Shown here: positions 1 to 64,000 of the stretch, one piece after another
Layout: the number at the start of each line of letters is the position of its first letter
Numbering within the stretch: the first letter of the stretch is position 1
Position numbers and translations under genes: made by a program
From: Bacteroidales bacterium
GTDB lineage: Bacteria > Bacteroidota > Bacteroidia > Bacteroidales > UBA932
Direction of reading: 5' to 3'
DNA: 64,000 nucleotides
Assembly: GCA_017616595.1 (NCBI GenBank)
Contig: JAFZXV010000087.1
Span: 1,385 to 65,384, forward strand
Notes under the pieces: model-generated
The model's database searches: none
Seen by the model: only the letters and a program-made list of their open reading frames with translations
Told to the model about the DNA's origin: nothing

Positions 1-162
1 AGCGGAGATGGTCTCGTAGTACTCCACCTTGGGGGTGTCGTTGCCACCGGGAGTCTCGTTGCCGCCGGGAGTCTCGTTGCCACCGGGATTCTCGGGCTCC
101 TTAGGTTCACAGGCGACGCAGGCTGCGGCGACTGCAAGCATAATCAAAAAGAATCTTTTCAT
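1..162 (-). CDS. Lipoprotein, N-terminal part only (gene runs off the window edge), with PGGNET repeats
   Basis: Manual translation from the ATG at 162: MKRFFLIMLAVAAACVACEPKEPENPGGNETPGGNETPGGNDTPKVEYY. Lipobox-like signal peptide. Not in the ORF track. Confidence 0.75.
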   Translation of the reverse strand, partial: MKRFFLIMLAVAAACVACEPKEPENPGGNETPGGNETPGGNDTPKVEYYETISA

Positions 163-188
163 AATGAATTAATTATTGAGGTTGGTGT

Positions 189-1391
189 TTAATCTGTAGT
201 GGATTCCTTGCCGTACATGGCAGTGCAGAGGCTCTTGAGCAGGGTGTGCTTGGAGTCGTCGTGACGGTACTCCCAAAACATCGCTCCGCCCAACTTCTTG
301 TCTATCACAAACTTACCCTTTTCCGCCACGGATTCGGCATCGTCGTATCCAAGGAGAATGGTGCCGGCTCCGTCTGTGAGATAGGGCACCTTTGCGGTGG
401 CGTCCCACTTGCGGTAGTTCTTGCCGGCGTAGGTGCCGGTGGTGGCATTGAGGATGTCTTCCATCTCGTTGAACTTGACGTCCGAGGCGTACGGGGTTAT
501 GCCGTGACCGTAGAAGGGCACGCCGAGGTTAAGGCGCGACAGGGCTATGCCTGCGTTCTGGTGCAGCTTGATGCTCTCTTCGCAGCTGGTCTGGTTGAAG
601 GTTGAAGACTTATACAGCGGAGAGTTGTGCTTGGGCGGCTTGCCCATGTCGTAGGTCATGACGTTAACGTAGTCCAGATAATCCATCGCACCCTTCCAGT
701 CCATGTATTTGGCGCTGGAAGAGGATGCGTAGGATATTATCTTGGTGTCGCCTATGGTCTCCCGGAGCTCCTTGAGCACGAGCACGAAGTTCTTGGGGTC
801 TGCGCTGCTCTGGCCGTTGGACGAAGGGCCGCCGCCGGGGTACTCCCAGTCGATGTCTATTCCGTCCAGGCCGTAGGTCTCTATGTGATCCTTGCAGGCC
901 TGGCAGAACTCGGTGCGCTTGGCCGGGTCGCGGGCCATCATGGAGAAGCCGTCGGCGTGCTCGCCCCATCCGCCTATCATCAGCAGCACCTTGAGGTCGG
1001 GCTTGCTCTTCTTGAGGGCTACGACCTTCTTGAGGAGGCCGGTCTCGGCAATCTTGATGCCGCCGTCTCCCGTCTTGGGGTTGACAAAACGGCCGTGGGC
1101 ATAGTTGATGTGCGTGAGGCAGCTGGCGTCCAGCGACGAGGCCGACGTGTACTCCGTAAGGTAGGCGATTATCCTGGGCGACTGGCCGAGGTACTCGGGC
1201 TTGCAGAGACTGGCGGTGGCGCTTGGCTCCTCCGTGCCGCTGTTATTGTTGTCGCCCGTCTGGCCCTGGTTCTCATCCGCCGCTGTTTTGTTGTCGGGTG
1301 CCGGGGGTTTGATATCCGACGGCTTCTCGCAGGAAACGGCGGCAAGGGCGATGGCCAGAGCCATCAGAAGCGCTCTGAAGATGGCCTTCAT
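189..1391 (-). CDS. GH18 glycoside hydrolase (chitinase-like) lipoprotein
   Basis: AVSC lipobox; THINYAH, LMIGGWG, DGIDIDWEYP, VMTYD and GAMFWEY motifs. Confidence 0.92.
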   Translation of the reverse strand: MKAIFRALLMALAIALAAVSCEKPSDIKPPAPDNKTAADENQGQTGDNNNSGTEEPSATASLCKPEYLGQSPRIIAYLTEYTSASSLDASCLTHINYAHGRFVNPKTGDGGIKIAETGLLKKVVALKKSKPDLKVLLMIGGWGEHADGFSMMARDPAKRTEFCQACKDHIETYGLDGIDIDWEYPGGGPSSNGQSSADPKNFVLVLKELRETIGDTKIISYASSSSAKYMDWKGAMDYLDYVNVMTYDMGKPPKHNSPLYKSSTFNQTSCEESIKLHQNAGIALSRLNLGVPFYGHGITPYASDVKFNEMEDILNATTGTYAGKNYRKWDATAKVPYLTDGAGTILLGYDDAESVAEKGKFVIDKKLGGAMFWEYRHDDSKHTLLKSLCTAMYGKESTTD

Positions 1392-1394
1392 ACG

Positions 1395-3281
1395 TTACCA
1401 GTTGACGGTTTGAGAAAGATGGTAGCCGCGCATCTTGTATTCGTCGATCTGCTGCTGGCCCACGGGAGCCATGTAGGAGCGGTCGAAGAAGGTCTCGCGG
1501 TTGGATGCGTTGCGCACGCAGTAGAAGCCAACCATCTGGTCTGCATTGGCGCCGTTGTACTTGACGACGGAGCCGTCTGCACGCTGCACCTGGAGAACGC
1601 CGATACGCGCGTTCATGAAGTTCTTGTTGACCTCGGGAGTGCCGGCCTCGGTGCCTGCCTCCTTGGGGAAGTCTACCCAGGGGCCGAGATACTTGTCGGG
1701 ATCGGTATCGTAGTCCATGTAGTCGAGCTTGTACCAGCGGAGGAGGTCCTTGATGCGGTTGCCCTCGTGGAGGAATTCCATGCGGCGCTCGCGGCGGATT
1801 TCCCAGATGAGTGCGGGCACGTCGCTGTCGCGCTTGGGATCCTTGGGGATGGATGCAATCTGCAGGTGCGCGGTCTTCTTGACGCCGGCTTTCTCTGCCG
1901 CTGCGGAGAGCGGACGGTCGCGGATGGCGTTGATGGACTTGTCGATGTCGGCCTGGGTGACTGCAGGGCCGCCGAAGGACTGTGCCAGCTCGGCCTTTGC
2001 CTCTATCCAGTTGAGCACGACCTCTGCAAGACGCATGATCGGGCAGTCGTTGGTATTGTAGATACCCTGCCAGTTGGCCAGCTTGTCGCCGGTCTTGTAG
2101 AAGTGGTCAAGAGCCTCGTAGGATGCGAACTTGTAGCAGTAGATCATGGTGTTGGACTTGATGTTGACCTGGTTCCAGAACGTATCGAAGAAACGGGGGT
2201 CGCGGGTCTTCACAAGGTTGGCTACGGAGAAGTCGTCCGCACCGGGAGTGCTGGAGATGCTCCAGGGCTTGCCGTCCTGGCAGTTGAACGCCTTGATGTA
2301 CTCGAGGTTGACGTTGCTGCCGGAGTCGGAACCGCCGTTGTAGGAGCCTATAGGATGGCGTACCTGGAGTGCCTCGTCGTAGTGACGGTAAAGCAGCACC
2401 TCGGGGTTGCCGGCGAGGTTCTCGGAAACGAACAGGTCTTTGAAGGAGCTTCCGAAGCTGTACTTGCCGCTGTTCATCACAACCTCGGCGGCCTTGACGG
2501 CCATCTCGAGATACTTCTTGGCGTGCTCGGAGTCGCAGTTGACCTTGCCGTCGCAGCCTTCCTCGCCGTCGTGATACTTCTGCCAGGTGCCCTCATACAG
2601 CATGAAGCGGGAGATGAAGGCGGCCGCAACGTACAGGTTGACGTTGTTGGCTCCGTCGTCGGGACGCATGTTCTCGAGCACGAATTCGCACATGTCGTAA
2701 ACCTTGTCCATGACCAGCTGACGGCTGTCGCGGTCTTTGTACTGGGTGTCGAAGTCAAGGTCGCGGACGGTGGTCTCGAAGTAAGGCACGTCGCCGAATA
2801 CGCCTACGAGGTCTGAATACTCATAGATCTTGAAGAAGTAGGCAATAGCCATCCAGTGGTTGTATTCCTCTTCCGTGAAATTGTCTTTGTACTCGTTCAG
2901 ACGGTCTATGAGGATATTGACCTTGTGGATGCGGGCAAAGCCCCAGCTGGGCCCGTAATACTGCTCGAAGCAGGAACGGGATTCGGAGGAAGAGCCGCGG
3001 GATGTAGGGACCTTGTTCTCGAAGCGGGACTGGGTACCCTCGGAAGTAAAGTCGTCGCAGAAGGAGGTGCCGCCGCGCACGGGGGCGAACTCCTGGCTCC
3101 AGTCTACTCCGTAACCCTCGAAATAGAGGGGATAGAAGCCGTTTACATAGAGCCGCACGTCTCCCTCGCCTCTCCAGAAGTTGTTGTCCACAACGGTGGT
3201 GAGGGCGGGACGGTCGAGCAGGTCTTCGCAGGAGCAGAGCAGCAAGAGGGATGCGGCTATGGCATATAATGACTTTTTCAT
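1395..3281 (-). CDS. SusD/RagB family nutrient-binding lipoprotein
   Basis: LCSC lipobox; FGDVPY, RDPRF, MRLAEVVLN and RRERRMEF motifs; directly downstream of a SusC gene. Confidence 0.93.
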   Translation of the reverse strand: MKKSLYAIAASLLLLCSCEDLLDRPALTTVVDNNFWRGEGDVRLYVNGFYPLYFEGYGVDWSQEFAPVRGGTSFCDDFTSEGTQSRFENKVPTSRGSSSESRSCFEQYYGPSWGFARIHKVNILIDRLNEYKDNFTEEEYNHWMAIAYFFKIYEYSDLVGVFGDVPYFETTVRDLDFDTQYKDRDSRQLVMDKVYDMCEFVLENMRPDDGANNVNLYVAAAFISRFMLYEGTWQKYHDGEEGCDGKVNCDSEHAKKYLEMAVKAAEVVMNSGKYSFGSSFKDLFVSENLAGNPEVLLYRHYDEALQVRHPIGSYNGGSDSGSNVNLEYIKAFNCQDGKPWSISSTPGADDFSVANLVKTRDPRFFDTFWNQVNIKSNTMIYCYKFASYEALDHFYKTGDKLANWQGIYNTNDCPIMRLAEVVLNWIEAKAELAQSFGGPAVTQADIDKSINAIRDRPLSAAAEKAGVKKTAHLQIASIPKDPKRDSDVPALIWEIRRERRMEFLHEGNRIKDLLRWYKLDYMDYDTDPDKYLGPWVDFPKEAGTEAGTPEVNKNFMNARIGVLQVQRADGSVVKYNGANADQMVGFYCVRNASNRETFFDRSYMAPVGQQQIDEYKMRGYHLSQTVNW

Positions 3282-3293
3282 AATCGTCGTCCT

Positions 3294-6200
3294 TTAGAAG
3301 TTAAGCTGTACACCAAAAGTCATAGTCTTGAAGACAGGGGTTGAAACACCGGTCCAACCCTGTGCGTAGTTGCTGCCCCACATGGAGTAGCCGGAGATGC
3401 ATTCAGGGTCGATGGGGAGGCCGCGGAGGTTGTCCCAGGTGAGGATGTTCTCTGCGGTAAAGTAGACGCGAAGCTTGGAGATGAAGACCTTCTTGGTGAG
3501 CTTGGCGGGAAGGGTATAACCTACGGTAAGGTTCTTGAGCCTCAGGTAGGCCATGTTGAGGATGTACCTGTCGTTCCTGATGTAGTTGTAGGCGTTTACG
3601 TTGGTCTCGCGTCCCATGTTGTAAGGGGCGGAGTAGTAAGCGTCGGTGTTCTCGGGAGTCCAGTAGTCGTCTGCGAAAGCTGCGGCCATTGCACCGTCGG
3701 AGGTGTAGAAACCGGCAACCGCAATAGGACCGGAACCCCAGATCTCACGCTTGCCCACACCCTGGAAGAATACGCTTACATCTACGCCCTTCCAGTCTGC
3801 GCCGAGGCGGAAGCTGTATTCGTAGCGGGGAGTCTCGTTACCGATGACCACCATGTCGCCGTGGTCGTCGACGGTCTGGGTGCCGCGGGTGAGCTTGCCG
3901 TCGCCGTTTGCGTCAACGTACTTGACGTCGCCGGGGCCGTAGTGGAATGAACTGCCCTCGAAGTAAGACTGATAAACGGGCTTCTCTCCGTTGGGGCCGG
4001 GCTTGAGGATGTAGGAATACTTGCCCCAGCAGGCCTCGTCGTCGGTATCTGCGGGACCGAGGGCGCGGTAGATGAGGTTGCCGTCGCCGTCGAGCTCGAA
4101 GTCGTCGAACTGATAGAGCCTGTCTGCCTTGAAGCCCCAGATTTCTCCGTAGGTCTTGCCCACGTACCAGCTGCTCAGGGCCGTGGTCTCGCCGTAGGCT
4201 GTAATCTTGGAGGTTGCGTCTGCAATCTGGAACATGGCGTTGAGGCCAAGGCCGTTGCGGAAGCGGTAGTTACCGTCTATCTGCACTTCCCAACCGTTGG
4301 TGCGCAGGGAGCCGAGGTTGGCCTTGGGAGCCGATGCGCCGTAGGTTACGGTGTTGACGCCGTCGGTAGGGACGATCATGCCCTCGGTATCGCGGATGTA
4401 GTAGTCTGCGGTTACGCCGATGTGGCTGTCCCAGAAGCGGGCGTCAAGACCCACGTCGGCAGTCTTGATCCTCTGCCAGGTGATATCGTCGGAAACCGTG
4501 GTAGGCGTGCCTGCGTAGCTCATGAGGGCTCCGTTGCCGCCGATCCACTGGTTCTGGCCTGTGGAAATCTGAGGGATGTAGAGGGATGAAGAAACGCTCT
4601 GGTCGCCCACGGAACCCCAGGATGCACGGAGCTTGAGGTTGGACACATAAGGCTTGGCGTTGGCCATCCAGGGCTCCTCGCTCACGCGCCAGCCGGCGGA
4701 GAAGGAAGGGAACCATGCCCAGCGGAGCTTGGTGGGGAACTTGGAGGAACCGTCGCGGCGGATATTGGCCTCGAGCAGGTAGCGGTCTTTGAAGTTGTAG
4801 TTCAGACGGCCGAAGAAGCCGAGCTGCGACTCCCAGGAAGCCTTGCCGGAACCTGTCCAGACGCCGGTACCGAATGCAAACTGAGGATTGGAGTAATCGG
4901 AAAGGTTTGCTACGCGGGTGGTCTGGCCGGTGCGGTCGTAGGTAGAGAGGTTCATACCCACCATGGCCTTGATTGTGTGAGCGTCGGCTATGTTGAGGGT
5001 GTAGTCGGTGTAGCCGTTGAAGGTGTGGCGGTAGGAATTCTCGTGCGAGCGGGAGAGGAAGTGGATGTCGTTGTTCTGCACGTAGTCTTCCTGGTACGGG
5101 AAGTAGTAGGCCGGCTGGGCGCCCTCGGCTGTGGAGGGAACCACGTTGCCGTCGTTGTCGACGTACACCTGGTTGCCGTTGGCGTCGATGTACTCGACGG
5201 GGGTGGTACTCTTCCAGTTGGCTGCGGAGAAGGTGGTACCCGGCAGGGTCTGGATGTACTCCTGATTGGAGAAGGTGTAGTCTGCCACTATGTTCCAGTT
5301 CTTGACCGGAGTGATGGTGGTGCCCAGGTTGACGTTGTTATAGTTGTACTGCAACGATGCGGTGTTGGCCTGCACCGACTCGGAGAACACGCCGCGGAAG
5401 ATGTGGCCCATCTCGTCGTAACCGTAGGGGAAGACGGGAGACCAGCGGTACAGATACAGCCAGGGGCTGTAGGAGGTGCTTTCCGCGATGAGGGGATACC
5501 TCTTGGTACGGGTGGAATACATCATGCCGGCGCGGACGGTGAGCCACTCCTTGACCTCGGTCTCCAGCTTTACGGAGGCGTTGTACTTGGAGAAGTCGTC
5601 GGTGGTGGTCTTCATCATACCGCTCTGGTAGACGTAGCCGAGGCCGATGTTGAAGGTGGTCTTGCCGGTCTTGCCGCTGATGCTCACGGAGTGCTGGTTG
5701 GAGGGGGCGTTCTCACGTACGAGGTAATCGTAGATATTGTAGATACGCACGCCGTAGTTGGTGCCGCCGCTGTAGTACCAGTCTCGTCCGTACACGATAG
5801 GGTCGTTGGGACCGAGCTCGCGTACGCTGCCGCCCTTGCCGTACTTGCTCCACCACTCACGGGAACGCTGGATGGCTTCCATGTCTGTGCTGAAGTAAGA
5901 ACCGGCCCTGACGCCGTCGTAGTTGTAGCCGCCGGGAGTCCACTGTGCAGGGTCTGCGCCCTCGCTGTAGCTGATCTTGGAACGGGCGGCCGCATCCAGC
6001 ATGTACTGGAGGCCGTTGACGCCTGCCATGTCGTAGTCCTTGGCGAGGTTCTCCCAAGACATCATACCGTTGTAGGAAACGGTAATCTGGTCTGTCTTGG
6101 CGCCCTTCTTGGTGGTGATGAGGATGACGCCGAACGCCGCCTTTGCACCGTAGATGGAGGTGGAGGCCGCATCCTTGAGCACGGAGATGGACTCCACGTC

Positions 6201-6797
6201 GTCTGTGTTGACGACCTGCAGGGAGGGAACCTCTACGTTGTCTACGAGGATGAGGGGGCTTGCGCCGCCTTCAAGGGATGCGATGGCGCCGCGGATGCGG
6301 ATGCGGGCGTCGGAACCGACCTCGGCATCGGGGAGGGTTACCGACAGACCGGCCGCCACGCCCTGGAGGCCACGGCCGACGTCAGGGATGGAACGGCCTG
6401 CGAGGGACTGGCCCACATCGACCGTAGATACGGCGCCCGTGAGGTTGGCCCTGGACTGGACCGCGTAACCCACGACGACTGCATCTTCAAGAAGTGTGTT
6501 GTCTTCTTCCAGCACTATGTTTACGTGCTGGCCCGGTTTTACGGTAAGGGTCTGGGACTTGAAGCCCAGGCAGGAGACCGTGATGCGGGATGTCGTGGGA
6601 GAGAAGGAGAATGCGCCGTCGTTGTCTACCATCGTGTACGACTTCTGATTCTCGTCCGCGATGACGGCCCCGATGACGGGATTCCCCTTGGCGTCTTTAA
6701 CGACACCTGTAATCTTGTCTCCGGGTGCCGCGAATGCCTGCACCGCAGAGAGTGCCAGCATCAGCATCGCGAAGAAAAAACTGGAGAACTTTTTCAT
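3294..6797 (-). CDS. SusC/RagA TonB-dependent outer-membrane transporter
   Basis: N-terminal carboxypeptidase-regulatory-like domain; plug motif SISVLKDAASTSIYGAKAAFGVILITTK; YLRLKN; C-terminal F. Confidence 0.95.
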   Translation of the reverse strand: MKKFSSFFFAMLMLALSAVQAFAAPGDKITGVVKDAKGNPVIGAVIADENQKSYTMVDNDGAFSFSPTTSRITVSCLGFKSQTLTVKPGQHVNIVLEEDNTLLEDAVVVGYAVQSRANLTGAVSTVDVGQSLAGRSIPDVGRGLQGVAAGLSVTLPDAEVGSDARIRIRGAIASLEGGASPLILVDNVEVPSLQVVNTDDVESISVLKDAASTSIYGAKAAFGVILITTKKGAKTDQITVSYNGMMSWENLAKDYDMAGVNGLQYMLDAAARSKISYSEGADPAQWTPGGYNYDGVRAGSYFSTDMEAIQRSREWWSKYGKGGSVRELGPNDPIVYGRDWYYSGGTNYGVRIYNIYDYLVRENAPSNQHSVSISGKTGKTTFNIGLGYVYQSGMMKTTTDDFSKYNASVKLETEVKEWLTVRAGMMYSTRTKRYPLIAESTSYSPWLYLYRWSPVFPYGYDEMGHIFRGVFSESVQANTASLQYNYNNVNLGTTITPVKNWNIVADYTFSNQEYIQTLPGTTFSAANWKSTTPVEYIDANGNQVYVDNDGNVVPSTAEGAQPAYYFPYQEDYVQNNDIHFLSRSHENSYRHTFNGYTDYTLNIADAHTIKAMVGMNLSTYDRTGQTTRVANLSDYSNPQFAFGTGVWTGSGKASWESQLGFFGRLNYNFKDRYLLEANIRRDGSSKFPTKLRWAWFPSFSAGWRVSEEPWMANAKPYVSNLKLRASWGSVGDQSVSSSLYIPQISTGQNQWIGGNGALMSYAGTPTTVSDDITWQRIKTADVGLDARFWDSHIGVTADYYIRDTEGMIVPTDGVNTVTYGASAPKANLGSLRTNGWEVQIDGNYRFRNGLGLNAMFQIADATSKITAYGETTALSSWYVGKTYGEIWGFKADRLYQFDDFELDGDGNLIYRALGPADTDDEACWGKYSYILKPGPNGEKPVYQSYFEGSSFHYGPGDVKYVDANGDGKLTRGTQTVDDHGDMVVIGNETPRYEYSFRLGADWKGVDVSVFFQGVGKREIWGSGPIAVAGFYTSDGAMAAAFADDYWTPENTDAYYSAPYNMGRETNVNAYNYIRNDRYILNMAYLRLKNLTVGYTLPAKLTKKVFISKLRVYFTAENILTWDNLRGLPIDPECISGYSMWGSNYAQGWTGVSTPVFKTMTFGVQLNF

Positions 6798-6853
6798 TTT
6801 TTCCTTTGGTTAATATTTATAGATTAGTTGAGTGTTTTATCGGCTCTGAATTA

Positions 6854-6884
6854 CAAATTTAATAAATAGGTAAAAGTTCGCAAA
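6854..6884 (-). promoter_or_regulatory. Bacteroidetes sigma-A promoter for susC (TTTG-N19-TAAATTTG)
   Basis: On the minus strand, TTTG at 6884-6881 and TAaaTTTG at 6861-6854, with canonical spacing. Confidence 0.6.
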
Positions 6885-6889
6885 TATTT

Positions 6890-8887
6890 TTACAAATTAG
6901 TGAACTCTATCCTGTAAATTTTAGAAGTGCTGCCGTCGTCGCCTACATAGACACAACCGTTGGGACGGTCTACGAGCACAGACTCGGCGTTGCCCACAAA
7001 GCTTACGTCGTACATCGCGAGCAGCTCCGTCACCTCGCCGTCAAACACAAAGAGCTTGTGTGCCTCGGAATCGGTTACCCAAAGCCAGTCTTTCTCTGCG
7101 TCGTAGCAAAGGCCGCCCACCTCTTCTATCTGCGCGGCTATGGTTCCAAGCTGCTTCTTCCAGATTTTGGTGCCGTCCAGCTTGTAAGCCCACAGGGTTG
7201 CTCCGGTCTGGGCTCCGACGTAAAGCACGTCATTCTTGTAGTAGGCTATGCCCTCGAGGCCGGAGTTGCCGAAGTTGGCCGCTTCTTCTACGTAGAAGGC
7301 CTTGGTCTTGGAGCTGTAGGCGGGGGCCGCAAGCTTGTCTACGCGGTCTGCCTCCTTGGCAAAGTAAAGGTCTTTGGTAACGGGATGGATGGTTACGTCT
7401 TCAAGGTCGGAACCAGTTGACAGATATTTGGTTACGGTCTGGAAATCAAGGGATATTTTGTAAATGTCGCCCTCGTCTCCAACACCCCAGATGAAGTCTC
7501 TGTCTGCGCTGAAGCAGATGCCGGAAAGCTCCTGCACGGAAGAGTCGAACACCGTGCGTGTGTAGCTGCCCTGGACAGGCATTCCCTCCGCATTGGTGAA
7601 GGGCTCGATAGTTACTGAAACGCAACGCACGGAACCGCCGCGGGCCTTGGTCTGCGCGGAGATCACCGACTTGGGACCTTCGTATATGTACTGGCCGTAT
7701 GCATTGGAGGGTACGTCGCCGTCGTGATGGGAGTTCCAGATGTCTGTGCTGGTGCCGAATCCGGTGATGTTTCCGTCTGTTCCGAAATAGCCCGGAAGGG
7801 GGAAGACCGCCACGGGCTTGCCCGTCGTAAACCAGTGGGCATCAGCATTATACTGCCATCCGTTGGCAGATGTGAGATCTGTGCGGAAGATGCCGGTTGC
7901 GTCTTCTCTCTTGGGCACCTTGTAGCCTGCGGGGCAAGGGTCGTAGATGGTCTTGGCGCTGCTCTTGTCGCCCCAGAAATCGCCGTTGGATGTGGTGTTC
8001 CAGTCGCCGTTTACGTTGGCAAAGAGAGTGGGCTGTTCGATGGACTTTGCGTCGTTTATCTTGGCGCCGCTGAGGGTCATCCCGAAACCTGCTACGGCCT
8101 GCGCCGGGAACGGGTCTTTACGGCCCCACTGGTAGTGCAGGCCGAGGGCGCGGGAATCAACCGGAGAGGAGCTTGCCTCGGCGTCTACCAGGGCGCCCAG
8201 GTTGCGGCTCATCATCTTGTAAGAAGAGATGCCGTAAGTGCTGCCTCCAATCTCTGTTGCCGGAATCCATATGTGCCAGCTCCACAGCACTTTACCTGAT
8301 GCGTCAAAGGCCGCGATGAGGGCATTTCCGGGCACCAGCACGGAAGGGGTTTTGAAGGTGATGAAGTTGCCGTCTACGCCTGCACTTTCTATGACGCTGT
8401 AGCGTGCGGGGGCAACGTCTGTATTGACGGTTTCCCATATGATCCTGGCCTTGGCCACGGTGCCCACGGAGGAGCTTCCGTTGCCCTTTACCGCCTTGAT
8501 CTTATATGCGCCGGGAGCGCTTACGATATAGCAGTTTGCAGTTGCGGAAGCACTGAGATTGGTGAAGGGGCCGGCAGGGGCTGCGGGGACGTTGTCGTCG
8601 TCGGGATAGAGGGCCGATTGCTCTCCGCCGTTGCCGCCACCTCCATTGTCGTCGCCACCATTATCGTCGCCGCCATTATCATCTCCTCCGTTCTGATCTC
8701 CACCGTTGTCATCACCTCCATTCTCCTCGCCGCCATTCTCTTGGCCTCCGTTCCCGTTGCCGGGCTCCTGGGCTGCGGTTTTGTCTGTAGGTGCCGGGGG
8801 TACGGGCTCATCCGTAGGCGTACATGAAAAAAACACCAGTACGCAGACGAGCAGGATGCTTAGAATTCTGAATAAAGACTTTTTCAT
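6890..8887 (-). CDS. Lipoprotein: GGDDN linker, ANCY...SVRCV lectin-like domain and SdiA-regulated/YjiK-like beta-propeller
   Basis: FFSC lipobox; ANCYIV, WSWHIW, RNLGA, YQWGRKDPF, YDPCP and SVRCV motifs; then ELSGICF...LEGIAY propeller repeats. Confidence 0.75.
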   Translation of the reverse strand: MKKSLFRILSILLVCVLVFFSCTPTDEPVPPAPTDKTAAQEPGNGNGGQENGGEENGGDDNGGDQNGGDDNGGDDNGGDDNGGGGNGGEQSALYPDDDNVPAAPAGPFTNLSASATANCYIVSAPGAYKIKAVKGNGSSSVGTVAKARIIWETVNTDVAPARYSVIESAGVDGNFITFKTPSVLVPGNALIAAFDASGKVLWSWHIWIPATEIGGSTYGISSYKMMSRNLGALVDAEASSSPVDSRALGLHYQWGRKDPFPAQAVAGFGMTLSGAKINDAKSIEQPTLFANVNGDWNTTSNGDFWGDKSSAKTIYDPCPAGYKVPKREDATGIFRTDLTSANGWQYNADAHWFTTGKPVAVFPLPGYFGTDGNITGFGTSTDIWNSHHDGDVPSNAYGQYIYEGPKSVISAQTKARGGSVRCVSVTIEPFTNAEGMPVQGSYTRTVFDSSVQELSGICFSADRDFIWGVGDEGDIYKISLDFQTVTKYLSTGSDLEDVTIHPVTKDLYFAKEADRVDKLAAPAYSSKTKAFYVEEAANFGNSGLEGIAYYKNDVLYVGAQTGATLWAYKLDGTKIWKKQLGTIAAQIEEVGGLCYDAEKDWLWVTDSEAHKLFVFDGEVTELLAMYDVSFVGNAESVLVDRPNGCVYVGDDGSTSKIYRIEFTNL
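8625..8760 (-). repeat. Degenerate 15-bp coding tandem repeat (GGDDN/GGEEN linker)
   Basis: Protein reads NGGQENGGEENGGDDNGGDQNGGDDNGGDDNGGDDNGG. Confidence 0.75.
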
Positions 8888-9080
8888 CGTGTTATATTAC
8901 GTAGTAAGTGCAAATTTACCCCATAATACAGGCGATTTGGCGCAAAATGCGGATTTTTATACACAATTCGCGAAATGATGCACTTCGGAGGCTCCTGCCA
9001 GGTTTCATCCTAAAAAATAATTGTATATTTTTGTCATAACACTTAGATAAAACTACCGACCAACTGAAAAAACTTGGCTT

Positions 9081-10322
9081 ATGATAAAGAAATTGCTTAC
9101 GGTGGCCGCAATAGCCGCCGGAGTTTTCCTTTCCCCTTCGTGCCAGAAGCCGGACGACATCACGCCCCCAGCTCCTGAGAACAAAACCGCAGCTCCGGAA
9201 GGGCAGGAAAACAACGGAAGCGGCTCCGGAAGCGGCTCCGGGGAGGGCTCCGGTTCAACCGCATCCGGCACCCTCTGCACAGACATCGGCCAGACGCCCA
9301 TCGTGCTCACCTACTTTACCGAGTACAACGAGAAACTGCCCGACCCGTCCATCATAACCCACATCAACTACGCCCACGGCCGCTTCAAGAACCCCAAGAC
9401 CGGAGACGGCGGCATAGTCATCACCGAGTCCAAGCAAGTGCCCATCAGCAAGGTAATCGCCCTCAAGGAGAAGAACCCCAGACTCAAGGTCATGGTCATG
9501 ATAGGCGGCTGGGGAGGCCATGCCGACGGCTTCTCGATGATGGCCAAAGACCCGGCCAAACGCACGGAATTCTGCCACTCCGTGCACGAGAACATCAAGA
9601 AGTTCAAACTGGACGGCGTAGACATAGACTGGGAGTACCCCACCCAGAGCGCAGACAACGAGACCGGCTGCGACCCTAACGACACCAAGAACTTCAACCT
9701 AGTGCTGAAGGAGCTCCGGGACACCCTGGGCACAGACAAGATAATCTCCTTTGCATCTTCTTCCAGCGCCAAATACGTAGACTGGAAAACCGCAATGAAG
9801 TATCTCGACTACGTAAACGTGATGACCTACGACATGGGCGCAGCCCCCAGCGGGCACAACTCCCCGCTGCACAAGAGCGCCATGTTCAACCACCGCAGCT
9901 GGGACGAGAGCATAGAGGCCCACGTGAAGGGCGGCGTGCCCAAGAACCGCCAGGTAATGGGCATCCCCCTCTACGGCAAATCCAAGAAAAACCCCTCCTC
10001 CAGCGAGAAGATATTCGAGTATTCCGTCAAATACTACGAGATTCCGGACATCCTGGAGAAGGGCATGTACCGCGGCAAGCCGCTCGCCCGTCCCGTCTAC
10101 CGCAGATGGGAGTCCACTTCCATGGTCCCCTATCTTGTGGATGACGCCGGCGTGAACGTCCTCTCCTACGACGATCCCGAATCCGTAACCGCCAAGGGAG
10201 AATACGTCAAGAAAGACGGCGAACTGGGCGCGATGTTCTGGGAATACCGTTACGACGACGACAACCGCTCGCTCATAAAATCGCTTGTAAAAGCACTTTA
10301 CGGCAAGGAAACGATATTGTAA
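9081..10322 (+). CDS. GH18 glycoside hydrolase lipoprotein
   Basis: Lipobox Cys; MIGGWG, DGVDIDWEYP, VMTYD and GAMFWEY motifs. Confidence 0.92.
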   Translation: MIKKLLTVAAIAAGVFLSPSCQKPDDITPPAPENKTAAPEGQENNGSGSGSGSGEGSGSTASGTLCTDIGQTPIVLTYFTEYNEKLPDPSIITHINYAHGRFKNPKTGDGGIVITESKQVPISKVIALKEKNPRLKVMVMIGGWGGHADGFSMMAKDPAKRTEFCHSVHENIKKFKLDGVDIDWEYPTQSADNETGCDPNDTKNFNLVLKELRDTLGTDKIISFASSSSAKYVDWKTAMKYLDYVNVMTYDMGAAPSGHNSPLHKSAMFNHRSWDESIEAHVKGGVPKNRQVMGIPLYGKSKKNPSSSEKIFEYSVKYYEIPDILEKGMYRGKPLARPVYRRWESTSMVPYLVDDAGVNVLSYDDPESVTAKGEYVKKDGELGAMFWEYRYDDDNRSLIKSLVKALYGKETIL

Positions 10323-10351
10323 CATTCAATACTAACCAACAACTATTCACA

Positions 10352-13300
10352 ATGAAACTAAAAGCAGTACGATTCTTATGGCTGGCCGCAATGGTCTGTC
10401 TGGTACTGTGCCCTTCCGGCGGCGGCGCGTTTGCGCAGTCCCGCGGATTTACGGTAAAGGGCAAAGTGCTCGACAGCCAGTCGCTGCCGGTCATCGGTGC
10501 GGGCGTGACCATCAAGGGCACGACCACCGGCGTCGCTACAGGGCTTGACGGAGAATTCTCCCTCACCGTCCCTGACGAAAACGCCGTACTCGTCGCGGCT
10601 TCGCTCGGCTATGTAGCCAAAGAGGTGAAAGTCGGCAAGCAGCGCGATCTTGTCATCATCCTCGACGAAGATTCGGAGTCGCTGGAGGCGACCGTTGTGG
10701 TTGCCTATGGTACCCAGACAAAGGCGACCGTAACCGGCGCTTTGACTACCATCGACTCCAAAGCCCTCGTCAAGGCGCCTGTGGCCGACGTTACCAATGT
10801 GCTTGCGGGTCAGATGCCCGGTGTTTCCACCATCCAGGAAACCGGTCAGCCCGGCGAGGACTACGCTAAGATCTACATCCGAGGCGTAGGTTCCCTCAAC
10901 GAGGATGCATCTACCCCTCTCATCCTCGTCGACGGCGTGGAGCGCGCGCTCAACACCGTAGACCCGAACGAAATCGAGAGCCTCTCCATCCTCAAGGATG
11001 CTGCCTCCACGGCAGTGTTCGGTGTGCGAGGCGCTAACGGCGTCATCATCGTAACCACCAAACGAGGCGATGCGGGCAAACCCAAGATCTCGGTGAGTTC
11101 CATCACCGGTCTCCAGGTGCCTATGTCCTACATCAAGCAGAGTACGGCCTACGATTTTGCCCGTTACTACAACGTGTACCAGTGGAACGACGGCAAGACC
11201 GACAAGGGCCTGTACTTCACACCCGAGGCTATCGAGGCTTACCGCACCAACTCAGACCCCATCATGTTCCCGTACACAGACTGGAACGAGGTGATGTTCC
11301 GAAAGGCCTTCCTCCAAACCAAGAACAACATCAACATTTCCGGCGGTTCCGACAAGGTGCGTTACTTCGTGTCCATGGGCTACATGTTCCAGAACGGTCT
11401 GCTCAAGAACATCCCGGGCGTAGATTACAACAACAACTACACCTACAACCGCTACAACTACCGCGCTAACCTCGACTTCAAGCTCACCGAGACCACCGAC
11501 ATGCACTTCAACATCAGCGGCGTTATCGGCGACACCCACGAGCCTTACACGGACAGGGACAACATCTGGACCCTGACCATGCTCTGGGCCCACCCTGTTG
11601 CAAGTCCCGGCGTGGTAGGAGACCAGGTCTTCACCAGCGTGTCCACCAACGCGCTCCCTTCCGGCCTTACCAAGTGGAACGGCTGGGAGTACTACTACTG
11701 GACCGGCTACACAGACAAGTACAAGACCACCCTGGGAATGGACCTCTCCATCAACCAGAAGCTTGACTTCATCACCGAAGGCCTGAGCGCCAGCGTCAAG
11801 GGAAGCTACGACGCATCCATGTCCATGAAGAAAAAGCGCATCGGCGGCAGCGGCCTCCACTACACCTACGAATATGCATCCTGGGCCGATGATTCCGGCC
11901 TCAGCATTTCCGATCCCGACTTCGACAAGACCCTCGTCACCGTCATTTCCAGCAGCGAGGCTCCCCTCAGCTGGAGCGACCCCAGCACCGACGACGACAA
12001 ATCCTGGTACCTCGAAGGACGTATCGACTATCGCCGCAAATTCGCGGGCAAGCACAACGTCAGCGGTCTCCTCCTGTACAACCAGAGCCGCGACTACTAT
12101 CCGTCCCAGTACTCCTACCTGCCCCGTGGTTACGTGGGCTTTGTAGGACGCGCAACTTACGGATACAAAGACAAATACCTCGTGGACGTGAGTGCCGGTT
12201 ACAACGGCTCCGAGAACTTCGCCCCCGGCAAGACCCGTTACGGTTTCTTCCCGTCCGTGTCTGTGGGTTGGGTAATTTCCGAGGAGCCCTGGATGAAGAG
12301 CATGGGCTGGCTGGATTACCTCAAGGTCCGCGCCTCCATCGGTAAGGTAGGTAACGACCTCGGCCAGAGTTCCCGATTCATGTATATGGAGGGCACCTGG
12401 AGCGACAACGGTTCCTACTACTTCGGCACCAACAAGTCCGACGGTGTTCCCCGCTACGAGCTCGGCAAGCCCGGCAACGATGCGATTACCTGGGAAACCG
12501 CCCTCAAGTCCAACATCGGTCTGGACTTCGAGCTGTTCAACAAGAAGCTGCACTTCTCCGGAGACATCTTCAAGGAGCACCGCTCCAACATCCTCGTCAA
12601 GCCTAATTCCCTGCCCGGCATCATTGCCTTCACCCCTCAGAACATGAACCGCGGTGAGGTCGAGAACAAGGGTTACGAAATCGAGCTCGGCTGGAGAGAC
12701 CACATCGGAGACTTCACCTACGACCTCAACGCCAACGTAACCTTCGCCCGCAACAAGATCATCTTCATGGACGAAGTCGAGCCCGAGTACGCATATCAGG
12801 CACAGACCGGCGGCTCCACCAACAGGCACCTGCTCTACATCTACGAGCGCCTGTACCAGAAGTCCGACTTCTACACCGACGAGAACGGCGTGCAGCGCCT
12901 CAATCCCGACCTGCCTCAGCCTTCAACCACGGTGTATCCCGGCGACTGTATGTATAAAGACCTCAACGAAGACGGCGTGGTGGACGGCCTGGACAAGATG
13001 TACACCGGCTATCCCGACCGTCCGGAATACGTGTTCGGTTCCAACTGGAAGTTCGGCTGGAAGGGCTTCAACCTCGCCCTCAACTGGATTGCCGCAACCA
13101 ACGTCAACCGTGTATGGAACGCTGACTACCGTATCCCGTTCACCAACTCCGGCCACCGCGGACTCCTGCAGATCTTTGCGGAGAACAGCTGGATAGACAA
13201 CGACAACCCCTGGGCCCCAGGACGTGAAGACGGTACCCTGCCGCGTTTCACCAAGACCAACTATCCCTGGAACTCCGAGAACTCCACCCTGTGGACCGTT

Positions 13301-13528
13301 GACGCCAGCTACCTGCGACTCAAGAGCGCAAGCTTCGGCTACACCTTCTCAAAGGGCAGGCTCCTGGACGCACTGGGAATCGGCAGCCTCGGACTCATGT
13401 TCACCGGCTACAACATCCTCACCTTCAGCAAGATGACCTTGCAGGATCCTGAGGCCAAGTCCAGCGATTCCGACGGTACCTATCCTCTGGTCAAGACCTA
13501 CAACCTTGCAATCAACATCAACTTCTAA
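10352..13528 (+). CDS. SusC/RagA TonB-dependent transporter
   Basis: LKDAASTAVFGVRGANGVIIVTTK plug motif, TWETA, YLRLKS, C-terminal F. Confidence 0.95.
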   Translation: MKLKAVRFLWLAAMVCLVLCPSGGGAFAQSRGFTVKGKVLDSQSLPVIGAGVTIKGTTTGVATGLDGEFSLTVPDENAVLVAASLGYVAKEVKVGKQRDLVIILDEDSESLEATVVVAYGTQTKATVTGALTTIDSKALVKAPVADVTNVLAGQMPGVSTIQETGQPGEDYAKIYIRGVGSLNEDASTPLILVDGVERALNTVDPNEIESLSILKDAASTAVFGVRGANGVIIVTTKRGDAGKPKISVSSITGLQVPMSYIKQSTAYDFARYYNVYQWNDGKTDKGLYFTPEAIEAYRTNSDPIMFPYTDWNEVMFRKAFLQTKNNINISGGSDKVRYFVSMGYMFQNGLLKNIPGVDYNNNYTYNRYNYRANLDFKLTETTDMHFNISGVIGDTHEPYTDRDNIWTLTMLWAHPVASPGVVGDQVFTSVSTNALPSGLTKWNGWEYYYWTGYTDKYKTTLGMDLSINQKLDFITEGLSASVKGSYDASMSMKKKRIGGSGLHYTYEYASWADDSGLSISDPDFDKTLVTVISSSEAPLSWSDPSTDDDKSWYLEGRIDYRRKFAGKHNVSGLLLYNQSRDYYPSQYSYLPRGYVGFVGRATYGYKDKYLVDVSAGYNGSENFAPGKTRYGFFPSVSVGWVISEEPWMKSMGWLDYLKVRASIGKVGNDLGQSSRFMYMEGTWSDNGSYYFGTNKSDGVPRYELGKPGNDAITWETALKSNIGLDFELFNKKLHFSGDIFKEHRSNILVKPNSLPGIIAFTPQNMNRGEVENKGYEIELGWRDHIGDFTYDLNANVTFARNKIIFMDEVEPEYAYQAQTGGSTNRHLLYIYERLYQKSDFYTDENGVQRLNPDLPQPSTTVYPGDCMYKDLNEDGVVDGLDKMYTGYPDRPEYVFGSNWKFGWKGFNLALNWIAATNVNRVWNADYRIPFTNSGHRGLLQIFAENSWIDNDNPWAPGREDGTLPRFTKTNYPWNSENSTLWTVDASYLRLKSASFGYTFSKGRLLDALGIGSLGLMFTGYNILTFSKMTLQDPEAKSSDSDGTYPLVKTYNLAININF

Positions 13529-13539
13529 ATCAGGCGATT

Positions 13540-15438
13540 ATGAGAAAGACTATTGAATTGTTGATAATTGCCCTGCTCGCAGCAGGAATGGTCGCTTGTG
13601 AGAGCCTCAAGCTCGGCGACGCAGGTCTGAGCAAGGCCCCGGAAACCTCCGGCGCCACCCTCGACACCCTGTTCGCATCGCTCAAAGACGCAGACAAGGT
13701 TCTGACCTCGGCCTACTATTATCTGCCCTACGGACTCATCTCCGACTTCGACAGCAAGATGGGCAAAGATATCATCGAATCCATTACGGACCACTTCGTA
13801 TCCAACAAGCACACCGAGGGTGACGGTCCCAACGACCTCTATTACACCGGTGCGCTCGGCGCCAACATTTCCGGCGACGCCGCAGGCGGCGAGGCCTACA
13901 GGTTCGGCAGCGAGAAGGACTACACCGCCATCCGTTACGGCTGGTTCTTCCTGGAGAATGCAGACAACATCCCCACCGATTCCAAGGACTTCGACCCTGC
14001 AGTCCTGGCCCGCAAGAAAGCCGAGGCCAAGATGTGCATCGCCATCGCTTACGCCAACATGTTCCGCTATGTGGGCGGCGTGCCTCTGGTGGACCATACC
14101 ATCAATACAGAAGAGGCCAGCAACCCCAACTTCCCCAGGAACACCTTCAAAGAGACAGTCGACTTTATCGTGAACCTTTGCGACGAGGCCGCACCCGATC
14201 TCCCCTGGTACGTAAGCTCCGTTGAGGACGGCCGCCTCACCAAGGCTGCCGCCATCGGCCTCAAGCTCCGCGTGCTCTGCTTTGCGGCATCCCCCACCTT
14301 CAACTCCGACACGCCCTGGCATCCCGCCGCGGCCGACTGGGAGTCTATGGGCAAGTACGTCCGCTACGCCGAGAAGTACGACAAGACCCTCTGGGACAAG
14401 GCAAAGGCCGCAGCCGACGAGTTCATGTCCAACCTCGCCACCGGCGGCTGGTATGCACTCGTTCAGGCTACTCCCACAGGCGCCGTGGATCCTGCCACCA
14501 ACCTGCCCACCTATGCACCTCTCGATTACCGCAAGGCATATCGCGACGCATACAACAAGCGCGGAACCACGGAGAGCATAATCTCCATCCGCAAGAGCAA
14601 CAGCACCAGCTATCACGACAAGAACATGGACCTGCAGGACGACTTCGGTTGCGGCGCCACGCTCAACTGGGTCAACAAGTTCCCGTATGCAGACGGCACC
14701 CCGTTCCCCGAGAACTTCGACTGGTCGCACCCCAACTCCGGCGACCCGTCCCGCAATCCTTTCTTCATGTCCGATCCTAACGGCCAGCACATAGTGGACA
14801 ACGCCACCTTCACCGAGACCCGCGACCCTCGTCTGTACGAGAACGTCTGCGTGCCCGGCGACAAGTGGAAGAACGGCAACGTAGGTCCCAACTACGTTAA
14901 CGCAAAGAGCCCGAGCTTCCAGGACGGCAACACCGGTTTCCTGCAGATGAAGTTCATCATGCAGCAGGAATCAGACCGCAACACTCCTCCCCACTGGTGC
15001 ATGATGCGTTACGCAGAAGTGCTGCTCAACGCCGCCGAGGCCCACAACGAGGCTAACGGAGGTCCCGACGACCAGGCATACGCATGGCTCAACGCAGTGC
15101 GCAACCGCGTGGGTCTGCCGGGCGTGGCCGAGGGTATGAGCAAGGAGCAGTTCCGTGCCGCCCTCATCCTCGAGCGCGAACTTGAGTTCGGCTTTGAGGA
15201 AGTGCGCTGGTTCGATATGGTGCGCTGGGGCCTCAAGGACGCTTTCACCACAAAGCTCAAAGCCCTTGAAGTAACCGGCAACAAGCAGAAGAACGCTACC
15301 TCTTTCACATTCACAGTCAAGGACGCATATCCTCCGAGGGTATGGTACAACGACTGGGACACCAAGTGGTATCTTGCTCCCATTCCTGCCGTAGAGATCA
15401 ACAAGAACTACGGTATGACACAGAATCCGGGTTGGTAA
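13540..15438 (+). CDS. SusD/RagB family lipoprotein
   Basis: MVAC lipobox; GGVP, RDPRLY, RYAEVLLN and ERELEFGFE motifs; ends QNPGW. Confidence 0.93.
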   Translation: MRKTIELLIIALLAAGMVACESLKLGDAGLSKAPETSGATLDTLFASLKDADKVLTSAYYYLPYGLISDFDSKMGKDIIESITDHFVSNKHTEGDGPNDLYYTGALGANISGDAAGGEAYRFGSEKDYTAIRYGWFFLENADNIPTDSKDFDPAVLARKKAEAKMCIAIAYANMFRYVGGVPLVDHTINTEEASNPNFPRNTFKETVDFIVNLCDEAAPDLPWYVSSVEDGRLTKAAAIGLKLRVLCFAASPTFNSDTPWHPAAADWESMGKYVRYAEKYDKTLWDKAKAAADEFMSNLATGGWYALVQATPTGAVDPATNLPTYAPLDYRKAYRDAYNKRGTTESIISIRKSNSTSYHDKNMDLQDDFGCGATLNWVNKFPYADGTPFPENFDWSHPNSGDPSRNPFFMSDPNGQHIVDNATFTETRDPRLYENVCVPGDKWKNGNVGPNYVNAKSPSFQDGNTGFLQMKFIMQQESDRNTPPHWCMMRYAEVLLNAAEAHNEANGGPDDQAYAWLNAVRNRVGLPGVAEGMSKEQFRAALILERELEFGFEEVRWFDMVRWGLKDAFTTKLKALEVTGNKQKNATSFTFTVKDAYPPRVWYNDWDTKWYLAPIPAVEINKNYGMTQNPGW

Positions 15439-15457
15439 TCTTTAAATGTACCCGAAG

Positions 15458-18187
15458 ATGAAAAGAATCTATACCTATATTATACTACCGCTGCTTCTGA
15501 TGGGCACGACCGCCTTTGCACAGGACGAGTTCATCGGAGCGTCGCAGCTGGATTCCATCGTGCTCGGCAATCAGTTCCACCTGATGGCCGGAGGCAACGC
15601 GTCCCTGGACGGCGCCACCTTCGAACGCAGCCCGGAAGTGGACATTGCCAAGGCCCTCTACGGCCAGTTCTCCGGCCTTTGGGTCAAGCAAGGCGCCGGC
15701 CGCAGCGAAGACAATCAGTCCAAGCTCCGCCTCCACGGCCACAGCCCGCTCATCCTCGTTGACGGATTCCCCCGCGAGCTCAACGACCTTACCGGCGTGG
15801 AAATAGAATCCATTGAGGTTCTGAAGGATGCTGCCGCAGCCGCACTCTACGGCGTCAAGGGCGCCAACGGTGTGGTGATGATCACCACCAAGCGCGGCCA
15901 GGCAACCCCTCTCCACGTTACAGCCAAGTACCAGTACGGACTGTCCACCCCCACCCGCACTCCCGAATTCGCAGACGCATACACCTATGCTTATTATGTG
16001 AATCAGGCCAGCGAGCTGGACGGACTCTCCCCCAAGTACTCCTACGACGCCCTCACCAACTTCTACAAGTACGCCCAGGGCTCCGCTCCCGCCGACACGT
16101 ACGCTTATCCGAACGTAGACTGGTGGAACGAGATCTACCGCTCCCACGGCGACAATCACCGCGCCCAGTTCACATTCACCGGCGGTAACCGCAACTTCCG
16201 TTACTTTACCTCGGTGGACTATCTGAAGGACGAGGGAATGTACATCAACCCTTCCGCAGACAGCCGCTACAACGCCCATGTTTACGACAACCGCCTCGGC
16301 ATCCGTGCCAACGTGGATGTGAACATTACCAATTCCACGGCGATGAAGATCGGCGTCATGGCCCGCCTGTCCGAGTTCAACAAGCCCTACTACCTGAGGA
16401 GCAACAGCATAGAGAAGCTTCTCTATAAGATTCCTTCCGCAGCGTTCCCCATCAAGCAGAGCGACGGCACCTACGGCGGATCCGCCATCTACGGTTCCAG
16501 CAACCCCGTGGCACAGTTCACCGAGTCTGGCCAGAACCAGTATTCGCAGCCCAAGGTGCTTGCCAACATGACCCTCCTCCAGGACCTCAGCGCCGTGGTC
16601 AAGGGCCTGTCGGCTGACGTTTCAGTAGCTTTCGACTACATCGGCAAGATGACCGAAACCGCCACCAAAGAGTTCCAGTACGCAGAACTGGTGGACGGTG
16701 CCCTCAAGTACTATGGCGTCAACTCCAAGATCCTCGATTACGACCACTGGTTCAGCAGCCTCTCAATGAAGTTCGAGATCCAGGGCCGCCTGAACTACGC
16801 ACGATACTTTGGCGACCACCACATCGACCTGCACGCCGCATACCGTCAGCGTTCCTGGATCGAGGCGGAGCGCAACGAGTCTTCCAAGACCCAGGAATAC
16901 CTGGCAACCGCAAGCTACTCCTGGAAAGACCGCCTCTTCGTAGACGCAGTGGTCAACTACTCCGGCTCCGCATACCTCGCCCCCGGCCATCGCTTCAACC
17001 TGTATCCAGCAGTCAACGTGGCCTACGTAGTGCTCACTGAGCCTTACGTCAAGGTGTTCGGTTCCGCCGGCCTCTCCGGCTCCGACGGAGACCTCGAGCA
17101 TGAGCTCTGGCGCCAGGCCTACGGTTCCTCCAACGGCCACAGCTACAACTTCACCACCGGCGTCTCGGGTTACTCCGGACGTGCTGAAGGCGACATGGCC
17201 GCCCTCACACTGGCTCCCGAGCAGGCCGCAACCGCCAACCTCGGCTTTGAGACCAAACTGCTCGGCAACCGCCTCGGCCTGCGTGCCGACGGTTTCCTGG
17301 AAGACCGCACCAACATCCTCATCGAGCCGTCCAACGTCTCCGGCGTACTCGGCGTGAGCCTCAAGGACCAGAGCCTCGGTGAATACAAGTACTGCGGCGC
17401 AGACCTCGGCCTCACCTGGGACGACAAGATCGGCGACTTCGAGTACGGAGTGTACGGCAACGGCGGCTGGCTCTTCTCCGAGGTGGTAGACGACGGCCAG
17501 GCATACCAGGCATACGACTACCTCTATCACAAGGGCAACCCCGTCGGCCAGTGCTACGGCCTCGAGGCCATCGGCTACTTCAAGGACCAGACAGACATCA
17601 ACAACTCGCCCAAGCAGACCTGGGGTGATGTCCGTCCCGGCGACATCAAGTACAAAGACCAGAACGGCGACGGTGTGATCGACAGCCAGGACAAGGTTAA
17701 GATGTTCGGCTCGTCCACCCCTGTGTTCCAGTATGGCTTTGGCCTGAGCGCAGGTTGGAAGGGGCTCAAGGTATTTGCTGATTTCCAGGGCATTACGGGT
17801 GTTACCGTAGACCTTCTGGATTCTCCGCTCTACCAGCCTCTCACCGGTAACAGCACCATCTCCAACACCTTCCTCTCCAGGGAGACCCCCTGGACTCCCG
17901 AGACCGCAGACACCGCCACGATGCCCCGCCTGACCACCCAGAGCGGAGAGAACAACTACCGCTCCAGCAGCCACTGGTATCGCGACGGCAGCTTCCTGAA
18001 GCTCCGCAACGTGGGAATCTCCTACGTCATCCCCAGGAGCCTCCTGAAGATCTGCGACGCCACCGTATCCATCAACGGCACCAACCTCTTCAGCATCGAC
18101 AACATCCAGTTTGCCGATCCCGAGCAGCTCAGTGCCAACTATCCTACCACCCGCGTGGTATGGGCAGGAGTCAAGTTTAACTTCTAA
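15458..18187 (+). CDS. Second tandem SusC-like transporter, lacking the N-terminal extension domain
   Basis: Plug motif VLKDAAAAALYGVKGANGVVMITTKRG follows soon after the signal peptide; PGDIKYKD; FLKLRN. Start placed at MKRIY. Confidence 0.9.
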   Translation: MKRIYTYIILPLLLMGTTAFAQDEFIGASQLDSIVLGNQFHLMAGGNASLDGATFERSPEVDIAKALYGQFSGLWVKQGAGRSEDNQSKLRLHGHSPLILVDGFPRELNDLTGVEIESIEVLKDAAAAALYGVKGANGVVMITTKRGQATPLHVTAKYQYGLSTPTRTPEFADAYTYAYYVNQASELDGLSPKYSYDALTNFYKYAQGSAPADTYAYPNVDWWNEIYRSHGDNHRAQFTFTGGNRNFRYFTSVDYLKDEGMYINPSADSRYNAHVYDNRLGIRANVDVNITNSTAMKIGVMARLSEFNKPYYLRSNSIEKLLYKIPSAAFPIKQSDGTYGGSAIYGSSNPVAQFTESGQNQYSQPKVLANMTLLQDLSAVVKGLSADVSVAFDYIGKMTETATKEFQYAELVDGALKYYGVNSKILDYDHWFSSLSMKFEIQGRLNYARYFGDHHIDLHAAYRQRSWIEAERNESSKTQEYLATASYSWKDRLFVDAVVNYSGSAYLAPGHRFNLYPAVNVAYVVLTEPYVKVFGSAGLSGSDGDLEHELWRQAYGSSNGHSYNFTTGVSGYSGRAEGDMAALTLAPEQAATANLGFETKLLGNRLGLRADGFLEDRTNILIEPSNVSGVLGVSLKDQSLGEYKYCGADLGLTWDDKIGDFEYGVYGNGGWLFSEVVDDGQAYQAYDYLYHKGNPVGQCYGLEAIGYFKDQTDINNSPKQTWGDVRPGDIKYKDQNGDGVIDSQDKVKMFGSSTPVFQYGFGLSAGWKGLKVFADFQGITGVTVDLLDSPLYQPLTGNSTISNTFLSRETPWTPETADTATMPRLTTQSGENNYRSSSHWYRDGSFLKLRNVGISYVIPRSLLKICDATVSINGTNLFSIDNIQFADPEQLSANYPTTRVVWAGVKFNF

Positions 18188-18200
18188 ACCGGGAATGGAT

Positions 18201-19880
18201 ATGAAAAAGTTTATATACATCATTTCTGCAGCACTGCTGATCGCCGGTTGCAATTTCCTGGATTTCGACGAGACTTCCTCCCTGTACGACCGCGACGATA
18301 TGTACTCCACCTACAGCAACATCCAGAAGATGCTTACGAATATCTACGGCTATATGCCGCATAAGGATATCGTAGACGTGTCCGACGCCATGCGCGACTG
18401 CGGCTCCGACGACGCCGAATTCGGCGACCCCGACGCAACCGTACAGCGCTACAACAACGGCAACTGGAGCGCGATCTCAACGGTGGACACCAAATGGACG
18501 TTCTACAATGCCATCCGCTCTGCAAACGAGTTCCTGGAGTCTATCAAGACGGCAGACATCTCCCGTTACCAGTACGACGCCAAGTACAACAGGTGGCTGG
18601 ACCACATGGCCCTCTATCCCTATGAGGCCAGGACGCTCCGCGCATTCTACCTCTTTGAGCTGGCCCGCCGCTACGGCGACATCCCCGTGCCTCTCACGAT
18701 GCTCACGGTAGAAGAAGCCAACAGCATTGAGAAGACCCCGTTCGACGACGTCATCAAGTTCATCGCCGAAGAGTGCGACACCTGCGCCCTCAAGCTCCCC
18801 ACTACCTATATAGGTATGCTGGACGACGAGTACGGCCGCGTGACCAAGGGCTTCGCCATGGCTCTCAAGGCCAAGGCCCTGCTCTACGCCGCAAGCCCGC
18901 TCCACAATCCCTCCGGAGACAAGACCAAGTGGCAGAAAGCCGCTCAGGCCGCAAAGGACGTGATGGACCTGGGCATCTACCGCCTGGATCCGGCAGAGAC
19001 CGCCAACAGCGTCAACTCTTCCGAGACCATCCTCCAGATCATGCGTTCCGAGAGCCAGAGCTTCGAGAAGTACAACTTCCCCGTACGCTTTACGATGGGT
19101 ACCCGCAACTACATGTCCGGCACCTATCCCACCCAGAACCTGGTGGACGCCTTCCAGACCGCGGCCGGCTACGACATCACCCTTGGCGATGACGGCTGGA
19201 AGACCGACGATCCCGACTTCGACATCACCCGTCCTTACGAGGGCCGCGATCCCCGCTTTGCCCGCGCAATCCTTGCCGACGGCATGGAGTTCAAGGGCGA
19301 GACCATCGAGACCTTCGTGGGCGGCGCCGATTACTCGGCAACCCGTCAGGACCTCGGCACCCCTACCGGCTACTACCTCCGCAGGTACATCATCGAAGAC
19401 GTAGACTTCACTCCTGAGGCCAACGTTTCCGCAAAGCACAGCTGGATCATCTCCCGCTATGCAGAGATCCTTCTCTCCTATGCAGAGGCCCTCAACGAGT
19501 ACCTAGGCGGCCCCGACGCTACCGACGGCACCTTCTCCCTGAGCGCACGCGCAGCCCTCAACATGGTACGCGCCAACGCCGGAATGCCCGACGTACAGGC
19601 CAACGGCCAGGAGGCCTTCCGCAAGGCGGTACAGCGCGAGTGGCGCGTAGAGTTCGCCTTCGAAGACCATCGCTTCTGGGATGTACGCCGCTGGAAGATC
19701 GGCGCCGACACCCAGACCCAGATAGACGGCGTACAGATCATCCGCGGCGCAGAGAAGAAAGACTACAGCCGCATCCTTGTGGAGCGCCGTACCTGGGCCG
19801 ACCGTATGTATCTGTATCCGATCCCTCAGTCGGAACTGTTCTGTAACACCAACCTGGCTCCCCAGAATCCCGGCTGGTAG
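18201..19880 (+). CDS. SusD/RagB family lipoprotein
   Basis: Start MKKFIYII...IAGC; YGDIP, RDPRF, RYAEILL and EWRVEFAFE motifs; ends QNPGW. Confidence 0.93.
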   Translation: MKKFIYIISAALLIAGCNFLDFDETSSLYDRDDMYSTYSNIQKMLTNIYGYMPHKDIVDVSDAMRDCGSDDAEFGDPDATVQRYNNGNWSAISTVDTKWTFYNAIRSANEFLESIKTADISRYQYDAKYNRWLDHMALYPYEARTLRAFYLFELARRYGDIPVPLTMLTVEEANSIEKTPFDDVIKFIAEECDTCALKLPTTYIGMLDDEYGRVTKGFAMALKAKALLYAASPLHNPSGDKTKWQKAAQAAKDVMDLGIYRLDPAETANSVNSSETILQIMRSESQSFEKYNFPVRFTMGTRNYMSGTYPTQNLVDAFQTAAGYDITLGDDGWKTDDPDFDITRPYEGRDPRFARAILADGMEFKGETIETFVGGADYSATRQDLGTPTGYYLRRYIIEDVDFTPEANVSAKHSWIISRYAEILLSYAEALNEYLGGPDATDGTFSLSARAALNMVRANAGMPDVQANGQEAFRKAVQREWRVEFAFEDHRFWDVRRWKIGADTQTQIDGVQIIRGAEKKDYSRILVERRTWADRMYLYPIPQSELFCNTNLAPQNPGW

Positions 19881-19906
19881 TGGTATAACTGAAAGAAAAA
19901 AGCATT

Positions 19907-21376
19907 ATGAAAACATTGTTCAAAACTGCTATATGCCTGTCTGCCCTGCTGATGGCCGCGTCCTGCGTGCTGGACAAGATCGATTCCCAGCCCGCCGCTG
20001 ACCCCCGTCTGGAATGCGACGCTCTTGACAGCTATACCATCCAGGCCAACAAGCCCCAGGATATCTCCTTCAGGGTGTCCGCCACCACGCCTTGGTCCAT
20101 CACCGGATTCGAGGGCGCGTCCTGGCTCACCGTGGAGCCCGCTTCCAGCGCAGTCTCCAGCCTGTCCGAGGACATCCGCATCAAGGCCACAGCCAACCCC
20201 GAGCTGAGCGACCGCTCGGTAACCCTCACCCTCAAGGGAGAGAACACCAGCACGACCCAGTCCATCACCATCACCCAGCTCCGCAAGGGCAAGCTGGTGG
20301 TGATGCCGCTCTCGGAAGACTTTGCAATGGGCGGCAACACGCTGACCTTCAAGGTTGAATCCAACCTCGACTGGGCCGTGAGCGCCGCCGACGAATGGCT
20401 CACCTTCTCCCCTGCCAGCGGCACCGGAGACGGCACCATGAAGTCCTTCAACGTCAACGCAACCGCGGCCGCCAACGGGTCCATCACCCGCACCACCACG
20501 GTTACCGTAACCTCCGGAGACGAGAAGTTCGAGTTCACCGCCAAGCAGAAAGGCCAGAGCCTTGAATTCGGCGAGGTGGAAAACACCGAGCTCGACCGTA
20601 CCGGCCAGGAGGTCATCCTCGACGTAGATGCCACCATGGACTGGACGGTTTCCTGCGACAACGCAGACTTCACAGTTACCAAGGAAGGCAACAACAAGGT
20701 CAAGGTCGTGGCCCCCTGGAACAACAAGTTCGCCGCCCGCTCCGCTACCGTAACCATCAAGCCCACGAGCTCCAGCTACGGCGACGTGTCCAGCTCCGTC
20801 ACCTTCACCCAGGACGTCAACTTTACGCTGTCCGGCCACTGCGAGGTACTTGCAGACGGCTCCGTGAAGATTTACGGAGACGACGTGTCCCGCGTCAAGC
20901 TTGTCGACGGCTACCGTTACGCCTCCATCATCATCAAGATGGGAGACAAGGGCTTTGCCGACAACGCCCAGATGTGGCTCTATGCAAACGACGCCGTAGA
21001 GGGCGTGGAGGTCGAAATCCAGAACCAGATCCAGCTTGGCAAGCGCGTACGCGTGCGCCTCAACGGCGATCTGCCCAATTCCGGTCTCAGCACCTACGAC
21101 TCTGTAGATTACGACATGACCAAGGACGAGCTCAACAAGATGGACGAATACCGCGTAGACATTCTCCCCAGCGAGAATTCCACCAGCGGCGTAGGCCACC
21201 TCAAGTTCTCATTCTCCTACAACGGCACGCTCAGGAGCGCTGTCCTGGACAAACCTTCCATCTTTGAAGATGTGCCCGAGGCTGCCTGCCATTACTGGTT
21301 CGGCTGCTACTCGGCATCCAACGACGGAACATGGTATGTTGTGAAGTCTTGCGACGTAGTGCCCGTTGAAGAATAA
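19907..21376 (+). CDS. BACON-domain surface glycan-binding lipoprotein
   Basis: AASC lipobox; repeated W...WL(T)...N....R....T.Q BACON-like Ig repeats. Confidence 0.75.
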   Translation: MKTLFKTAICLSALLMAASCVLDKIDSQPAADPRLECDALDSYTIQANKPQDISFRVSATTPWSITGFEGASWLTVEPASSAVSSLSEDIRIKATANPELSDRSVTLTLKGENTSTTQSITITQLRKGKLVVMPLSEDFAMGGNTLTFKVESNLDWAVSAADEWLTFSPASGTGDGTMKSFNVNATAAANGSITRTTTVTVTSGDEKFEFTAKQKGQSLEFGEVENTELDRTGQEVILDVDATMDWTVSCDNADFTVTKEGNNKVKVVAPWNNKFAARSATVTIKPTSSSYGDVSSSVTFTQDVNFTLSGHCEVLADGSVKIYGDDVSRVKLVDGYRYASIIIKMGDKGFADNAQMWLYANDAVEGVEVEIQNQIQLGKRVRVRLNGDLPNSGLSTYDSVDYDMTKDELNKMDEYRVDILPSENSTSGVGHLKFSFSYNGTLRSAVLDKPSIFEDVPEAACHYWFGCYSASNDGTWYVVKSCDVVPVEE

Positions 21377-21391
21377 AAACAGATCTGAGAT

Positions 21392-22933
21392 ATGAAAAAG
21401 ACATTACATCTCATACTCTTTGGGTTGGCCCTCATGGTAGGGCTGACCGCCTGCGAGCAGAAACCGGAGGAGCCGATTCAGGGGGTAGACCTCCGCTACC
21501 GCGTGGCCGACAGCTACGAGCTGGACGCCATCGGCGCAAAGCCCTTTACCATCGTGGTAAAGAGCACGCAGCCCTGGGTTATCCGCAGCGCCCATCCCGA
21601 CTGGTGCATCATCGAGCAGGAAGAAGGTGAAGCACAGCCCGATTCCCTCGTACACGTAGGAAAGGGCGAGAGCACCTCCGTCAAGGTCCAGTACTACGAC
21701 AACGACCAGCTCGACGACCGCACCGACTACATAGAGATCGCCAGCGGCGAGTGGGTCGGCAAGAAGGTAACCGTCTATCAGAAAGGTATAGCCTACCTGC
21801 GCGTGCCCGAGGCCGACATCGAAGGCGGTCTGATGATAGAGAAGGAGGGCGGCGACCTTGTAATCAACGTCCTTTCCAACCAGGATTGGAGCTCCAAGCT
21901 CATCGAGACCGAGGGCGACTGGATCAGCATCAAGGAAGGTGCTTCCGGCAAGCTGGACGGCGTCGTGAAGCTCCACGCCAATGAGAACACCGGCGAGAAG
22001 CGCTATGCCAATGTGGCCGTTTACGACCGCCACGGCGAGGAGCGTGCCGTCATCAAGATTACCCAGGACGGTGTGCAGCTCGATCCCGAGGCATTCGAGA
22101 TCCGCGCCGGCTACGACCAGCTCTCCGCTACCCTCAACGTGGTTTCCAACGCCAAGTGGACTGCAGAGAAGGGCGGCACCGAAGACTGGTTCTCCATCGA
22201 CAATCCTACCGGACACAACGGAGACGACGTGCTTAACATCACCTTCACCAACAACGACGGCAGCGCAATGCGCAAGAGCACCATCGTGCTCAAGACCGTT
22301 GCCGCCAACCCCGGCGACCCCGTTGCAGAGAAGGAAATCGTAATCAAGCAGGCCTTCAAGATCGAGCCAGTGCGCCATATCATGGACAACGACGAGATCG
22401 GCGGCTGGAACTCCGACTGGGCCAATCCTCCGGTGTACACCAAGGATTACGGCGCACTGTTCGCAGCCAAGTGCCGTCTGAACCGCAGCATGCCGTTCGG
22501 TACCTACACCTTCCGCTGGAAAGACCTCACGCCCGATTCCGCCGCGGCTGAAGCCATCCGCGTAAGGCACTGGTTCTGCTTCGACGAGGGCTGCGAGCTC
22601 AAGTTCGACATCCGTCCCGTCGACGGCAAGATCAGCTTCGACTTCAACGCTGCCGGCGACGGCAACAAGCCCAGCGTGGATGCCTACTACGACGTAGACT
22701 TTGCCCAGCCCATCGAGATTACCTACAAGTTCGATCCGAGCGGAGCGAGCTTCTGCCACGTAACCTACCTGGTGAACGGCAACGAGGCCGGTTCCTTCGA
22801 CACCTCCGAGAGTCTGCTCCGCAGCGTGCTCTGGGGTTCCAAGATCAACATGTACATCGGTGTGGACAAGTCCGGTTCCGCCGTGCTCGAATGGTACGAA
22901 TACACCCAGCCTATGAACTGGGACGAGGAGTAA
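21392..22933 (+). CDS. BACON-domain lipoprotein
   Basis: LTAC lipobox; SNQDW..DWI and SNAKW..DWF repeats ending in ITQ/IKQ. Confidence 0.75.
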   Translation: MKKTLHLILFGLALMVGLTACEQKPEEPIQGVDLRYRVADSYELDAIGAKPFTIVVKSTQPWVIRSAHPDWCIIEQEEGEAQPDSLVHVGKGESTSVKVQYYDNDQLDDRTDYIEIASGEWVGKKVTVYQKGIAYLRVPEADIEGGLMIEKEGGDLVINVLSNQDWSSKLIETEGDWISIKEGASGKLDGVVKLHANENTGEKRYANVAVYDRHGEERAVIKITQDGVQLDPEAFEIRAGYDQLSATLNVVSNAKWTAEKGGTEDWFSIDNPTGHNGDDVLNITFTNNDGSAMRKSTIVLKTVAANPGDPVAEKEIVIKQAFKIEPVRHIMDNDEIGGWNSDWANPPVYTKDYGALFAAKCRLNRSMPFGTYTFRWKDLTPDSAAAEAIRVRHWFCFDEGCELKFDIRPVDGKISFDFNAAGDGNKPSVDAYYDVDFAQPIEITYKFDPSGASFCHVTYLVNGNEAGSFDTSESLLRSVLWGSKINMYIGVDKSGSAVLEWYEYTQPMNWDEE

Positions 22934-22951
22934 TCAAAAAAGGAAGACATT

Positions 22952-24760
22952 ATGAAAAAGATATTTAGATTAGCCCTCCTTTTGGCGGCCGCCATCCCGT
23001 TCGCCTGCGTTGAGCCTGTAGATCCGAATGAACCCGACGAGCCCGTAGTTGTCGAGCCCGAAACCCTGCAGCTCACATTCGTGCTGCCGGGCAGCGGTGC
23101 CAAGACAGCCTGGGCCGCCGGCGACGAGATAGTCGTTCACGGCGAATACGCCAAAGACCAGGTTATCGTAAAGCTTGCCGCATCCGACATCAGCGCCGAC
23201 GGCAAGACCGCAAGCCTGACCGTAGAGAAACTCTATCCTTACAAACGCGAAGACTGCGCCAGTACGCTTTACGCGTCCTGGCCGGCCTCCGCGTCGGATA
23301 ACCTCAAGCACTGCTTCTTCTACAGCAAGTTCAACACCACCGCAAGCCCCATCCTTGCAGCCTGCAACGACGCATCCAACACCTTCCAGTTCCAGGAAGT
23401 GCTGGGCGCGCTGAAGTTCTCTTCCGGCACCGCCTACGAGTCCTTCACCATTTCCGGCAACAAGAAGGAAAGCCTCGGCTACGACTTCCTTCAGGTAAAG
23501 CTTACGGATGTCGACCAGAACTTCAAGCAGTACGTTGGCAACCCCATCCTGGAGCTTGACGTCACTTCCGGCAAGGCAGAGAACATAATCTACATCCCCG
23601 CAGGGACGGAACTCGCCGGCGGCTTTACCATCAAGTTCCGCAAGAACGGCGACTTTGCAGCCATCTACAAGCACGCAGATCCCGTGACGATCGAGAGGGG
23701 TAAGATCCTCGACCTCGGCAACATCGCTTCGGAAATCAAGTCCTACGACAACCCCTTCTCCAAGGACATCAAGGACCTTGACGCCGAGGGCAACGCCAAC
23801 TGCTACATCGTAACCGCACCCGGCGGCTACAAGTTCAAAGCGGTCAGGGGCAACAACTCCAACGACTTCTTTGCAGACGTGGCCGACGCCGTCGTGCTCT
23901 GGGAAACCTGGAACGACGACCAGGAAGTGGAGGCAAACAGCGTCGTGGCATCCGCCGCATACGCAGAGGACTTCGTGATTATCCGCATGCCTGCTACCCT
24001 GCATCCCGGCAATGCCGTAGTGGCTATCCGCGACGAGGCCGGCACCATCCTGTGGAGCTGGCATATCTGGGTGCCCAAGACGGCCATCAAGACCGATTCC
24101 TACGGAGACATCATGGGTGCGCCCGTGATGAGCCGCAACCTCGGCGCCCTGGTTGACTGCGAGGCCGGCGACTCCCCGGTAGATCCCCTGTCCTACGGTC
24201 TTGTGTACCAGTGGGGCCGCAAGGATCCTTTCACCAACTCCCATACGGCTCTCACCAACTCGATAGCCACATGGGCAGGTGCTGACGAGGTAGTTGCCGA
24301 CGGACAGATCTCTCTGGAAGAGTCCATCGCCAATCCACGTCTGCTGGGCCACATCAACAACGGCAACTGGATGTTCGATGTTGATGAATCCTTATGGGGC
24401 TACGATGCCGACAAGGCCATCTACGACCCGTGCCCTCCGGGATACCGCGTGCCTCTGCGCGACACCGGCAAGCCTTTCTGGAGCAGCGACCTCAGCGGCC
24501 AGGCCGGCTGGGGAGTAAACTCCGCATGCGGCTGGCTTAAGATCGGCGACCCCGCTGCAGTGTTCCCCATCGCAGGCTATCGCGACGACTACGAAGTCGG
24601 CGGCATGGCCAAGGTCGGAACCCGTACCCTCTACTGGAATGCCCGCGGCAGCGAGGCCAAGGGATACGGCGCAGACCTCCGTTACGACAAGGGTACCTAC
24701 AACGGTGGCGGTTCCGCCCCCAAGGCCCGTCTCGGTTCCGTACGTTGCGTAGCTGAGTAA
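22952..24760 (+). CDS. Fimbrillin/type V pilin-like domain plus C-terminal ANCY...SVRCV lectin-like domain
   Basis: PFAC lipobox; WAAGDEI...ASDISADGK; ANCYIV, WSWHIW and YQWGRKDPF motifs; ends GSVRCVAE. Confidence 0.7.
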   Translation: MKKIFRLALLLAAAIPFACVEPVDPNEPDEPVVVEPETLQLTFVLPGSGAKTAWAAGDEIVVHGEYAKDQVIVKLAASDISADGKTASLTVEKLYPYKREDCASTLYASWPASASDNLKHCFFYSKFNTTASPILAACNDASNTFQFQEVLGALKFSSGTAYESFTISGNKKESLGYDFLQVKLTDVDQNFKQYVGNPILELDVTSGKAENIIYIPAGTELAGGFTIKFRKNGDFAAIYKHADPVTIERGKILDLGNIASEIKSYDNPFSKDIKDLDAEGNANCYIVTAPGGYKFKAVRGNNSNDFFADVADAVVLWETWNDDQEVEANSVVASAAYAEDFVIIRMPATLHPGNAVVAIRDEAGTILWSWHIWVPKTAIKTDSYGDIMGAPVMSRNLGALVDCEAGDSPVDPLSYGLVYQWGRKDPFTNSHTALTNSIATWAGADEVVADGQISLEESIANPRLLGHINNGNWMFDVDESLWGYDADKAIYDPCPPGYRVPLRDTGKPFWSSDLSGQAGWGVNSACGWLKIGDPAAVFPIAGYRDDYEVGGMAKVGTRTLYWNARGSEAKGYGADLRYDKGTYNGGGSAPKARLGSVRCVAE

Positions 24761-24762
24761 CG

Positions 24763-26049
24763 ATGAAGATACTGCGCTTCATAACGGCTGTTGCCCTCGC
24801 CCTGGCGGTGGCGGGTTGCGATCCTTCTGAAAAGGATCCCGTAACCCCGCCCCCGCCCGGGCCTGAGCAGCCGGAGAATCCCGGCACCGACCCTGGTACC
24901 GATCCGGGCACAGACCCCGGTACGGACCCAGGCACCGACATATCCGACGAGGATGCGGCACGCATCGCCCGCCTGGGCCGCACCCCTATGGTGGCGGTAT
25001 ACTTTACCGAGTACACCAAGGAGAGCGAGTTCCCCACGCTGGAAGACGTCAAGTGCTTCACCCACATCAACATAGGTCACGCCCGCTTTAAGAATCCCAA
25101 AACGGGAGACGGCGGCCTGGAGATCAAGAAACCGGGCCCCGACTACATGAAGCGCCTTGCCGCCTACAAGAAAGACTATCCCGAGCTCAAGCTCCTCCTC
25201 TTCATAGGCGGATGGGGCAAGAACGCCGACGGTTTTTCCGAGATGGCAAAGGATGACGCCAAGCGCGCCTTGTTCTGCAGCGAGTGCGTCCGCATCTGCA
25301 ACGAATACAACCTGGACGGCGTAGACCTGGACTGGGAGTATCCTACCTATGCGGCAAAGACCTACCTGGACGACGGCACCATCTACTATAACGGCGCTTC
25401 CAAGGCAGACCGGGCCAACTTCTCCATCTTGATGAAAGACCTCCGCGAGGCCCTCGGCCCCGACAAGCTCATCAGCTATGCCGCAGCCTCGGACGACTAC
25501 GACGGCAGCTACATCAACAGCAAGGAAGTGCTCCAGTGGGTCGATTACCTCAACGTAATGACCTACTCTATGGGCGACCCCAGTCCGGACGACCCGTCCA
25601 AGCAGCGCCATAACTCTCCGCTCTATACCAGCTCCCGCTTCAACAACAGCCGCGGCGGGGCCGACTGCATAGAAAGATACCACACCAAACAGGGCATCCC
25701 GTACGACAGGATGAACTATGGCCTTGGTTTCTACGGCCACGGCGCCAGCCCGTATCCGTCTTCCGTCTCTTACGCCATGGCCCGCGAGGCCCTGGAAAAG
25801 GGTACTGCCAATGGCAAGAGCGTAGCCGGATACAACCAGCGCTGGTGGGACGAGCAGAGCAAGAGCTGCTACCTCGGCAACGCCGCCGGAGTTATGTACG
25901 CCAGCTACGAGGATATAGAATCTCTCCGCTACCGCGTTGAGTACGCCCTTTCTACCGGCCTTCTTGGCGTCTTTGCCTGGGAATACCGGGAAGACGATTC
26001 CGAGGGTACCCTGCGGTACGCTACTTACAAGATGATGAATGAGAAATAG
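24763..26049 (+). CDS. GH18 glycoside hydrolase lipoprotein with a PGTD linker
   Basis: VAGC lipobox; five PGTD units; FIGGWG; DGVDLDWEYP. Confidence 0.92.
   Translation: MKILRFITAVALALAVAGCDPSEKDPVTPPPPGPEQPENPGTDPGTDPGTDPGTDPGTDISDEDAARIARLGRTPMVAVYFTEYTKESEFPTLEDVKCFTHINIGHARFKNPKTGDGGLEIKKPGPDYMKRLAAYKKDYPELKLLLFIGGWGKNADGFSEMAKDDAKRALFCSECVRICNEYNLDGVDLDWEYPTYAAKTYLDDGTIYYNGASKADRANFSILMKDLREALGPDKLISYAAASDDYDGSYINSKEVLQWVDYLNVMTYSMGDPSPDDPSKQRHNSPLYTSSRFNNSRGGADCIERYHTKQGIPYDRMNYGLGFYGHGASPYPSSVSYAMAREALEKGTANGKSVAGYNQRWWDEQSKSCYLGNAAGVMYASYEDIESLRYRVEYALSTGLLGVFAWEYREDDSEGTLRYATYKMMNEK
24880..24939 (+). repeat. 12-bp coding tandem repeat (PGTD x5)
   Basis: ccNggYacNgaY units. Confidence 0.8.
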
Positions 26050-28027
26050 CATTCTACTTCTTACCCTGCTGTTAGGCATTGCTGCTTCCTGCCGGAAAGA
26101 GAGTTCTGCGGATCTCCCTTCCGGCAGTGAGCAGCAGTATACCTTTACATGCGAGCTTGCGGACGCGGCGGATACGCGGCTGAGCATCAACGGTGCCGGA
26201 AAGACGCGGTGGGAGCCTGGAGACCAGATCCTTCTTCACGGAGATTACACAAAGTCCGGATATTGCGCCACCGTAACGCTCACGGCAGACAACATCTCCG
26301 ACGACGGCAAGAAAGCCACCTTCTCCCTGCCGTCTTTTACCGTATCTTCCCATTCCGGCACCAAAGGATACCTGAGTACAGTTTACGCCGGCTATCCCGC
26401 TTCTGCCGTCAAGAGCGGCGAGCACTGCTACTATTACACTAACTTTACGGAGACTAACCATCCGCTGATGGCGGCCTTCAATGTGGGCAACGTCCTGCAT
26501 TTCTACAATCTCTGCGGGGTTATTACCTTCAGCGTCAGCGGTGATTTCGACTCTTACCTGTTCTGCGGAAACAACGGAGAAACCGTAGGTTACACATATT
26601 ACCGCTCATACCTGGTACAGAAGAGTGACGGGTCTTACAGGCTGGATTTCAATTATAACACCGATAGCGGCACTTCCGGCCCCCTTACGAGCATTTCCGC
26701 CTCTGTGGCAGCAGACGGCCAGACCGTAAACCGTATATGCCTGCCCGCAGGAGCAGATTTTTCCAATGGCTTCACCATAAAATTACTGAAAGGAGGCCAG
26801 GTGGTCAAGGTTGCCAAGACAAGCAAATCCGTCAGTATCGGCCGCAACAAGTTGCTGCCCCTCGGCGACATAAGCGGGCGCCTGTCCGATCCGGACTCCG
26901 GCCCCGATCCCGGTACAGGTTCGCTCTGCAAACCTGAGTATCTGGGCAGAACGCCAATGGTATGCTGCTACTTTACTGAATATACATCCTCTTCTGAATT
27001 CCCCACGCTGGAAAACGTCAAGTGCTTCACCCACATCAACGTGGGGCACGCCCGCTTCGTGAACCCCCAGACAGGCGACGGAGGTCTTGTAGTCAAGAGC
27101 CCGGGGCCTAACTACATGAAGCGCCTGGCCGCCTACAAGAAAGACTATCCCGAGCTAAAGCTCCTCCTCTTCATTGGTGGATGGGGCAAGAACGCCGACG
27201 GTTTTTCCGAGATGGCCAAAGACGACACCAAGCGCGCGCTGTTCTGCAGCGAGTGCGTACGACTTTGCAATGAGTACAACCTGGACGGCGTAGACCTGGA
27301 CTGGGAGTATCCCACCTATGCGGCAAAGACCAAATTAAGCGACGGAACCTATTATTACAATGGCGCAGATCCGGCCGACAGGGCCAATTTCACCACACTG
27401 GTAAAGGATCTGCGGGCGGCGTTGGGCGACGAGCGGATTATCAGTTTTGCAGCGGCATCAAGCGACTACAGTTCTGCAAGCTATATAGATTACAAAGGCG
27501 TGCTGACGTGGGTGGATTACATCAACGTAATGACTTACTCTATGGGCGACCCCAGTCCGGACGACCCGTCCAAGCAGAGGCACAATTCGCCCCTGTACAA
27601 GAGTTCCCGCTTCGCCAACAGCCGCGGCGGGGCCGACTGCATAGAAGGATACCATAACAAGCAGGGCGTCCCCTACAACAGGATGAACTACGGCCTGGGA
27701 TTCTACGGCCACGGCGCGAGCCCGTATCCGTCTTCCGTCTCTTACGCCATGGCCCGCGAGGCCCTTGAGAAGGGTACGGCCGACGGCAAGAGCGTAGCCG
27801 GATACAACATCCGCTGGTGGGACGAGCAGAGCAAGAGTTGCTACCTCGGCAATGCAGACGGTGTTATGTACGCCAGTTACGAGGATGTAGAGTCTCTCCG
27901 CTACCGCGTGGAGTACGCCCTGAGCACCGGTCTTCTTGGCGTCTTTGCCTGGGAATACCGGGAAGATGACTCCGAGGGCACACTGCGGTACGCGACGTAC
28001 AACATGGTTTACCCTCAGAGCGAATAA
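26039..28027 (+). CDS. Fimbrillin/pilin-like domain fused to a GH18 catalytic domain
   Basis: AASC lipobox; DTRLS...WEPGDQI; SIGRNKLLPLGDI domain end; GH18 DGVDLDWEYP, near-identical to the gene at 24763. Confidence 0.82.
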   Translation: MRNSILLLTLLLGIAASCRKESSADLPSGSEQQYTFTCELADAADTRLSINGAGKTRWEPGDQILLHGDYTKSGYCATVTLTADNISDDGKKATFSLPSFTVSSHSGTKGYLSTVYAGYPASAVKSGEHCYYYTNFTETNHPLMAAFNVGNVLHFYNLCGVITFSVSGDFDSYLFCGNNGETVGYTYYRSYLVQKSDGSYRLDFNYNTDSGTSGPLTSISASVAADGQTVNRICLPAGADFSNGFTIKLLKGGQVVKVAKTSKSVSIGRNKLLPLGDISGRLSDPDSGPDPGTGSLCKPEYLGRTPMVCCYFTEYTSSSEFPTLENVKCFTHINVGHARFVNPQTGDGGLVVKSPGPNYMKRLAAYKKDYPELKLLLFIGGWGKNADGFSEMAKDDTKRALFCSECVRLCNEYNLDGVDLDWEYPTYAAKTKLSDGTYYYNGADPADRANFTTLVKDLRAALGDERIISFAAASSDYSSASYIDYKGVLTWVDYINVMTYSMGDPSPDDPSKQRHNSPLYKSSRFANSRGGADCIEGYHNKQGVPYNRMNYGLGFYGHGASPYPSSVSYAMAREALEKGTADGKSVAGYNIRWWDEQSKSCYLGNADGVMYASYEDVESLRYRVEYALSTGLLGVFAWEYREDDSEGTLRYATYNMVYPQSE

Positions 28028-28045
28028 GTTTTCGGCGAGTATTTG

Positions 28046-28082
28046 AGCAGGCGGCCCGGTTTGTGGCCGCCTGCTTCTTTTT
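28046..28082 (+). terminator. Rho-independent terminator
   Basis: agcaggcggcc-N8-ggccgcctgct stem followed by a T tract. Confidence 0.75.
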
Positions 28083-28089
28083 GGCTGTT

Positions 28090-28188
28090 TGGCGCAAGTC
28101 CGATGATTTGTCTCGAACCTGCGCCACTGGAATGCGTATATTGGCGATTTGCGGTGCCGGTCCCGGCACTTTTTTCGGACCTGCGCCA
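28090..28188 (-). repeat. Family E 99-bp palindromic element (TGGCGCAGGT/ACCTGCGCCA arms), copy 1
   Basis: Its reverse complement aligns along its whole length with 45169-45267. Confidence 0.8.
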
Positions 28189-28195
28189 TTATTTG

Positions 28196-29092
28196 CTATC
28201 CGAGCATCTTAGCAATCAGGGCGGGGGTGGCGGCGGGCGCGACGGACTGTATGTGGGCGTTCAAGAGGCGGTACGACTCTTCCGGCGAGTGGCCCGGCCC
28301 CTGCTCCTCCTCGTCCACGAACGGGAATCCCCCCGGCCCTAGCAAGCGGGGGCGTTTACCGCACGGCCCAACCATCCCGTCATACCCGCCTTTTCCGTCA
28401 TACCCGCCTTTTCCGTCATATCCGCCTTTTCCATCATATCCGCCTTTTCCGTCATACCCGCCTTTTCCATCATATCCGCCTTTTCCATCATATCCGCCTA
28501 TTCCGTCATACCCGACCTGATCGGGTATCCCCCCTACAATCCCCTCCGGCGCGCAGAACGTCGCAAGCTGCCACCCCACATAATGCAGGTCCGGTCCCCG
28601 ATAGACGCGGGCGATGTCCCCAACCAGCAGGCGGCACTGCATCTGCAACCGGGCACAAGCGGCATCGGCCCCGCTCTTCTTGAGACCGAGCAGGCGACGG
28701 ATGTCTTTGCTGGCGATGCTCCCGTTGGCATCAACATAATCCAGGATCTTCCGCCCGGCGGCATCGGGCTCATATTTTGGCAGGGAGCGCCGATAGTTCA
28801 TCAGCTCCCGGTACCACTGCGCCGTAGCGAACGCCGCCTTGCCGTTCCACAGGAACTTGCCGTACGCCACATCGCCGCTCTGCACGCAATCCACCTTCCA
28901 GTCCCAGGGGCCCAGGGTGTCCGAATCGCCGTCGAACCAGAACTCCGGCGGCGTCATCTCCTCAATGGAGTACCCGGGAATCGCGTTCTCAAAAAACGGC
29001 ACGATTCCCATCTCCCGGATGGCCCGCAGCATACTCTCCGCATTCACCACCCGCACCCCGAAAGGATTCCCCGCGTGTTTATCTATAGACAT
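28196..29092 (-). CDS. Conserved hypothetical protein (AlkZ-related/winged-helix-like) with an in-frame repeat insertion
   Basis: PWDWK...VAYGKF..GKAAF motif and an HTH-like segment; GIPDQVGYD followed by GGYDG(K) x7. Confidence 0.6.
   Translation of the reverse strand: MSIDKHAGNPFGVRVVNAESMLRAIREMGIVPFFENAIPGYSIEEMTPPEFWFDGDSDTLGPWDWKVDCVQSGDVAYGKFLWNGKAAFATAQWYRELMNYRRSLPKYEPDAAGRKILDYVDANGSIASKDIRRLLGLKKSGADAACARLQMQCRLLVGDIARVYRGPDLHYVGWQLATFCAPEGIVGGIPDQVGYDGIGGYDGKGGYDGKGGYDGKGGYDGKGGYDGKGGYDGKGGYDGMVGPCGKRPRLLGPGGFPFVDEEEQGPGHSPEESYRLLNAHIQSVAPAATPALIAKMLG
28377..28530 (+). repeat. Family A hairpin plus seven 18-bp tandem arm copies, in-frame
   Basis: (ccRtcataYccgcctWtt)x7 at 28377-28502, then gtcatacccgacctgatcgggtatc at 28505-28529. 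Confidence 0.9.
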
Positions 29093-29277
29093 GATTGCCC
29101 ATCAATGAGTTTCTTTATGTAATTGTAGCCAATCATTGTGCACAAAGATAAAAAGTATTTTTAATGCCTCATAAATATCTATAAAAATCGTAAATTTTTT
29201 GATGAAGAGACCGCTGTAGGCTTGGTTATTTCATAAAAGCATTTCATATTTGCAACGGAAACAATGAACTCAAAACT

Positions 29278-29922
29278 ATGGACTTCACACCAGAGTCACA
29301 AAGCACTCTGTTCAACAAGCAATCTTTTTCTGCGACTAACGTTATTATAGATGACCTTGATGAAAAGGCAAGGCTCCTGTCTTCTGTTGAAACAACTAAG
29401 CTTGTAAAAGGAGTGTTAAGCGCCGAAGATGGAACACCAGCGCTGCAGAGGGCGCTGCGTTGGTATCGTAATACTATCGTATCGGGGCGTTTATACTCTA
29501 CCGTTATTGGAACTGTTCTTATTGACGATCAGAGTATACGATCAACGATGGCCCACAAATACGGGCCAATAAAGCTAGATGCAATACCTTCCCTTTTTGA
29601 AGGCTTCAAGAATGCAGTGTATCTTATTGATCTTGCAGATTATGACAATAAGACAACAGTTTACTCCTATTTCGCATATCCAATAGAGTATGATGGGGAG
29701 CGTTATTATTGTCTCTGTCGGACAAAGTTAACCAATGACAAGAATGCAAAACGAAGATTATATATTCACGAGGTGTTTTCTCATAAATATATAAAGAACT
29801 TTACCTTTCAAGCTGCTGCTGACAAAAGTCACCAAGTCAGAGGTAAAGTTCTATATTCTCTCCTGTTGAAACAGGTTATCTGCAACAAAGTTAATAATAA
29901 TATAGAGAAAAACGATAACTAA
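29278..29922 (+). CDS. AT-rich hypothetical protein, possibly an LPD3/polyvalent-protein-associated domain
   Basis: Visibly AT-rich; C-terminal YSYFAYPIEYDGERYY...RLYIHEV pattern, recognised by eye only. Confidence 0.45.
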   Translation: MDFTPESQSTLFNKQSFSATNVIIDDLDEKARLLSSVETTKLVKGVLSAEDGTPALQRALRWYRNTIVSGRLYSTVIGTVLIDDQSIRSTMAHKYGPIKLDAIPSLFEGFKNAVYLIDLADYDNKTTVYSYFAYPIEYDGERYYCLCRTKLTNDKNAKRRLYIHEVFSHKYIKNFTFQAAADKSHQVRGKVLYSLLLKQVICNKVNNNIEKNDN

Positions 29923-30066
29923 CTCTGTAGTTCGTTTATTTTGCGGAAAATGGGGCGATTAATGCGCAATTTGCGCTCGGGAGTTGGATGGAACGTGATA
30001 TCTTTGTACAATCCAATAATATGGTAACGGACTAAGACACAAACAACACAACCAATTCATATCGAT

Positions 30067-30189
30067 ATGTTAAACAAAAAAAGCTATTTAGCACCCGACA
30101 TCGAGTTCGAACCGATGTCCCTGCAGTCGGTTCTTTGCGAAAGCACAGACACCGAGGATTACACTGTAATCGATGACTTTGTATGGTAA
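30067..30189 (+). CDS. 40-aa small peptide (YxxP...LCxS type) upstream of a pilin-like gene
   Basis: Manual translation MLNKKSYLAPDIEFEPMSLQSVLCESTDTEDYTVIDDFVW*; first ORF after the promoter box TAtcTTTG at 29999. Confidence 0.7.
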   Translation: MLNKKSYLAPDIEFEPMSLQSVLCESTDTEDYTVIDDFVW

Positions 30190-30205
30190 AAAGGAGGACA
30201 CGAAA

Positions 30206-32662
30206 ATGAAAAAGACACTCATTATCGCAGCCCTCGCAGCTGCCGCATTCGCAGTTTCTTGCCAGAACGAAGTTGTTGTCGACGCCCCTCAGGACGGAAT
30301 CGCGCACGACTACCGTACCGTTACCCTTCAACTCCCCGTCCCCGACACCAAAATTAATATTTCCGAAACGGATGGCAAGGTAAAATGGGTAGCCGGAGAC
30401 CAGATTATTGTCCACGGTAAGCTTGTCTCTGAAATGCAGACAATTACGCTGACCGCATCAGACATCTCAGCCGATGGCCTTTCGGCGCAGATCACTTTCG
30501 ACGCCAGCATCGAGCCTTATGGCGACCATGATTTTTACGCTCAGTACCCGGCGTCGGCAGTACACCCTTCAAGTTCCTCTAATGCATATCATTATTGCGA
30601 GTTTAACGATACGAACAAGCCCTTGATGGGTGCATATCTGGACAAAGAGGCCAACGCGTTCATCTTCTGCAATCTCTGCGCGGTTCTTTCCTTCAAGGTA
30701 AGTGGAGATTATGATTCTTATGAGTTTGTAGGAAACAACGAAGAAGTTGTCGGTTACAAACAGTATGGAATCAAGAGGCACGTCACCGATACTTATGTGA
30801 GGACTCCCGGCGAGGCACTCAACTCCATTTCAGGCCCTGTCGTCGCAGACGGCAGCACTCCTAATCTTATTTGCCTTGCTCCTACTTATTCTGCCGAATC
30901 TTCAAGTAAGACAGTCTTCTCCGAAGGCTTCTCAATCAGGTTAAAGAAAAATGGAGTCATCGTAAAGGAAGCCAAAACCGTTAAAGAACAGACTGTCAAG
31001 AGAAATCAGTACGTTCTTCTTGGCGACATCACAGGCATACTTACTGATTATGTTCCCGAAGCTCATCATTCTTCCATCACCGGAGCTACCGACCTTGGTG
31101 CATCCGAGACTGCAAACTGCTACGTTATTACCGCTCCCGGTTCTTACAAGATTCCGGTAGTCAAGGGCAACAGCAACGAATCCGCAGGCACAAGGGCCAA
31201 AACAAAACTCCTTTGGGAAACCTATAACAACGACCAGGATGTGGTTAAGAACAGCGTAATTGCAGCTGTCGATTATGACGATGACGACAATTACGTTTAC
31301 TTCAAGACTCCCGGCTCCCTCCAGCCCGGCAACGCCCTTATCGCTGCTGTGGACGAAGATGAAAACATCATCTGGAGTTGGCACATCTGGATTCCTTCAT
31401 CTCCGATTCAGACGATTGGTGATTATAAAGTTTCCACCAAGTACCTCATGGACCGCAACCTGGGCGCCCTGACCGGAGAAGCCGGAGAGAATGGTATGAA
31501 CTACGGTATGCTCTATCAGTGGGGCCGCAAGGACCCGAGAGTTGGCCTGGATGGAAACGGCGGAACAAGCTATGCCAAGACTGCCCCGGCTGGAGCTATC
31601 AGCGCTGTCAATATCGAAAATCGCAGCAAAACCGTTCTTGATGCCATTCAGAATCCTACCGTTTTCTACAACAACTGCCACGTCTGGTATGATTCCGCCA
31701 ATGAAGAAGAAGAGCTTTGGGCTCCGACAAAGACAATCTATGATCCCTGCCCGGCCGGTTGGGTCGTTCCTGAGAAGAATGCCATTTCTACTGGCCCTTC
31801 TGTTGAGGATGCAACGAATGGTGGCGTTACTGTAGGCAGTGTCTACTTCCCTGGTACCGGCGGCGCATCCAGATACACTGGAACTTGGAAAGAAGGCAAC
31901 ACCTTCCTTTGGAGTTGCACGACTTACCCCGGCTCCGATAATTCAAAAGAACGTGCAAACTGGTTCTTATTCAAAGACGCAGAATCTGCAGGCTTTGACG
32001 TCAAAGAATACAAAACCACCGCTGTTCCGGTCCGCTGCGTCAAGATTGATGGAGAAGTACCCGCTCCGGATTTAGCAGGCGCAACAAGTGTCGTCCTTGA
32101 CGGCAGTTTCGGCGATTGGGCAGATGCCGATACCATTACAGAAAGTGGAGACATCAAGGAGTGGAAATTCGGCTCTGACGCCAGCAACATCTACTTCTAC
32201 TTCAAGATCCCGCTTACAAGCATCAAAGCGGGCAAAGAGGAAACTTATGAAGATGGTCTGGGTTATCCTTTCAGGGATAGACGATACATTTACCTCGCCA
32301 TCAATACCGATAACGACGAGGCAACCGGCAGTGCGGCCAGCGCAGGTGGCCTGTCAATCACAGGCTGTGAAGCGCAAGCCCTGGTATTCCCGTTCAGAGG
32401 CTATGCCAGTACAGCCGAGGGCCTCGGTACTGAGGGTCTGGAATTCGTCAATGGTGTTGATGAAAACGGCTGGATCGAAAATCCTGTCGACACCAAGAAT
32501 GAGGGTAAAATCACCGCTTTCGGTTCTGCTGATGGAACCTATGCCTATCTTGAGATTGGCGTTCCCAGAGACAAAATCGGAAGCCCCGCCAATGGCAAAA
32601 TGAAGATTCAGTTCTCGTTCAGCTGGAACCTTACTTCTGAGAAGGTCTTCATTGTTAAGTAA
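30206..32662 (+). CDS. Pilin-like + ANCY lectin-like + C-terminal DOMON/CBM9-like lipoprotein
   Basis: Start MKKTLII...AVSC after AGGAGG; DTKIN...WVAGDQI; ANCYVI...PVRCV; LDGSFGDW...NIYFYF. Confidence 0.7.
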   Translation: MKKTLIIAALAAAAFAVSCQNEVVVDAPQDGIAHDYRTVTLQLPVPDTKINISETDGKVKWVAGDQIIVHGKLVSEMQTITLTASDISADGLSAQITFDASIEPYGDHDFYAQYPASAVHPSSSSNAYHYCEFNDTNKPLMGAYLDKEANAFIFCNLCAVLSFKVSGDYDSYEFVGNNEEVVGYKQYGIKRHVTDTYVRTPGEALNSISGPVVADGSTPNLICLAPTYSAESSSKTVFSEGFSIRLKKNGVIVKEAKTVKEQTVKRNQYVLLGDITGILTDYVPEAHHSSITGATDLGASETANCYVITAPGSYKIPVVKGNSNESAGTRAKTKLLWETYNNDQDVVKNSVIAAVDYDDDDNYVYFKTPGSLQPGNALIAAVDEDENIIWSWHIWIPSSPIQTIGDYKVSTKYLMDRNLGALTGEAGENGMNYGMLYQWGRKDPRVGLDGNGGTSYAKTAPAGAISAVNIENRSKTVLDAIQNPTVFYNNCHVWYDSANEEEELWAPTKTIYDPCPAGWVVPEKNAISTGPSVEDATNGGVTVGSVYFPGTGGASRYTGTWKEGNTFLWSCTTYPGSDNSKERANWFLFKDAESAGFDVKEYKTTAVPVRCVKIDGEVPAPDLAGATSVVLDGSFGDWADADTITESGDIKEWKFGSDASNIYFYFKIPLTSIKAGKEETYEDGLGYPFRDRRYIYLAINTDNDEATGSAASAGGLSITGCEAQALVFPFRGYASTAEGLGTEGLEFVNGVDENGWIENPVDTKNEGKITAFGSADGTYAYLEIGVPRDKIGSPANGKMKIQFSFSWNLTSEKVFIVK

Positions 32663-32689
32663 CTTTCGTAGTTATTAACCATTATTTGA

Positions 32690-32730
32690 AGAGGTCGACT
32701 GAAAATGGTCGGCCTCTATTTTATTTCTTT
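32690..32730 (+). terminator. Rho-independent terminator
   Basis: agaggtcgact-gaaaat-ggtcggcctct stem followed by a T-rich tail. Confidence 0.7.
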
Positions 32731-32832
32731 TTCGCTTATTACAACCAAAAATACGCAATTTGCGTGGGCTGATCGGTGGAAAAGGCTAATTTTGCAATAT
32801 TGCGTAATACGCACTTAACGATACACTGAGAT

Positions 32833-35523
32833 ATGGCTATAAGAATCTATCATCCAATTGTTCTGGCTGCTGTTTTGGCGGCATTGGCAATGTCTTCCTG
32901 CAGTAAAGAGATTCCCGGTCTGGCCGGGAATGACGGAATGGGAGCCGGGAATGACGGAATGGGGGCCGGGAATGACGTGGCGCAGGCCGAGACCGGCGAG
33001 GCGAGGACCTTTACCTGCGTAATTGAGGAGCCGGATGGCACTAAGCTGAGCATTTCCAACCAGGGTAAGACCCGTTGGGAAGAAGGAGACCAGATTCTCA
33101 TAAATGCCGGCTCGGGCGGCAACACGCGTGAGACCGTTACCCTAAAGGCAAGCGACATCAGCGCAGACGGCAAAACGGCCTCGATAACCATCACCATCCC
33201 CCCTTACGAGCACACGCACTATCAGACTGGCCTTCGCGACGACGTAAGCACCTACTATGCAATGTATCCCGCAGACGCCGTGGCTCCACTGCCGCTCTAC
33301 TACAACCAGGCGTACTCCAACACCAACGCTCCGCTGATGGCAGGGTGCAACAAAGACAACAGAATAGTCTTCTACAACGTCTGCGGCATCATATCGTTCA
33401 CCGTCTCCGGCAGCTTCGACAGCTATATCTTCTCCGGCAACAACGACGAGACAGTTGCCTACGACGTGTATCAGTGCCGCGTAAGGGACACCGGCAGCGG
33501 TCCGGAGCTCACCTCCCCAAAAACGGCAGACAGCTATCAGACTCTCACGCCCCAGACAACGGTAAGCGGATCTGTGGTGGCAGACGGCAGCACCGTCAAC
33601 TACGTGTGCATCCCCAACGGGGTAAGCTTCTCCAAAGGCTTCACCTTCAAGTTCCTGCAAGGCGACAACCTGGTCAAGGTTGCCACCACCGACACCAAAG
33701 TCAGCATCGGCCGCAGCAAGCTGCTGCCCCTCGGCAACATCACCTCCCATCTGGAGGATCCGTCGGCGGCAGAATTGCACAAATCGGAAATCGACCTTAA
33801 TTCGGCAACCGACCTGGGCGCATCCGAGACGGCAAACTGCTACATCGTCTCCGCCCCCGGCAACTACAAGTTCAAGGCGGTCAAGGGCAACAGCACGACC
33901 TCAGTGGGCACCATGGCCGGCGTGGAGCTCCTTTGGGAGACCTACAACAACGCCACCGCTCCCGAGAAGAACAGCGTCATAGAGGCCGTAGACTTTGAGG
34001 GACAGTGGATTGCGTTCAGCACTCCCGCCAGCCTGCAGCCGGGCAACGCCCTCATCGCCGCAAAGAGCGCAAGCGGCACCATCCTCTGGAGCTGGCACAT
34101 CTGGATTCCGGAAACGAGCATCGAGAGCAGCACGTACGACATTTCGTCGCACCTGATGATGGACCGCAACCTCGGAGCCCTGGTAACGGCAGGCACCGGT
34201 GCGGTTGAGGCAAACGGCCTCCTGTACCAGTGGGGCCGCAAAGATCCGTTCGTCGGCTTAGGCGCACACGGCAGCTCCGGCAAAGCAAAGGTGGCCGGAA
34301 CAGCCATGAGCGTGAGCAGCGCCGCCGCAAACGGCATCAGCGAGGGCATCGCCAATCCCACCAGATTCATAGTAGGAACCGGCTCAAACAACAACCATGA
34401 CTGGCTGATGACTTCCGACGCAACGCTTTGGGGAACCACCAAGACCATCCACGACCCCTGCCCTCCGGGATGGAAAGTGCCGGACTACAAAGAAGCGACT
34501 CCTTTCACTACCCAGGCACACACCCTCAACGGCTTCAACTACGACGCCGGCAACTACTGCATGACGGTTGGGTCCGCCGTGTTCCCTCTTACGGGATATC
34601 TGTACTACACAACCGGCAATATGTATAAATACGACACTTCCGCCAATGTCTGGACCTCCCACAGCAGCACGGGCTCCAGCATCGGCCTGGCGATATGGAT
34701 GTCGGTTGAGGCTGCAGACAACTCCAACAACTGGTCTGAGCGCAAATCCCGCGGCTGCTCGGTGCGGTGCGTATCCCACGACATAGCCCCGTTTGAAAAC
34801 GAGCCCGGAATGCCTGTACAGGGCGGCTATACCAAGATTCAGTTCGACAGCAGCATCCAGGAGCTTTCCGGTATCTGCTTCAGCAAAGACAAAGATTTCA
34901 TCTGGGGTGTAGGCGACGAGGGAGACATCTTCAAGATTTACCTCGACTGGACTAAGTCCGCCATAACACTCAAGAGTATAAGCATCTATAAATCAACAGG
35001 TTCCGACCTTGAAGACGTTACGCTCAACCCCAACACAGGAGACCTTTACTTTGCCAAGGAGCCAGACCGCGTTGATAAGATGGCCGCAACCAGCTACAGC
35101 AGCAAGACACAGGCTTTCTACGTTGCAGACGCCGCCAACTTTGGCAACTCGGGGCTCGAGGGAATCGCCTGGTATAAAGACAACACCCTGTACGTAGGAG
35201 CCCAGACCGGCGCAACCCTGTGGAAGTACCAGCTCGACGGCACTCTTATATGGACTAAGAAACTCGGAGACATCACGCCTTGGATTACCGAGGTCGGCGG
35301 CCTGTGCTACGACATCAAGAACGACTGGCTCTGGGTTGCCGATTCCGAGGCACAGAAACTCTTTGTGTTCAACGGCGAGGTTACCAAGCTGCTTGCAATG
35401 TACGACGTTAAATCGGTTGGCAACGCCGAGTCAGTAATGGTCGTGCCCGAATACAATTGCGTGCTGGTTGGCGACGACGGCAGCACCTCCAAGATATACA
35501 AATATAGCTTTACCGGACTGTAA
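32833..35523 (+). CDS. Pilin-like + ANCY lectin-like + SdiA-regulated propeller lipoprotein
   Basis: MSSC lipobox; GTKLS...WEEGDQI; ANCYIV...SVRCV; ELSGICF propeller closely similar to the gene at 6890. Confidence 0.75.
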   Translation: MAIRIYHPIVLAAVLAALAMSSCSKEIPGLAGNDGMGAGNDGMGAGNDVAQAETGEARTFTCVIEEPDGTKLSISNQGKTRWEEGDQILINAGSGGNTRETVTLKASDISADGKTASITITIPPYEHTHYQTGLRDDVSTYYAMYPADAVAPLPLYYNQAYSNTNAPLMAGCNKDNRIVFYNVCGIISFTVSGSFDSYIFSGNNDETVAYDVYQCRVRDTGSGPELTSPKTADSYQTLTPQTTVSGSVVADGSTVNYVCIPNGVSFSKGFTFKFLQGDNLVKVATTDTKVSIGRSKLLPLGNITSHLEDPSAAELHKSEIDLNSATDLGASETANCYIVSAPGNYKFKAVKGNSTTSVGTMAGVELLWETYNNATAPEKNSVIEAVDFEGQWIAFSTPASLQPGNALIAAKSASGTILWSWHIWIPETSIESSTYDISSHLMMDRNLGALVTAGTGAVEANGLLYQWGRKDPFVGLGAHGSSGKAKVAGTAMSVSSAAANGISEGIANPTRFIVGTGSNNNHDWLMTSDATLWGTTKTIHDPCPPGWKVPDYKEATPFTTQAHTLNGFNYDAGNYCMTVGSAVFPLTGYLYYTTGNMYKYDTSANVWTSHSSTGSSIGLAIWMSVEAADNSNNWSERKSRGCSVRCVSHDIAPFENEPGMPVQGGYTKIQFDSSIQELSGICFSKDKDFIWGVGDEGDIFKIYLDWTKSAITLKSISIYKSTGSDLEDVTLNPNTGDLYFAKEPDRVDKMAATSYSSKTQAFYVADAANFGNSGLEGIAWYKDNTLYVGAQTGATLWKYQLDGTLIWTKKLGDITPWITEVGGLCYDIKNDWLWVADSEAQKLFVFNGEVTKLLAMYDVKSVGNAESVMVVPEYNCVLVGDDGSTSKIYKYSFTGL
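32908..32976 (-). repeat. Family A hairpin plus 21-bp arm repeats, in-frame
   Basis: gagattcccggtctggccgggaatgac, then gccgggaatgac recurring at 32923, 32944 and 32965. Confidence 0.88.
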
Positions 35524-37502
35524 TGGCTTTCTTTAGGGTATTCTTTGCCGTTTTGGGCCTGCTGGGGGCGGCGGCGTGCGGCCGGCAGGAGATTCCCGAT
35601 CAGGTCGGGAATGACGGACTCGTTGTCGGGAATGACGCAAACGTTGCAGGGAATGACGGACTCGTTGTCGGGAACGACGGCATGCTCACGTTTACGTGCG
35701 AGATTGCGGACGCGGCTGATACGCGGCTGAGCATCGACGGTGCGGGCAAGACGCGGTGGGAGCCGGGAGACCAGATCCTGCTGCACGGAGATTACACTAA
35801 CTCCTCCTGCAGCGCCACGGTAACGCTCACTGCAGACAACATCTCCGACGACGGCAAAAAGGCCACCTTCACCTGCCCGTCCTTCACCGTATCTTCCCAT
35901 TCCGGCACCAAAGGATACCTGAGCACAATCTACGCCGGCTACCCCGCTTCCGCCGTCAAGAAGAACGAGCACTGCTACTACTATACTAACTTCACCTCTA
36001 CCAACTATCCGCTGATGGCGGCGTTCAACGTGGGCAATTCCCTTAAGTTCTACAACCTCTGCGGGGTGATTTCCTTCTGCGTGAGCGGCGATTTTGACAA
36101 GTACGAGTTCGTAGGCAACAACGGAGAGACAGTGGGTTACACCTATTACCGCTCCTACCTTGTACAGAAGGGCGACGAGAGCTACAGGCTGGAATATAAT
36201 TACGCCACGGACGGCGGCACCTCCGGCCCCCTTACGAGCATTTCCGCCCCTGTGGCGGCAGACGGCAGCAAAGTCAACTACATCGGCATTCCGGCAGGAG
36301 CGAATTTCTCCGGAGGCTTCACCATCCGCTTCCTTAAGGGCAGCAGCGTGGTTAATGTGGTTTCGACCACCAAATCGGTAAACCTCTCTCGCAACAAACT
36401 CCTGCCGCTGGGCGACATAACAGCTCGCTTGTCCGACCCCGGCGACGATCCAGGCCAGGGGGAGGAAGTCGGCAAGCTCTGCAAGGAGGAATGCCTCGGC
36501 CAGAAGCCTATGGTCATCGCCTATCTGACCGAATACACATCCAAGACATCGCTTGACCCCACTTACGTGACGCACATCAACTATGCCCACGGGCGCTTTG
36601 TCAACCCCACCACGGGCGACGGAGGCCTCTACATCGAGGAGGGCAGCGGACTGATGACCAAAGTGCTGGCCCTCAAGACCCAGAAGCCCACGCTCAAGGT
36701 GCTCCTGATGATAGGCGGATGGGGTTCCAAGGCCGACGGCTTCTCCATGATGGCGCGCGACGCAGACAAGCGCACCCTCTTCTGCACGGAGTGCAAGAGG
36801 CTCATCGACACTTATGGCTTCGACGGCATAGACATAGACTGGGAGTACCCTGGCGGAGGCCCGTCGACCAACGGCAAGAGCTCCAGCGACGCCGCCAACT
36901 TCAACCTGGTACTCAAGGAGTTGCGGCAGACCATCGGAGACACCAAGATCATCTCCTTTGCATCTTCTTCCAGCGCCGGATATGTGTCCTGGGCAGGGGC
37001 GATGGAGTATCTGGACTACGTCAACGTGATGACTTACGACATGGGCGACCCGCCCAAGCACAACTCGCCGCTGTATAAGTCCAGCACCTTCAACCAGCGC
37101 AGCTGCGAAGAGAGCATCAATCTGCACAAGAACAAGGGAATACCCCTGGACCGCATGAACCTCGGCGTGCCGTTCTACGGCCACGGCACAGATCCATATG
37201 CCGACGACGTGAAGTACAACGAGATGGCCTCCATCCTCAACAATAACTATTATGCCTCGGGCAAGGTGGACGTAACGGGCAAGAACATCTACCGCTGGGA
37301 CGATGTGGCCAAAGTTCCGTACCTTGTAGACACTTCGGGCAACATCCTCCTCTGCTACGACGACGCCGAGTCCGTTGAGTGGAAGGGCAAGTTCGTGCGC
37401 GAGAAAGGCCTCCTTGGCGCCATGTTCTGGGAGTACCGCCACGACGATTCCGCCGGCACGCTCCGCCGCACGCTCTACAACGCCGTTTACAATCCGGAAT
37501 AA
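35523..37502 (+). CDS. Fimbrillin/pilin-like domain fused to GH18
   Basis: AAAC lipobox; N-terminal domain near-identical to the gene at 26039; GH18 DGIDIDWEYP most similar to the gene at 189. Confidence 0.82.
   Translation: MAFFRVFFAVLGLLGAAACGRQEIPDQVGNDGLVVGNDANVAGNDGLVVGNDGMLTFTCEIADAADTRLSIDGAGKTRWEPGDQILLHGDYTNSSCSATVTLTADNISDDGKKATFTCPSFTVSSHSGTKGYLSTIYAGYPASAVKKNEHCYYYTNFTSTNYPLMAAFNVGNSLKFYNLCGVISFCVSGDFDKYEFVGNNGETVGYTYYRSYLVQKGDESYRLEYNYATDGGTSGPLTSISAPVAADGSKVNYIGIPAGANFSGGFTIRFLKGSSVVNVVSTTKSVNLSRNKLLPLGDITARLSDPGDDPGQGEEVGKLCKEECLGQKPMVIAYLTEYTSKTSLDPTYVTHINYAHGRFVNPTTGDGGLYIEEGSGLMTKVLALKTQKPTLKVLLMIGGWGSKADGFSMMARDADKRTLFCTECKRLIDTYGFDGIDIDWEYPGGGPSTNGKSSSDAANFNLVLKELRQTIGDTKIISFASSSSAGYVSWAGAMEYLDYVNVMTYDMGDPPKHNSPLYKSSTFNQRSCEESINLHKNKGIPLDRMNLGVPFYGHGTDPYADDVKYNEMASILNNNYYASGKVDVTGKNIYRWDDVAKVPYLVDTSGNILLCYDDAESVEWKGKFVREKGLLGAMFWEYRHDDSAGTLRRTLYNAVYNPE
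35589..35681 (-). repeat. Family A hairpin plus 21-bp arm repeats, in-frame
   Basis: gagattcccgatcaggtcgggaatgac, then gggaaYgac with a 21-bp period (units at 35604, 35625, 35646, 35667). Confidence 0.88.
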
Positions 37503-37507
37503 CAATC

Positions 37508-37534
37508 GTCATACCCGACCCGCTCGGGTATCTC
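37508..37534 (+). repeat. Family A hairpin, intergenic
   Basis: gtcatacccgacccgctcgggtatctc. Confidence 0.85.
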
Positions 37535-37617
37535 ATTGAAAATTAGCCGCTTAGCTTTCGACCTCTGGGAGATTTTCCCAGAGGTCGAAACGTATGTGGC
37601 TGAGGGTCAGTAGATTA
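37529..37617. repeat. Family C element: central hairpin flanked by two 25-bp dyad sites, copy 1
   Basis: tttcgacctctggga-gattt-tcccagaggtcgaaa at 37556-37590; dyads at 37529-37553 and 37593-37617. Confidence 0.7.
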
Positions 37618-38209
37618 GCAATCCCAGCACCGCGCCGGCGAGGATGATGAGGATGGGGTTGACGCGCCCCCAGAAGGAGGCAGCAAAGGCGGCGGCGAGC
37701 AGGAGCCAGCTTTTCCAGTCTGCAAAGTTCTCCCGCACCACCGCAACGCTCGGCACGCAGCCGGTCCAGGTGGTCTTGAGCACGAGGATGACGGCGGCGG
37801 CGGCAATCAGCCCCACAACCGTGGGCCGGAGCCACCCCATCGTGCCCTCGTAGAGCTTGCTGCCGCGGAACCGCGTGTAGAACTTTACTATCAGCAGCAC
37901 TATCAAGAACGACGGCAGGATGAGCGCGAGCGTGGCCACGGCGGACCCGAAAACACCCACCCAATGCAGCCCCGTGGCCTGGAACAGGACATCGTAACCC
38001 ACATAGGTAGCGGCATTTATGCCGATGGGGCCGGGGGTCATCTGAGACACGGCAACCACGTCCGTGAAGGCGCTCTCCGTCATCCAGCCGTGGGAAACGA
38101 CCACCTCGTTCTGCAGCAGAGACAGCATCGCATACCCGCCGCCGACTGTAAAGGCACCGATGACGAAGAACGTGGCGGCAATCTGGAGGAGGAGGGCTAT
38201 CGTTTCCAT
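37607..38209 (-). CDS. chrA: Chromate transporter (CHR family, short chain)
   Basis: GAFTVGGGYAM and SQMTPGPIGINAATYVG motifs. Confidence 0.88.
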   Translation of the reverse strand: METIALLLQIAATFFVIGAFTVGGGYAMLSLLQNEVVVSHGWMTESAFTDVVAVSQMTPGPIGINAATYVGYDVLFQATGLHWVGVFGSAVATLALILPSFLIVLLIVKFYTRFRGSKLYEGTMGWLRPTVVGLIAAAAVILVLKTTWTGCVPSVAVVRENFADWKSWLLLAAAFAASFWGRVNPILIILAGAVLGLLIY

Positions 38210-38757
38210 CGGCGTTCGTTAAGATAGGTTACACCGAAGCCCAGCGCCAGCACGCACAGCAGAATCCAGATGGGCGACACGCCGAGGAAGGCCACCAGCA
38301 CCAGCGCCAGCACCGCCAGGAGCCACTTCCACCAGGTGGTGCAGGACTTGCGGGCCATATCGACCATGGGCACCAGAATCAGAGAAATGACCACCGGACG
38401 TATGCCCTTGAACGCACGGACTACCCAGGGGTTGTCTTTGAAAGCGTTGAAGAACATGGCGATGGCGAGGATGATGAGGAACGACGGGGTGATGCTGCCG
38501 AGCGTGGCGGCAACGCTGCCCCTGATGCCGCGCAGCCTGTATCCGGCAAAGATGGAGATGTTTACCGCCATGACGCCCGGTGCGCTCTGGGAGAGGGCCA
38601 CTATGTCCGGCAGCTCGTCTTCCGAGATCCACCCGCGGGAAGCCATCTCGCGCCGGATGATGGGAATCATCGCATAGCCGCCGCCTATGGTGAAGGCGCC
38701 GATTTTGGCAAAGACGGTGAATATCTTCCAGAGGGGGACCTGTTTGCGCTCGTCCAT
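38197..38757 (-). CDS. chrA: Chromate transporter (CHR family, short chain)
   Basis: KIGAFTIGGGYAM and SQSAPGVMAVN motifs. Confidence 0.88.
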   Translation of the reverse strand: MDERKQVPLWKIFTVFAKIGAFTIGGGYAMIPIIRREMASRGWISEDELPDIVALSQSAPGVMAVNISIFAGYRLRGIRGSVAATLGSITPSFLIILAIAMFFNAFKDNPWVVRAFKGIRPVVISLILVPMVDMARKSCTTWWKWLLAVLALVLVAFLGVSPIWILLCVLALGFGVTYLNERRWKR

Positions 38758-38793
38758 AACACAAAAGTAGCGATTTTTTGCTATTTTTGCGAT

Positions 38794-39978
38794 ATGATAC
38801 GTCAGCTAAACCAAAAAGTCGCGTACATCGGCTCCGACGACCTCGACCTCGACCTCTTCGAAAGCCAGTACATAGTCCCCGAGGGGGTTTCCTACAATTC
38901 TTACCTTATTCTGGACGACAAAGTCGCCATCCTGGACACATCCGACGCCCGCAAGGCCGACGAGTGGAAAGAGAGCCTCGCAGGGGCGCTTGCAGGCCGC
39001 AAGCCGGACTACCTTGTGGTGCATCACCTCGAGCCGGACCATTCGGCACTCATAGCATGGGTGCTAAAGGAGTACCCGGAGGTGACGCTCGTTGCCGGAG
39101 CGCAGGCCATCCGCATGCTGCCGCAGTTCTTTGCCGACATCGCCCTGGAAGGCCGCACGCTTGCCGTCAAGGAGGGGGACGAGCTGCCGCTGGGCGAGCA
39201 CAGCCTGCGGTTCATCGCCGCACCCATGGTCCACTGGCCGGAGGTTATGATGAGTTTCGATGCCGCAGACGGTGCCCTCTACAGCGCCGACGGCTTCGGG
39301 AAATTCGGCGCCCTGGGCAAATGCGGTTTCTACGGGCGCGAAGATGACGACTGGGCCTGCGAGGCACGTCGCTACTACTTCAACATAGTGGGCAAGTATG
39401 GCCCGCAGGTGCAGCAGGTGCTTGGCAAGGCCGCCGGACTCCCCATCAAGACCATCCGTCCGCTCCACGGCCCCATCCTGGAAGACAATCTTGAGGAATA
39501 CATCCACCTGTACGATGTCTGGAGCCGCTACGAGCCGGAGACAGACGGCATCTTCATAGCCTGCGCGTCCATCCACGGAGGCACCATGGAAGTGGCGCAG
39601 CACCTCGCCCACCTGCTGGCAGACAAGAACGCCCCCAAGGTGGTTCTGTCCGACCTTACACGCTCAGACATAGCGGAAAACGTGGAGGATGCGTTCCGCT
39701 ATCCAAAGGTCATCCTTGCCGCCTGCTCGTACGACGCCGGCCTGTTTACCCCTATGTACGAGTTCCTGCACCGCCTGCAGATCAAGGGCTGGTGCCGCCG
39801 CAAGGTGGGTTTGATAGAGAACGGCTCCTGGGCTCCGAGCGCCGCGCGCGTGATGAAGGAGATGCTCGGCCAGATGAAAGAAATCGAATTGATCGAGCCC
39901 ACGGTAACCATCCGCAGCCGCCTCAAACGCGCAGACCTGCCTGCCCTGGATGCCCTGGCAGACGCAATTTTAAAGTAA
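38794..39978 (+). CDS. fprA: FprA family A-type flavoprotein (metallo-beta-lactamase plus flavodoxin)
   Basis: SYNSYLI, HHLEPDHS, PMVHWPE, SADGFG and ENGSWAP motifs. Confidence 0.92.
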   Translation: MIRQLNQKVAYIGSDDLDLDLFESQYIVPEGVSYNSYLILDDKVAILDTSDARKADEWKESLAGALAGRKPDYLVVHHLEPDHSALIAWVLKEYPEVTLVAGAQAIRMLPQFFADIALEGRTLAVKEGDELPLGEHSLRFIAAPMVHWPEVMMSFDAADGALYSADGFGKFGALGKCGFYGREDDDWACEARRYYFNIVGKYGPQVQQVLGKAAGLPIKTIRPLHGPILEDNLEEYIHLYDVWSRYEPETDGIFIACASIHGGTMEVAQHLAHLLADKNAPKVVLSDLTRSDIAENVEDAFRYPKVILAACSYDAGLFTPMYEFLHRLQIKGWCRRKVGLIENGSWAPSAARVMKEMLGQMKEIELIEPTVTIRSRLKRADLPALDALADAILK

Positions 39979-40044
39979 TCTTGCAGGTTTTTTCGGAATT
40001 ATTTCATATTTTTGCTCATTGCAACTTTTTTTAACAACTTTTTT

Positions 40045-40455
40045 ATGAAAAAATTAGTTCTTTCCCTCATTGCAGTATGCGCTTTCGCATTTGCTGCAAA
40101 TGCTGCCAGCTTCACCGTGAACGACAGCGCAATCGACGCCCTCATCGAGAACTCCACTGAGGTCTTCACCGCTGAATTCATGACCCCTGCTCCCGCAGCA
40201 TCCGTAGCTCCCGCCAAGGGCGAAATCAACACCACCACCGCATTCCTTCTGAGCTGGCTGCTCGGCGGCTTCGGCGTACACCGTCACTATCTCGGCACCA
40301 CTCCTTGGATGTGGGCAGTCTATACCTTCACGGGCGGCGGCCTCGGCGTCCTCTGGGGAATCGACACCCTCTTCATCTTCCTCGACCTGATTGGCGTAGG
40401 TGAGGGCTACCTCAACAAGTTCATCAACTGCGAGAAGATTATCGCTTGGATCTAA
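40045..40455 (+). CDS. TM2-domain membrane protein
   Basis: Signal peptide; LLGGFGVHRHYLG...TGGGLG TM2 motif. Confidence 0.8.
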   Translation: MKKLVLSLIAVCAFAFAANAASFTVNDSAIDALIENSTEVFTAEFMTPAPAASVAPAKGEINTTTAFLLSWLLGGFGVHRHYLGTTPWMWAVYTFTGGGLGVLWGIDTLFIFLDLIGVGEGYLNKFINCEKIIAWI

Positions 40456-41150
40456 TCCGTAAAATAATTTGCCTGGCGCTACTCGTTGCGGCTTTTGTAC
40501 CGGCCGGCGCTCAAAGGAAAGTCAGTGCCGACGTAGAAGTCAAGACGGTAACCAAAGGCAAACTCAGTACAGTCACCAAAAGCGTCTATTGCACCAGCAA
40601 TGGACGCTTGGTGACATTATACAAGACCCCTCTCAAATATTATTCAATCGCCAATTCCAAAGGCGAGTTCCAGCTCTATAACCCGGAATCCAACGAGGTT
40701 ATGAGCCAATACGACCCGTCGCTCAGTTCCACCACAGAGCTGGTGAGCATCTTCATGAGCGGCAGAGTAGACGATCTGGGGCTGGGGTACCTTGGCTATC
40801 GCCTGGCCGAAACAGGGCGGGAAGAAGGATACGTAAAGAAGTCCTTCAAGCACCCCGACCCTATGCTCCCGACAGTCAACATCGTCTACGACAATTACCT
40901 GCCTATTTACTGTGAATACATCTCTCCCGAGGGGAAGGTGGTCAACCGCAAGTATCTCTCCAACTATCAGCAGTTTGGCCGGATGACTCTTCCTCTCCGC
41001 TCGACAGACATCTCTTACGGCAACGGCCGCGACTCCACGGTTGTCCGCACCATATATTCTTCCGTCCGCATAGACACGGAAGACCCCGCATTCGACTTCT
41101 CAGTCCCAGCCGACGCCAAGCCAATGAAGCTTGACGCGCCTGCAAAATGA
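40446..41150 (+). CDS. Exported hypothetical protein (possibly LolA-like fold)
   Basis: Signal peptide; C-terminal FDFSVPADA. Confidence 0.5.
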   Translation: MDLIRKIICLALLVAAFVPAGAQRKVSADVEVKTVTKGKLSTVTKSVYCTSNGRLVTLYKTPLKYYSIANSKGEFQLYNPESNEVMSQYDPSLSSTTELVSIFMSGRVDDLGLGYLGYRLAETGREEGYVKKSFKHPDPMLPTVNIVYDNYLPIYCEYISPEGKVVNRKYLSNYQQFGRMTLPLRSTDISYGNGRDSTVVRTIYSSVRIDTEDPAFDFSVPADAKPMKLDAPAK

Positions 41151-41671
41151 AACCAACTCTCTTCGTTTTAGTGTTGCTGCTTGTTCCGCAAGCAGTTTTT
41201 GGACGGTTGGAGTCTGGATACCTCTCTCCGGAAACTGTGGCCGCCCGTGGCCACATGAACGGGGGGGACCCACAAGCGTCAGCGCAGTGGGGGGGACGAA
41301 GCGAAGCGGAGGTTTCCGGAGAGAGGTATCCAGACGGAAACAAGTCCCAAAACGATCGTTCTTTTATTATCAATAAAGATTTCAACGATAAATTGATAGT
41401 GGAATCGGCGCCGGAGGGGGCGAATGTAGTGGAGAAGGCGGCGTGGAGGGTGAGCAGGCAGCTGACGGGAAGGGATTTCTACCGGCCGGTAAATTATATG
41501 TTCTTCCGGCAGGCTGTAAAGGAGATAGGGCTGATTCCGGCAATCTTTGCGACTGCAGACAGGGTGCTGAGAGACAGCAAGATAGGAACTTACGACGTGC
41601 GCATAGATGCTGAGCATCCGGTGGTGAACGAAGGGCCGGAGGCGTATGCTCCGGGGAGGGCCGGCAAATGA
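41147..41671 (+). CDS. Hypothetical protein with a degenerate YidD-like C-terminus and an in-frame family B insertion
   Basis: FFRQAVKEIGLIPAIFATADRVLR resembles the YidD helix but lacks the Cys residues; overlaps both neighbouring genes. Confidence 0.5.
   Translation: MKPTLFVLVLLLVPQAVFGRLESGYLSPETVAARGHMNGGDPQASAQWGGRSEAEVSGERYPDGNKSQNDRSFIINKDFNDKLIVESAPEGANVVEKAAWRVSRQLTGRDFYRPVNYMFFRQAVKEIGLIPAIFATADRVLRDSKIGTYDVRIDAEHPVVNEGPEAYAPGRAGK
41212..41335 (+). mobile_element. Family B palindromic element, in-frame
   Basis: Perfect 24-bp inverted repeat gtctggatacctctctccggaaac around the conserved core. Confidence 0.82.
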
Positions 41672-42513
41672 AGCGGGCGGCGGCCATAGCGGCGCTGCTT
41701 CTGGCGCTGGCCGGGCCGCGGGCCGCGGCGCAATCGACCTGGATTTCAGCCGATTGGGATTTTGCAGAGTACCTCATAGACACCGGCCTCAAGAAAGACG
41801 CCGCCACCCTGCTGGCGCAGGACCTGTATTTTCCGTCCGACACTCTCACCTACCTGCGCGGCTGGTCGGCCTACCAGCTGCAAGACCTGGAGCCGGCGCT
41901 GGAGCTGCTGCGCGCGGTGCCGGAAGACTCCCCCTTCGCCCAGAAATCGTTCTTCTACGGCAATGCAGTATCGGCCCACCTCGGAGACTATGCCACCCCT
42001 GCGGCACTGCTGGAGGCCTACGGCGGGCCGTACAAAGAGCTCCGCGGCGTGCAGCTGGCGGGTCTTGCCCTGTTGCGGGACGACCCTGCAGCCTTCAAGA
42101 GCGCCAGGGAATCCTTCGGCTATTCCGACTTTGCCCTGGTGGAGGCGGAGCGCAAGCTGGACGAGATTTACGACTTCCGATACGTGCGTCCCGCCAAGAG
42201 CCCGCTGCTGGCCGCGGCGGCATCGGCAGTTGTGCCGGGGCTCGGAAAGATCTACGCCGGACGCATCGGAGAGGGCATAGAGAGCTTCCTGATTACGGGC
42301 GTGAGCGGCGCGGTGGCGGCCAACTACTGGATCAAAGACGGCCCGCGCGATTGGAAAACCATCGCCGCCAGCGCTGTGTGCGCCATACTTTACATAGGAA
42401 ACATATACGGCAGCTACGTGTCCGTAAGCATATACAACAACAACGTCAAGGATGTTCAAGATACGGCTATTCTGTACAATATCCATATTCCTCTGCGCTC
42501 TGTGTTCAAATAG
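41668..42513 (+). CDS. TPR-like membrane protein
   Basis: Helical repeats; KSPLLAAAASAVVPGLGKIYAG membrane motif. Confidence 0.65.
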   Translation: MKRAAAIAALLLALAGPRAAAQSTWISADWDFAEYLIDTGLKKDAATLLAQDLYFPSDTLTYLRGWSAYQLQDLEPALELLRAVPEDSPFAQKSFFYGNAVSAHLGDYATPAALLEAYGGPYKELRGVQLAGLALLRDDPAAFKSARESFGYSDFALVEAERKLDEIYDFRYVRPAKSPLLAAAASAVVPGLGKIYAGRIGEGIESFLITGVSGAVAANYWIKDGPRDWKTIAASAVCAILYIGNIYGSYVSVSIYNNNVKDVQDTAILYNIHIPLRSVFK

Positions 42514-43255
42514 CGCGGCTCAGGATTGGGAGTCGATGGCCGTTGCGTACGAACGGCTGATTTACGACGGCGCGGGCCTGGAAGAGACCAACGCCGCCCT
42601 CCTCGCCAAGACCGAGTGCTACAAGATGCTGGGGCGCTACCAGGACGCATCCGGCACGCTGGCGCGCATCCGCATGTACGCCCTCACGCCCGAGGAGCGC
42701 AACACCGTGCTGTACCAGCAGGAGCTCTGCCACTTCCTGGCGGGCGAGCTGGATCAGGCGGCCACGCTTGTGGCGGAGGTGGAGCCATCGTCGCAAGACA
42801 TCCTGCTGCTGTACGCGCTCGTGCTGGCATACGCCGGGCGCTACGACGAGTCTGAGCTGATGGCGGCGCGATGCATAAGCTGGAACGGGGAGAGCCCGCA
42901 TCTGGATGAGCTGACGGCGCTGTACCGGCAGCACCCTGCAGAGCGCAACGCCACCGCCGCACTCGTGCTTGGCTTCCTGCCGCCGCTGGGGCATTTCTAC
43001 AACGGCGCGTACGGCGAGGGGCTCCTTTCTGCGGGCCTCAATGCAGCGTCCGTTGCCTTTGTGGTGGCCAACTGCATGGGCGGATACTGGGTCAGCGGCA
43101 TCCTTGGCGGCATCGTCGCCCTCAACTATACATGGATGGGGAGCGTGGAGCGCAGCCAGGCCCTGACGGAGAAGAACAACAACAACGCCACCATACTCTT
43201 TGGCGAGCGCGTGAGGGAATTCCTCGCCCGCGTGATGGAGGAGCCCGCAATATGA
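42452..43255 (+). CDS. TPR-like membrane protein, similar to the upstream gene
   Basis: TPR-like helices; LPPLGHFYNG motif; start position uncertain. Confidence 0.6.
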   Translation: MFKIRLFCTISIFLCALCSNSAAQDWESMAVAYERLIYDGAGLEETNAALLAKTECYKMLGRYQDASGTLARIRMYALTPEERNTVLYQQELCHFLAGELDQAATLVAEVEPSSQDILLLYALVLAYAGRYDESELMAARCISWNGESPHLDELTALYRQHPAERNATAALVLGFLPPLGHFYNGAYGEGLLSAGLNAASVAFVVANCMGGYWVSGILGGIVALNYTWMGSVERSQALTEKNNNNATILFGERVREFLARVMEEPAI

Positions 43256-43893
43256 AGAAGGAAGAACGATACAGGGCGATAGTCGACTGGTTCCGTACCA
43301 ACGTGCCCGTGGCGCAGAGCGAGCTGCACTTCCGCAACCCGTACGAGCTGATTGTATCCGTGGTGCTGTCTGCCCAGTGCACAGACAAGCGGGTGAACAT
43401 GGTTACGCCGGCGCTGTTTGAGGCGTATCCAACCCCGGCCGACCTTGCCGCGGCGCCGGTGGAAGACATCCTGGCGTACGTCAAGTCGGTATCGTACCCC
43501 AACAACAAGGCGCGCCACCTGAAGGGGCTCGGAGAAGCGCTTGTGCGCGATTTCGGCGGCGAGGTGCCATCTACCGTGGACGAACTGATGACGCTGCCCG
43601 GCGTCGGACGCAAGACCGCAAACGTGGTTGCATCAATCATTTACGACGAGCCCGTGATTGCCGTAGACACTCACGTCTACCGCGTGTCGCACCGGCTCGG
43701 GCTGTCCCGCGGCAAAACGCCGTACGACGTAGAAAGGGACCTCGAGAAGCATATACCCCAGGAGCACAGGGCCATCAGCCACCACTGGCTCATCCTCCAC
43801 GGACGTTACACCTGCACCGCCCGCTCGCCGCACTGTGAGGAGTGCGGCCTTCGTGAGCTGTGCGCATACCATTCCCGCAATGCCAAGAGTTAA
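43252..43893 (+). CDS. nth: Endonuclease III
   Basis: LSAQCTDKRVN, HhH LPGVGRKTANV, VDTHV and the C-x6-C-x2-C-x5-C cluster. Confidence 0.96.
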   Translation: MKKEERYRAIVDWFRTNVPVAQSELHFRNPYELIVSVVLSAQCTDKRVNMVTPALFEAYPTPADLAAAPVEDILAYVKSVSYPNNKARHLKGLGEALVRDFGGEVPSTVDELMTLPGVGRKTANVVASIIYDEPVIAVDTHVYRVSHRLGLSRGKTPYDVERDLEKHIPQEHRAISHHWLILHGRYTCTARSPHCEECGLRELCAYHSRNAKS

Positions 43894-44836
43894 GAACCTG
43901 CTGGCCGAGCTGCCGTCGGCCGAAGTAATCGACCTTGAGGCTATTCGCGCCGGCCTAGCCAGCGGCGAGATAGAGCTCGTGTGCGTGCTGGGGCCCACCG
44001 CCTCGGGCAAGACGCGCTACGCCGTGCAGCTTGCGCGCGCCCTCGGCGGCGAGATAATCTCCGCCGACTCCCGCCAGGTCTACCGCGGCATGGACATCGG
44101 CACCGGCAAAGACCTTGCAGACTACGGCGAGGTGCCGTACCACCTCATAGACATCGCCAACCCCGGCGACGGCTACAACGTCTTCCGCTTCAAAGAAGAC
44201 TTCGGAAAGGCCTACGCCGGCATCCGCTCCCGCGGCGCCACCCCCATCCTCTGCGGCGGCACCGGCCTCTACATCAACGCCGTTACCTCCGGCTACGACT
44301 TCAAGAGTCATAAGCCGCTGTCGGCGCCGAAGGATAATGGCGGGGAGGGACTCTTCTTCCAGCAAACAGAGACCGCCCATGGCCACCCTGAAGGGCAAGT
44401 TTCCCTTGGGGGACAACAGGGGGATAACTTGTCGCGCAGAGACGGGGGGGACCCGCTTGCGGGGGGGATGGAGCGAAGCGGAAGTTTTCTGGAAGAAGAG
44501 TCGCTCCCCGCTGTGCCAAGGACGTTCTTTATAGGAACGTTGGTAACTCGCGAGGTGCGCAACGCGCGTATTGACGCGCGGCTGGATGCGCGCCTTCAAG
44601 AGGGTATGATAGATGAAATCAAGGGCCTTCTGAACGGCGGCGTGGCGCCTTCCGTCCTTCTGGCATATGGCCTTGAGTATAAATACGTTACACTCTATCT
44701 TCTGGGCGAGCTGGACTACGCCTCCATGAGGGAGAAACTCGCCACAGCCATCCACCAGTTTGCCAAACGCCAGATGACATGGTTCCGCGGCATGGAACGC
44801 AGCGGCACCGTCATCCACTGGACAGAAGTATCCTGA
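43880..44836 (+). CDS. miaA: tRNA dimethylallyltransferase with an in-frame palindromic insertion
   Basis: GPTASGKT, IISADSRQVYRGMDIGTGK, GGTGLY and FAKRQMTWFR motifs. Confidence 0.9.
   Translation: MPRVKNLLAELPSAEVIDLEAIRAGLASGEIELVCVLGPTASGKTRYAVQLARALGGEIISADSRQVYRGMDIGTGKDLADYGEVPYHLIDIANPGDGYNVFRFKEDFGKAYAGIRSRGATPILCGGTGLYINAVTSGYDFKSHKPLSAPKDNGGEGLFFQQTETAHGHPEGQVSLGGQQGDNLSRRDGGDPLAGGMERSGSFLEEESLPAVPRTFFIGTLVTREVRNARIDARLDARLQEGMIDEIKGLLNGGVAPSVLLAYGLEYKYVTLYLLGELDYASMREKLATAIHQFAKRQMTWFRGMERSGTVIHWTEVS
44340..44511 (+). mobile_element. Family B element (long subtype), in-frame in miaA
   Basis: 28-bp inverted repeat with 2 mismatches: gcggggagggactcttcttccagcaaac / gttttctggaagaagagtcgctccccgc. 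Confidence 0.82.
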
Positions 44837-44889
44837 AAGCCTGGCGCAGGTGGCTGGCTAGCCACCGGGCGATTCTGGCGTAACGGAGA

Positions 44890-45051
44890 CGGGAAGGGAG
44901 TTGCAAAACTGTGGCCGCCCATAGCCACCCCGAAGGGCAGATGTCCTCTGGGGGACTACAGGGGGACAATTTGTCTCACAGAGATGGGAGGGGCCCGCTG
45001 CGTAGCGTGGGAGGGACGGAGCAAAGCGGAGGTTTTGCAACTCCCATCCCG
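44890..45051 (+). mobile_element. Family B element (long subtype), intergenic
   Basis: 20-bp inverted repeat cgggaagggagttgcaaaac with 1 mismatch; core shared with the copy at 44340. Confidence 0.82.
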
Positions 45052-45080
45052 CGCAGTGGAGACATAATTGCACGGTCTCG

Positions 45081-45267
45081 TGGCGCAAGTTCCAGGCCCT
45101 CTTAGCGCAGGTTCCAGGCCCTCGTGGCGCAGGTTCCCGGCCTTCTTGGCGCAGGTCCCTGGATCTCGTGGCGCAGGTCCGAAAAAAAGTGGGAGACCTG
45201 CGCCGCAAATCACCAATATACGCTCTGCAGTGGCGCAGGTGGTGGCAGAAAAATCGGACCTGCGCCA
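45081..45267 (+). repeat. Family E element (45169-45267) preceded by four 22-bp tandem arm copies
   Basis: tRgcgcaRgt at 45081, 45103, 45125, 45147 and 45169. Confidence 0.85.
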
Positions 45268-45276
45268 TCGAGCCCT

Positions 45277-45609
45277 TGCGAAGACGATGAGAAGGGCGCT
45301 CCGCTGTCTTCGCAGGTGGGGAAAAGCGAGAAAAGCCGGCAAAACCGCATGCGAAGACGATGAGAAGGACGTTCCGCTGTCTTCGCAGGTGGGGAAAAGC
45401 GAGAAAAGCCGGCAAAACTGTTTGCGAAGACGATGAGAAGGACGTTCCGCTGCCTTCGCCGGTGGGGAAAAGCGAGAAAAGCCGGCAAAACTGTTTGCGA
45501 AGACGATGAGAAGGACGTTCCGCTGCCTTCGCCGGTGGGGAAAAGCAAGAAAAGCCGGCAAAACTGTTTGCGAAGACAACGAAAAGGACGTTCCGCTGCC
45601 TTCGCAGGT
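45277..45609 (+). repeat. Family D: about 4.5 tandem copies of a 73-bp unit containing a hairpin
   Basis: Units start at 45277, 45350, 45423, 45496 and 45569; stem tgcgaagac...gYcttcgc. Confidence 0.92.
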
Positions 45610-45737
45610 AGGGATGGCAGACCAACAAGATATTACAAGATGATTCGGAGGCACGGAGTGCCGACCGGAGGGGGACATCGCTTGCGATGTGCGGGGGAGA
45701 GCCCTCCCCCGTCCCCTGGGGGTGCAGGGGGATAATA

Positions 45738-45763
45738 GTACTGGCGGCAATTGCCGCCAGTAC
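45738..45763. terminator. Perfect 26-bp palindrome downstream of the Lrp/AsnC gene
   Basis: gtactggcggcaattgccgccagtac. Confidence 0.55.
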
Positions 45764-45775
45764 GACGTTCCGGGA

Positions 45776-46267
45776 TTACAGGTTCCGGAACGTCGTGCTC
45801 TTGAAGTCTTTGACCCACACCTGGCGCTCGAAGGCCTGGTCCAGAGAGATCATGGTTTCTGTGGACTGGACGTAGGGGATGCGCTGGATGGTGTTGATGA
45901 TGGCCTCCATCAGGTGGTCGTTGTCTATGCAGTAGAGCTTGAGGAGAAGGGCTGCGCGGCCGGTGACGAAGTGGCACTCCACCACCTCGGGGATGTGCTT
46001 GAGCGCCTCTGTAACCTCTTGATACTTATTGGCTTCTGTGAGCGAGATGCTGATGAAGGCGCAGACGTTGAGCCCTAGGGCGCCGGGTTTGACCATCATC
46101 TGGGAGCCGGATATCACGCCGTTGTCTTCCAGCTTTTTGATGCGCTGGTGCACGGCCGCACCGGAGACTCCGCATTCGCGGGCAATCTCCAGGTAAGGCA
46201 TACGGGCGTTGTTTACAAGGTAGTAAAGAATCTTGCGGTCGGTCTCGTCGAGTTTATAGTTGGCCAT
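45776..46267 (-). CDS. Lrp/AsnC family transcriptional regulator
   Basis: LDETDRKIL...NARMPYLEIARECGVSGAAVHQRIKKL and PEVVECHFVTG; start at MANYK. Confidence 0.92.
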   Translation of the reverse strand: MANYKLDETDRKILYYLVNNARMPYLEIARECGVSGAAVHQRIKKLEDNGVISGSQMMVKPGALGLNVCAFISISLTEANKYQEVTEALKHIPEVVECHFVTGRAALLLKLYCIDNDHLMEAIINTIQRIPYVQSTETMISLDQAFERQVWVKDFKSTTFRNL

Positions 46268-46271
46268 GCTG

Positions 46272-48581
46272 CTACTTCTTTTTGTTGTACTTGCGGGCCG
46301 CCGTAGGAGCGCCGCCTGCAATTATCTCCTTGCACTTCTCTTCTGTAAGAAGTTCTGCGTCAATACCTTTGGGGATGCGGTAATTGCGTCCGTCGTGCTT
46401 GATGTAGGGGCCGTAGCGGCCGTTGATCACGCTGATGTCGCTCTGCGGCCACTCGTGGATCGGAGCGGCAACCGCCTCTTTCTTGGCGCTGTCCGACTCT
46501 ATTACCGCTATGCACTCCTCAACGCTGATGTTCAGCGGATCCTTGGTGCGCGGCAGGGAGACGTTGCGATCGCCCCATTTGATGTACGGGCCAAAACGTC
46601 CCTTGGTAGCGACTATGTCAACTCCCTGATACTCACCTACTACGCGCGGCAGGCGGAAGAGCTTGACGGCCTCCTCCAGCGTGAGGTTCTCTATGATCTG
46701 CCCCTTGCTGAGGCTGGCGGACTGATGCGCCGCACCCTCCCCTTTCTGCACGTACGGGCCGTACTGCCCAAGGCGGGCGGTAATCATAAGACCGTCGCTG
46801 GGGTCTATGCCTATCTCGCGGTCTATGTGGCCGAACTGACGGTTGGTCATCGCCTCGTCCACCTTGTGGTGGAACGGGGTGTAGAAGTCTGATATCACCT
46901 TGTTCCAAGACTTTTCTCCGCTGGCAATCTGGTCGAAATCCTTCTCTACGTTGGCAGTGAAGTCGTAGTCCATAATGTCAGAGAAACTACCTGTAAGATA
47001 ATCCGTTACGAGCATTCCCACATCGGTAGGGAGAAGCTTTCCCTTGTCTGCCCCGATGGTCTCTGTCTTGGCGGATTCCGCCACCTTGCCACCCTTGAGG
47101 ACGAGGTTGCGCACCTGCACCTTGCGCCCCTCCTTGTCGCCCTTGACCAGATAGCCGCGGGCCTTGGTGAGCGTGGTGATGGTGGGTGCGTAAGTGGACG
47201 GGCGGCCGATGCCGAGCTCCTCCATCTTCTTGATGAGGGTCTGCTCGGAGTAGCGCAGCGGAGCCTGGGTGTACTTGCACTCTGCGTTGACGGCAGAGGC
47301 GTCCAGCTTCTGGCCCACGGAGAGCACGGGCAGTTCCGTCGTCTCTTCGCGGAGTTCTTCCTCGTCGTCCATACCCTCGCGGTAGAGGCGCATGTAGCCG
47401 TCGAACAGCACCTGCATGGACTGCATTGCGTACGTCTCCGGCCTGCGGTCTATGGATACCTGCACGTTGGTGTTGAGCACCTTGGCCTCCGCCATCTGGG
47501 ACGCCACGGCCCTCTTCCAGATGAGCTGGTAGAGTTTTTTCTCCTGCTGAGTGCCCTCGATGTCTGTGTTGACCACGAAGGTGGGACGGATGGCCTCGTG
47601 TGCCTCCTGCGCCCCCTTGGAGTGGGTGTGATACTGGCGCGGGTGAGACATCTCGGCCCCGAAATTCTTGATTATGAAGTCTTTAGTGGTACCTACGGCC
47701 AGCGCCGACAGGTTGGTGGAGTCTGTACGCATATAGGTTATGAGACCCCTTTCGTAGAGCGATTGGGCCACGCGCATGGTGGTGCTCACGGGCAGGTGGA
47801 GCCTGCGGGCGGCCTCCTGCTGAAGGGTGGAGGTGGTAAACGGCGGCGGCGGCACTTTGACGCCCTCCTTGCTGTCTACCGCGCTCACGGTATAGGTGGC
47901 GCCGATGCAGTCTTCCAGGAACTTGCGGGCCTCTTCCAGCCCGGCAAAGCGCTTGTCCAGCAATCCGTGCACCTTGGTGCCGGCAACATCGAAAACAGCT
48001 TCCACGCGATAGAAGGGCACCGGCTGGAATGCGCCGATTTCCCTCTCCCTGTCCACCACGAGGCGGAGGACCACAGACTGCACGCGGCCGGCCGAAAGGC
48101 CTCTCTGGATCTTGCGCCACAGGATAGGCGACAGCTCGAAGCCCACGAGGCGGTCCAGCACGCGGCGTGCCTGCTGGGCGTTGACGAGGTCCATATCTAT
48201 GGAACGGGGATTCTTGATAGCCTCGAGTATGGCGTCTTTGGTAATCTCGTGGAACACGATGCGGCGGGTGCGGGACGGGGCGAGGCCGAGGGTCTCGCTG
48301 AGGTGCCAGGAGATGGCTTCTCCCTCGCGGTCTTCATCGGAAGCGAGCCAGACTATGGTGGAGGCGTCGGCAAGGCGGCGGAGGTCGCTGACCACCTTTT
48401 TCTTCTCTGCCGGGATTACGTATTCCGGGCGGAAGCCGTCTTTGATGTCTATGCTGAGGCTTTTGTCCTGCAGGTCACGGATGTGGCCGAAACTGGGCTT
48501 TACCACGAATCCTTCTCCAAGGAACTTCTGGATTGTCTTCGCTTTGGGCGGAGACTCGACTATCACTAAATTCTTTTCCAT
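46272..48581 (-). CDS. topA: DNA topoisomerase I
   Basis: LVIVESP, GHIRDL, DEDREGE, SAGRVQS and ITYMRTDS motifs. Confidence 0.97.
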   Translation of the reverse strand: MEKNLVIVESPPKAKTIQKFLGEGFVVKPSFGHIRDLQDKSLSIDIKDGFRPEYVIPAEKKKVVSDLRRLADASTIVWLASDEDREGEAISWHLSETLGLAPSRTRRIVFHEITKDAILEAIKNPRSIDMDLVNAQQARRVLDRLVGFELSPILWRKIQRGLSAGRVQSVVLRLVVDREREIGAFQPVPFYRVEAVFDVAGTKVHGLLDKRFAGLEEARKFLEDCIGATYTVSAVDSKEGVKVPPPPFTTSTLQQEAARRLHLPVSTTMRVAQSLYERGLITYMRTDSTNLSALAVGTTKDFIIKNFGAEMSHPRQYHTHSKGAQEAHEAIRPTFVVNTDIEGTQQEKKLYQLIWKRAVASQMAEAKVLNTNVQVSIDRRPETYAMQSMQVLFDGYMRLYREGMDDEEELREETTELPVLSVGQKLDASAVNAECKYTQAPLRYSEQTLIKKMEELGIGRPSTYAPTITTLTKARGYLVKGDKEGRKVQVRNLVLKGGKVAESAKTETIGADKGKLLPTDVGMLVTDYLTGSFSDIMDYDFTANVEKDFDQIASGEKSWNKVISDFYTPFHHKVDEAMTNRQFGHIDREIGIDPSDGLMITARLGQYGPYVQKGEGAAHQSASLSKGQIIENLTLEEAVKLFRLPRVVGEYQGVDIVATKGRFGPYIKWGDRNVSLPRTKDPLNISVEECIAVIESDSAKKEAVAAPIHEWPQSDISVINGRYGPYIKHDGRNYRIPKGIDAELLTEEKCKEIIAGGAPTAARKYNKKK

Positions 48582-48657
48582 AAATCTTGCGAATTCGGCT
48601 ACAAATTTAAGGCTTTATTCCGAATTTGTTATAATTTTGTGTTTTCAAGCATTGGAA

Positions 48658-51006
48658 ATGACAGATAAAGTTAAAAAGACAATAGTCAAGTGGTTCTGGA
48701 TTTTGCTCGTGGCTCCCTTTGCCGCACTCTTTATCCTGCTGCTGCTTGTGGGCATTTTTGCCAAGATACCTTCCTTTGAAGAACTGGAGCATCCGGACAA
48801 CAAGCTCGCCACCCAGGTGCTGGCCCAGGACGGAGAAGTGCTCACCACTTTCCATATAGAAAACCGCACCTACGTCTCTTACGACGAGCTCTCCCCCAAC
48901 CTCGTGCACGCCGCCGTGGCAACCGAGGACTCCCGCTTCTACAAGCACTCCGGCATAGACATGAAGGGCCTCGCCCGCGTCATATTCAAGACGCTCCTGT
49001 TGCGCGACTCCAGCCAGGGAGGCGGCAGTACCATCACCCAGCAGCTCGCCAAGACGCTGTATCCCCGCCAGGAGAACGCCGGCAAGATTGCCCTCGTCTT
49101 CACCAAATTCAAAGAGTGGATAACCGCCGTAAAGCTGGAGCGGGACTACACCAAGAACGAGATAATCGCGATGTACCTCAACTCCATCTTCTTCGGCAGC
49201 AGCGCATACGGAGTCAAGGCCGCATCGGAGACTTTCTTTGCAAAGGAGCCCGCAGACCTCAACGTACAGGAGAGCGCCATGCTGGTTGGAATGGTCAACA
49301 AGCCCACGCGCTACAACCCCGTCATCAATCCGGAGAACGCCCTCACCCGCCGCAACTTCGTAATCGGGCAGATGGCAAAGGCCGGATACATCACCAAGGC
49401 CGAGAGAGACTCCATCCGCGAGCTTCCCGTGGTGCTGGACTATCATGTGATGGACCACAACGCCGGCCACGCCCCGTACTTCCGCGACATGCTCCGGCGA
49501 GACATGAACGCCCGCAAGCCCAAGCGTGCAGACTATCAGTTCCCGGAAGACTATACGGCAGACTCGCTCCGCTGGGCGAGCGACGCCATCTACGGCTGGC
49601 TCAACAAGAACAAAAAGCCCAACGGAGAGGCCTACAACCTGGATAAGGACGGCCTGCGCATCTACACCACCATAGACTACAAGATGCAGGTGTTTGCAGA
49701 AGAAGCCGTTGCCGAGCACCTCGGGGGCTATCTGCAGGGCGCCTTCAACAAAGAGCTCAAGAGCAAGCGCAACAAGCCGTTTGCCAACGACATAGACAAA
49801 GCCACCGTAGAACGCCTGATGTCCCAGGCCCGCAAATGGAGCGACCGCTACCGCACCCAGCGCAAGGCCGGCGTGCCCGAGTCGGAGATACTCGCCCAGT
49901 TTGACAAACCCACCAGGATGCGCGTCTTTGCCTGGAACAAGAAGGGCTACATAGACACCACCATGACGCCCAACGACTCCATCCGCTACTACAAATCGTT
50001 CCTCCGCTGCGGCTTTGTGGCCGTAGAGGCCGGCACTGGGCGGGTGAAGGCGTACGTAGGCGGGCCCAACTACCGCTACTTCAAGTTCGACAACGTATCC
50101 CAGGCCAAGCGTCAGGTGGGCTCCACCATCAAACCGTTCCTCTACACCCTTGCCATGCAGGAGGGCATGACGCCGTGCGACCGCGTGGTCTGCGCGCCCC
50201 AGACCTTCATCAACTGGGACGGCTCGGAGTGGACGCCCCGCAGTACGGACAAGGAGGAGGTCATCGGCACCACCGTCACTCTCAAATGGGGCCTGGCCAA
50301 CAGTTCCAACAACATATCAGCCTTCCTGATGAAGCAGTTCGGCCCGCAGGCTATGGCGCAGATGATGCACCGTATGGGCATCCACAGCCATCTGGACGAG
50401 GTGTATTCCCTGTGCGTCGGCCCCGCAGACCTGGCGCTGTACGAGATGGTTGCCGCGTACAACACCTTCCCGTCCAAGGGGGTGTATTCATCGCCCATCT
50501 ACGTCACCCGCATAGAAGACAACCAGGGCAACCTCATCACTGAGCACACCAACACCAAGTACGAGGCAATCAGCGCTTCCACCGCCTTCCTTATGGCCAA
50601 CCTCATGCAGGGAGTGGTCAACGGAGGTACCGGCAGCCGCCTGCGCTATGCGTACAACCTCAAGGGAGAGATTGCCGGCAAGACCGGAACCACCAACGAC
50701 TGCTCCGACGGCTGGTTCATAGGCTACACGCCCAAGATTACCGCCGGCGCGTGGATAGGAGGCGAGGACCGCCAGATCCACTTCAACTCGCTGGACGGCT
50801 CGCGTATGGCGCTGCCCATCTGGGGCATCTGGATGAAGAAATGCCTCGCCGCCGGCATCTTCAACGAGAATGACGTCTTTACGGCTCCGGCCAGCGTAGA
50901 CTTCAGCCTGGACTGCAGCTCCACCGGCACCTTCCTGGGCGGCAACGAGGAGCACGACGAACTGGAATCGCAGAATTCAGAAGAAACGGATTACTACTTC
51001 AACTAG
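48658..51006 (+). CDS. Penicillin-binding protein 1A (transglycosylase/transpeptidase)
   Basis: EDSRFYKHSG, GGSTITQQLAK, STIK, SNN and KTGT motifs; start at MTDKVK. Confidence 0.93.
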   Translation: MTDKVKKTIVKWFWILLVAPFAALFILLLLVGIFAKIPSFEELEHPDNKLATQVLAQDGEVLTTFHIENRTYVSYDELSPNLVHAAVATEDSRFYKHSGIDMKGLARVIFKTLLLRDSSQGGGSTITQQLAKTLYPRQENAGKIALVFTKFKEWITAVKLERDYTKNEIIAMYLNSIFFGSSAYGVKAASETFFAKEPADLNVQESAMLVGMVNKPTRYNPVINPENALTRRNFVIGQMAKAGYITKAERDSIRELPVVLDYHVMDHNAGHAPYFRDMLRRDMNARKPKRADYQFPEDYTADSLRWASDAIYGWLNKNKKPNGEAYNLDKDGLRIYTTIDYKMQVFAEEAVAEHLGGYLQGAFNKELKSKRNKPFANDIDKATVERLMSQARKWSDRYRTQRKAGVPESEILAQFDKPTRMRVFAWNKKGYIDTTMTPNDSIRYYKSFLRCGFVAVEAGTGRVKAYVGGPNYRYFKFDNVSQAKRQVGSTIKPFLYTLAMQEGMTPCDRVVCAPQTFINWDGSEWTPRSTDKEEVIGTTVTLKWGLANSSNNISAFLMKQFGPQAMAQMMHRMGIHSHLDEVYSLCVGPADLALYEMVAAYNTFPSKGVYSSPIYVTRIEDNQGNLITEHTNTKYEAISASTAFLMANLMQGVVNGGTGSRLRYAYNLKGEIAGKTGTTNDCSDGWFIGYTPKITAGAWIGGEDRQIHFNSLDGSRMALPIWGIWMKKCLAAGIFNENDVFTAPASVDFSLDCSSTGTFLGGNEEHDELESQNSEETDYYFN

Positions 51007-51009
51007 CAT

Positions 51010-52020
51010 ATGGGCAAATACAATTCTATAGCAGTCATCTACGGCAGCGACTCCTCCGAGTGGGAGGTATCTTGCCGCAGCGGAGAGTTCGTAGCCTCTG
51101 CAATCAGCGACCGCGAATACGACGTGTACGAGATCTTTGCGCGGTTTGGCGTCTGGAAGCTCGTGGCCTTCCGCAAGAAGAACGCGATGAGGGTGACCTT
51201 CCCCGAGGAGGCGCGCCCCGATATAGACAAGAGCGACTTCTCCGTGGGGGTGCTCGGAGAGAGGGTTAAGTTCGACTTTGCCTACATCGTGCAGCACGGC
51301 GCACCGGGAGAGACTGGCCAGATACAGGGCTACCTGGAGATGCTGCACGTGCCGTTCAGCTCCTGCAGCTCGTACGCCAGCATGATCGCTTTCGACAAGT
51401 TTGCGTGCAAGTCCTACGTGCGCAACATGGTCAAATGTGCCCCCGACGCGCTTATACGCAGGGGGGAGGATGTTGACGATTTCTGCAGGATCGCCACTGA
51501 GAAATTGAGCTTCCCCGTGTTCGTAAAGCCCACGCAGGGCGGCTCCAGCTTTGGCGTTACCCGCGTCACAGACCCGGCGGAGCTTGCAGAGGCCATCCAG
51601 TACGCCTTCTCCGAGAACAGTATGGTAATCGTGGAGCAGGGTGTCGTGGGCCGCGAGGTCACCTGCGCCGCATACTGGGACGGAAAGGAAGTCAAGGCCC
51701 TGCCGCCCATAGAGATCGTGTCCGACAACGAATACTTCGACTACGACGCAAAATACAACGGCCACAGTGCGGAAATCTGCCCCGCCCCCATCAGCCCCGC
51801 AGAGACGGAACAGCTGCAGCGCACCACATGCGCCCTGTATTCCTTCATTGGCTGCAAGGGCGTGGTGAGGATGGACTATATACTCGCTCCCGACGGACTT
51901 TACTTCCTGGAAGTCAACACTATACCCGGTATGACAAGCGCCTCTCTCGTGCCCAAGATGGTGCGCGAGGCCGGCATGTCAATAACCGACTTCCTCTCCA
52001 TCATCATAGAGAATTCGTAG
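51010..52020 (+). CDS. ddl: D-alanine--D-alanine ligase
   Basis: SSEWEVS, HGAPGE, FVKP..GGSSFG and EVNTIPGMT motifs. Confidence 0.95.
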   Translation: MGKYNSIAVIYGSDSSEWEVSCRSGEFVASAISDREYDVYEIFARFGVWKLVAFRKKNAMRVTFPEEARPDIDKSDFSVGVLGERVKFDFAYIVQHGAPGETGQIQGYLEMLHVPFSSCSSYASMIAFDKFACKSYVRNMVKCAPDALIRRGEDVDDFCRIATEKLSFPVFVKPTQGGSSFGVTRVTDPAELAEAIQYAFSENSMVIVEQGVVGREVTCAAYWDGKEVKALPPIEIVSDNEYFDYDAKYNGHSAEICPAPISPAETEQLQRTTCALYSFIGCKGVVRMDYILAPDGLYFLEVNTIPGMTSASLVPKMVREAGMSITDFLSIIIENS

Positions 52021-52919
52021 TGCTGCTCGCGCAGTTCATACGCGATGCGGCGCGTCAGCTCGAGGCTCTGTATCCTCCCGGCGAGGCACGGAGCCTCGTG
52101 GCGCGTCTGGTGGAGGAAGTTCAGGGCGTGAAGGATTACGTGGCGGTACTGGAGCCGTCGCTGGAGGCCGCGCCCGAGCTTTCCGAAGGGCTGGCGCGGC
52201 TGCTCGACGGCGAGCCGCTGCAATACGTTACCGGAGTGCAGGAATTCTACGGACGGCGTTTCCGCGTGAGGCCGGGAGTTCTGATTCCCCGGCCGGAGAC
52301 GGAGATTCTGGTGCGCGAGGCCTGCGTGCACGCGCTGCAGCTGCCTGGCGCCAGGGAGCATGGCTCCGGCGCCTTGTCCGGCCCGCGCGTGCTGGACCTC
52401 TGCACCGGCTCCGGCTGCATAGCCTGGAGCGTTGCGCTGGAGGTTCCCGGCGCCCGTGTCGTGGGAGTCGACATCTCCGACGAGGCCCTTGCCGTGGCCC
52501 GTACCCAAAACCCTGCCGCCCCACCGTCATTCCCGGCCCGACCGGGAATCTCCGCCCCTCAATTCATTGAGGCCGATGTTCTCGGCGGGCTCCCGGAGCT
52601 CCCGGACGGCTCCTTCGACATCCTGGTTGCCAATCCGCCGTACATACGGGAGAGCGAGCGGGCGGCGATGCACCGCAACGTGCTGGAGCACGAGCCGGCG
52701 CTGGCGCTCTTTGTGCCGGACGCAGACCCGCTGCTGTTCTACCGCGCAATAGCCGGCCACGCCAGGCGGCTGCTGGCTCCCGGAGGATGGGGGATGGTGG
52801 AGATAAACGAGGCGCTCGGAGCCCAAACCGCCTCCGTATTTGAGTCCGCCGGATTGCAAAATGTGCAGATTTTGCCCGATTTTTTTGGACGGGACCGCTT
52901 CGTAAGCTTTATCCTGTAG
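52020..52919 (+). CDS. prmC: Release-factor glutamine methyltransferase
   Basis: EPLQY, VLIPRPETE, LDLCTGSGCIA and NPPY motifs; GTG start overlaps the ddl stop. Confidence 0.93.
   Translation: MLLAQFIRDAARQLEALYPPGEARSLVARLVEEVQGVKDYVAVLEPSLEAAPELSEGLARLLDGEPLQYVTGVQEFYGRRFRVRPGVLIPRPETEILVREACVHALQLPGAREHGSGALSGPRVLDLCTGSGCIAWSVALEVPGARVVGVDISDEALAVARTQNPAAPPSFPARPGISAPQFIEADVLGGLPELPDGSFDILVANPPYIRESERAAMHRNVLEHEPALALFVPDADPLLFYRAIAGHARRLLAPGGWGMVEINEALGAQTASVFESAGLQNVQILPDFFGRDRFVSFIL
52526..52552 (+). repeat. Family A hairpin, in-frame in prmC
   Basis: gtcattcccggcccgaccgggaatctc, translated as SFPARPGIS. Confidence 0.85.
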
Positions 52920-53010
52920 GCCTGGGAGGCCGTTTTTAAACTTAAGCGTTGCAATTCTTGGAGTAACGGATAATTATCCCTTACTTTGCCACCAAAGAAC
53001 TGTAACGACT

Positions 53011-54396
53011 ATGAAAAAGTATTTCTTTATTCTCATTGCCGGCATCTTTGCCGCCTGTACCCCGGAACAATATTATGTAGAACCCGCAGAGCCGGGGCCG
53101 GAGCCGTTCGAGCTCAGCGCCCGCGGCCTGGCAACAATGTTTGCCTCTCTGCCGATGGGGACGGAACAACTGCGCGAGGTATATCAGGCCGTCGGCCACT
53201 CCAGCAACAACGGTTACGACGAGGAGTATACGCTGGACAGCCTGCTGCTCAAACCCGGCGCCGGAGTGGGCCCCGGCACCAAGGCGCGGCCTTCCGGCAC
53301 GCCGCTGCGGGAAATGGTGCGAGGCTACCTTGAGGAGCACGCTTCCACCCGCTCTGGAATAGACGACCTGATGGAACTGATTGCCGAATCCGGCTACCAG
53401 CTCTACTGGCCGTACTCGGAAGACTGGGACGGAATTTCGTACCCCGTCATCACCTTCGACCCCGGCTACGGCGCCGAATCCAACTATGGGTTCGAACTCT
53501 CCCCCAGCCCCTCCGGCGCCATAATCACAGACACCCTTACCGTAGACGAAGCCCTCGCCCAGCGCCGCCCCGTGTGGGTTATCAACAGCAATTCCGACGC
53601 TGCGTTTACGCCGCTTGAGTTGTTTGCGCCGGGCGATTCTGGCTCCACTGCGCTGAAAGTGTTTTGCAAAACCTCCGCTTCGCTCCGTCCCTCCCACTGC
53701 GCTTCGCTTGTGGGCCCCTCCCGTTCATGTGGCCACGGGCGGCCACAGTTTTGCAAAATACTTCCAGCCTCCGTTCCGCCAGAATCGTCCGATTGTTCCT
53801 GCATTGAAGACAGATACCCGATCAGGTCGGGCATGACGCAAAGTGAGAGCGTGACGAACGAAACGGGCGTGACGCAAGGGAACGTCATTGCCGGCTGTGA
53901 CCGGCAATCTACTACCGCTTCCCGGCCACGGAGGTTGATGCTGAAGAGCTTCAGGATGCTGAGGAATTACGACAGTTGGTTCGGGGGTGCGTCGGAGTTC
54001 TGGATTAAGTGCGGCAGCGTCGAGGGGTTCAGCGCGGCGACGGAGGCGGAGCTGCAGCTGTACAGCCCCAGCATCACGGACTTCATGATTGTTGTAAAGC
54101 GGCGGGATATCAATAAGGAGGTACCTTACGAGGCGATTATGGTGTCCGACTTCTCCACCCAGCTGGACAAGATTGCGTTCCTGGTGGTGGAAGACGACGG
54201 AGGCACCCGCACCGGCTGGAAATGCGAGGCAACCGTAAAGATACAGTCCAAATCGTACGGCGTCTCGCTGGACATTCCCTACAACGAAAAGGACGACATA
54301 GTCTGGCGCGGCCAGCTCTCCGCACGTTTCTTCGAGGAGGAAGATATCGTCACCGGCCGCTTTGGCGACGTAATCTGCAGCTTTGAGCTGGAATGA
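53011..54396 (+). CDS. Hypothetical lipoprotein with a compound in-frame repeat insertion
   Basis: FAAC lipobox; the frame stays open across 53652-53910, which is repeat-derived. Confidence 0.75.
   Translation: MKKYFFILIAGIFAACTPEQYYVEPAEPGPEPFELSARGLATMFASLPMGTEQLREVYQAVGHSSNNGYDEEYTLDSLLLKPGAGVGPGTKARPSGTPLREMVRGYLEEHASTRSGIDDLMELIAESGYQLYWPYSEDWDGISYPVITFDPGYGAESNYGFELSPSPSGAIITDTLTVDEALAQRRPVWVINSNSDAAFTPLELFAPGDSGSTALKVFCKTSASLRPSHCASLVGPSRSCGHGRPQFCKILPASVPPESSDCSCIEDRYPIRSGMTQSESVTNETGVTQGNVIAGCDRQSTTASRPRRLMLKSFRMLRNYDSWFGGASEFWIKCGSVEGFSAATEAELQLYSPSITDFMIVVKRRDINKEVPYEAIMVSDFSTQLDKIAFLVVEDDGGTRTGWKCEATVKIQSKSYGVSLDIPYNEKDDIVWRGQLSARFFEEEDIVTGRFGDVICSFELE
53652..53768 (-). mobile_element. 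Family B element (short subtype, reversed), in-frame
   Basis: 21-bp inverted repeat gctgaaagtgttttgcaaaac with 2 mismatches; 117 bp long. Confidence 0.82.
53812..53910. repeat. Inverted pair of family A hairpins with 18-bp arm repeats between them
   Basis: agatacccgatcaggtcgggcatgac; tgac at 53834, 53852 and 53870; gtcattgccggctgtgaccggcaatct. Confidence 0.82.
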
Positions 54397-54401
54397 CTGC
54401 C

Positions 54402-54437
54402 GCTGCCGGGGCGCCCGATATTGGGCGGGCCGGCAGC
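54402..54437. terminator. GC-rich hairpin between convergent genes
   Basis: gctgccgg..cgccc-gatatt-gggcg..ccggcagc followed by an A tract. Confidence 0.55.
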
Positions 54438-54470
54438 AAAAAAGGCCTGAATCGCCGCCGGGGCGCCCGA

Positions 54471-55151
54471 TTAAGGGCGGGCCAGCAGCAGCCGGGCGAG
54501 CTGGAGGTCTTCCGGCGTGGTAATCTTGATATTGAACTTTTCTCCCGGGGTTGTCGCAATGGCGACCCCGGATTTTTCTGCCACCGAGGCGTCGTCTGTG
54601 AAGGAGGTGCTGTAGGGCTGGCGGTAGGCCTGCTTGAGAACCTCGGAGAGGAACATCTGAGGCGTCTGCACGGCAACGAGTTTGCTGCGGTCCGGGGCCG
54701 GGGCGGAGGGGTCTACAGACCTGAGGGTGTCTGTTACCGGAAGGACCGGAATAAGGGCCTGAGGGCCGCCGGGGGCCGATATCTCATCGAGCATACGGCG
54801 CACGAGGGCCGGGGAGACAAGGGGGCGGACGCCGTCGTGCACGGCAACGATGGCGCCGTCCGGCACCTTGGCGAGGGCCGCGAGCACGGAGTGGAAGCGC
54901 GTCATCCCGCCGGCCACGACGGTCTGGGGGAAGGACGCCGCGTAACGGACGCACAGCTCCTGCCAGGTGGCGATGTGCTGCGACGGCAGCACGGTAACTA
55001 CGTGCGCCTGCGGCTCTGCGTCCAGAAAACGCTCTATGGAGCGCTGCAGCACGGGCACGCCGCCAAGTTCAAGGAACTGCTTGGGGACGTCTCCGCCCAT
55101 GCGTGTGCCGCTGCCTCCGGCCACGAAAACGGCATATACCGGTCTTGTCAT
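54471..55151 (-). CDS. ispD: 2-C-methyl-D-erythritol 4-phosphate cytidylyltransferase
   Basis: AGGSGTRMG..PKQF, VHDGVRP, QTPQ, TDDASV and NIKITTPEDL motifs. Confidence 0.93.
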   Translation of the reverse strand: MTRPVYAVFVAGGSGTRMGGDVPKQFLELGGVPVLQRSIERFLDAEPQAHVVTVLPSQHIATWQELCVRYAASFPQTVVAGGMTRFHSVLAALAKVPDGAIVAVHDGVRPLVSPALVRRMLDEISAPGGPQALIPVLPVTDTLRSVDPSAPAPDRSKLVAVQTPQMFLSEVLKQAYRQPYSTSFTDDASVAEKSGVAIATTPGEKFNIKITTPEDLQLARLLLARP

Positions 55152-55235
55152 AAGCCAAAATATTATTCAAACAAATTTAGCAGATTTTCTGGAATTTTAC
55201 TTAATTTTGTACGGATATACAACACAGTACTATTT

Positions 55236-56258
55236 ATGGCTTTTTCCTTCCTAAACCAAGAGCTCGCCATCGACCTGGGAACGGCCAACACCGTCATCTA
55301 CCAGAACGACCAGATAGTCCTTGACGAGCCCAGCATAGTCGCAATAGACAACAGCACAGGCAAATGCATCGCCATAGGCCAGAAGGCCAAGCTGATGCAC
55401 GAGCGCAACAATCCCGGCATCCGCACCATTCGCCCCCTGAGGGACGGCGTGATCGCAGACTTCAACGCCGCAGAGATGATGATCCGCGGCTTCATCAAAC
55501 AGGTAAACAGCAGGCACCGCAGCCTCTTCACCCCCAACCTCAAGGTCGTGGTGGGCATCCCCTCCGGCTCCACCGAGGTTGAAATCCGCGCCGTCCGCGA
55601 CTCCACCGAGCACGCCGGCGGCCGCGACGTTTTCCTCATCTTCGAGCCTATGGCGGCAGCCCTGGGAATCGGCCTGGAAGTAGAGAGGCCCGTCGGCAAC
55701 ATGGTGGTAGACATAGGCGGCGGCACAACGGAGATTGCGGTTATCTCCCTCGGCGGCCTCGTGTTCCAGGAGAGTATCCGTACCGCAGGCGACGTGTTCA
55801 CATCAGACATCCAGCAGTACCTCCGCCAGCAGCACAACATCAAGGTCGGTGAGATTACGGCAGAGAAGATCAAGATCGCCGTGGGCGCCGTCATTCCGGA
55901 TCTGGAAGACGAGCCCGAGCCCTTCATCGTGCGCGGCCCCAACCTCATGACCGCCCACCCGGTGGAGGCCACCATCACCCATCAGGAGATCGCCCACTGC
56001 CTGGACAAATCCATCGCCAAGATAGAGACATCCATCCTCCACGTGCTTGAGAACACTCCCCCGGAGCTTTACTCAGACATCGTAGAGAACGGCATTTTCC
56101 TGTCCGGCGGCGGCGCCCAGCTGCGCGGCCTCGCCAAGCGCTTTACAGACAAAGTCAACATCCAGTTCCACGTCTGCGACGACCCTCTGCACGCCGTTGC
56201 ACGCGGCACTTGCGCTGCCCTCAAGAACACAGACCACTACTCCTTCCTGATGCGATAA
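55236..56258 (+). CDS. mreB: Rod shape-determining protein MreB
   Basis: AIDLGTANT, RPLRDGVIADF, EPMAAA and DIGGGTTE motifs; start at MAFSF. Confidence 0.97.
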   Translation: MAFSFLNQELAIDLGTANTVIYQNDQIVLDEPSIVAIDNSTGKCIAIGQKAKLMHERNNPGIRTIRPLRDGVIADFNAAEMMIRGFIKQVNSRHRSLFTPNLKVVVGIPSGSTEVEIRAVRDSTEHAGGRDVFLIFEPMAAALGIGLEVERPVGNMVVDIGGGTTEIAVISLGGLVFQESIRTAGDVFTSDIQQYLRQQHNIKVGEITAEKIKIAVGAVIPDLEDEPEPFIVRGPNLMTAHPVEATITHQEIAHCLDKSIAKIETSILHVLENTPPELYSDIVENGIFLSGGGAQLRGLAKRFTDKVNIQFHVCDDPLHAVARGTCAALKNTDHYSFLMR

Positions 56259-57077
56259 ATGGCCAAGGGCAGGAGTGTATACGCAGGAATAATCACCGCG
56301 GCAATCTTCATACTTCTGGAGTTTGCCGCGTTGTCTATGCTGCACGCGTCGTCCACCCTGCAGAACATCTGGATAAACCGGTTCTCGCATAACGTCATGG
56401 CCCGCAGCTGGGGCCTCGTGGAGCAGGTGCGCAGTTTCTTCAGCCTGCGCGAGCAGAACGAGATCCTGGCCGGACGCAACTACGAGCTGTTCAAGGAGGT
56501 ACAGCACTACAAAGAGCTGGAGCGCTCGCTCAAGGCCATGGCCAAACTCGATTCCGCAGGCCTGGCGCCCCGCTTCAACTACATCCCAGCCGAGATTACG
56601 GCAATGGGTACCAACTCCCGCCACAACTACATCATCATAGACAAAGGCTCGCTTGCCGGCGTACATCAGGGAGACTGCATAGTTACGCCCAACGGTGTAG
56701 TGGGCCTTGTGTATTCCGTAGACAAGCACTACTCCTACGGCCTTTCGCTCATGAACGAAAGGGTGAGCGTGAGCGCCCGCATCGGACGCGAGGGCATCGT
56801 GGCGCCGCTGCTATGGGACGGCAAGCGCTCAGACCACGTCATCCTGCGTGATATTCCGCTCCATCTGGACATTCCGGTAGGAGATACGGTCTGGACCAGC
56901 GGCATCTCCAAGATCTATCCGCCAGACATCCCGCTCGGCGTCACCGAAGGCACGCGCCTGGTGGACGGAGCGGTGGGCGTGGTGGACGTAAGGCTTTTTA
57001 CCGACCTGGCGTCGCTGCGCTACGTCATAGTGGCATCCAACCCCGACCGTGAAACAATAGAGGAGATGTCGCGATGA
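56259..57077 (+). CDS. mreC: Rod shape-determining protein MreC
   Basis: TM segment plus coiled coil; IDKGS..GV; TSG.S.IYP; operon position. Confidence 0.9.
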   Translation: MAKGRSVYAGIITAAIFILLEFAALSMLHASSTLQNIWINRFSHNVMARSWGLVEQVRSFFSLREQNEILAGRNYELFKEVQHYKELERSLKAMAKLDSAGLAPRFNYIPAEITAMGTNSRHNYIIIDKGSLAGVHQGDCIVTPNGVVGLVYSVDKHYSYGLSLMNERVSVSARIGREGIVAPLLWDGKRSDHVILRDIPLHLDIPVGDTVWTSGISKIYPPDIPLGVTEGTRLVDGAVGVVDVRLFTDLASLRYVIVASNPDRETIEEMSR

Positions 57078-57577
57078 AAGCATACCGTTTTGTAATTGTG
57101 TTCGTGGTGCTGGTTCTTGTGCAGATCGTGCTGTGCAACTTCCTCAACCTGTCCCGCTACGTGGTGCTGTCTTACCTGCCGGTGCTCATCATGATGCTGC
57201 CGGTGCGCTGGAACAACGTCCCCATGATGCTGTTTGCGTTTGCTCTGGGATTCCTGGTAGACTTTTTCTCCACCGGGATGCTGGGGCTCACCAGCCTCGC
57301 GCTCGTGCCGGTCGCGCTCGCCCGCGGGCTTGTCGTCGCCGGCATGTTCGGCGACGAACTCGGCGCCCGCGAGGGCGAGCTCAGCCTGTCCCGTTTCGGC
57401 TTGCTCAAGTTCATACTGGCCATCCTGATGCTCTGCGCGCTGTATTTCCTGGTGTACGTGTGGGCAGATTCCGCCGGCACCATGGGCTTCTGGCAGTGCG
57501 CCCTGCGCTTCTTCCTGTCTGTGCTGGTGAGCACGCCCGTCTGCATCTTCATATCCACAATCCTGCGTCCCGAGTAG
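57074..57577 (+). CDS. mreD: Rod shape-determining protein MreD
   Basis: Hydrophobic; GFLVDFF..GMLG; lies between mreC and mrdA. Confidence 0.82.
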   Translation: MKAYRFVIVFVVLVLVQIVLCNFLNLSRYVVLSYLPVLIMMLPVRWNNVPMMLFAFALGFLVDFFSTGMLGLTSLALVPVALARGLVVAGMFGDELGAREGELSLSRFGLLKFILAILMLCALYFLVYVWADSAGTMGFWQCALRFFLSVLVSTPVCIFISTILRPE

Positions 57578-57578
57578 T

Positions 57579-59411
57579 ATGGAAGCCAACAACCGTTCGA
57601 CCAAGCTGCTGATCGGGCTCGGGGTGGTGGTGCTTATCCTCCTCGGCAAGCTGTTCTGGGTGCAGATAGTAGACGAGCGTTACAAGATAGACGCCGCCAA
57701 CAACTCGATGTCGCGCGAGCTCATCTATCCGCCCCGAGGCGTAATCTACGACCGCAACGGAGTTCTCCTCGTGGGCAACCGCATCTGCTACGACATCCTG
57801 GTGACGCCCCGCGAGGTGCAGCAGTTCGACACCCTCGCGCTGGCGGAGTGCCTGGACACCACAGCCGATTTCATCCGCGAGCGCATGGAGTACTACCATA
57901 ACTTCCGCACCCGCATAGGCTGGCAGACGCTCACCTTCCTCAAGCAGGTGGACGCGTCAACATACATGAAGTTTGCCGAGCAGCAATACAGCTTCCCGGG
58001 CTTCAAGAGCCAGGCGCGCGGCATCCGGGAGTACCCCTTCAACGCCGGCGGCAACCTGCTGGGCTACATCTCCGAGGTGGATGCCGAGTTCCTCAAGACG
58101 CATCCAGATTATCGCGCCGGCGACTATTACGGCCGCACCGGGCTTGAGGCGGCACGCGAGGAAGACCTGCGCGGCAAGACCGGCTGGCACATCTACCAGC
58201 GCGACTCCCGCGGCCGCAAGAAAGACCCGTACAAAGACGGAGAGTACGATGTGGAGGCCATCCCCGGCAAAGACATCACCACCACCATAGACGCCTACCT
58301 GCAGAACTACGGCCAGCGGCTGATGAACGGCAAGAAAGGGAGCCTGGTGGCCATAGAGCCGTCTACGGGTGAGATCCTGGCGATGGTGTCCAGCCCCGGC
58401 ATAGACGTAGACGTGCTGTCCGACTTCGGGCGCCACTACAGCCAGCTGTCGCAGAACAAGCACAAGCCGCTCTACAACCGGACCGTGTCCGCGTCGTACC
58501 CTCCGGGATCGGTGTTCAAACTCGTAAACGGGCTTGTGGGCCTGCAGGACGGGGTTCTTCAGCCGTCGATGTATTACCCCTGCCACGGCGGATACGTCTA
58601 TACTTCCAGCGGCCGCACGCTGGGCTGCCACTACCACCGCTCGCCCCTGAATATGGAGGATGCGGTGATGATGTCGTGCAACAGCTACTTCTGCTACGTT
58701 ATGCGCAGCATCCTGGAGAACCCGGAATACGGTTCCACGGAAGAGGCGTACAACCACTGGCGGGAGATGGTGATGAGCTTCGGGTTCGGCAACAAGCTGG
58801 GCAGCGACTTCCCCTCCGAGCTGAGCGGCAACATACCGTCGGCGGAGTTCTACAACAAGCGCTACCGCAAGGGGCACTGGCGCTTCCCCACCATCGTGTC
58901 CCTTTCCATCGGCCAGGGAGAAATCCTCACCACGCCGCTGCAGATAGCCAATCTGGCGGCGATTATGGCAAACCGCGGCTACTACTGCATCCCCCATGTG
59001 GTCAAGGCGGCGGGCGATGTGGAGATAGACGCCAAATACAGAGAGCGCCACTACACGCTGGTAGACACCGTCCACTTCCCAAAGATGGTGCGCGGAATGT
59101 GGAAGGCCGTAAACCAGTTTGACGACGGGGCTACGGCCAACGTGGCGTATGTGCGCGGCCTGAACATCTGCGGCAAGACCGGCACGGCCCAGAACCCGCA
59201 CGGCAAAGACAATTCCGTGTTCATCTGCTTTGCGCCCATGGACAATCCGCAGATTGCAGTTGCGGCATACGTAGAGAATGCGGGATCCGGCGCCAGCTGG
59301 GCCAGCCCGATTGCGTCCCTGCTGGTAGAAAAGTACCTGCGCGGAGAGATTAGCGAAGACCGCAAAGACCTGGAACGCAGAGTGTTACGCACTAAACTTA
59401 TACGCCAATGA
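57579..59411 (+). CDS. mrdA: Penicillin-binding protein 2
   Basis: PPRGVIYDRNG, YPPGSVFK, SCN and KTGTAQ motifs. Confidence 0.93.
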   Translation: MEANNRSTKLLIGLGVVVLILLGKLFWVQIVDERYKIDAANNSMSRELIYPPRGVIYDRNGVLLVGNRICYDILVTPREVQQFDTLALAECLDTTADFIRERMEYYHNFRTRIGWQTLTFLKQVDASTYMKFAEQQYSFPGFKSQARGIREYPFNAGGNLLGYISEVDAEFLKTHPDYRAGDYYGRTGLEAAREEDLRGKTGWHIYQRDSRGRKKDPYKDGEYDVEAIPGKDITTTIDAYLQNYGQRLMNGKKGSLVAIEPSTGEILAMVSSPGIDVDVLSDFGRHYSQLSQNKHKPLYNRTVSASYPPGSVFKLVNGLVGLQDGVLQPSMYYPCHGGYVYTSSGRTLGCHYHRSPLNMEDAVMMSCNSYFCYVMRSILENPEYGSTEEAYNHWREMVMSFGFGNKLGSDFPSELSGNIPSAEFYNKRYRKGHWRFPTIVSLSIGQGEILTTPLQIANLAAIMANRGYYCIPHVVKAAGDVEIDAKYRERHYTLVDTVHFPKMVRGMWKAVNQFDDGATANVAYVRGLNICGKTGTAQNPHGKDNSVFICFAPMDNPQIAVAAYVENAGSGASWASPIASLLVEKYLRGEISEDRKDLERRVLRTKLIRQ

Positions 59412-60700
59412 GAGACGACGAACCGGTAAGGGGCCTGCGGCACACTGTAGACTGGAAGCTGATTATCCTGTACCTGCTGATAATGCTCTTCGGCTGGATG
59501 AACATCTATGCCGCGGTGCGCAGCGGCGAGCCGGCCAGCATCTTCGACCTTGGCTGCAACAGCGGCAAGCAGGCTATATGGATGGCCGGAGCGCTGGTGC
59601 TGGCGGTGGTCATCCTCTTTGTCATCCAACCGTATTTCTGGGAGAGCGTATGCCGCCCGGCGTACGGGCTGGTGCTGGTGCTGCTGGTGCTGGTTATCTT
59701 CCTGAGCAGCAATGTAAAGGGCTCGCATTCGTGGTTCGAGCTGGGGCCCGTCAAGTTCCAGCCGGCGGAGCTGAGCAAGATTACGACGTCCCTTCTACTG
59801 GCGTCGATCATGAGCCGCCCGGGCTTCAAGATGAGCTCGTGGAAGGACTTCCTGACGGCGGCCCTTGTGGTGGCAGTGCCCATGCTCGCCATCATAGCGG
59901 AAAGCGAGACCGGATCCGCCCTGGTGTACGCAGGATTCATCCTTGTGCTGTACCGCGAGGGCCTTTCCGGATGGATTCTGGGGCTTGTGGGAATGGTCAT
60001 ATTGCTGTTCGTGCTGACTCTTACCACGCACTGGGCGGTATCGCTCGCTCTGGTGGTGGCAGTGGCGGTGGTGTTTGCAGTCCGCATTCTGCCCAAGGCT
60101 CCGACGCTCCGGGTGAGGAGACGGTTTGTAAGAAGGATAATCCTTGCTGCGATGGTTGGCGTGATGATGGTGATGGCCACCGACTTCATCTTCCATAATA
60201 TGCTCAAGGATCACCAGCGAGGGCGCATCGAGGTTCTGCTCGGGCTCAAGGAAGACCCCCAGGGGCTCGGCTACAACGTGCACCAGTCGCTGATTGCGAT
60301 AGGTTCGGGCGGACTGTTCGGCAAGGGCTATCTGCAGGGGACGCAGACCACCTTCGGCTTTGTGCCTGAGCAGAGTACGGACTTCATCTTCTGCACCGTT
60401 GGAGAGGAGTGGGGATTCGTGGGATGCCTGCTGGTAATAGCCATGTACGCGCTGCTCATCTTCTGGATAGTGCGCGACTCCGAGCAGGCGCGGACGGCGT
60501 TCACGCGCATCTACGGCTATTGCGTGGCGGCGTGCCTGTTCATGCATCTGTTCATTAACATCGGTATGACCATCGGGCTGATGCCGGTTATCGGCATCCC
60601 GCTGCCGCTGTTCAGCTACGGCGGGTCGTCGCTGTGGTCGTTTACCGTGCTGATATTCATATTCATCGCCCTCGACAGGCAAGAAAAGAAGTATTTCTGA
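59408..60700 (+). CDS. rodA: Rod shape-determining protein RodA
   Basis: FQPAELSK, QSLIAIGSGG, PEQSTDFIF and PLPLFSYGGSS motifs. Confidence 0.94.
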   Translation: MRDDEPVRGLRHTVDWKLIILYLLIMLFGWMNIYAAVRSGEPASIFDLGCNSGKQAIWMAGALVLAVVILFVIQPYFWESVCRPAYGLVLVLLVLVIFLSSNVKGSHSWFELGPVKFQPAELSKITTSLLLASIMSRPGFKMSSWKDFLTAALVVAVPMLAIIAESETGSALVYAGFILVLYREGLSGWILGLVGMVILLFVLTLTTHWAVSLALVVAVAVVFAVRILPKAPTLRVRRRFVRRIILAAMVGVMMVMATDFIFHNMLKDHQRGRIEVLLGLKEDPQGLGYNVHQSLIAIGSGGLFGKGYLQGTQTTFGFVPEQSTDFIFCTVGEEWGFVGCLLVIAMYALLIFWIVRDSEQARTAFTRIYGYCVAACLFMHLFINIGMTIGLMPVIGIPLPLFSYGGSSLWSFTVLIFIFIALDRQEKKYF

Positions 60701-62079
60701 TGTTTACCCGTATTGTCCAGATAATCAACGATATAGTATGGAGCCCCGCGCTTGTGGTGCTGCTCATCGCGGCCGGGCTGTTCCTTACCGTGGGCACCCG
60801 CTTCGTGCAGGTGCGCCACTTGCCGGAAATGGTGCGCTCGCTGGTCTCGCGCAAAGCCGGCCGCGGCAGCGGAATCTCTTCTTTCGAGGCCTTCTGCATG
60901 GCACTGTCCGGCCGTATCGGTACGGGTAACATCGTAGGCGTAGCTACGGCCATCGCCTTTGGCGGACCGGGTGCGGTGTTCTGGATGTGGCTGATTGCTT
61001 TCTTTGGCGCCGCCACCGCCTTTTCCGAATCTACGCTGGCGCAGATGTTCAACTTTCCGCACAAGACCGTGTTCCGCGGCGGCCCGTTCAGCTACATAGA
61101 GAAGGGCCTCGGTGCCAAATGGCTGGGAGTGGTCTTTGCCATCGTGTGCATTGTGGGATACGGGCTCAGCGGGCCTACGGTGCAGGCCAACGGCATGAGC
61201 TCGGCGCTGGGCAATTCGTTCGGCATTCCTCCGCTGTGGAGCGGAGTGGCGCTGGTCGTAATCCTCGGGCTGGTGATCTTTGGCGGCGTCAAGAGCATCT
61301 CCCAGGTGGCAAAGGTGGTTACGCCGTTCATGGCTCTTGGCTACATCGGATTGTCCCTGGTGATTATCTTCACGCACCTCGACGCCGTGCCTGGCGTGTT
61401 CGGGATGATTTTCCGGAGCGCCTTCGGGCTCGATTCCGCATTCGGCGGCATACTCGGCTCCACCATCATGATGGGAGTCAAGCGCGGCATCTATTCCAAC
61501 GAGGCCGGGCAGGGCGGCGGGGCCATCGTGTCTGCATCGGCCGACGTGTCGCATCCGGTGCGGCAGGGCTTTGCGCAAAGCTTCTCCGTGTACGTTGATA
61601 CGCTTCTGGTCTGTACGGCAACCGCGCTGATGATACTGATCTGCGGCTCTTACAATGTGCTGGATTCCGGCACCGGAGAGATTCTGGTGGCGCAGGCACC
61701 CGAGCTGGGCAACAACTACGCCGGCTTTACGCAGGCGGCGGTGGATTCCCTCCTGCCGGGCCTTGGCGGCAAGTTCATCAGCGTGGCGCTTATCTTCTTT
61801 GTGTTCACCACCATCATGGCGTACTACTTCTATTGCGAGTCGGCGATAATCTATCTATGGCGCGGGCGCGAGGGAAAGGGAGAGAAAGTTGCCGTGTTCC
61901 TGATGCGCGTGGCCATCCTGGGAGCCGTGATCTTCGGCGCCCTCAAAGAGGCCGACGTCATCTGGCAGATCGGCGACATCGGCGTGGGCATCTGCGCCTG
62001 GATCAACGTCGTCGCCATCCTCCTCCTCAGCCCCAAAGTCTTCCGTGCCCTCCGGGACTACGAAAAGAAGCGGCCTTAG
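60700..62079 (+). CDS. Alanine/glycine:cation symporter (AGCS family)
   Basis: GTGNIVGVA..GGPGAVFWMW and RGIYSNEAGQG motifs; start at MFTRIV. Confidence 0.93.
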   Translation: MFTRIVQIINDIVWSPALVVLLIAAGLFLTVGTRFVQVRHLPEMVRSLVSRKAGRGSGISSFEAFCMALSGRIGTGNIVGVATAIAFGGPGAVFWMWLIAFFGAATAFSESTLAQMFNFPHKTVFRGGPFSYIEKGLGAKWLGVVFAIVCIVGYGLSGPTVQANGMSSALGNSFGIPPLWSGVALVVILGLVIFGGVKSISQVAKVVTPFMALGYIGLSLVIIFTHLDAVPGVFGMIFRSAFGLDSAFGGILGSTIMMGVKRGIYSNEAGQGGGAIVSASADVSHPVRQGFAQSFSVYVDTLLVCTATALMILICGSYNVLDSGTGEILVAQAPELGNNYAGFTQAAVDSLLPGLGGKFISVALIFFVFTTIMAYYFYCESAIIYLWRGREGKGEKVAVFLMRVAILGAVIFGALKEADVIWQIGDIGVGICAWINVVAILLLSPKVFRALRDYEKKRP

Positions 62080-62096
62080 CTCCGTTGCGCAAATAT

Positions 62097-62123
62097 GAGA
62101 TACCCGATCGAGTCGGGTATGAC
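62097..62123 (-). repeat. Family A hairpin, intergenic
   Basis: gagatacccgatcgagtcgggtatgac. Confidence 0.85.
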
Positions 62124-62167
62124 GGAACCTGATTCTGAAGCTATTGTTTGCCGGTAGCGGAGTGGAG

Positions 62168-62322
62168 GCGGGTGAAGTTTTGCAAAACTGTGGCCGCCCG
62201 TGGCCACATGAACGGGAGGGGCCCGCTGGATGGCGGGACGGATGGCAAGCTTGCTTGTCAGACGGCACGGCATTCAGTGGGAGGGACGGAGCGAAGCGGA
62301 GGTTTTGCAAAATTTTACCCGC
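62168..62322 (+). mobile_element. Family B element, intergenic
   Basis: 21-bp inverted repeat gcgggtgaagttttgcaaaac with 2 mismatches; outer gccggtagc/gctaccggc pair at 62150 and 62331. Confidence 0.82.
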
Positions 62323-62332
62323 GCAACGTAGC

Positions 62333-62421
62333 TACCGGCTTGACCATCAGATATTTATAGAACGACCTCTGGGAGAATTTCCCAGAGGTCGTTGCGTAAC
62401 CAATTGCTTATGAAGGAGTTA
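62333..62421. repeat. Family C element, copy 2
   Basis: aacgacctctggga-gaatt-tcccagaggtcgtt at 62361-62393; dyads at 62333-62357 and 62397-62421. Confidence 0.7.
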
Positions 62422-62425
62422 TGTT

Positions 62426-63427
62426 TTACGCCGCTGCGGCGGAGATAAAGAGTGTTGCGGAGAGGATGGCAAGGGCGATGACCGCTACTATCCAGACCAG
62501 GAAGATTATGAGGCCGGGGTGCCAGGAGGGGGCTTTGATGCGGAAGAGCAACATGATGCTGGCGTAGAGCATTCCGATGAACGGGAGTGCGCACACGGCA
62601 AGCACCAGGATCTGCACCCAGAGCGTGCTGGCGGCCACGGCTGCCTGAGGGAAGGAATCCGCCAGGTCGGCAATCACCTCATTTACGATATTATCCATTC
62701 CGAGCCACTTCCAGCCAAAGAGGCCGATTGCCTCGCCGCAGAGGCCGGACACTGCAACCACCAGCAGGATCAGGCCGATGCAGACCTCGATGATGCGTCC
62801 TATGGTGCCCCATGCGGGAGCGTTGCCTACCTGGCGGAGGGCGTCGCCCACTTTACCGCTCTCTACGTTGCGGCGCACGCTCTCTGCCGAGCCGTCGTCG
62901 CCGCGGAGCTCCCAGCGCTGCTGTGCGTTGCGTGCCGGGGGGATGCATATCCAAAGGATGATGTAGAGTATGGGTACGCTGATGGACGCGATGCCGGAAA
63001 GCTCTATGAGGCTGAACATAGACACCAGGGTGAGCACAAGGAAGGCGACGCGCAGGATGACGGGGTCGAACTTGAAATAAGCTCCGAGGCCTCCGCACAC
63101 ACCGGCCACGCGGGCGTTCTCCATATCGCGGTAGAGCTTACGGGCGGGTTTGACATCGGGAGCGGCGCTCTCCGGCTCGTCTTCCGCAATGCGCTCGGGA
63201 CGGCCGAGGATGTCTATGACGGAGAGGATGGTGGCCTTGCTCACGGAGCCGCCCTCAATGGTGCGCTCGCGCAGGAGTTCCGCCATGCGCTCCTCGATTC
63301 CGTCTGTAATCTCGGGGTTGGTGTAGTATTCGCCCATCTGCTTGAGATAGGCCTCTGCCTCCGCTGCGGCATCCTGCTCAAGGGTGAAGGGGTAGCCGCC
63401 TATGCTGACTTTTACTGTCTGTTTCAT
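62426..63427 (-). CDS. PspC domain-containing membrane protein
   Basis: RKLYRD...VAGVCGGLGAYF..DPVILR and YIILWI motifs. Confidence 0.88.
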   Translation of the reverse strand: MKQTVKVSIGGYPFTLEQDAAAEAEAYLKQMGEYYTNPEITDGIEERMAELLRERTIEGGSVSKATILSVIDILGRPERIAEDEPESAAPDVKPARKLYRDMENARVAGVCGGLGAYFKFDPVILRVAFLVLTLVSMFSLIELSGIASISVPILYIILWICIPPARNAQQRWELRGDDGSAESVRRNVESGKVGDALRQVGNAPAWGTIGRIIEVCIGLILLVVAVSGLCGEAIGLFGWKWLGMDNIVNEVIADLADSFPQAAVAASTLWVQILVLAVCALPFIGMLYASIMLLFRIKAPSWHPGLIIFLVWIVAVIALAILSATLFISAAAA

Positions 63428-63753
63428 TTCTTGAGGGTTTCTATTGCTTTAACCATTTCCTGCCAGGCGGCGTCCATCTCTGCGAGCTGATCGCGGCCTT
63501 TCTGGGTGATACAGTAGTACTTACGGGGAGGGCCCTGGGTCGATTCTTCCCAGCGGTAAGACAGCAGGCCCTGATTCTTCTGCCTGATGAGAAGGGGGTA
63601 GAGTGTACCCTCGACCACTATCAGGTTGGCAGCCTTAAGCTCGTCAATGATGTTTGACGCGTAGGCCTCGTGACCCGCCAGGATGCAAAGAATGCAATAT
63701 TCCAGCACCCCTTTGCGCATTTGTGAGCGCACGTTGTCTGCGTTGCTTTCCAT
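63424..63753 (-). CDS. PadR family transcriptional regulator
   Basis: QMRKGVLE, EGTLYPLL and GPPRKYY motifs. Confidence 0.93.
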   Translation of the reverse strand: MESNADNVRSQMRKGVLEYCILCILAGHEAYASNIIDELKAANLIVVEGTLYPLLIRQKNQGLLSYRWEESTQGPPRKYYCITQKGRDQLAEMDAAWQEMVKAIETLKK

Positions 63754-63758
63754 TATCG

Positions 63759-64000
63759 TTACTTTTTAAAAGTAGAGAACTTTGCCATGTTGCTTGCCGT
63801 AGGGGCCATGCCGCGGAGCTCGCACTTCTGTGCGGGCGTGGTGGCCTTGGGCACGGCAATCCAGAGGATAACATAGAGCCAGAAGCCCACGGAACCGGCA
63901 ATCAGAGCCACCAGCATAAGGATCCTTACGAGGGCGATATCTATGCCGAAGTAGAGGGCAAGACCTGAGCAGATGCCGGCGATGCGCACATCGTCCGTAT
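63759..64000 (-). CDS. PspC domain protein, C-terminal part (start lies outside the window)
   Basis: IAGICSGLALYFGID...YVILWIAVP. Confidence 0.85.
   Translation of the reverse strand, partial: TDDVRIAGICSGLALYFGIDIALVRILMLVALIAGSVGFWLYVILWIAVPKATTPAQKCELRGMAPTASNMAKFSTFKK

Follow-up and report, generated by a model that had tools for sequence, protein, structure and literature searches.

Hairpins and arm arrays in the window

The window, that is, the whole stretch of 64,000 nucleotides that was analysed, belongs to a Bacteroidales MAG (G000; 2.04 Mb, 77.6% complete) and carries eight copies of a 27-bp hairpin, here called family A, within lipoprotein and enzyme genes as well as between genes (Table 1). 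Pattern search and direct reading recovered all eight hairpins (8/8), the four arrays in which one arm is reiterated and the four reading frames that an earlier, sequence-only reading had described. The family A pattern gave 13 strand-hits at 7 loci of the window, compared with 0.55 expected by chance, and at the gathering threshold the window had no Rfam match. Translations of the genic copies (GIPDQVGYD, EIPGLAGND, EIPDQVGND, SFPARPGIS, RYPIRSGMT and VIAGCDRQS) are in frame with the flanking domains.

Table 1. Positions of family A hairpins and of their arm arrays in the window.
Feature	Position	Strand	Remarks
Array, seven 18-bp units (head-side arm + tag + filler)	28377..28504	-	Encodes (GGYDGK)n within AlkZ-related gene (translation)
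Full hairpin, GTCAT...ATCCC on + strand	28505..28531	-	Array end far from CGTC head side
Full hairpin, GAG-ATTCCCGG-TCTGG-CCGGGAAT-GAC	32908..32934	+	Right behind lipobox Cys of 896-aa lipoprotein
Two 21-bp units (filler + arm + tag)	32935..32977	+	TRF 32923-32977: 21 bp x 2.6
Full hairpin	35589..35615	+	Behind lipobox Cys of GH18 lipoprotein
Three 21-bp units (filler + arm + tag)	35616..35680	+	TRF 35604-35680: 21 bp x 3.7
Lone intergenic hairpin	37508..37534	-	Stop codon 3 bp before
Lone in-frame hairpin (SFPARPGIS)	52526..52552	-	Variable loop of PrmC/HemK-type methyltransferase (alignment)
Full in-frame hairpin (RYPIRSGMT)	53811..53837	+	In 461-aa lipoprotein
Degenerate 18-bp units (G(C)GTGAC + filler)	53838..53883	+	Between two head-to-head hairpins; read by eye
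Variant hairpin, stem ATTGCCGG, 6-nt loop	53884..53909	-	Opposite orientation, read as VIAGCDRQS
Lone intergenic hairpin	62097..62123	+	Adjoins other repeat families

The array periods reported previously, 18 bp (28377 and 53834) and 21 bp (32923 and 35604), were confirmed by TRF for three of the arrays; the one at 53834 scored below the TRF threshold and is visible by eye only. At 28377-28514, TRF found 18 bp x 7.7 with 92% matches, together with a 54-bp higher-order period.

Where in the host proteins do these copies lie? The insert in the AlkZ-related protein lies in a variable linker, and the orthologues and one paralogue are without it. The PrmC insert lies in a variable loop, and the arrays at the 32908 and 35589 loci occupy the same place in two paralogous lipoproteins. 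Because the host loops are hypervariable, the exact insert boundaries cannot be set at the protein level. When 200 congeners were compared at the DNA level to find an empty site, the 32700-33300 query matched in its repeat part alone.

Family A and the CGTC-tagged REPs

Read on one strand, the family A unit consists of CGTC-AT, a variable stem part of 6 bp, a 5-nt loop, the partner arm and AT-CTC, which gives a stem of 8 bp (AT + 6). The loop is TCAGG, TCAAG, TCGAG or another pentamer, with 6 nt in a few copies. A genome scan of G000 found ~80 copies with compensatory stem changes among them. Candidates picked by their flanks alone numbered 93 in G000 and 11 in a shuffled genome, and 75 of the 93 had all six internal pairs (6/6), and Watson-Crick types numbered four at pair 3-19 but two at either of the pairs 4-18 and 8-14. 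GAC directly follows the palindrome in 78 of 80 copies (98%), a G comes next in 95% of the solo copies, and the base preceding it is 100% conserved (G on the complementary reading). The commonest subfamily has the arms ATTCCC/GGGAAT, and others have ATGCCC, ATACCC, ATTGCC or ATCCCC.

These features fit the published definition of the CGTC-tagged REPs, specifically of the type with an 8-bp stem and a 5-nt loop, a class that has been reported in Bacteroidetes (Di Nocera, De Gregorio and Rocco 2013, PMC3733652). The superfamily is characterised by a CGTC (or TGTC/CCTC) head that stays unpaired, a stem of 8-9 bp whose first bases are AT, a loop of 4-5 nt and a short tail of 3 nt, and its copies pair mainly as head-to-head dimers. 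Like these elements, family A leaves its CGTC head unpaired, opens its stem with AT and ends in a 3-nt tail, and it occurs as dispersed copies with occasional intragenic copies and several head-to-head pairs (on C21, C68, C101, C112, C136 and C138, besides the window pair at 53811/53884). Judged by head, stem and loop, family A is a member of the CGTC-tagged REP superfamily. It differs from the published elements in that its tail, although conserved, is CTC/CCC/CTG instead of the consensus CCA, and in that ~80% of the G000 copies lie within open reading frames.

The likeness to Neisseria dRS3 (ATTCCC-N8-GGGAAT) and to REP palindromes that had been noted in the stem is real, and the superfamily includes dRS3/NTS; family A, however, has N9 spacing and a 21-bp palindrome, and only its ATTCCC subfamily shares the dRS3 arms. 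Among the Rickettsia palindromic elements, RPE-4 and RPE-6 are also CGTC REPs, and these elements likewise insert in frame into coding genes at tolerated sites; family A differs in its 27-bp units, its polar arm arrays and its host, a free-living gut Bacteroidales rather than an obligate intracellular bacterium. The GTAG REPs and REPINs with their RAYTs resemble family A as short, tagged, multicopy hairpins for which clusters with reiterated flanks are known, whereas family A has no GTAG tag, no flanking RAYT and a partner enzyme of another class.

Polarity and reading frame of the arrays

We observed that in G000 tandem units of filler, head-side arm and tag extend from the CGTC side in 37 of 80 copies, whereas an extra copy of the other arm accompanies at most 2 of 80, always single and upstream. 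Loci from other genomes gave 58 head-side chains versus about one on the other side, and the same polarity was seen across phyla. These results bear out the proposal that the arrays are polarised on one arm. We found no earlier description of such one-sided arrays in the literature; a text search turned up no mention of them in Di Nocera 2013 (PMC3733652), and neither tandem copies nor duplications are mentioned in Chenal 2025 (PMC11893778).

The full hairpin always occupies the far terminus of its array, so that chains run whole-half-half, and no half-first chain was found once hairpins with 6-nt loops were counted. On one contig, elements in both orientations are tailed within a span of 10 kb. 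Element orientation showed no link to gene strand or to GC skew, which failed as a proxy for replication direction because it follows the gene strand on these short contigs. In 55 of 78 arrays the repeat stops at the tag, with unrelated sequence beyond (a break-like joint), and in 9-23 of the 78 the filler is repeated after the last tag. The fillers are 4-15 nt long, and they had been described as specific to each locus, which holds only in part, as they share a G-initial, purine-rich pattern. Array lengths, whose variation the earlier reading had proposed to check, were the same at 28377 and 32908 in Logan contigs of four metagenome samples from one study; such contigs cannot reveal rare length variants, and ongoing array instability is thus without support there.

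The periods of genic arrays are all multiples of three in 34 of 40 cases (20/21 and 14/19), compared with 6 of 26 (1/4 and 5/22) for non-genic arrays. This difference supports the earlier suggestion that selection retains those arrays that preserve the frame. Arrays occur in both coding orientations. The intergenic copies, previously described as tail-less, are so within the window; genome-wide, on the other hand, non-genic copies on contigs C69, C98, C138 and C139 have tails, with periods of 18-22 bp that are mostly indivisible by three.

Ssn nucleases and a possible origin of the arrays

Could an enzyme that recognizes the hairpin account for growth on one side only? The CGTC class is the motif of small GIY-YIG Ssn nucleases, whose cut in single-stranded DNA falls upstream of the CGTC head, at a distance of a few nucleotides (Chenal et al. 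2025, PMC11893778). Their NTS/SRM motif has a head and a stem core (CGTCATTCCCG...CGGGAATC) that are nearly identical to those of family A. In both, GTC before the palindrome is conserved and the base after it is invariant (a C), and these positions matter for SsnA cleavage and binding (PMC11893778); family A thus follows the directional pattern of the NTS/SRM. In N. meningitidis the cut lies 3 nt from the head (PMC11893778), a distance that leaves the 4-15-nt filler unexplained. The published degenerate SRM pattern matched only 12 of the 80 family A copies, and it discriminates poorly because it also gave 26 hits in a shuffled genome. A clear difference is location, as 2% of NTS copies are intragenic in N. 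meningitidis (PMC11893778) versus ~80% for family A.

The NTS/SRM flanks an ssn-like gene, and so does family A in relatives of G000. A congener (G050) has a 107-aa single-domain GIY-YIG gene with eight family A hairpins, half units included, on both its flanks, and the homologous Ssn-like genes of three further genera from the same taxonomic family (genomes G335, G554 and G235) are flanked by family A hairpins as well. Within the genus, however, small GIY-YIG genes were seen in only 10 of 61 genomes, and in 5 of the 16 REP-rich ones, which speaks against such a partner. The prediction of a nuclease gene between clusters of the hairpin was thus borne out in these relatives and not in G000, where neither an ssn gene nor any other GIY-YIG gene was found; this absence is weak evidence either way because the assembly is 77.6% complete and lacks even UvrC. 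Cleavage of family A by an Ssn nuclease is putative.

Taken together, family A is probably a set of ~80 CGTC REP hairpins at tolerated sites, from whose head side arrays grow without regard to frame, selection leaving, inside genes, those with 3n periods. With its 27 bp the unit spans nine codons, and most of its frames are open, so copies in variable protein loops and linkers survive. A small GIY-YIG Ssn would bind the single-stranded hairpin on one strand and cut upstream of the CGTC head, a few nucleotides away. A process at the DNA level, restricted to the head side and blind to frame, would add modules of filler, head-side arm and tag, and purifying selection would then keep only 3n arrays in genes, giving linkers rich in Gly, Asp and Asn. 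The initial event might be a break in the strand, or a stall, at the position where Ssn cuts; repair synthesis might then switch template, back into the arm, and slippage or unequal exchange might later expand whole units. The link from nuclease cutting to the arrays is one that we infer. Nicking or slippage at one arm had been proposed before; nicking has gained an outside basis, as the side that Ssn cuts is the side of the arrays (PMC11893778), whereas simple slippage does not suit most arrays.

Slippage without any nuclease is nonetheless the alternative to be weighed first, although we consider it rather unlikely. The hairpin would stall the polymerase, and tandem duplications would arise through GG microhomology that the end of the loop or the start of the arm shares with the purine-rich head-side flank. 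Fillers and the flanks of solo copies are indeed purine-rich on the head side, many fillers end in GG as the loop does, the filler recurs after the last tag in some arrays, and the 54-bp period at 28377 resembles ordinary expansion of existing units. However, the many arrays that end at the tag imply that the first extra arm was not a simple tandem duplication. Furthermore, the two strands fold equally (their energies differ by 0.1 kcal/mol, which gives no strand asymmetry) and the flanks show a modest purine bias, yet polarity is near-absolute and, on one contig, does not depend on orientation.

It is very improbable that a Y1 (RAYT-like) HUH transposase moves the hairpins and leaves the arrays as by-products when strand transfer at the tag is aborted or repeated. 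Y1-like genes of ~300 aa that contain HUH motifs do occur in G000, which has at least four, and one type occurs in 13 of 16 REP-rich versus 10 of 33 REP-free genomes of the genus, a correlation that is weak and unspecific. However, no family A hairpin was found on their contigs or nearby, they score 35 bits, far under the curated RAYT cut-off of 80, they are multicopy in REP-free genomes (five copies and zero REPs in G012), and the literature reports no transposase for CGTC REPs. In a separate observation, a composite repeat pair considered as transposase flanks (C125) proved to enclose housekeeping genes (queF-like, transporter) instead. The least credible reading, that half units are decayed members of whole-hairpin tandems or that the arrays are functional protein repeats with an incidental hairpin, could draw on four whole-hairpin tandems with periods of 34-44 bp (C49, L042, L043 and L080) and on the shared array site of the two lipoproteins, but we rejected decay on the whole-first chain order, and non-genic arrays with non-3n periods and arrays in both coding orientations speak against protein repeats.

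Returning to growth at an Ssn site, we tentatively suggest, as a possibility somewhat short of an even chance, that the polar arrays are scars of Ssn cleavage in vivo and that a nuclease-driven process makes new in-frame, low-complexity linkers in genes. The CGTC strand, when single-stranded, would be cut just outside the head, and each repair with a switch back would add one module; the linkers behind the lipobox of surface lipoproteins and in enzyme loops would be examples. Ssn nucleases were reportedly characterised only in 2025. Should the polar arrays be the footprint of these enzymes, genomes would already preserve a record of the sites and the strand on which Ssn acts in vivo, and Ssn activity would be mutagenic with a specific direction. 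Once filtered by frame, hairpins can give rise to repetitive linkers in surface lipoproteins and in housekeeping enzymes, which offers repeat-driven protein change a concrete route, and in this gut Bacteroidales lineage such hairpins can fill coding sequence on a large scale.

Family A as a CGTC-tagged repeat

A motif search of the window gave 13 strand-hits at seven loci compared with 0.55 expected by chance, and this, together with direct sequence reading, bore out the hairpin positions proposed by the sequence-only reading (table). On the other strand, the 27-bp family A unit, equivalent to nine codons, reads CGTC-AT...AT-CTC. This matches CGTC-tagged REPs as they have been defined (8–9-bp stem with AT at its start, 4–5-nt loop, 3-nt tail), and family A is, judging by its sequence, a known kind of repeat (Di Nocera 2013, PMC3733652). 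The class has been reported from five phyla, Bacteroidetes among them, with some copies lying inside genes and with no transposase known for it; Neisseria dRS3 and Rickettsia RPE-4 and RPE-6 are members (PMC3733652).

The source genome (G000; 2.04 Mb, 196 contigs, 57% GC, 77.6% complete, window included) contains 80 hairpins in which an 8-bp stem closes a 5-nt loop. In 78 of these, GAC stands at one flank and, mostly, GAG at the opposite one, which gives the unit a fixed orientation; we call the GAC (CGTC) side the head. Selection by flanks only yielded 93 candidates, compared with 11 in a shuffled genome, and 75 of the 93 showed perfect pairing. Stem pair 3–19 was found as TA, GC, AT and CG, and pairs 4–18 and 8–14 as two types each. 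These compensatory pair types and the perfect pairing in flank-selected copies argue that the hairpin structure itself is maintained. Of the 69 copies that could be tested for a spanning ORF, 55 (80%) are genic, compared with 92% for random positions, so that copies are only mildly depleted from genes.

A scan of species genomes placed the exact motif chiefly in Bacteroidales MAGs from rumen and gut (Cryptobacteroides, Alloprevotella and others), with further occurrences in Fibrobacter, Roseivirga, proteobacterial, Dehalococcoidia and Saccharimonadales records. Its distribution within the genus is uneven: 28 of 61 genomes carry it, and copy numbers range from 0 to 76. In four gut metagenomes, the summed contig depth rose from ~20 to >1000 at hairpin-bearing bins (window 32860–33183 and 35452–35775), indicating that the repeat is abundant across that gut community. 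Outside the window, two copies of one ~150-bp composite intergenic module, made up of a family A hairpin and other repeat families, lie inverted, 2.1 kb apart, on a source-genome contig (C125:23087–25223); they enclose queF-like and transporter-like genes, with no transposase between.

Repeat features in the window (plain numbers) and on source-genome contigs (C-numbers)
Feature	Position	Period or form	Basis
Family A hairpin	28505		Sequence reading
Family A hairpin	32908		Sequence reading
Family A hairpin	35589		Sequence reading
Family A hairpin	37508		Sequence reading
Family A hairpin	52526		Sequence reading
Family A hairpin	53812		Sequence reading
Family A hairpin	62097		Sequence reading
Variant hairpin	53884	6-nt loop	Sequence reading
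Array	28377-28514	18 bp x 7.7; 54-bp higher-order period	TRF
Array	32923-32977	21 bp x 2.6	TRF
Array	35604-35680	21 bp x 3.7	TRF
Degenerate units	53834	18 bp	By eye only
Second-family array	C101:1372-1443		
Second-family array	C98:1234-1284		
Second-family array	C122:3216-3291		
Weak Y1/HUH gene	C82:1918-2838		
Weak Y1/HUH gene	C143:7029-8027		
Weak Y1/HUH gene	C32:29478-30341		
Weak Y1/HUH gene	C92:17456-18355		
Weak Y1/HUH gene	C114:11075-11929		

Anatomy and polarity of the arrays

Downstream chains of head-side arm plus tag follow 37 of the 80 source-genome copies, compared with at most two in which the other arm recurs, once only and upstream. Other genomes gave 58 head-side and ~1 opposite cases (120 loci), with tailed loci including those of an alphaproteobacterial and a Dehalococcoidia MAG; the same-side arm reiteration noted earlier is thus seen in other genomes too. 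The full hairpin always comes first, followed by half units (one arm and the tag). The copied stretch usually runs from the last 1–2 loop bases, or the end of the other arm, through the tag, and the filler is 4–15 nt long (mode 8), G-initial, purine-rich irrespective of coding strand and 81% identical within arrays. What follows the last tag bears no relation to the filler in 55 of 78 arrays; the added module thus stops at the tag, and the first extra arm is not accounted for by simple tandem duplication. Blocks expanded later, as indicated by the 54-bp period at 28377. Array length variation, which the sequence-only reading had proposed as a check, was not seen in contigs of four samples from one study, where the arrays at 28377 and 32908 had identical lengths.

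Could the polarity be imposed from outside? On contig C171, tails occur on elements of both orientations within 10 kb, element orientation in the source genome shows no relation to GC skew or gene strand, and folding energy is equal for the two hairpin strands. The polarity is intrinsic to the element, whose unpaired head and tail are its one remaining asymmetry. Where source-genome contigs are markedly skewed, ~80% of coding bases have the C-rich strand as their coding strand. Tandem head-side arm copies with short fillers also occur in a second repeat family, which has a GTCAT head (GTCATCCTGAGC...; table), and TRF arrays unrelated to family A lie at window 45077–45178 and 45276–45614 (22/44-bp and 73-bp periods).

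Copies inside genes

The window's in-gene hairpins are hosted by an AlkZ-related protein, two lipoproteins (one with a GH18 domain), a PrmC/HemK-type methyltransferase and a 461-aa lipoprotein. In every host ORF, conserved sequence flanks the insert to left and right in a single frame, and the translations agree with the four reading frames assigned earlier. The AlkZ-related insert lies in a variable linker and is missing from the C159 paralogue and orthologues, and the PrmC insert lies in a hypervariable loop; species-level relatives are too diverged for exact insertion boundaries to be placed. Two adjacent paralogous lipoproteins (window 32908–32977 and 35589–35680) carry hairpin and array at the same place, right after the lipobox Cys. 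Their hairpins belong to different stem/loop subfamilies, so that inheritance of one copy seems less likely than two separate insertions or a conversion event.

When arrays were split by long-ORF spanning, every period was divisible by three in 20 of 21 spanned arrays in the source genome and 14 of 19 elsewhere, compared with 1/4 and 5/22, respectively, of those lacking a spanning long ORF (chance, about one-third). An excess confined to ORFs indicates that the generating process is blind to frame and that, as had been proposed, selection removes frameshifting arrays.

Ssn-type nucleases as candidate partners

Ssn proteins are small single-domain GIY-YIG nucleases that bind such hairpins in single-stranded form and on just one of the two strands; their cut falls a few nt upstream of the CGTC head (3 nt in N. 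meningitidis). Binding depends critically on the C directly following the palindrome and cutting on the three bases ahead of the palindrome, and ssn genes are typically motif-flanked (Chenal et al. 2025, PMC11893778). The Ssn-critical positions are the invariant positions in family A. An Ssn-type enzyme reads the unpaired head and tail, and the arrays lie on its cut side; mainly because of this coincidence we infer that the arrays may be break-initiated. Neither strictly head-side arrays nor a strongly genic in-frame distribution, both seen in family A, was found described for the CGTC REP class (PMC3733652) or in the Ssn motif paper (PMC11893778); the two features provide a testable link to Ssn activity.

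The source genome gave zero GIY-YIG matches, UvrC included, and no tblastn match to Ssn homologues, which is weak evidence since the MAG is incomplete and repeat-flanked genes often fail to assemble. It also encodes a multicopy family of ~300-aa proteins whose N-terminal domain is weakly Y1/HUH (IS200-like); genomes of the genus carry up to 11 copies, and family A hairpins do not flank the genes (table). A candidate for the hairpin-flanked nuclease or transposase gene that the first reading had suggested seeking, not found in this 77.6% complete assembly, occurs in related genomes: in a congener (G050), a 107-aa GIY-YIG gene has eight family A hairpins around both sides, half units included, and homologues in three genomes from other genera of the family (G335, G554 and G235) also have family A hairpins in their flanks. 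More distant homologues have related stems in their flanks, and nine further small GIY-YIG genes in the genus apparently have a different CGTC-type repeat there, judged from the translated flanks of two. The protein family is large (>6,000 relatives), and most of these lie on short contigs.

What the first reader, a model, noticed from the sequence alone, without database searches (positions are those of the whole stretch)
41212..62322. Family B: dispersed element with a conserved core and copy-specific, self-complementary terminal stems, in-frame in three genes
Seen: five copies at 41212-41335, 44340-44511, 44890-45051, 53652-53768 (reversed) and 62168-62322. They share the core AAACTGTGGCCGCCCRTRGCCAC...GGGRGGRGCCC-like...GGGRGGGAYGRAGCRAAGCGGARGTTT, which is more degenerate in the miaA copy. 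Each core is enclosed by a 20-28-bp inverted repeat that differs between copies (gtctggatacctctctccggaaac, gcggggagggactcttcttccagcaaac, cgggaagggagttgcaaaac and others) yet pairs almost perfectly within each copy. There are short and long internal subtypes. Three copies lie inside open reading frames without breaking them. Known: classical MITEs conserve their TIR sequence; GCGAAGC is an exceptionally stable ssDNA mini-hairpin; in-frame palindromic insertions are described as RPEs in Rickettsia. Inference: an uncharacterised non-autonomous element or structured RNA/ssDNA, conserved at the level of structure, which adds peptide segments to Bacteroidales proteins. No mobiliser is encoded in the window.
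Basis: partly seen in the sequence, partly recalled or inferred. Interest (0 to 1): 0.88.

Follow-up and report, generated by a model that had tools for sequence, protein, structure and literature searches.

The report
Structured foldback repeat translated inside genes
A hairpin-shaped DNA repeat of 120-250 bases, with a conserved folded tip on arms that only need to pair, is scattered through one large genus of uncultured gut Bacteroidales and often sits in frame inside essential genes; it resembles the palindromic elements of Rickettsia, but it is conserved as a fold rather than as a sequence and appears undescribed.

Summary
The 2.04-Mb genome (77.6% complete) carries at least 40 more. A covariance model finds the family in 120 of 151 sampled genomes of the genus, but in only 1 of about 148 other genera of the order. 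Rfam has no match.

The unit is a rod. A 20-30-bp stem is unique to most copies, and 20 of its 21 modelled pairs covary. It closes a conserved cap with four parts:
- a 7-bp hairpin;
- a pairing between that hairpin's loop and downstream bases, in three covarying variants;
- a G-tract hairpin;
- a GCGNAGC mini-hairpin.

Fourteen of 29 copies add a second conserved internal loop and an outer stem. Optional modules sit in loops.

At least 10 copies lie in frame inside real genes (UvrA, DnaX, AtpG, TilS, MiaA, MazG and others), in either orientation. Relatives have empty sites, a stem without a cap, flipped caps, or other stems at the same spot.

Best reading: a non-autonomous foldback element that acts as a folded single strand, probably DNA. 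The mobiliser is unproven. RAYT-like HUH genes co-occur with the family but do not flank it.

This scan has noted the same kind of element before in other Bacteroidales genomes.

The parts
41212..41335 (+). Copy c1, short subtype. Arms are 41212-41235 and 41312-41335 (24 bp, perfect) and the cap is 41236-41311. It is in frame in the secreted protein P0003 (41147-41671), just after the signal peptide.
   Evidence: The closest relative contig, L023, lacks exactly 120 nt here, and the proteins then align without a gap.
44340..44511 (+). Copy c2, long subtype with module 1. It is in frame in the MiaA linker. Arms are 44340-44367 and 44484-44511 (28 bp, 2 mismatches).
   Evidence: Orthologous copies occur in L023 (short cap, same orientation) and in L024 (short cap, reversed). 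Stem changes between them are compensated on the other arm.
44866..45063 (+). Copy c3, long subtype with module 1, lying between genes 30 nt after the miaA stop. Inner arms are 44890-44909 and 45032-45051. A second-layer motif and a partial outer stem lie outside them.
   Evidence: It is absent from L023 and L024.
53636..53788 (-). Copy c4, short subtype. It lies reversed and in frame in lipoprotein P0002 (53011-54396). Inner arms are 53652-53672 and 53748-53768. Second-layer motifs are present, with an outer stem cgattctggc/gccagaatcg.
   Evidence: Orthologues in G033, G054, G063 and G096 lack the roughly 87-residue insert, which is this copy plus a family A doublet.
62151..62339 (+). Copy c5, long subtype with module 2, lying between genes after the sodium:alanine symporter gene. 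Inner arms are 62170-62188 and 62302-62322. The outer stem is gccggtagc/gctaccggc.

Best explanation
Family B is a non-autonomous foldback repeat that is recognised, and probably copied, as a folded single strand, most likely DNA.

Shown:
- The unit is a rod. A stem of arbitrary sequence closes a conserved cap.
- The cap contains a 7-bp hairpin, a pairing between that hairpin's loop and the bases just after it, a G-tract hairpin and a GCGNAGC mini-hairpin.
- Fourteen of 29 copies carry a second conserved internal loop and an outer stem.
- The G-rich strand is the one that folds.
- Whole hairpins are gained or lost between species.
- Caps are lost, swapped or flipped inside stems that persist.
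- Extra hairpin modules sit inside loops of the cap.
- Copies survive in frame in loops of essential proteins.

Inferred:
- The whole hairpin is the unit that is duplicated, because young subfamilies share their stems.
- After insertion only the pairing of the stem is kept, through compensatory change and perhaps through correction of one arm against the other by template switching during replication.
- The cap stays uniform through selection for recognition or through gene conversion between copies.
- Flips come from recombination or template switching between the two arms.
- The mobiliser may be one of the RAYT-like HUH (Y1) proteins of these genomes. This last step is the weakest.
For: Copy number and range:
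- 29 full copies plus variants in the genome.
- 120 of 151 genus genomes match, against 1 of about 148 other genera.

Structure:
- 20 of 21 stem pairs covary within the genome.
- Genus-wide, 96% of cells are paired and 26 of 35 pairs change on both sides.
- The loop-to-downstream pairing occurs as CCCGT/ACGGG, CCCAT/ATGGG and CCCTC/GAGGG.
- The second-layer dinucleotides are complementary in 14 of 14 copies, in four combinations.

Strand and molecule:
- G.T oppositions outnumber A.C by 54 to 8.
- The mini-hairpin loop varies as GNA.
- In-gene copies are 5 sense and 5 antisense.
- No reverse transcriptase was found in G000, G042, G054 or G142.

Gain and loss:
- c1 is a clean 120-nt difference from L023.
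- c3 is absent from L023 and L024.
- The c4 insert is absent from four relatives.

Stems and caps are separable:
- The UvrA site of G009 keeps a 30-nt palindrome without a cap.
- The MiaA site keeps one stem with three different caps, one of them reversed.

Stems are inherited in young subfamilies.

HUH link:
- There are four RAYT-like genes in the genome, two of them flanked by their own hairpins.
- PF01797 is present in 90 of 120 genomes with the family and in 8 of 31 without it.
Against: - No insertion polymorphism was seen among strains that are 99.9% identical.
- No copy of the family flanks a Y1 gene in 12 other loci.
- Thirty genomes with the family have no PF01797 match.
- The association with Y1 genes is not corrected for relatedness. 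It could also reflect the other hairpin families of these genomes.
- No donor with c1's stem was found in 300 genomes. Most stems are unique in the genome. This is hard to square with plain copying of whole hairpins.
- At the orthologous MiaA site the cap and its hairpin keep pairing through compensatory changes. That points to selection in place or to conversion between copies, not to a dead insertion.
- A conserved pseudoknot-like pairing and frequent G.U-type pairs would fit RNA equally well.
Confidence: 0.45

Rival explanations
1. Only the cap is mobile or exchangeable. It homes to the tip of DNA hairpins or palindromes that already exist at a locus, including those left by earlier elements. 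The locus-specific stems would then be older than the cap they carry.
For: - The UvrA site of G009 has the stem and second-layer motifs but no cap.
- The MiaA site keeps one stem with a long cap, a short cap and a reversed cap in three species.
- Modules 1 and 2 sit exactly in loops of the cap, as a hairpin within a hairpin.
- Near-identical copies C100 and C47 are flanked by different 8-bp and 4-6-bp inverted repeats.
- Different elements occupy the same spot in UvrA, AtpG, MiaA and P0003 in different species.
Against: - At c1 both arms are missing from the empty site in L023, and no palindrome is present there.
- The G121 burst and the B5 subfamily carry their stems with them.
- Few cap-less palindromes with the matching centre exist in the genome.
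- The cap-less site in G009 can also be explained by slippage between the CCGG words that occur in both arms.
Confidence: 0.25
2. The elements are kept by the host as DNA structure signals, as proposed for REP sequences. They could be binding sites for nucleoid proteins or topoisomerases, or pause or termination sites. They would persist because each copy is useful.
For: - Orthologous copies keep the cap and stem pairing across species whose MiaA is 76-83% identical.
- Several copies lie just after stop codons (c3, c5).
- The family is present in most of a large genus.
Against: - Many copies sit inside coding loops of essential genes in either orientation. A termination or pause signal there would do harm.
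- Presence at a given site varies between close species.
- Thirty-one genomes of the genus gave no match, 15 of them at least 90% complete.
Confidence: 0.15
3. The family is a structured RNA. The fold works in transcripts, for example as a processing or stability element, or as the intermediate of an RNA-based copying step.
For: - There is a covarying pseudoknot-like pairing.
- One pair is G.U in 15 of 32 sequences and alternates with A-U and G-C.
- G.U-type pairs are strongly in excess on one strand.
- The second-layer loop has purine-purine oppositions around two covarying pairs.
Against: - In-gene copies are antisense to the host gene as often as sense.
- The element contains no conserved promoter-like part.
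- Rfam has no match.
- Reverse transcriptase is missing from four genomes rich in copies.
- The GCGNAGC loop pattern is the one known for unusually stable DNA mini-hairpins (my own knowledge; not tested here).
- A 20-30-bp perfect RNA stem inside an mRNA would be expected to attract RNase III (inference).
Confidence: 0.12

Closest known systems
Rickettsia palindromic elements (RPE; reviewed in PMC10969869)
   Same: Palindromic repeats of 100-150 bp, specific to one lineage. They lie between genes and in frame inside working protein genes, where they add peptide segments in surface loops. No transposase is attached.
   Different: RPE families are defined by conserved sequence along the whole palindrome. 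Here the arms are free to vary and only the cap and the pairing are conserved. The host phylum is unrelated. Flipped caps and cap-less stems at orthologous sites are seen here. No sequence comparison with RPEs could be run.
REP / REPIN elements with RAYT (TnpA-REP) transposases (PMC3733652, PMC6006769, PMC3116915)
   Same: Short hairpin repeats that persist in a lineage and are thought to be handled as folded single-stranded DNA by HUH Y1 enzymes. The host genomes here encode RAYT-like proteins, two of them flanked by their own hairpins. Family A of the same window is a CGTC-tagged hairpin of the REP kind.
   Different: Family B has no GTAG or CGTC tag at a hairpin foot. Its arms are not the conserved part. 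It is 3-6 times longer than a REP, with a multi-hairpin cap. No RAYT-like gene flanked by family B copies was found.
Classical bacterial MITEs such as Correia elements (PMC10969869, PMC3184786)
   Same: Small, non-coding, multi-copy, foldback-forming elements that depend on functions supplied elsewhere. They can be co-transcribed or translated with host genes.
   Different: MITEs have conserved terminal inverted repeats that match a parent IS, and target-site duplications. Here most terminal repeats differ from copy to copy, and the clean c1 junction shows no duplication.
[quoted passage not shown]
   Same: Long, near-perfect, locus-specific inverted repeats are tolerated inside translated genes. 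Template switching is a known way to make or perfect such arms in one step.
   Different: Those palindromes have no shared conserved cap and are not a dispersed family. They occur in organelle or animal genomes.

Membership tests
Rickettsia palindromic elements (RPE) | Palindromic repeat of about 100-150 bp found both between genes and in frame inside protein genes | tested here: met
   At least 10 of 29 copies lie in frame in real genes. The rest lie between genes.
Rickettsia palindromic elements (RPE) | Family consensus conserved along the palindrome arms; homology to RPE-1 to RPE-8 | tested here: not met
   The arms differ between copies. Homology to RPE sequences could not be tested because none were at hand. 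The host is a Bacteroidales, not a Rickettsia.
MITE | Conserved terminal inverted repeats derived from a parent insertion sequence | tested here: not met
   Most terminal stems are unique. No longer element with the same ends was found in the genome.
MITE | Target-site duplication | tested here: not met
   c1 compared with the empty site in L023 is a clean 120-nt difference with no direct repeat. No direct repeats were seen beside other copies.
REP / REPIN with RAYT | GTAG or CGTC tetranucleotide at the foot of a 20-40-nt hairpin | tested here: not met
   The base of the cap is AAAC-N before the first hairpin. Neither tag is conserved.
REP / REPIN with RAYT | A cognate RAYT gene flanked by copies of the repeat (REPtron) | tested here: inconclusive
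   Four RAYT-like genes exist. Only one has a family B copy nearby, about 400 nt upstream and inside mazG. The hairpins that flank these genes belong to other families. None of 12 loci in other genomes has a family B copy. Co-occurrence across the genus is positive.
Any Rfam RNA family | Score at or above the family's gathering threshold | tested here: not met
   There were no hits on the window at gathering scores. The permissive scan of 41000-45300 gave nothing on the copies.
Integron attC sites | Conserved R/L boxes at the outer ends, with a variable centre | tested here: not met
   The layout is the reverse: the centre is conserved and the outer arms vary. No integrase search was done.

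The most novel reading that the evidence does not exclude
The family is a replicator defined by structure: any stem will do, provided it carries the pseudoknotted, G-rich cap. Caps would be installed, exchanged and flipped at the tips of DNA hairpins by a single-strand enzyme, perhaps the RAYT-like HUH proteins. This would build hairpin-in-hairpin rods, and each copy would be kept in place by selection. That would be a mode of mobility and maintenance not described for bacterial repeats.
Probability: 0.2. Interest if true: 0.9.

Novelty: new variant of a known kind. Interest (0 to 1): 0.72.

Why it matters
- It shows that essential proteins of a major group of gut and rumen bacteria (UvrA, DnaX, ATP synthase gamma, TilS, MiaA) routinely carry translated pieces of a selfish or structural repeat. 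This affects gene calling, protein family alignments and metagenome assembly, where contigs break or join wrongly at these repeats.
- It offers a natural case in which a DNA or RNA fold, rather than a sequence, is what is inherited: 30 or more independent stems per genome and hundreds per genus. That makes it a good test bed for how folded single strands are recognised, copied and kept paired.
- If the link to the RAYT-like HUH proteins holds, it would extend the REP/RAYT idea to a much more elaborate substrate in another phylum.

Tried and rejected
- Public runs: only four DNA runs of one study hold the stretch, kept as short contigs. No RNA holder is listed.
- Laying those contigs on 42450-62400 gave no joint that skips or flips a copy. 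The contigs simply break at the repeats.
- Strains of the same species, on five contigs 99.8-99.9% identical to the window, carry c1-c4 unchanged. One contig, L027, joins the left half of the TilS copy to the right half of c1 through the cap. This is either a mis-assembly or a recombinant, so it was not used.
- Stem G+C against flank G+C: weak (Pearson 0.47, Spearman 0.33, p = 0.05). It does not settle where the stems come from.
- Search for a donor of c1's stem in 300 genomes of the genus: none found.
- Search for other uses of 22 outer stems in the genome: only chance-level hits, apart from known subfamilies.
- Orientation against local GC skew: 23 of 39, not significant. The contigs are short.
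- The idea that one arm is old host sequence mirrored at insertion was rejected for c1. Removing all 120 nt, and not fewer, restores a gapless alignment with L023.
- A 7-nt word (cggaaac) shared by c1's left arm and right flank was considered as a target duplication. It was rejected because it breaks the reading frame and is not seen at other copies.
- Reading the second-layer motifs as a target duplication was rejected. The left and right versions differ in a fixed way, and their central dinucleotides are reverse complements rather than identical.
- Reverse transcriptase as a general mobiliser: not found in four genomes rich in copies.
- Literature: five searches found no description of such an element in Bacteroidales.
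Full report
**1. The observation**

Shuffled sequence gives 0.4 and 0.0 expected matches (sequences). Each core is closed by a near-perfect inverted repeat:
- 24 bp, perfect, in c1;
- 28 bp with two mismatches in c2;
- about 20-21 bp in c3, c4 and c5.

Rfam gives nothing, either at gathering scores over the whole window or in a permissive scan over 41000-45300.

**2. Copy number and range**

The window belongs to a 2.04-Mb draft genome of 196 contigs, 57% G+C and 77.6% complete.
- A motif scan finds 29 copies with both ends. It also finds 35 further left-end motifs and 10 variant right ends.
- A scan for inverted repeats shows these belong to a superfamily of related caps.
- A covariance model built from 19 short copies finds the family in 120 of 151 sampled genomes of the genus. 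Counts per genome were capped at 24.
- In a sample of the order it finds only one of about 148 other genera.

**3. Anatomy**

The predicted fold is a long closing stem on a three-part cap.

Support from the 19 copies within the genome:
- 20 of the 21 stem pairs change on both sides while staying paired.
- The first hairpin (N-GTGGCC ... GGCCAC-N') has two covarying pairs.

Support from 33 copies drawn from about 30 genomes:
- 96% of cells are paired, against 69% after shuffling and 37-46% when partners are slid.
- 26 of 35 pairs change on both sides.
- That alignment was fitted to the model, so it leans towards the structure. The margin is nevertheless large.

(a) The loop of the first hairpin pairs with the bases just after it. 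This pairing occurs as CCCGT/ACGGG, CCCAT/ATGGG and CCCTC/GAGGG. It is either a pseudoknot-like pairing or an alternative helix.

(b) The centre is GGGRGGG, then a short hairpin, then GGGRGGG. One pair of that hairpin is G.U-type in about half the copies.

(c) The invariant GCGAAGC occurs elsewhere as GCGTAGC and GCGCAGC, with longer stems in some subfamilies.

(d) Fourteen of the 29 copies have a second layer outside the inner stem. The left side reads G-[GAT]-A-NN-GGAG, the right side reads G-[CGA]-A-NN-GGAG, and an outer stem of 5-11 bp follows. The NN dinucleotides are reverse complements in 14 of 14 copies, in four combinations. So this is a structured internal loop, not a target duplication.

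(e) The long subtypes are optional hairpin modules placed in loops. Module 1 (55 nt) replaces the four bases after the first hairpin. Module 2 (about 50 nt) sits in the loop of the central hairpin. One copy has both.

**4. Which strand, and which molecule**

- In the stems, G.T oppositions outnumber A.C by 36 to 9 within the genome and by 54 to 8 across the genus. The G-rich strand is therefore the one that folds.
- In-gene copies are sense in five cases and antisense in five. This argues against a role that depends on host transcripts.
- No reverse transcriptase domain was found in this genome, nor in three genomes that are rich in copies and 96-98% complete.
- From my own knowledge, the GCGNAGC pattern is the one known for very stable DNA mini-hairpins.

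I therefore lean towards single-stranded DNA. RNA is not excluded, and no RNA data exist for this organism.

**5. Copies inside genes**

The three claimed cases are real.
- c1 lies just after the signal peptide of a conserved secreted protein. It is missing from G009, G033, G096, G054 and G094.
- c2 lies in the MiaA linker.
- c4, together with a family A doublet, adds about 87 residues to a lipoprotein. Four relatives lack the insert.

Elsewhere in the genome, copies lie in frame in UvrA, a HU-like protein, TilS, MazG, a SpoU methylase, ATP synthase gamma and DnaX.

Copies have on average 3.1 of 6 frames open, against 1.7 in shuffles and 2.6 in random genomic pieces. Twenty-eight per cent have five or more open frames. 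Part of this excess must come from survivorship.

**6. What happens at orthologous sites**

(a) c1. The closest relative contig (L023, MiaA 83% identical) is empty. Removing exactly 120 nt, that is 22 bp of each arm plus the 76-nt cap, gives a gapless protein alignment. There is no duplication and no palindrome at the empty site. A more distant relative, L024, has a shorter, degenerate element with different stems within a few bases of the same spot.

(b) MiaA. The same stem is kept in three species. Single changes in one arm are matched in the other arm. The cap, however, is long in the window, short in L023, and short and reversed in L024. Across the clade this linker also holds other repeat families, or is empty at 6-10 residues.

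(c) UvrA.
- G054 is empty.
- G009 keeps a 30-nt palindrome that equals the window's stem without a cap, with the second-layer motifs on the opposite strand.
- G033 has another stem with a truncated, reversed cap.
- G063 has a different cap variant.
- The cap-less state could arise by slippage between the CCGG words present in both arms.

(d) ATP synthase gamma. Each of five genomes carries a different small repeat in the same loop.

Whole hairpins, and caps alone, are therefore both gained or lost. Caps flip, and some protein loops are hit again and again.

**7. Are the stems inherited?**

In young subfamilies they are.
- Three or four copies in this genome share everything from the second layer inwards.
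- Four share the stem cggatatctgtttttc.
- G121 has about ten near-identical composite copies.

Most stems, however, are unique in the genome and in 300 genomes of the genus, while the caps stay about 90-95% alike. There are three possible explanations:
- old copies are kept under selection for the fold;
- caps are homogenised or replaced while stems drift under a pairing constraint;
- stems are renewed when a copy is made.

The data do not decide between these. The near-identical copies C100 and C47 are flanked by different short inverted repeats, which favours insertion at small palindromes or growth of the stem after insertion.

**8. A possible mobiliser**

The genome has four genes of about 290-330 codons with an HUH motif and a Y-x-x-N-P-like motif.
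- They match Y1_Tnp at about the Pfam cut-off.
- They match the REP-associated tyrosine transposase model, but below its cut-off.
- None is in the window.
- Two are flanked by their own small hairpins, in the way REP sequences flank RAYT genes.

Across the genus, PF01797 matches occur in 90 of 120 genomes with the family and in 8 of 31 without it. The odds ratio is 8.6. Among genomes at least 90% complete the figures are 43 of 60 against 4 of 15. Five near-complete genomes without the family have no match.

Three cautions apply:
- The test is not corrected for relatedness.
- The same genomes carry other hairpin families that these enzymes may serve.
- No family B copy flanks a Y1 gene in 12 other loci.

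The link is a lead, not a finding.

**9. Comparison with what is known**

In behaviour the family is closest to the Rickettsia palindromic elements: repeats specific to one lineage and translated inside genes. In likely biochemistry it is closest to REP/REPIN elements with their RAYT enzymes.

It fails the defining tests of all three classes:
- RPEs: the arms are not conserved.
- MITEs: there are no conserved terminal repeats and no target duplication.
- REPs: there is no GTAG or CGTC tag and no REPtron.

Five literature searches found no description of it.

Earlier notes of this scan describe the same kind of element in other rumen and gut Bacteroidales genomes, including flipping in place and in-frame copies in tilS. 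Those notes are unchecked. My own results agree with them. They also add the loop-to-downstream pairing, the structured second layer, the strand asymmetry, the clean 120-nt junction, the cap-less palindrome and the co-occurrence with Y1 genes.

**10. Verdict**

The feature is real and its description is sound. It is a new variant of the small palindromic repeat kind, defined by fold rather than by sequence. The mechanism is open. It is of clear interest to people who work on mobile DNA, on nucleic acid structure and on annotation of Bacteroidales genomes.

Noticed in passing
window 62100-62130 and 53805-53850: Family A is a hairpin of the CGTC-tagged REP kind: ccgtcat-acccga..tcgggt-atgacgg. 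One doublet is translated inside lipoprotein P0002, next to c4. The same word appears as VMPD.IGH in MiaA linkers of relatives.
   Followed up: partly
G000 contigs C143:7098-8027 (+), C82:1918-2835 (-), C32:29493-30341 (+), C92:17456-18334 (-): Four RAYT-like HUH (Y1) genes. The C143 gene is flanked by inverted 9-bp-stem hairpins with 16-nt loops (6975-7008 and 8077-8110). The C92 gene is flanked by gccggtggc-GCTGAAACGKT-gccaccggc hairpins. Both arrangements resemble REPtrons.
   Followed up: partly
G000 C9:2614-2683, C168:5579-5649, C17:2565-2622, C19:8468-8523, C178:2968-3019: A second family with the same design on a smaller scale. Copy-specific perfect stems of 13-27 bp close a conserved 14-17-nt loop (TTAAACC.. 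or TTAAGCC..). One such hairpin sits in the ATP synthase gamma gene of G096.
   Followed up: no
window 43835-44836 and relatives (alignment A2, proteins P0004-P0060): In six of the 12 MiaA genes aligned from this genus and order the tRNA-binding insertion domain is absent. A short linker between KPLSAP and PRTFFIGT takes its place. This linker is repeatedly filled by different repeat families.
   Followed up: partly
L108 (G063 uvrA), L116 and L117 (G063 and G009 atpG): Another translated mini-repeat (tgtcattc-gagcgaagcga-gaatc and its variants) reads as ..HSERSEES.. or ..SFRPERSGVEES.. inside housekeeping proteins.
   Followed up: no
L027:6600-6800: A metagenome contig joins the left flank and arm of the TilS copy to the right arm and flank of c1, through the shared cap. 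It is either a mis-assembly at the repeat or a recombinant between copies.
   Followed up: no
window 45350-45541: Among strains 99.9% identical, the only length difference in 20 kb is the number of tandem units in the repeat cluster after miaA (the ggcgcaggtcc / ggggaaggtc families).
   Followed up: no
G121 (loci L081-L090): A burst of about ten near-identical composite copies. Each has a second stem gtgccgttcttg/caagaacggcac and ends in ..gcctgcgagcagcattccgg. Several lie at contig ends. This genome also has two reverse transcriptase genes.
   Followed up: partly
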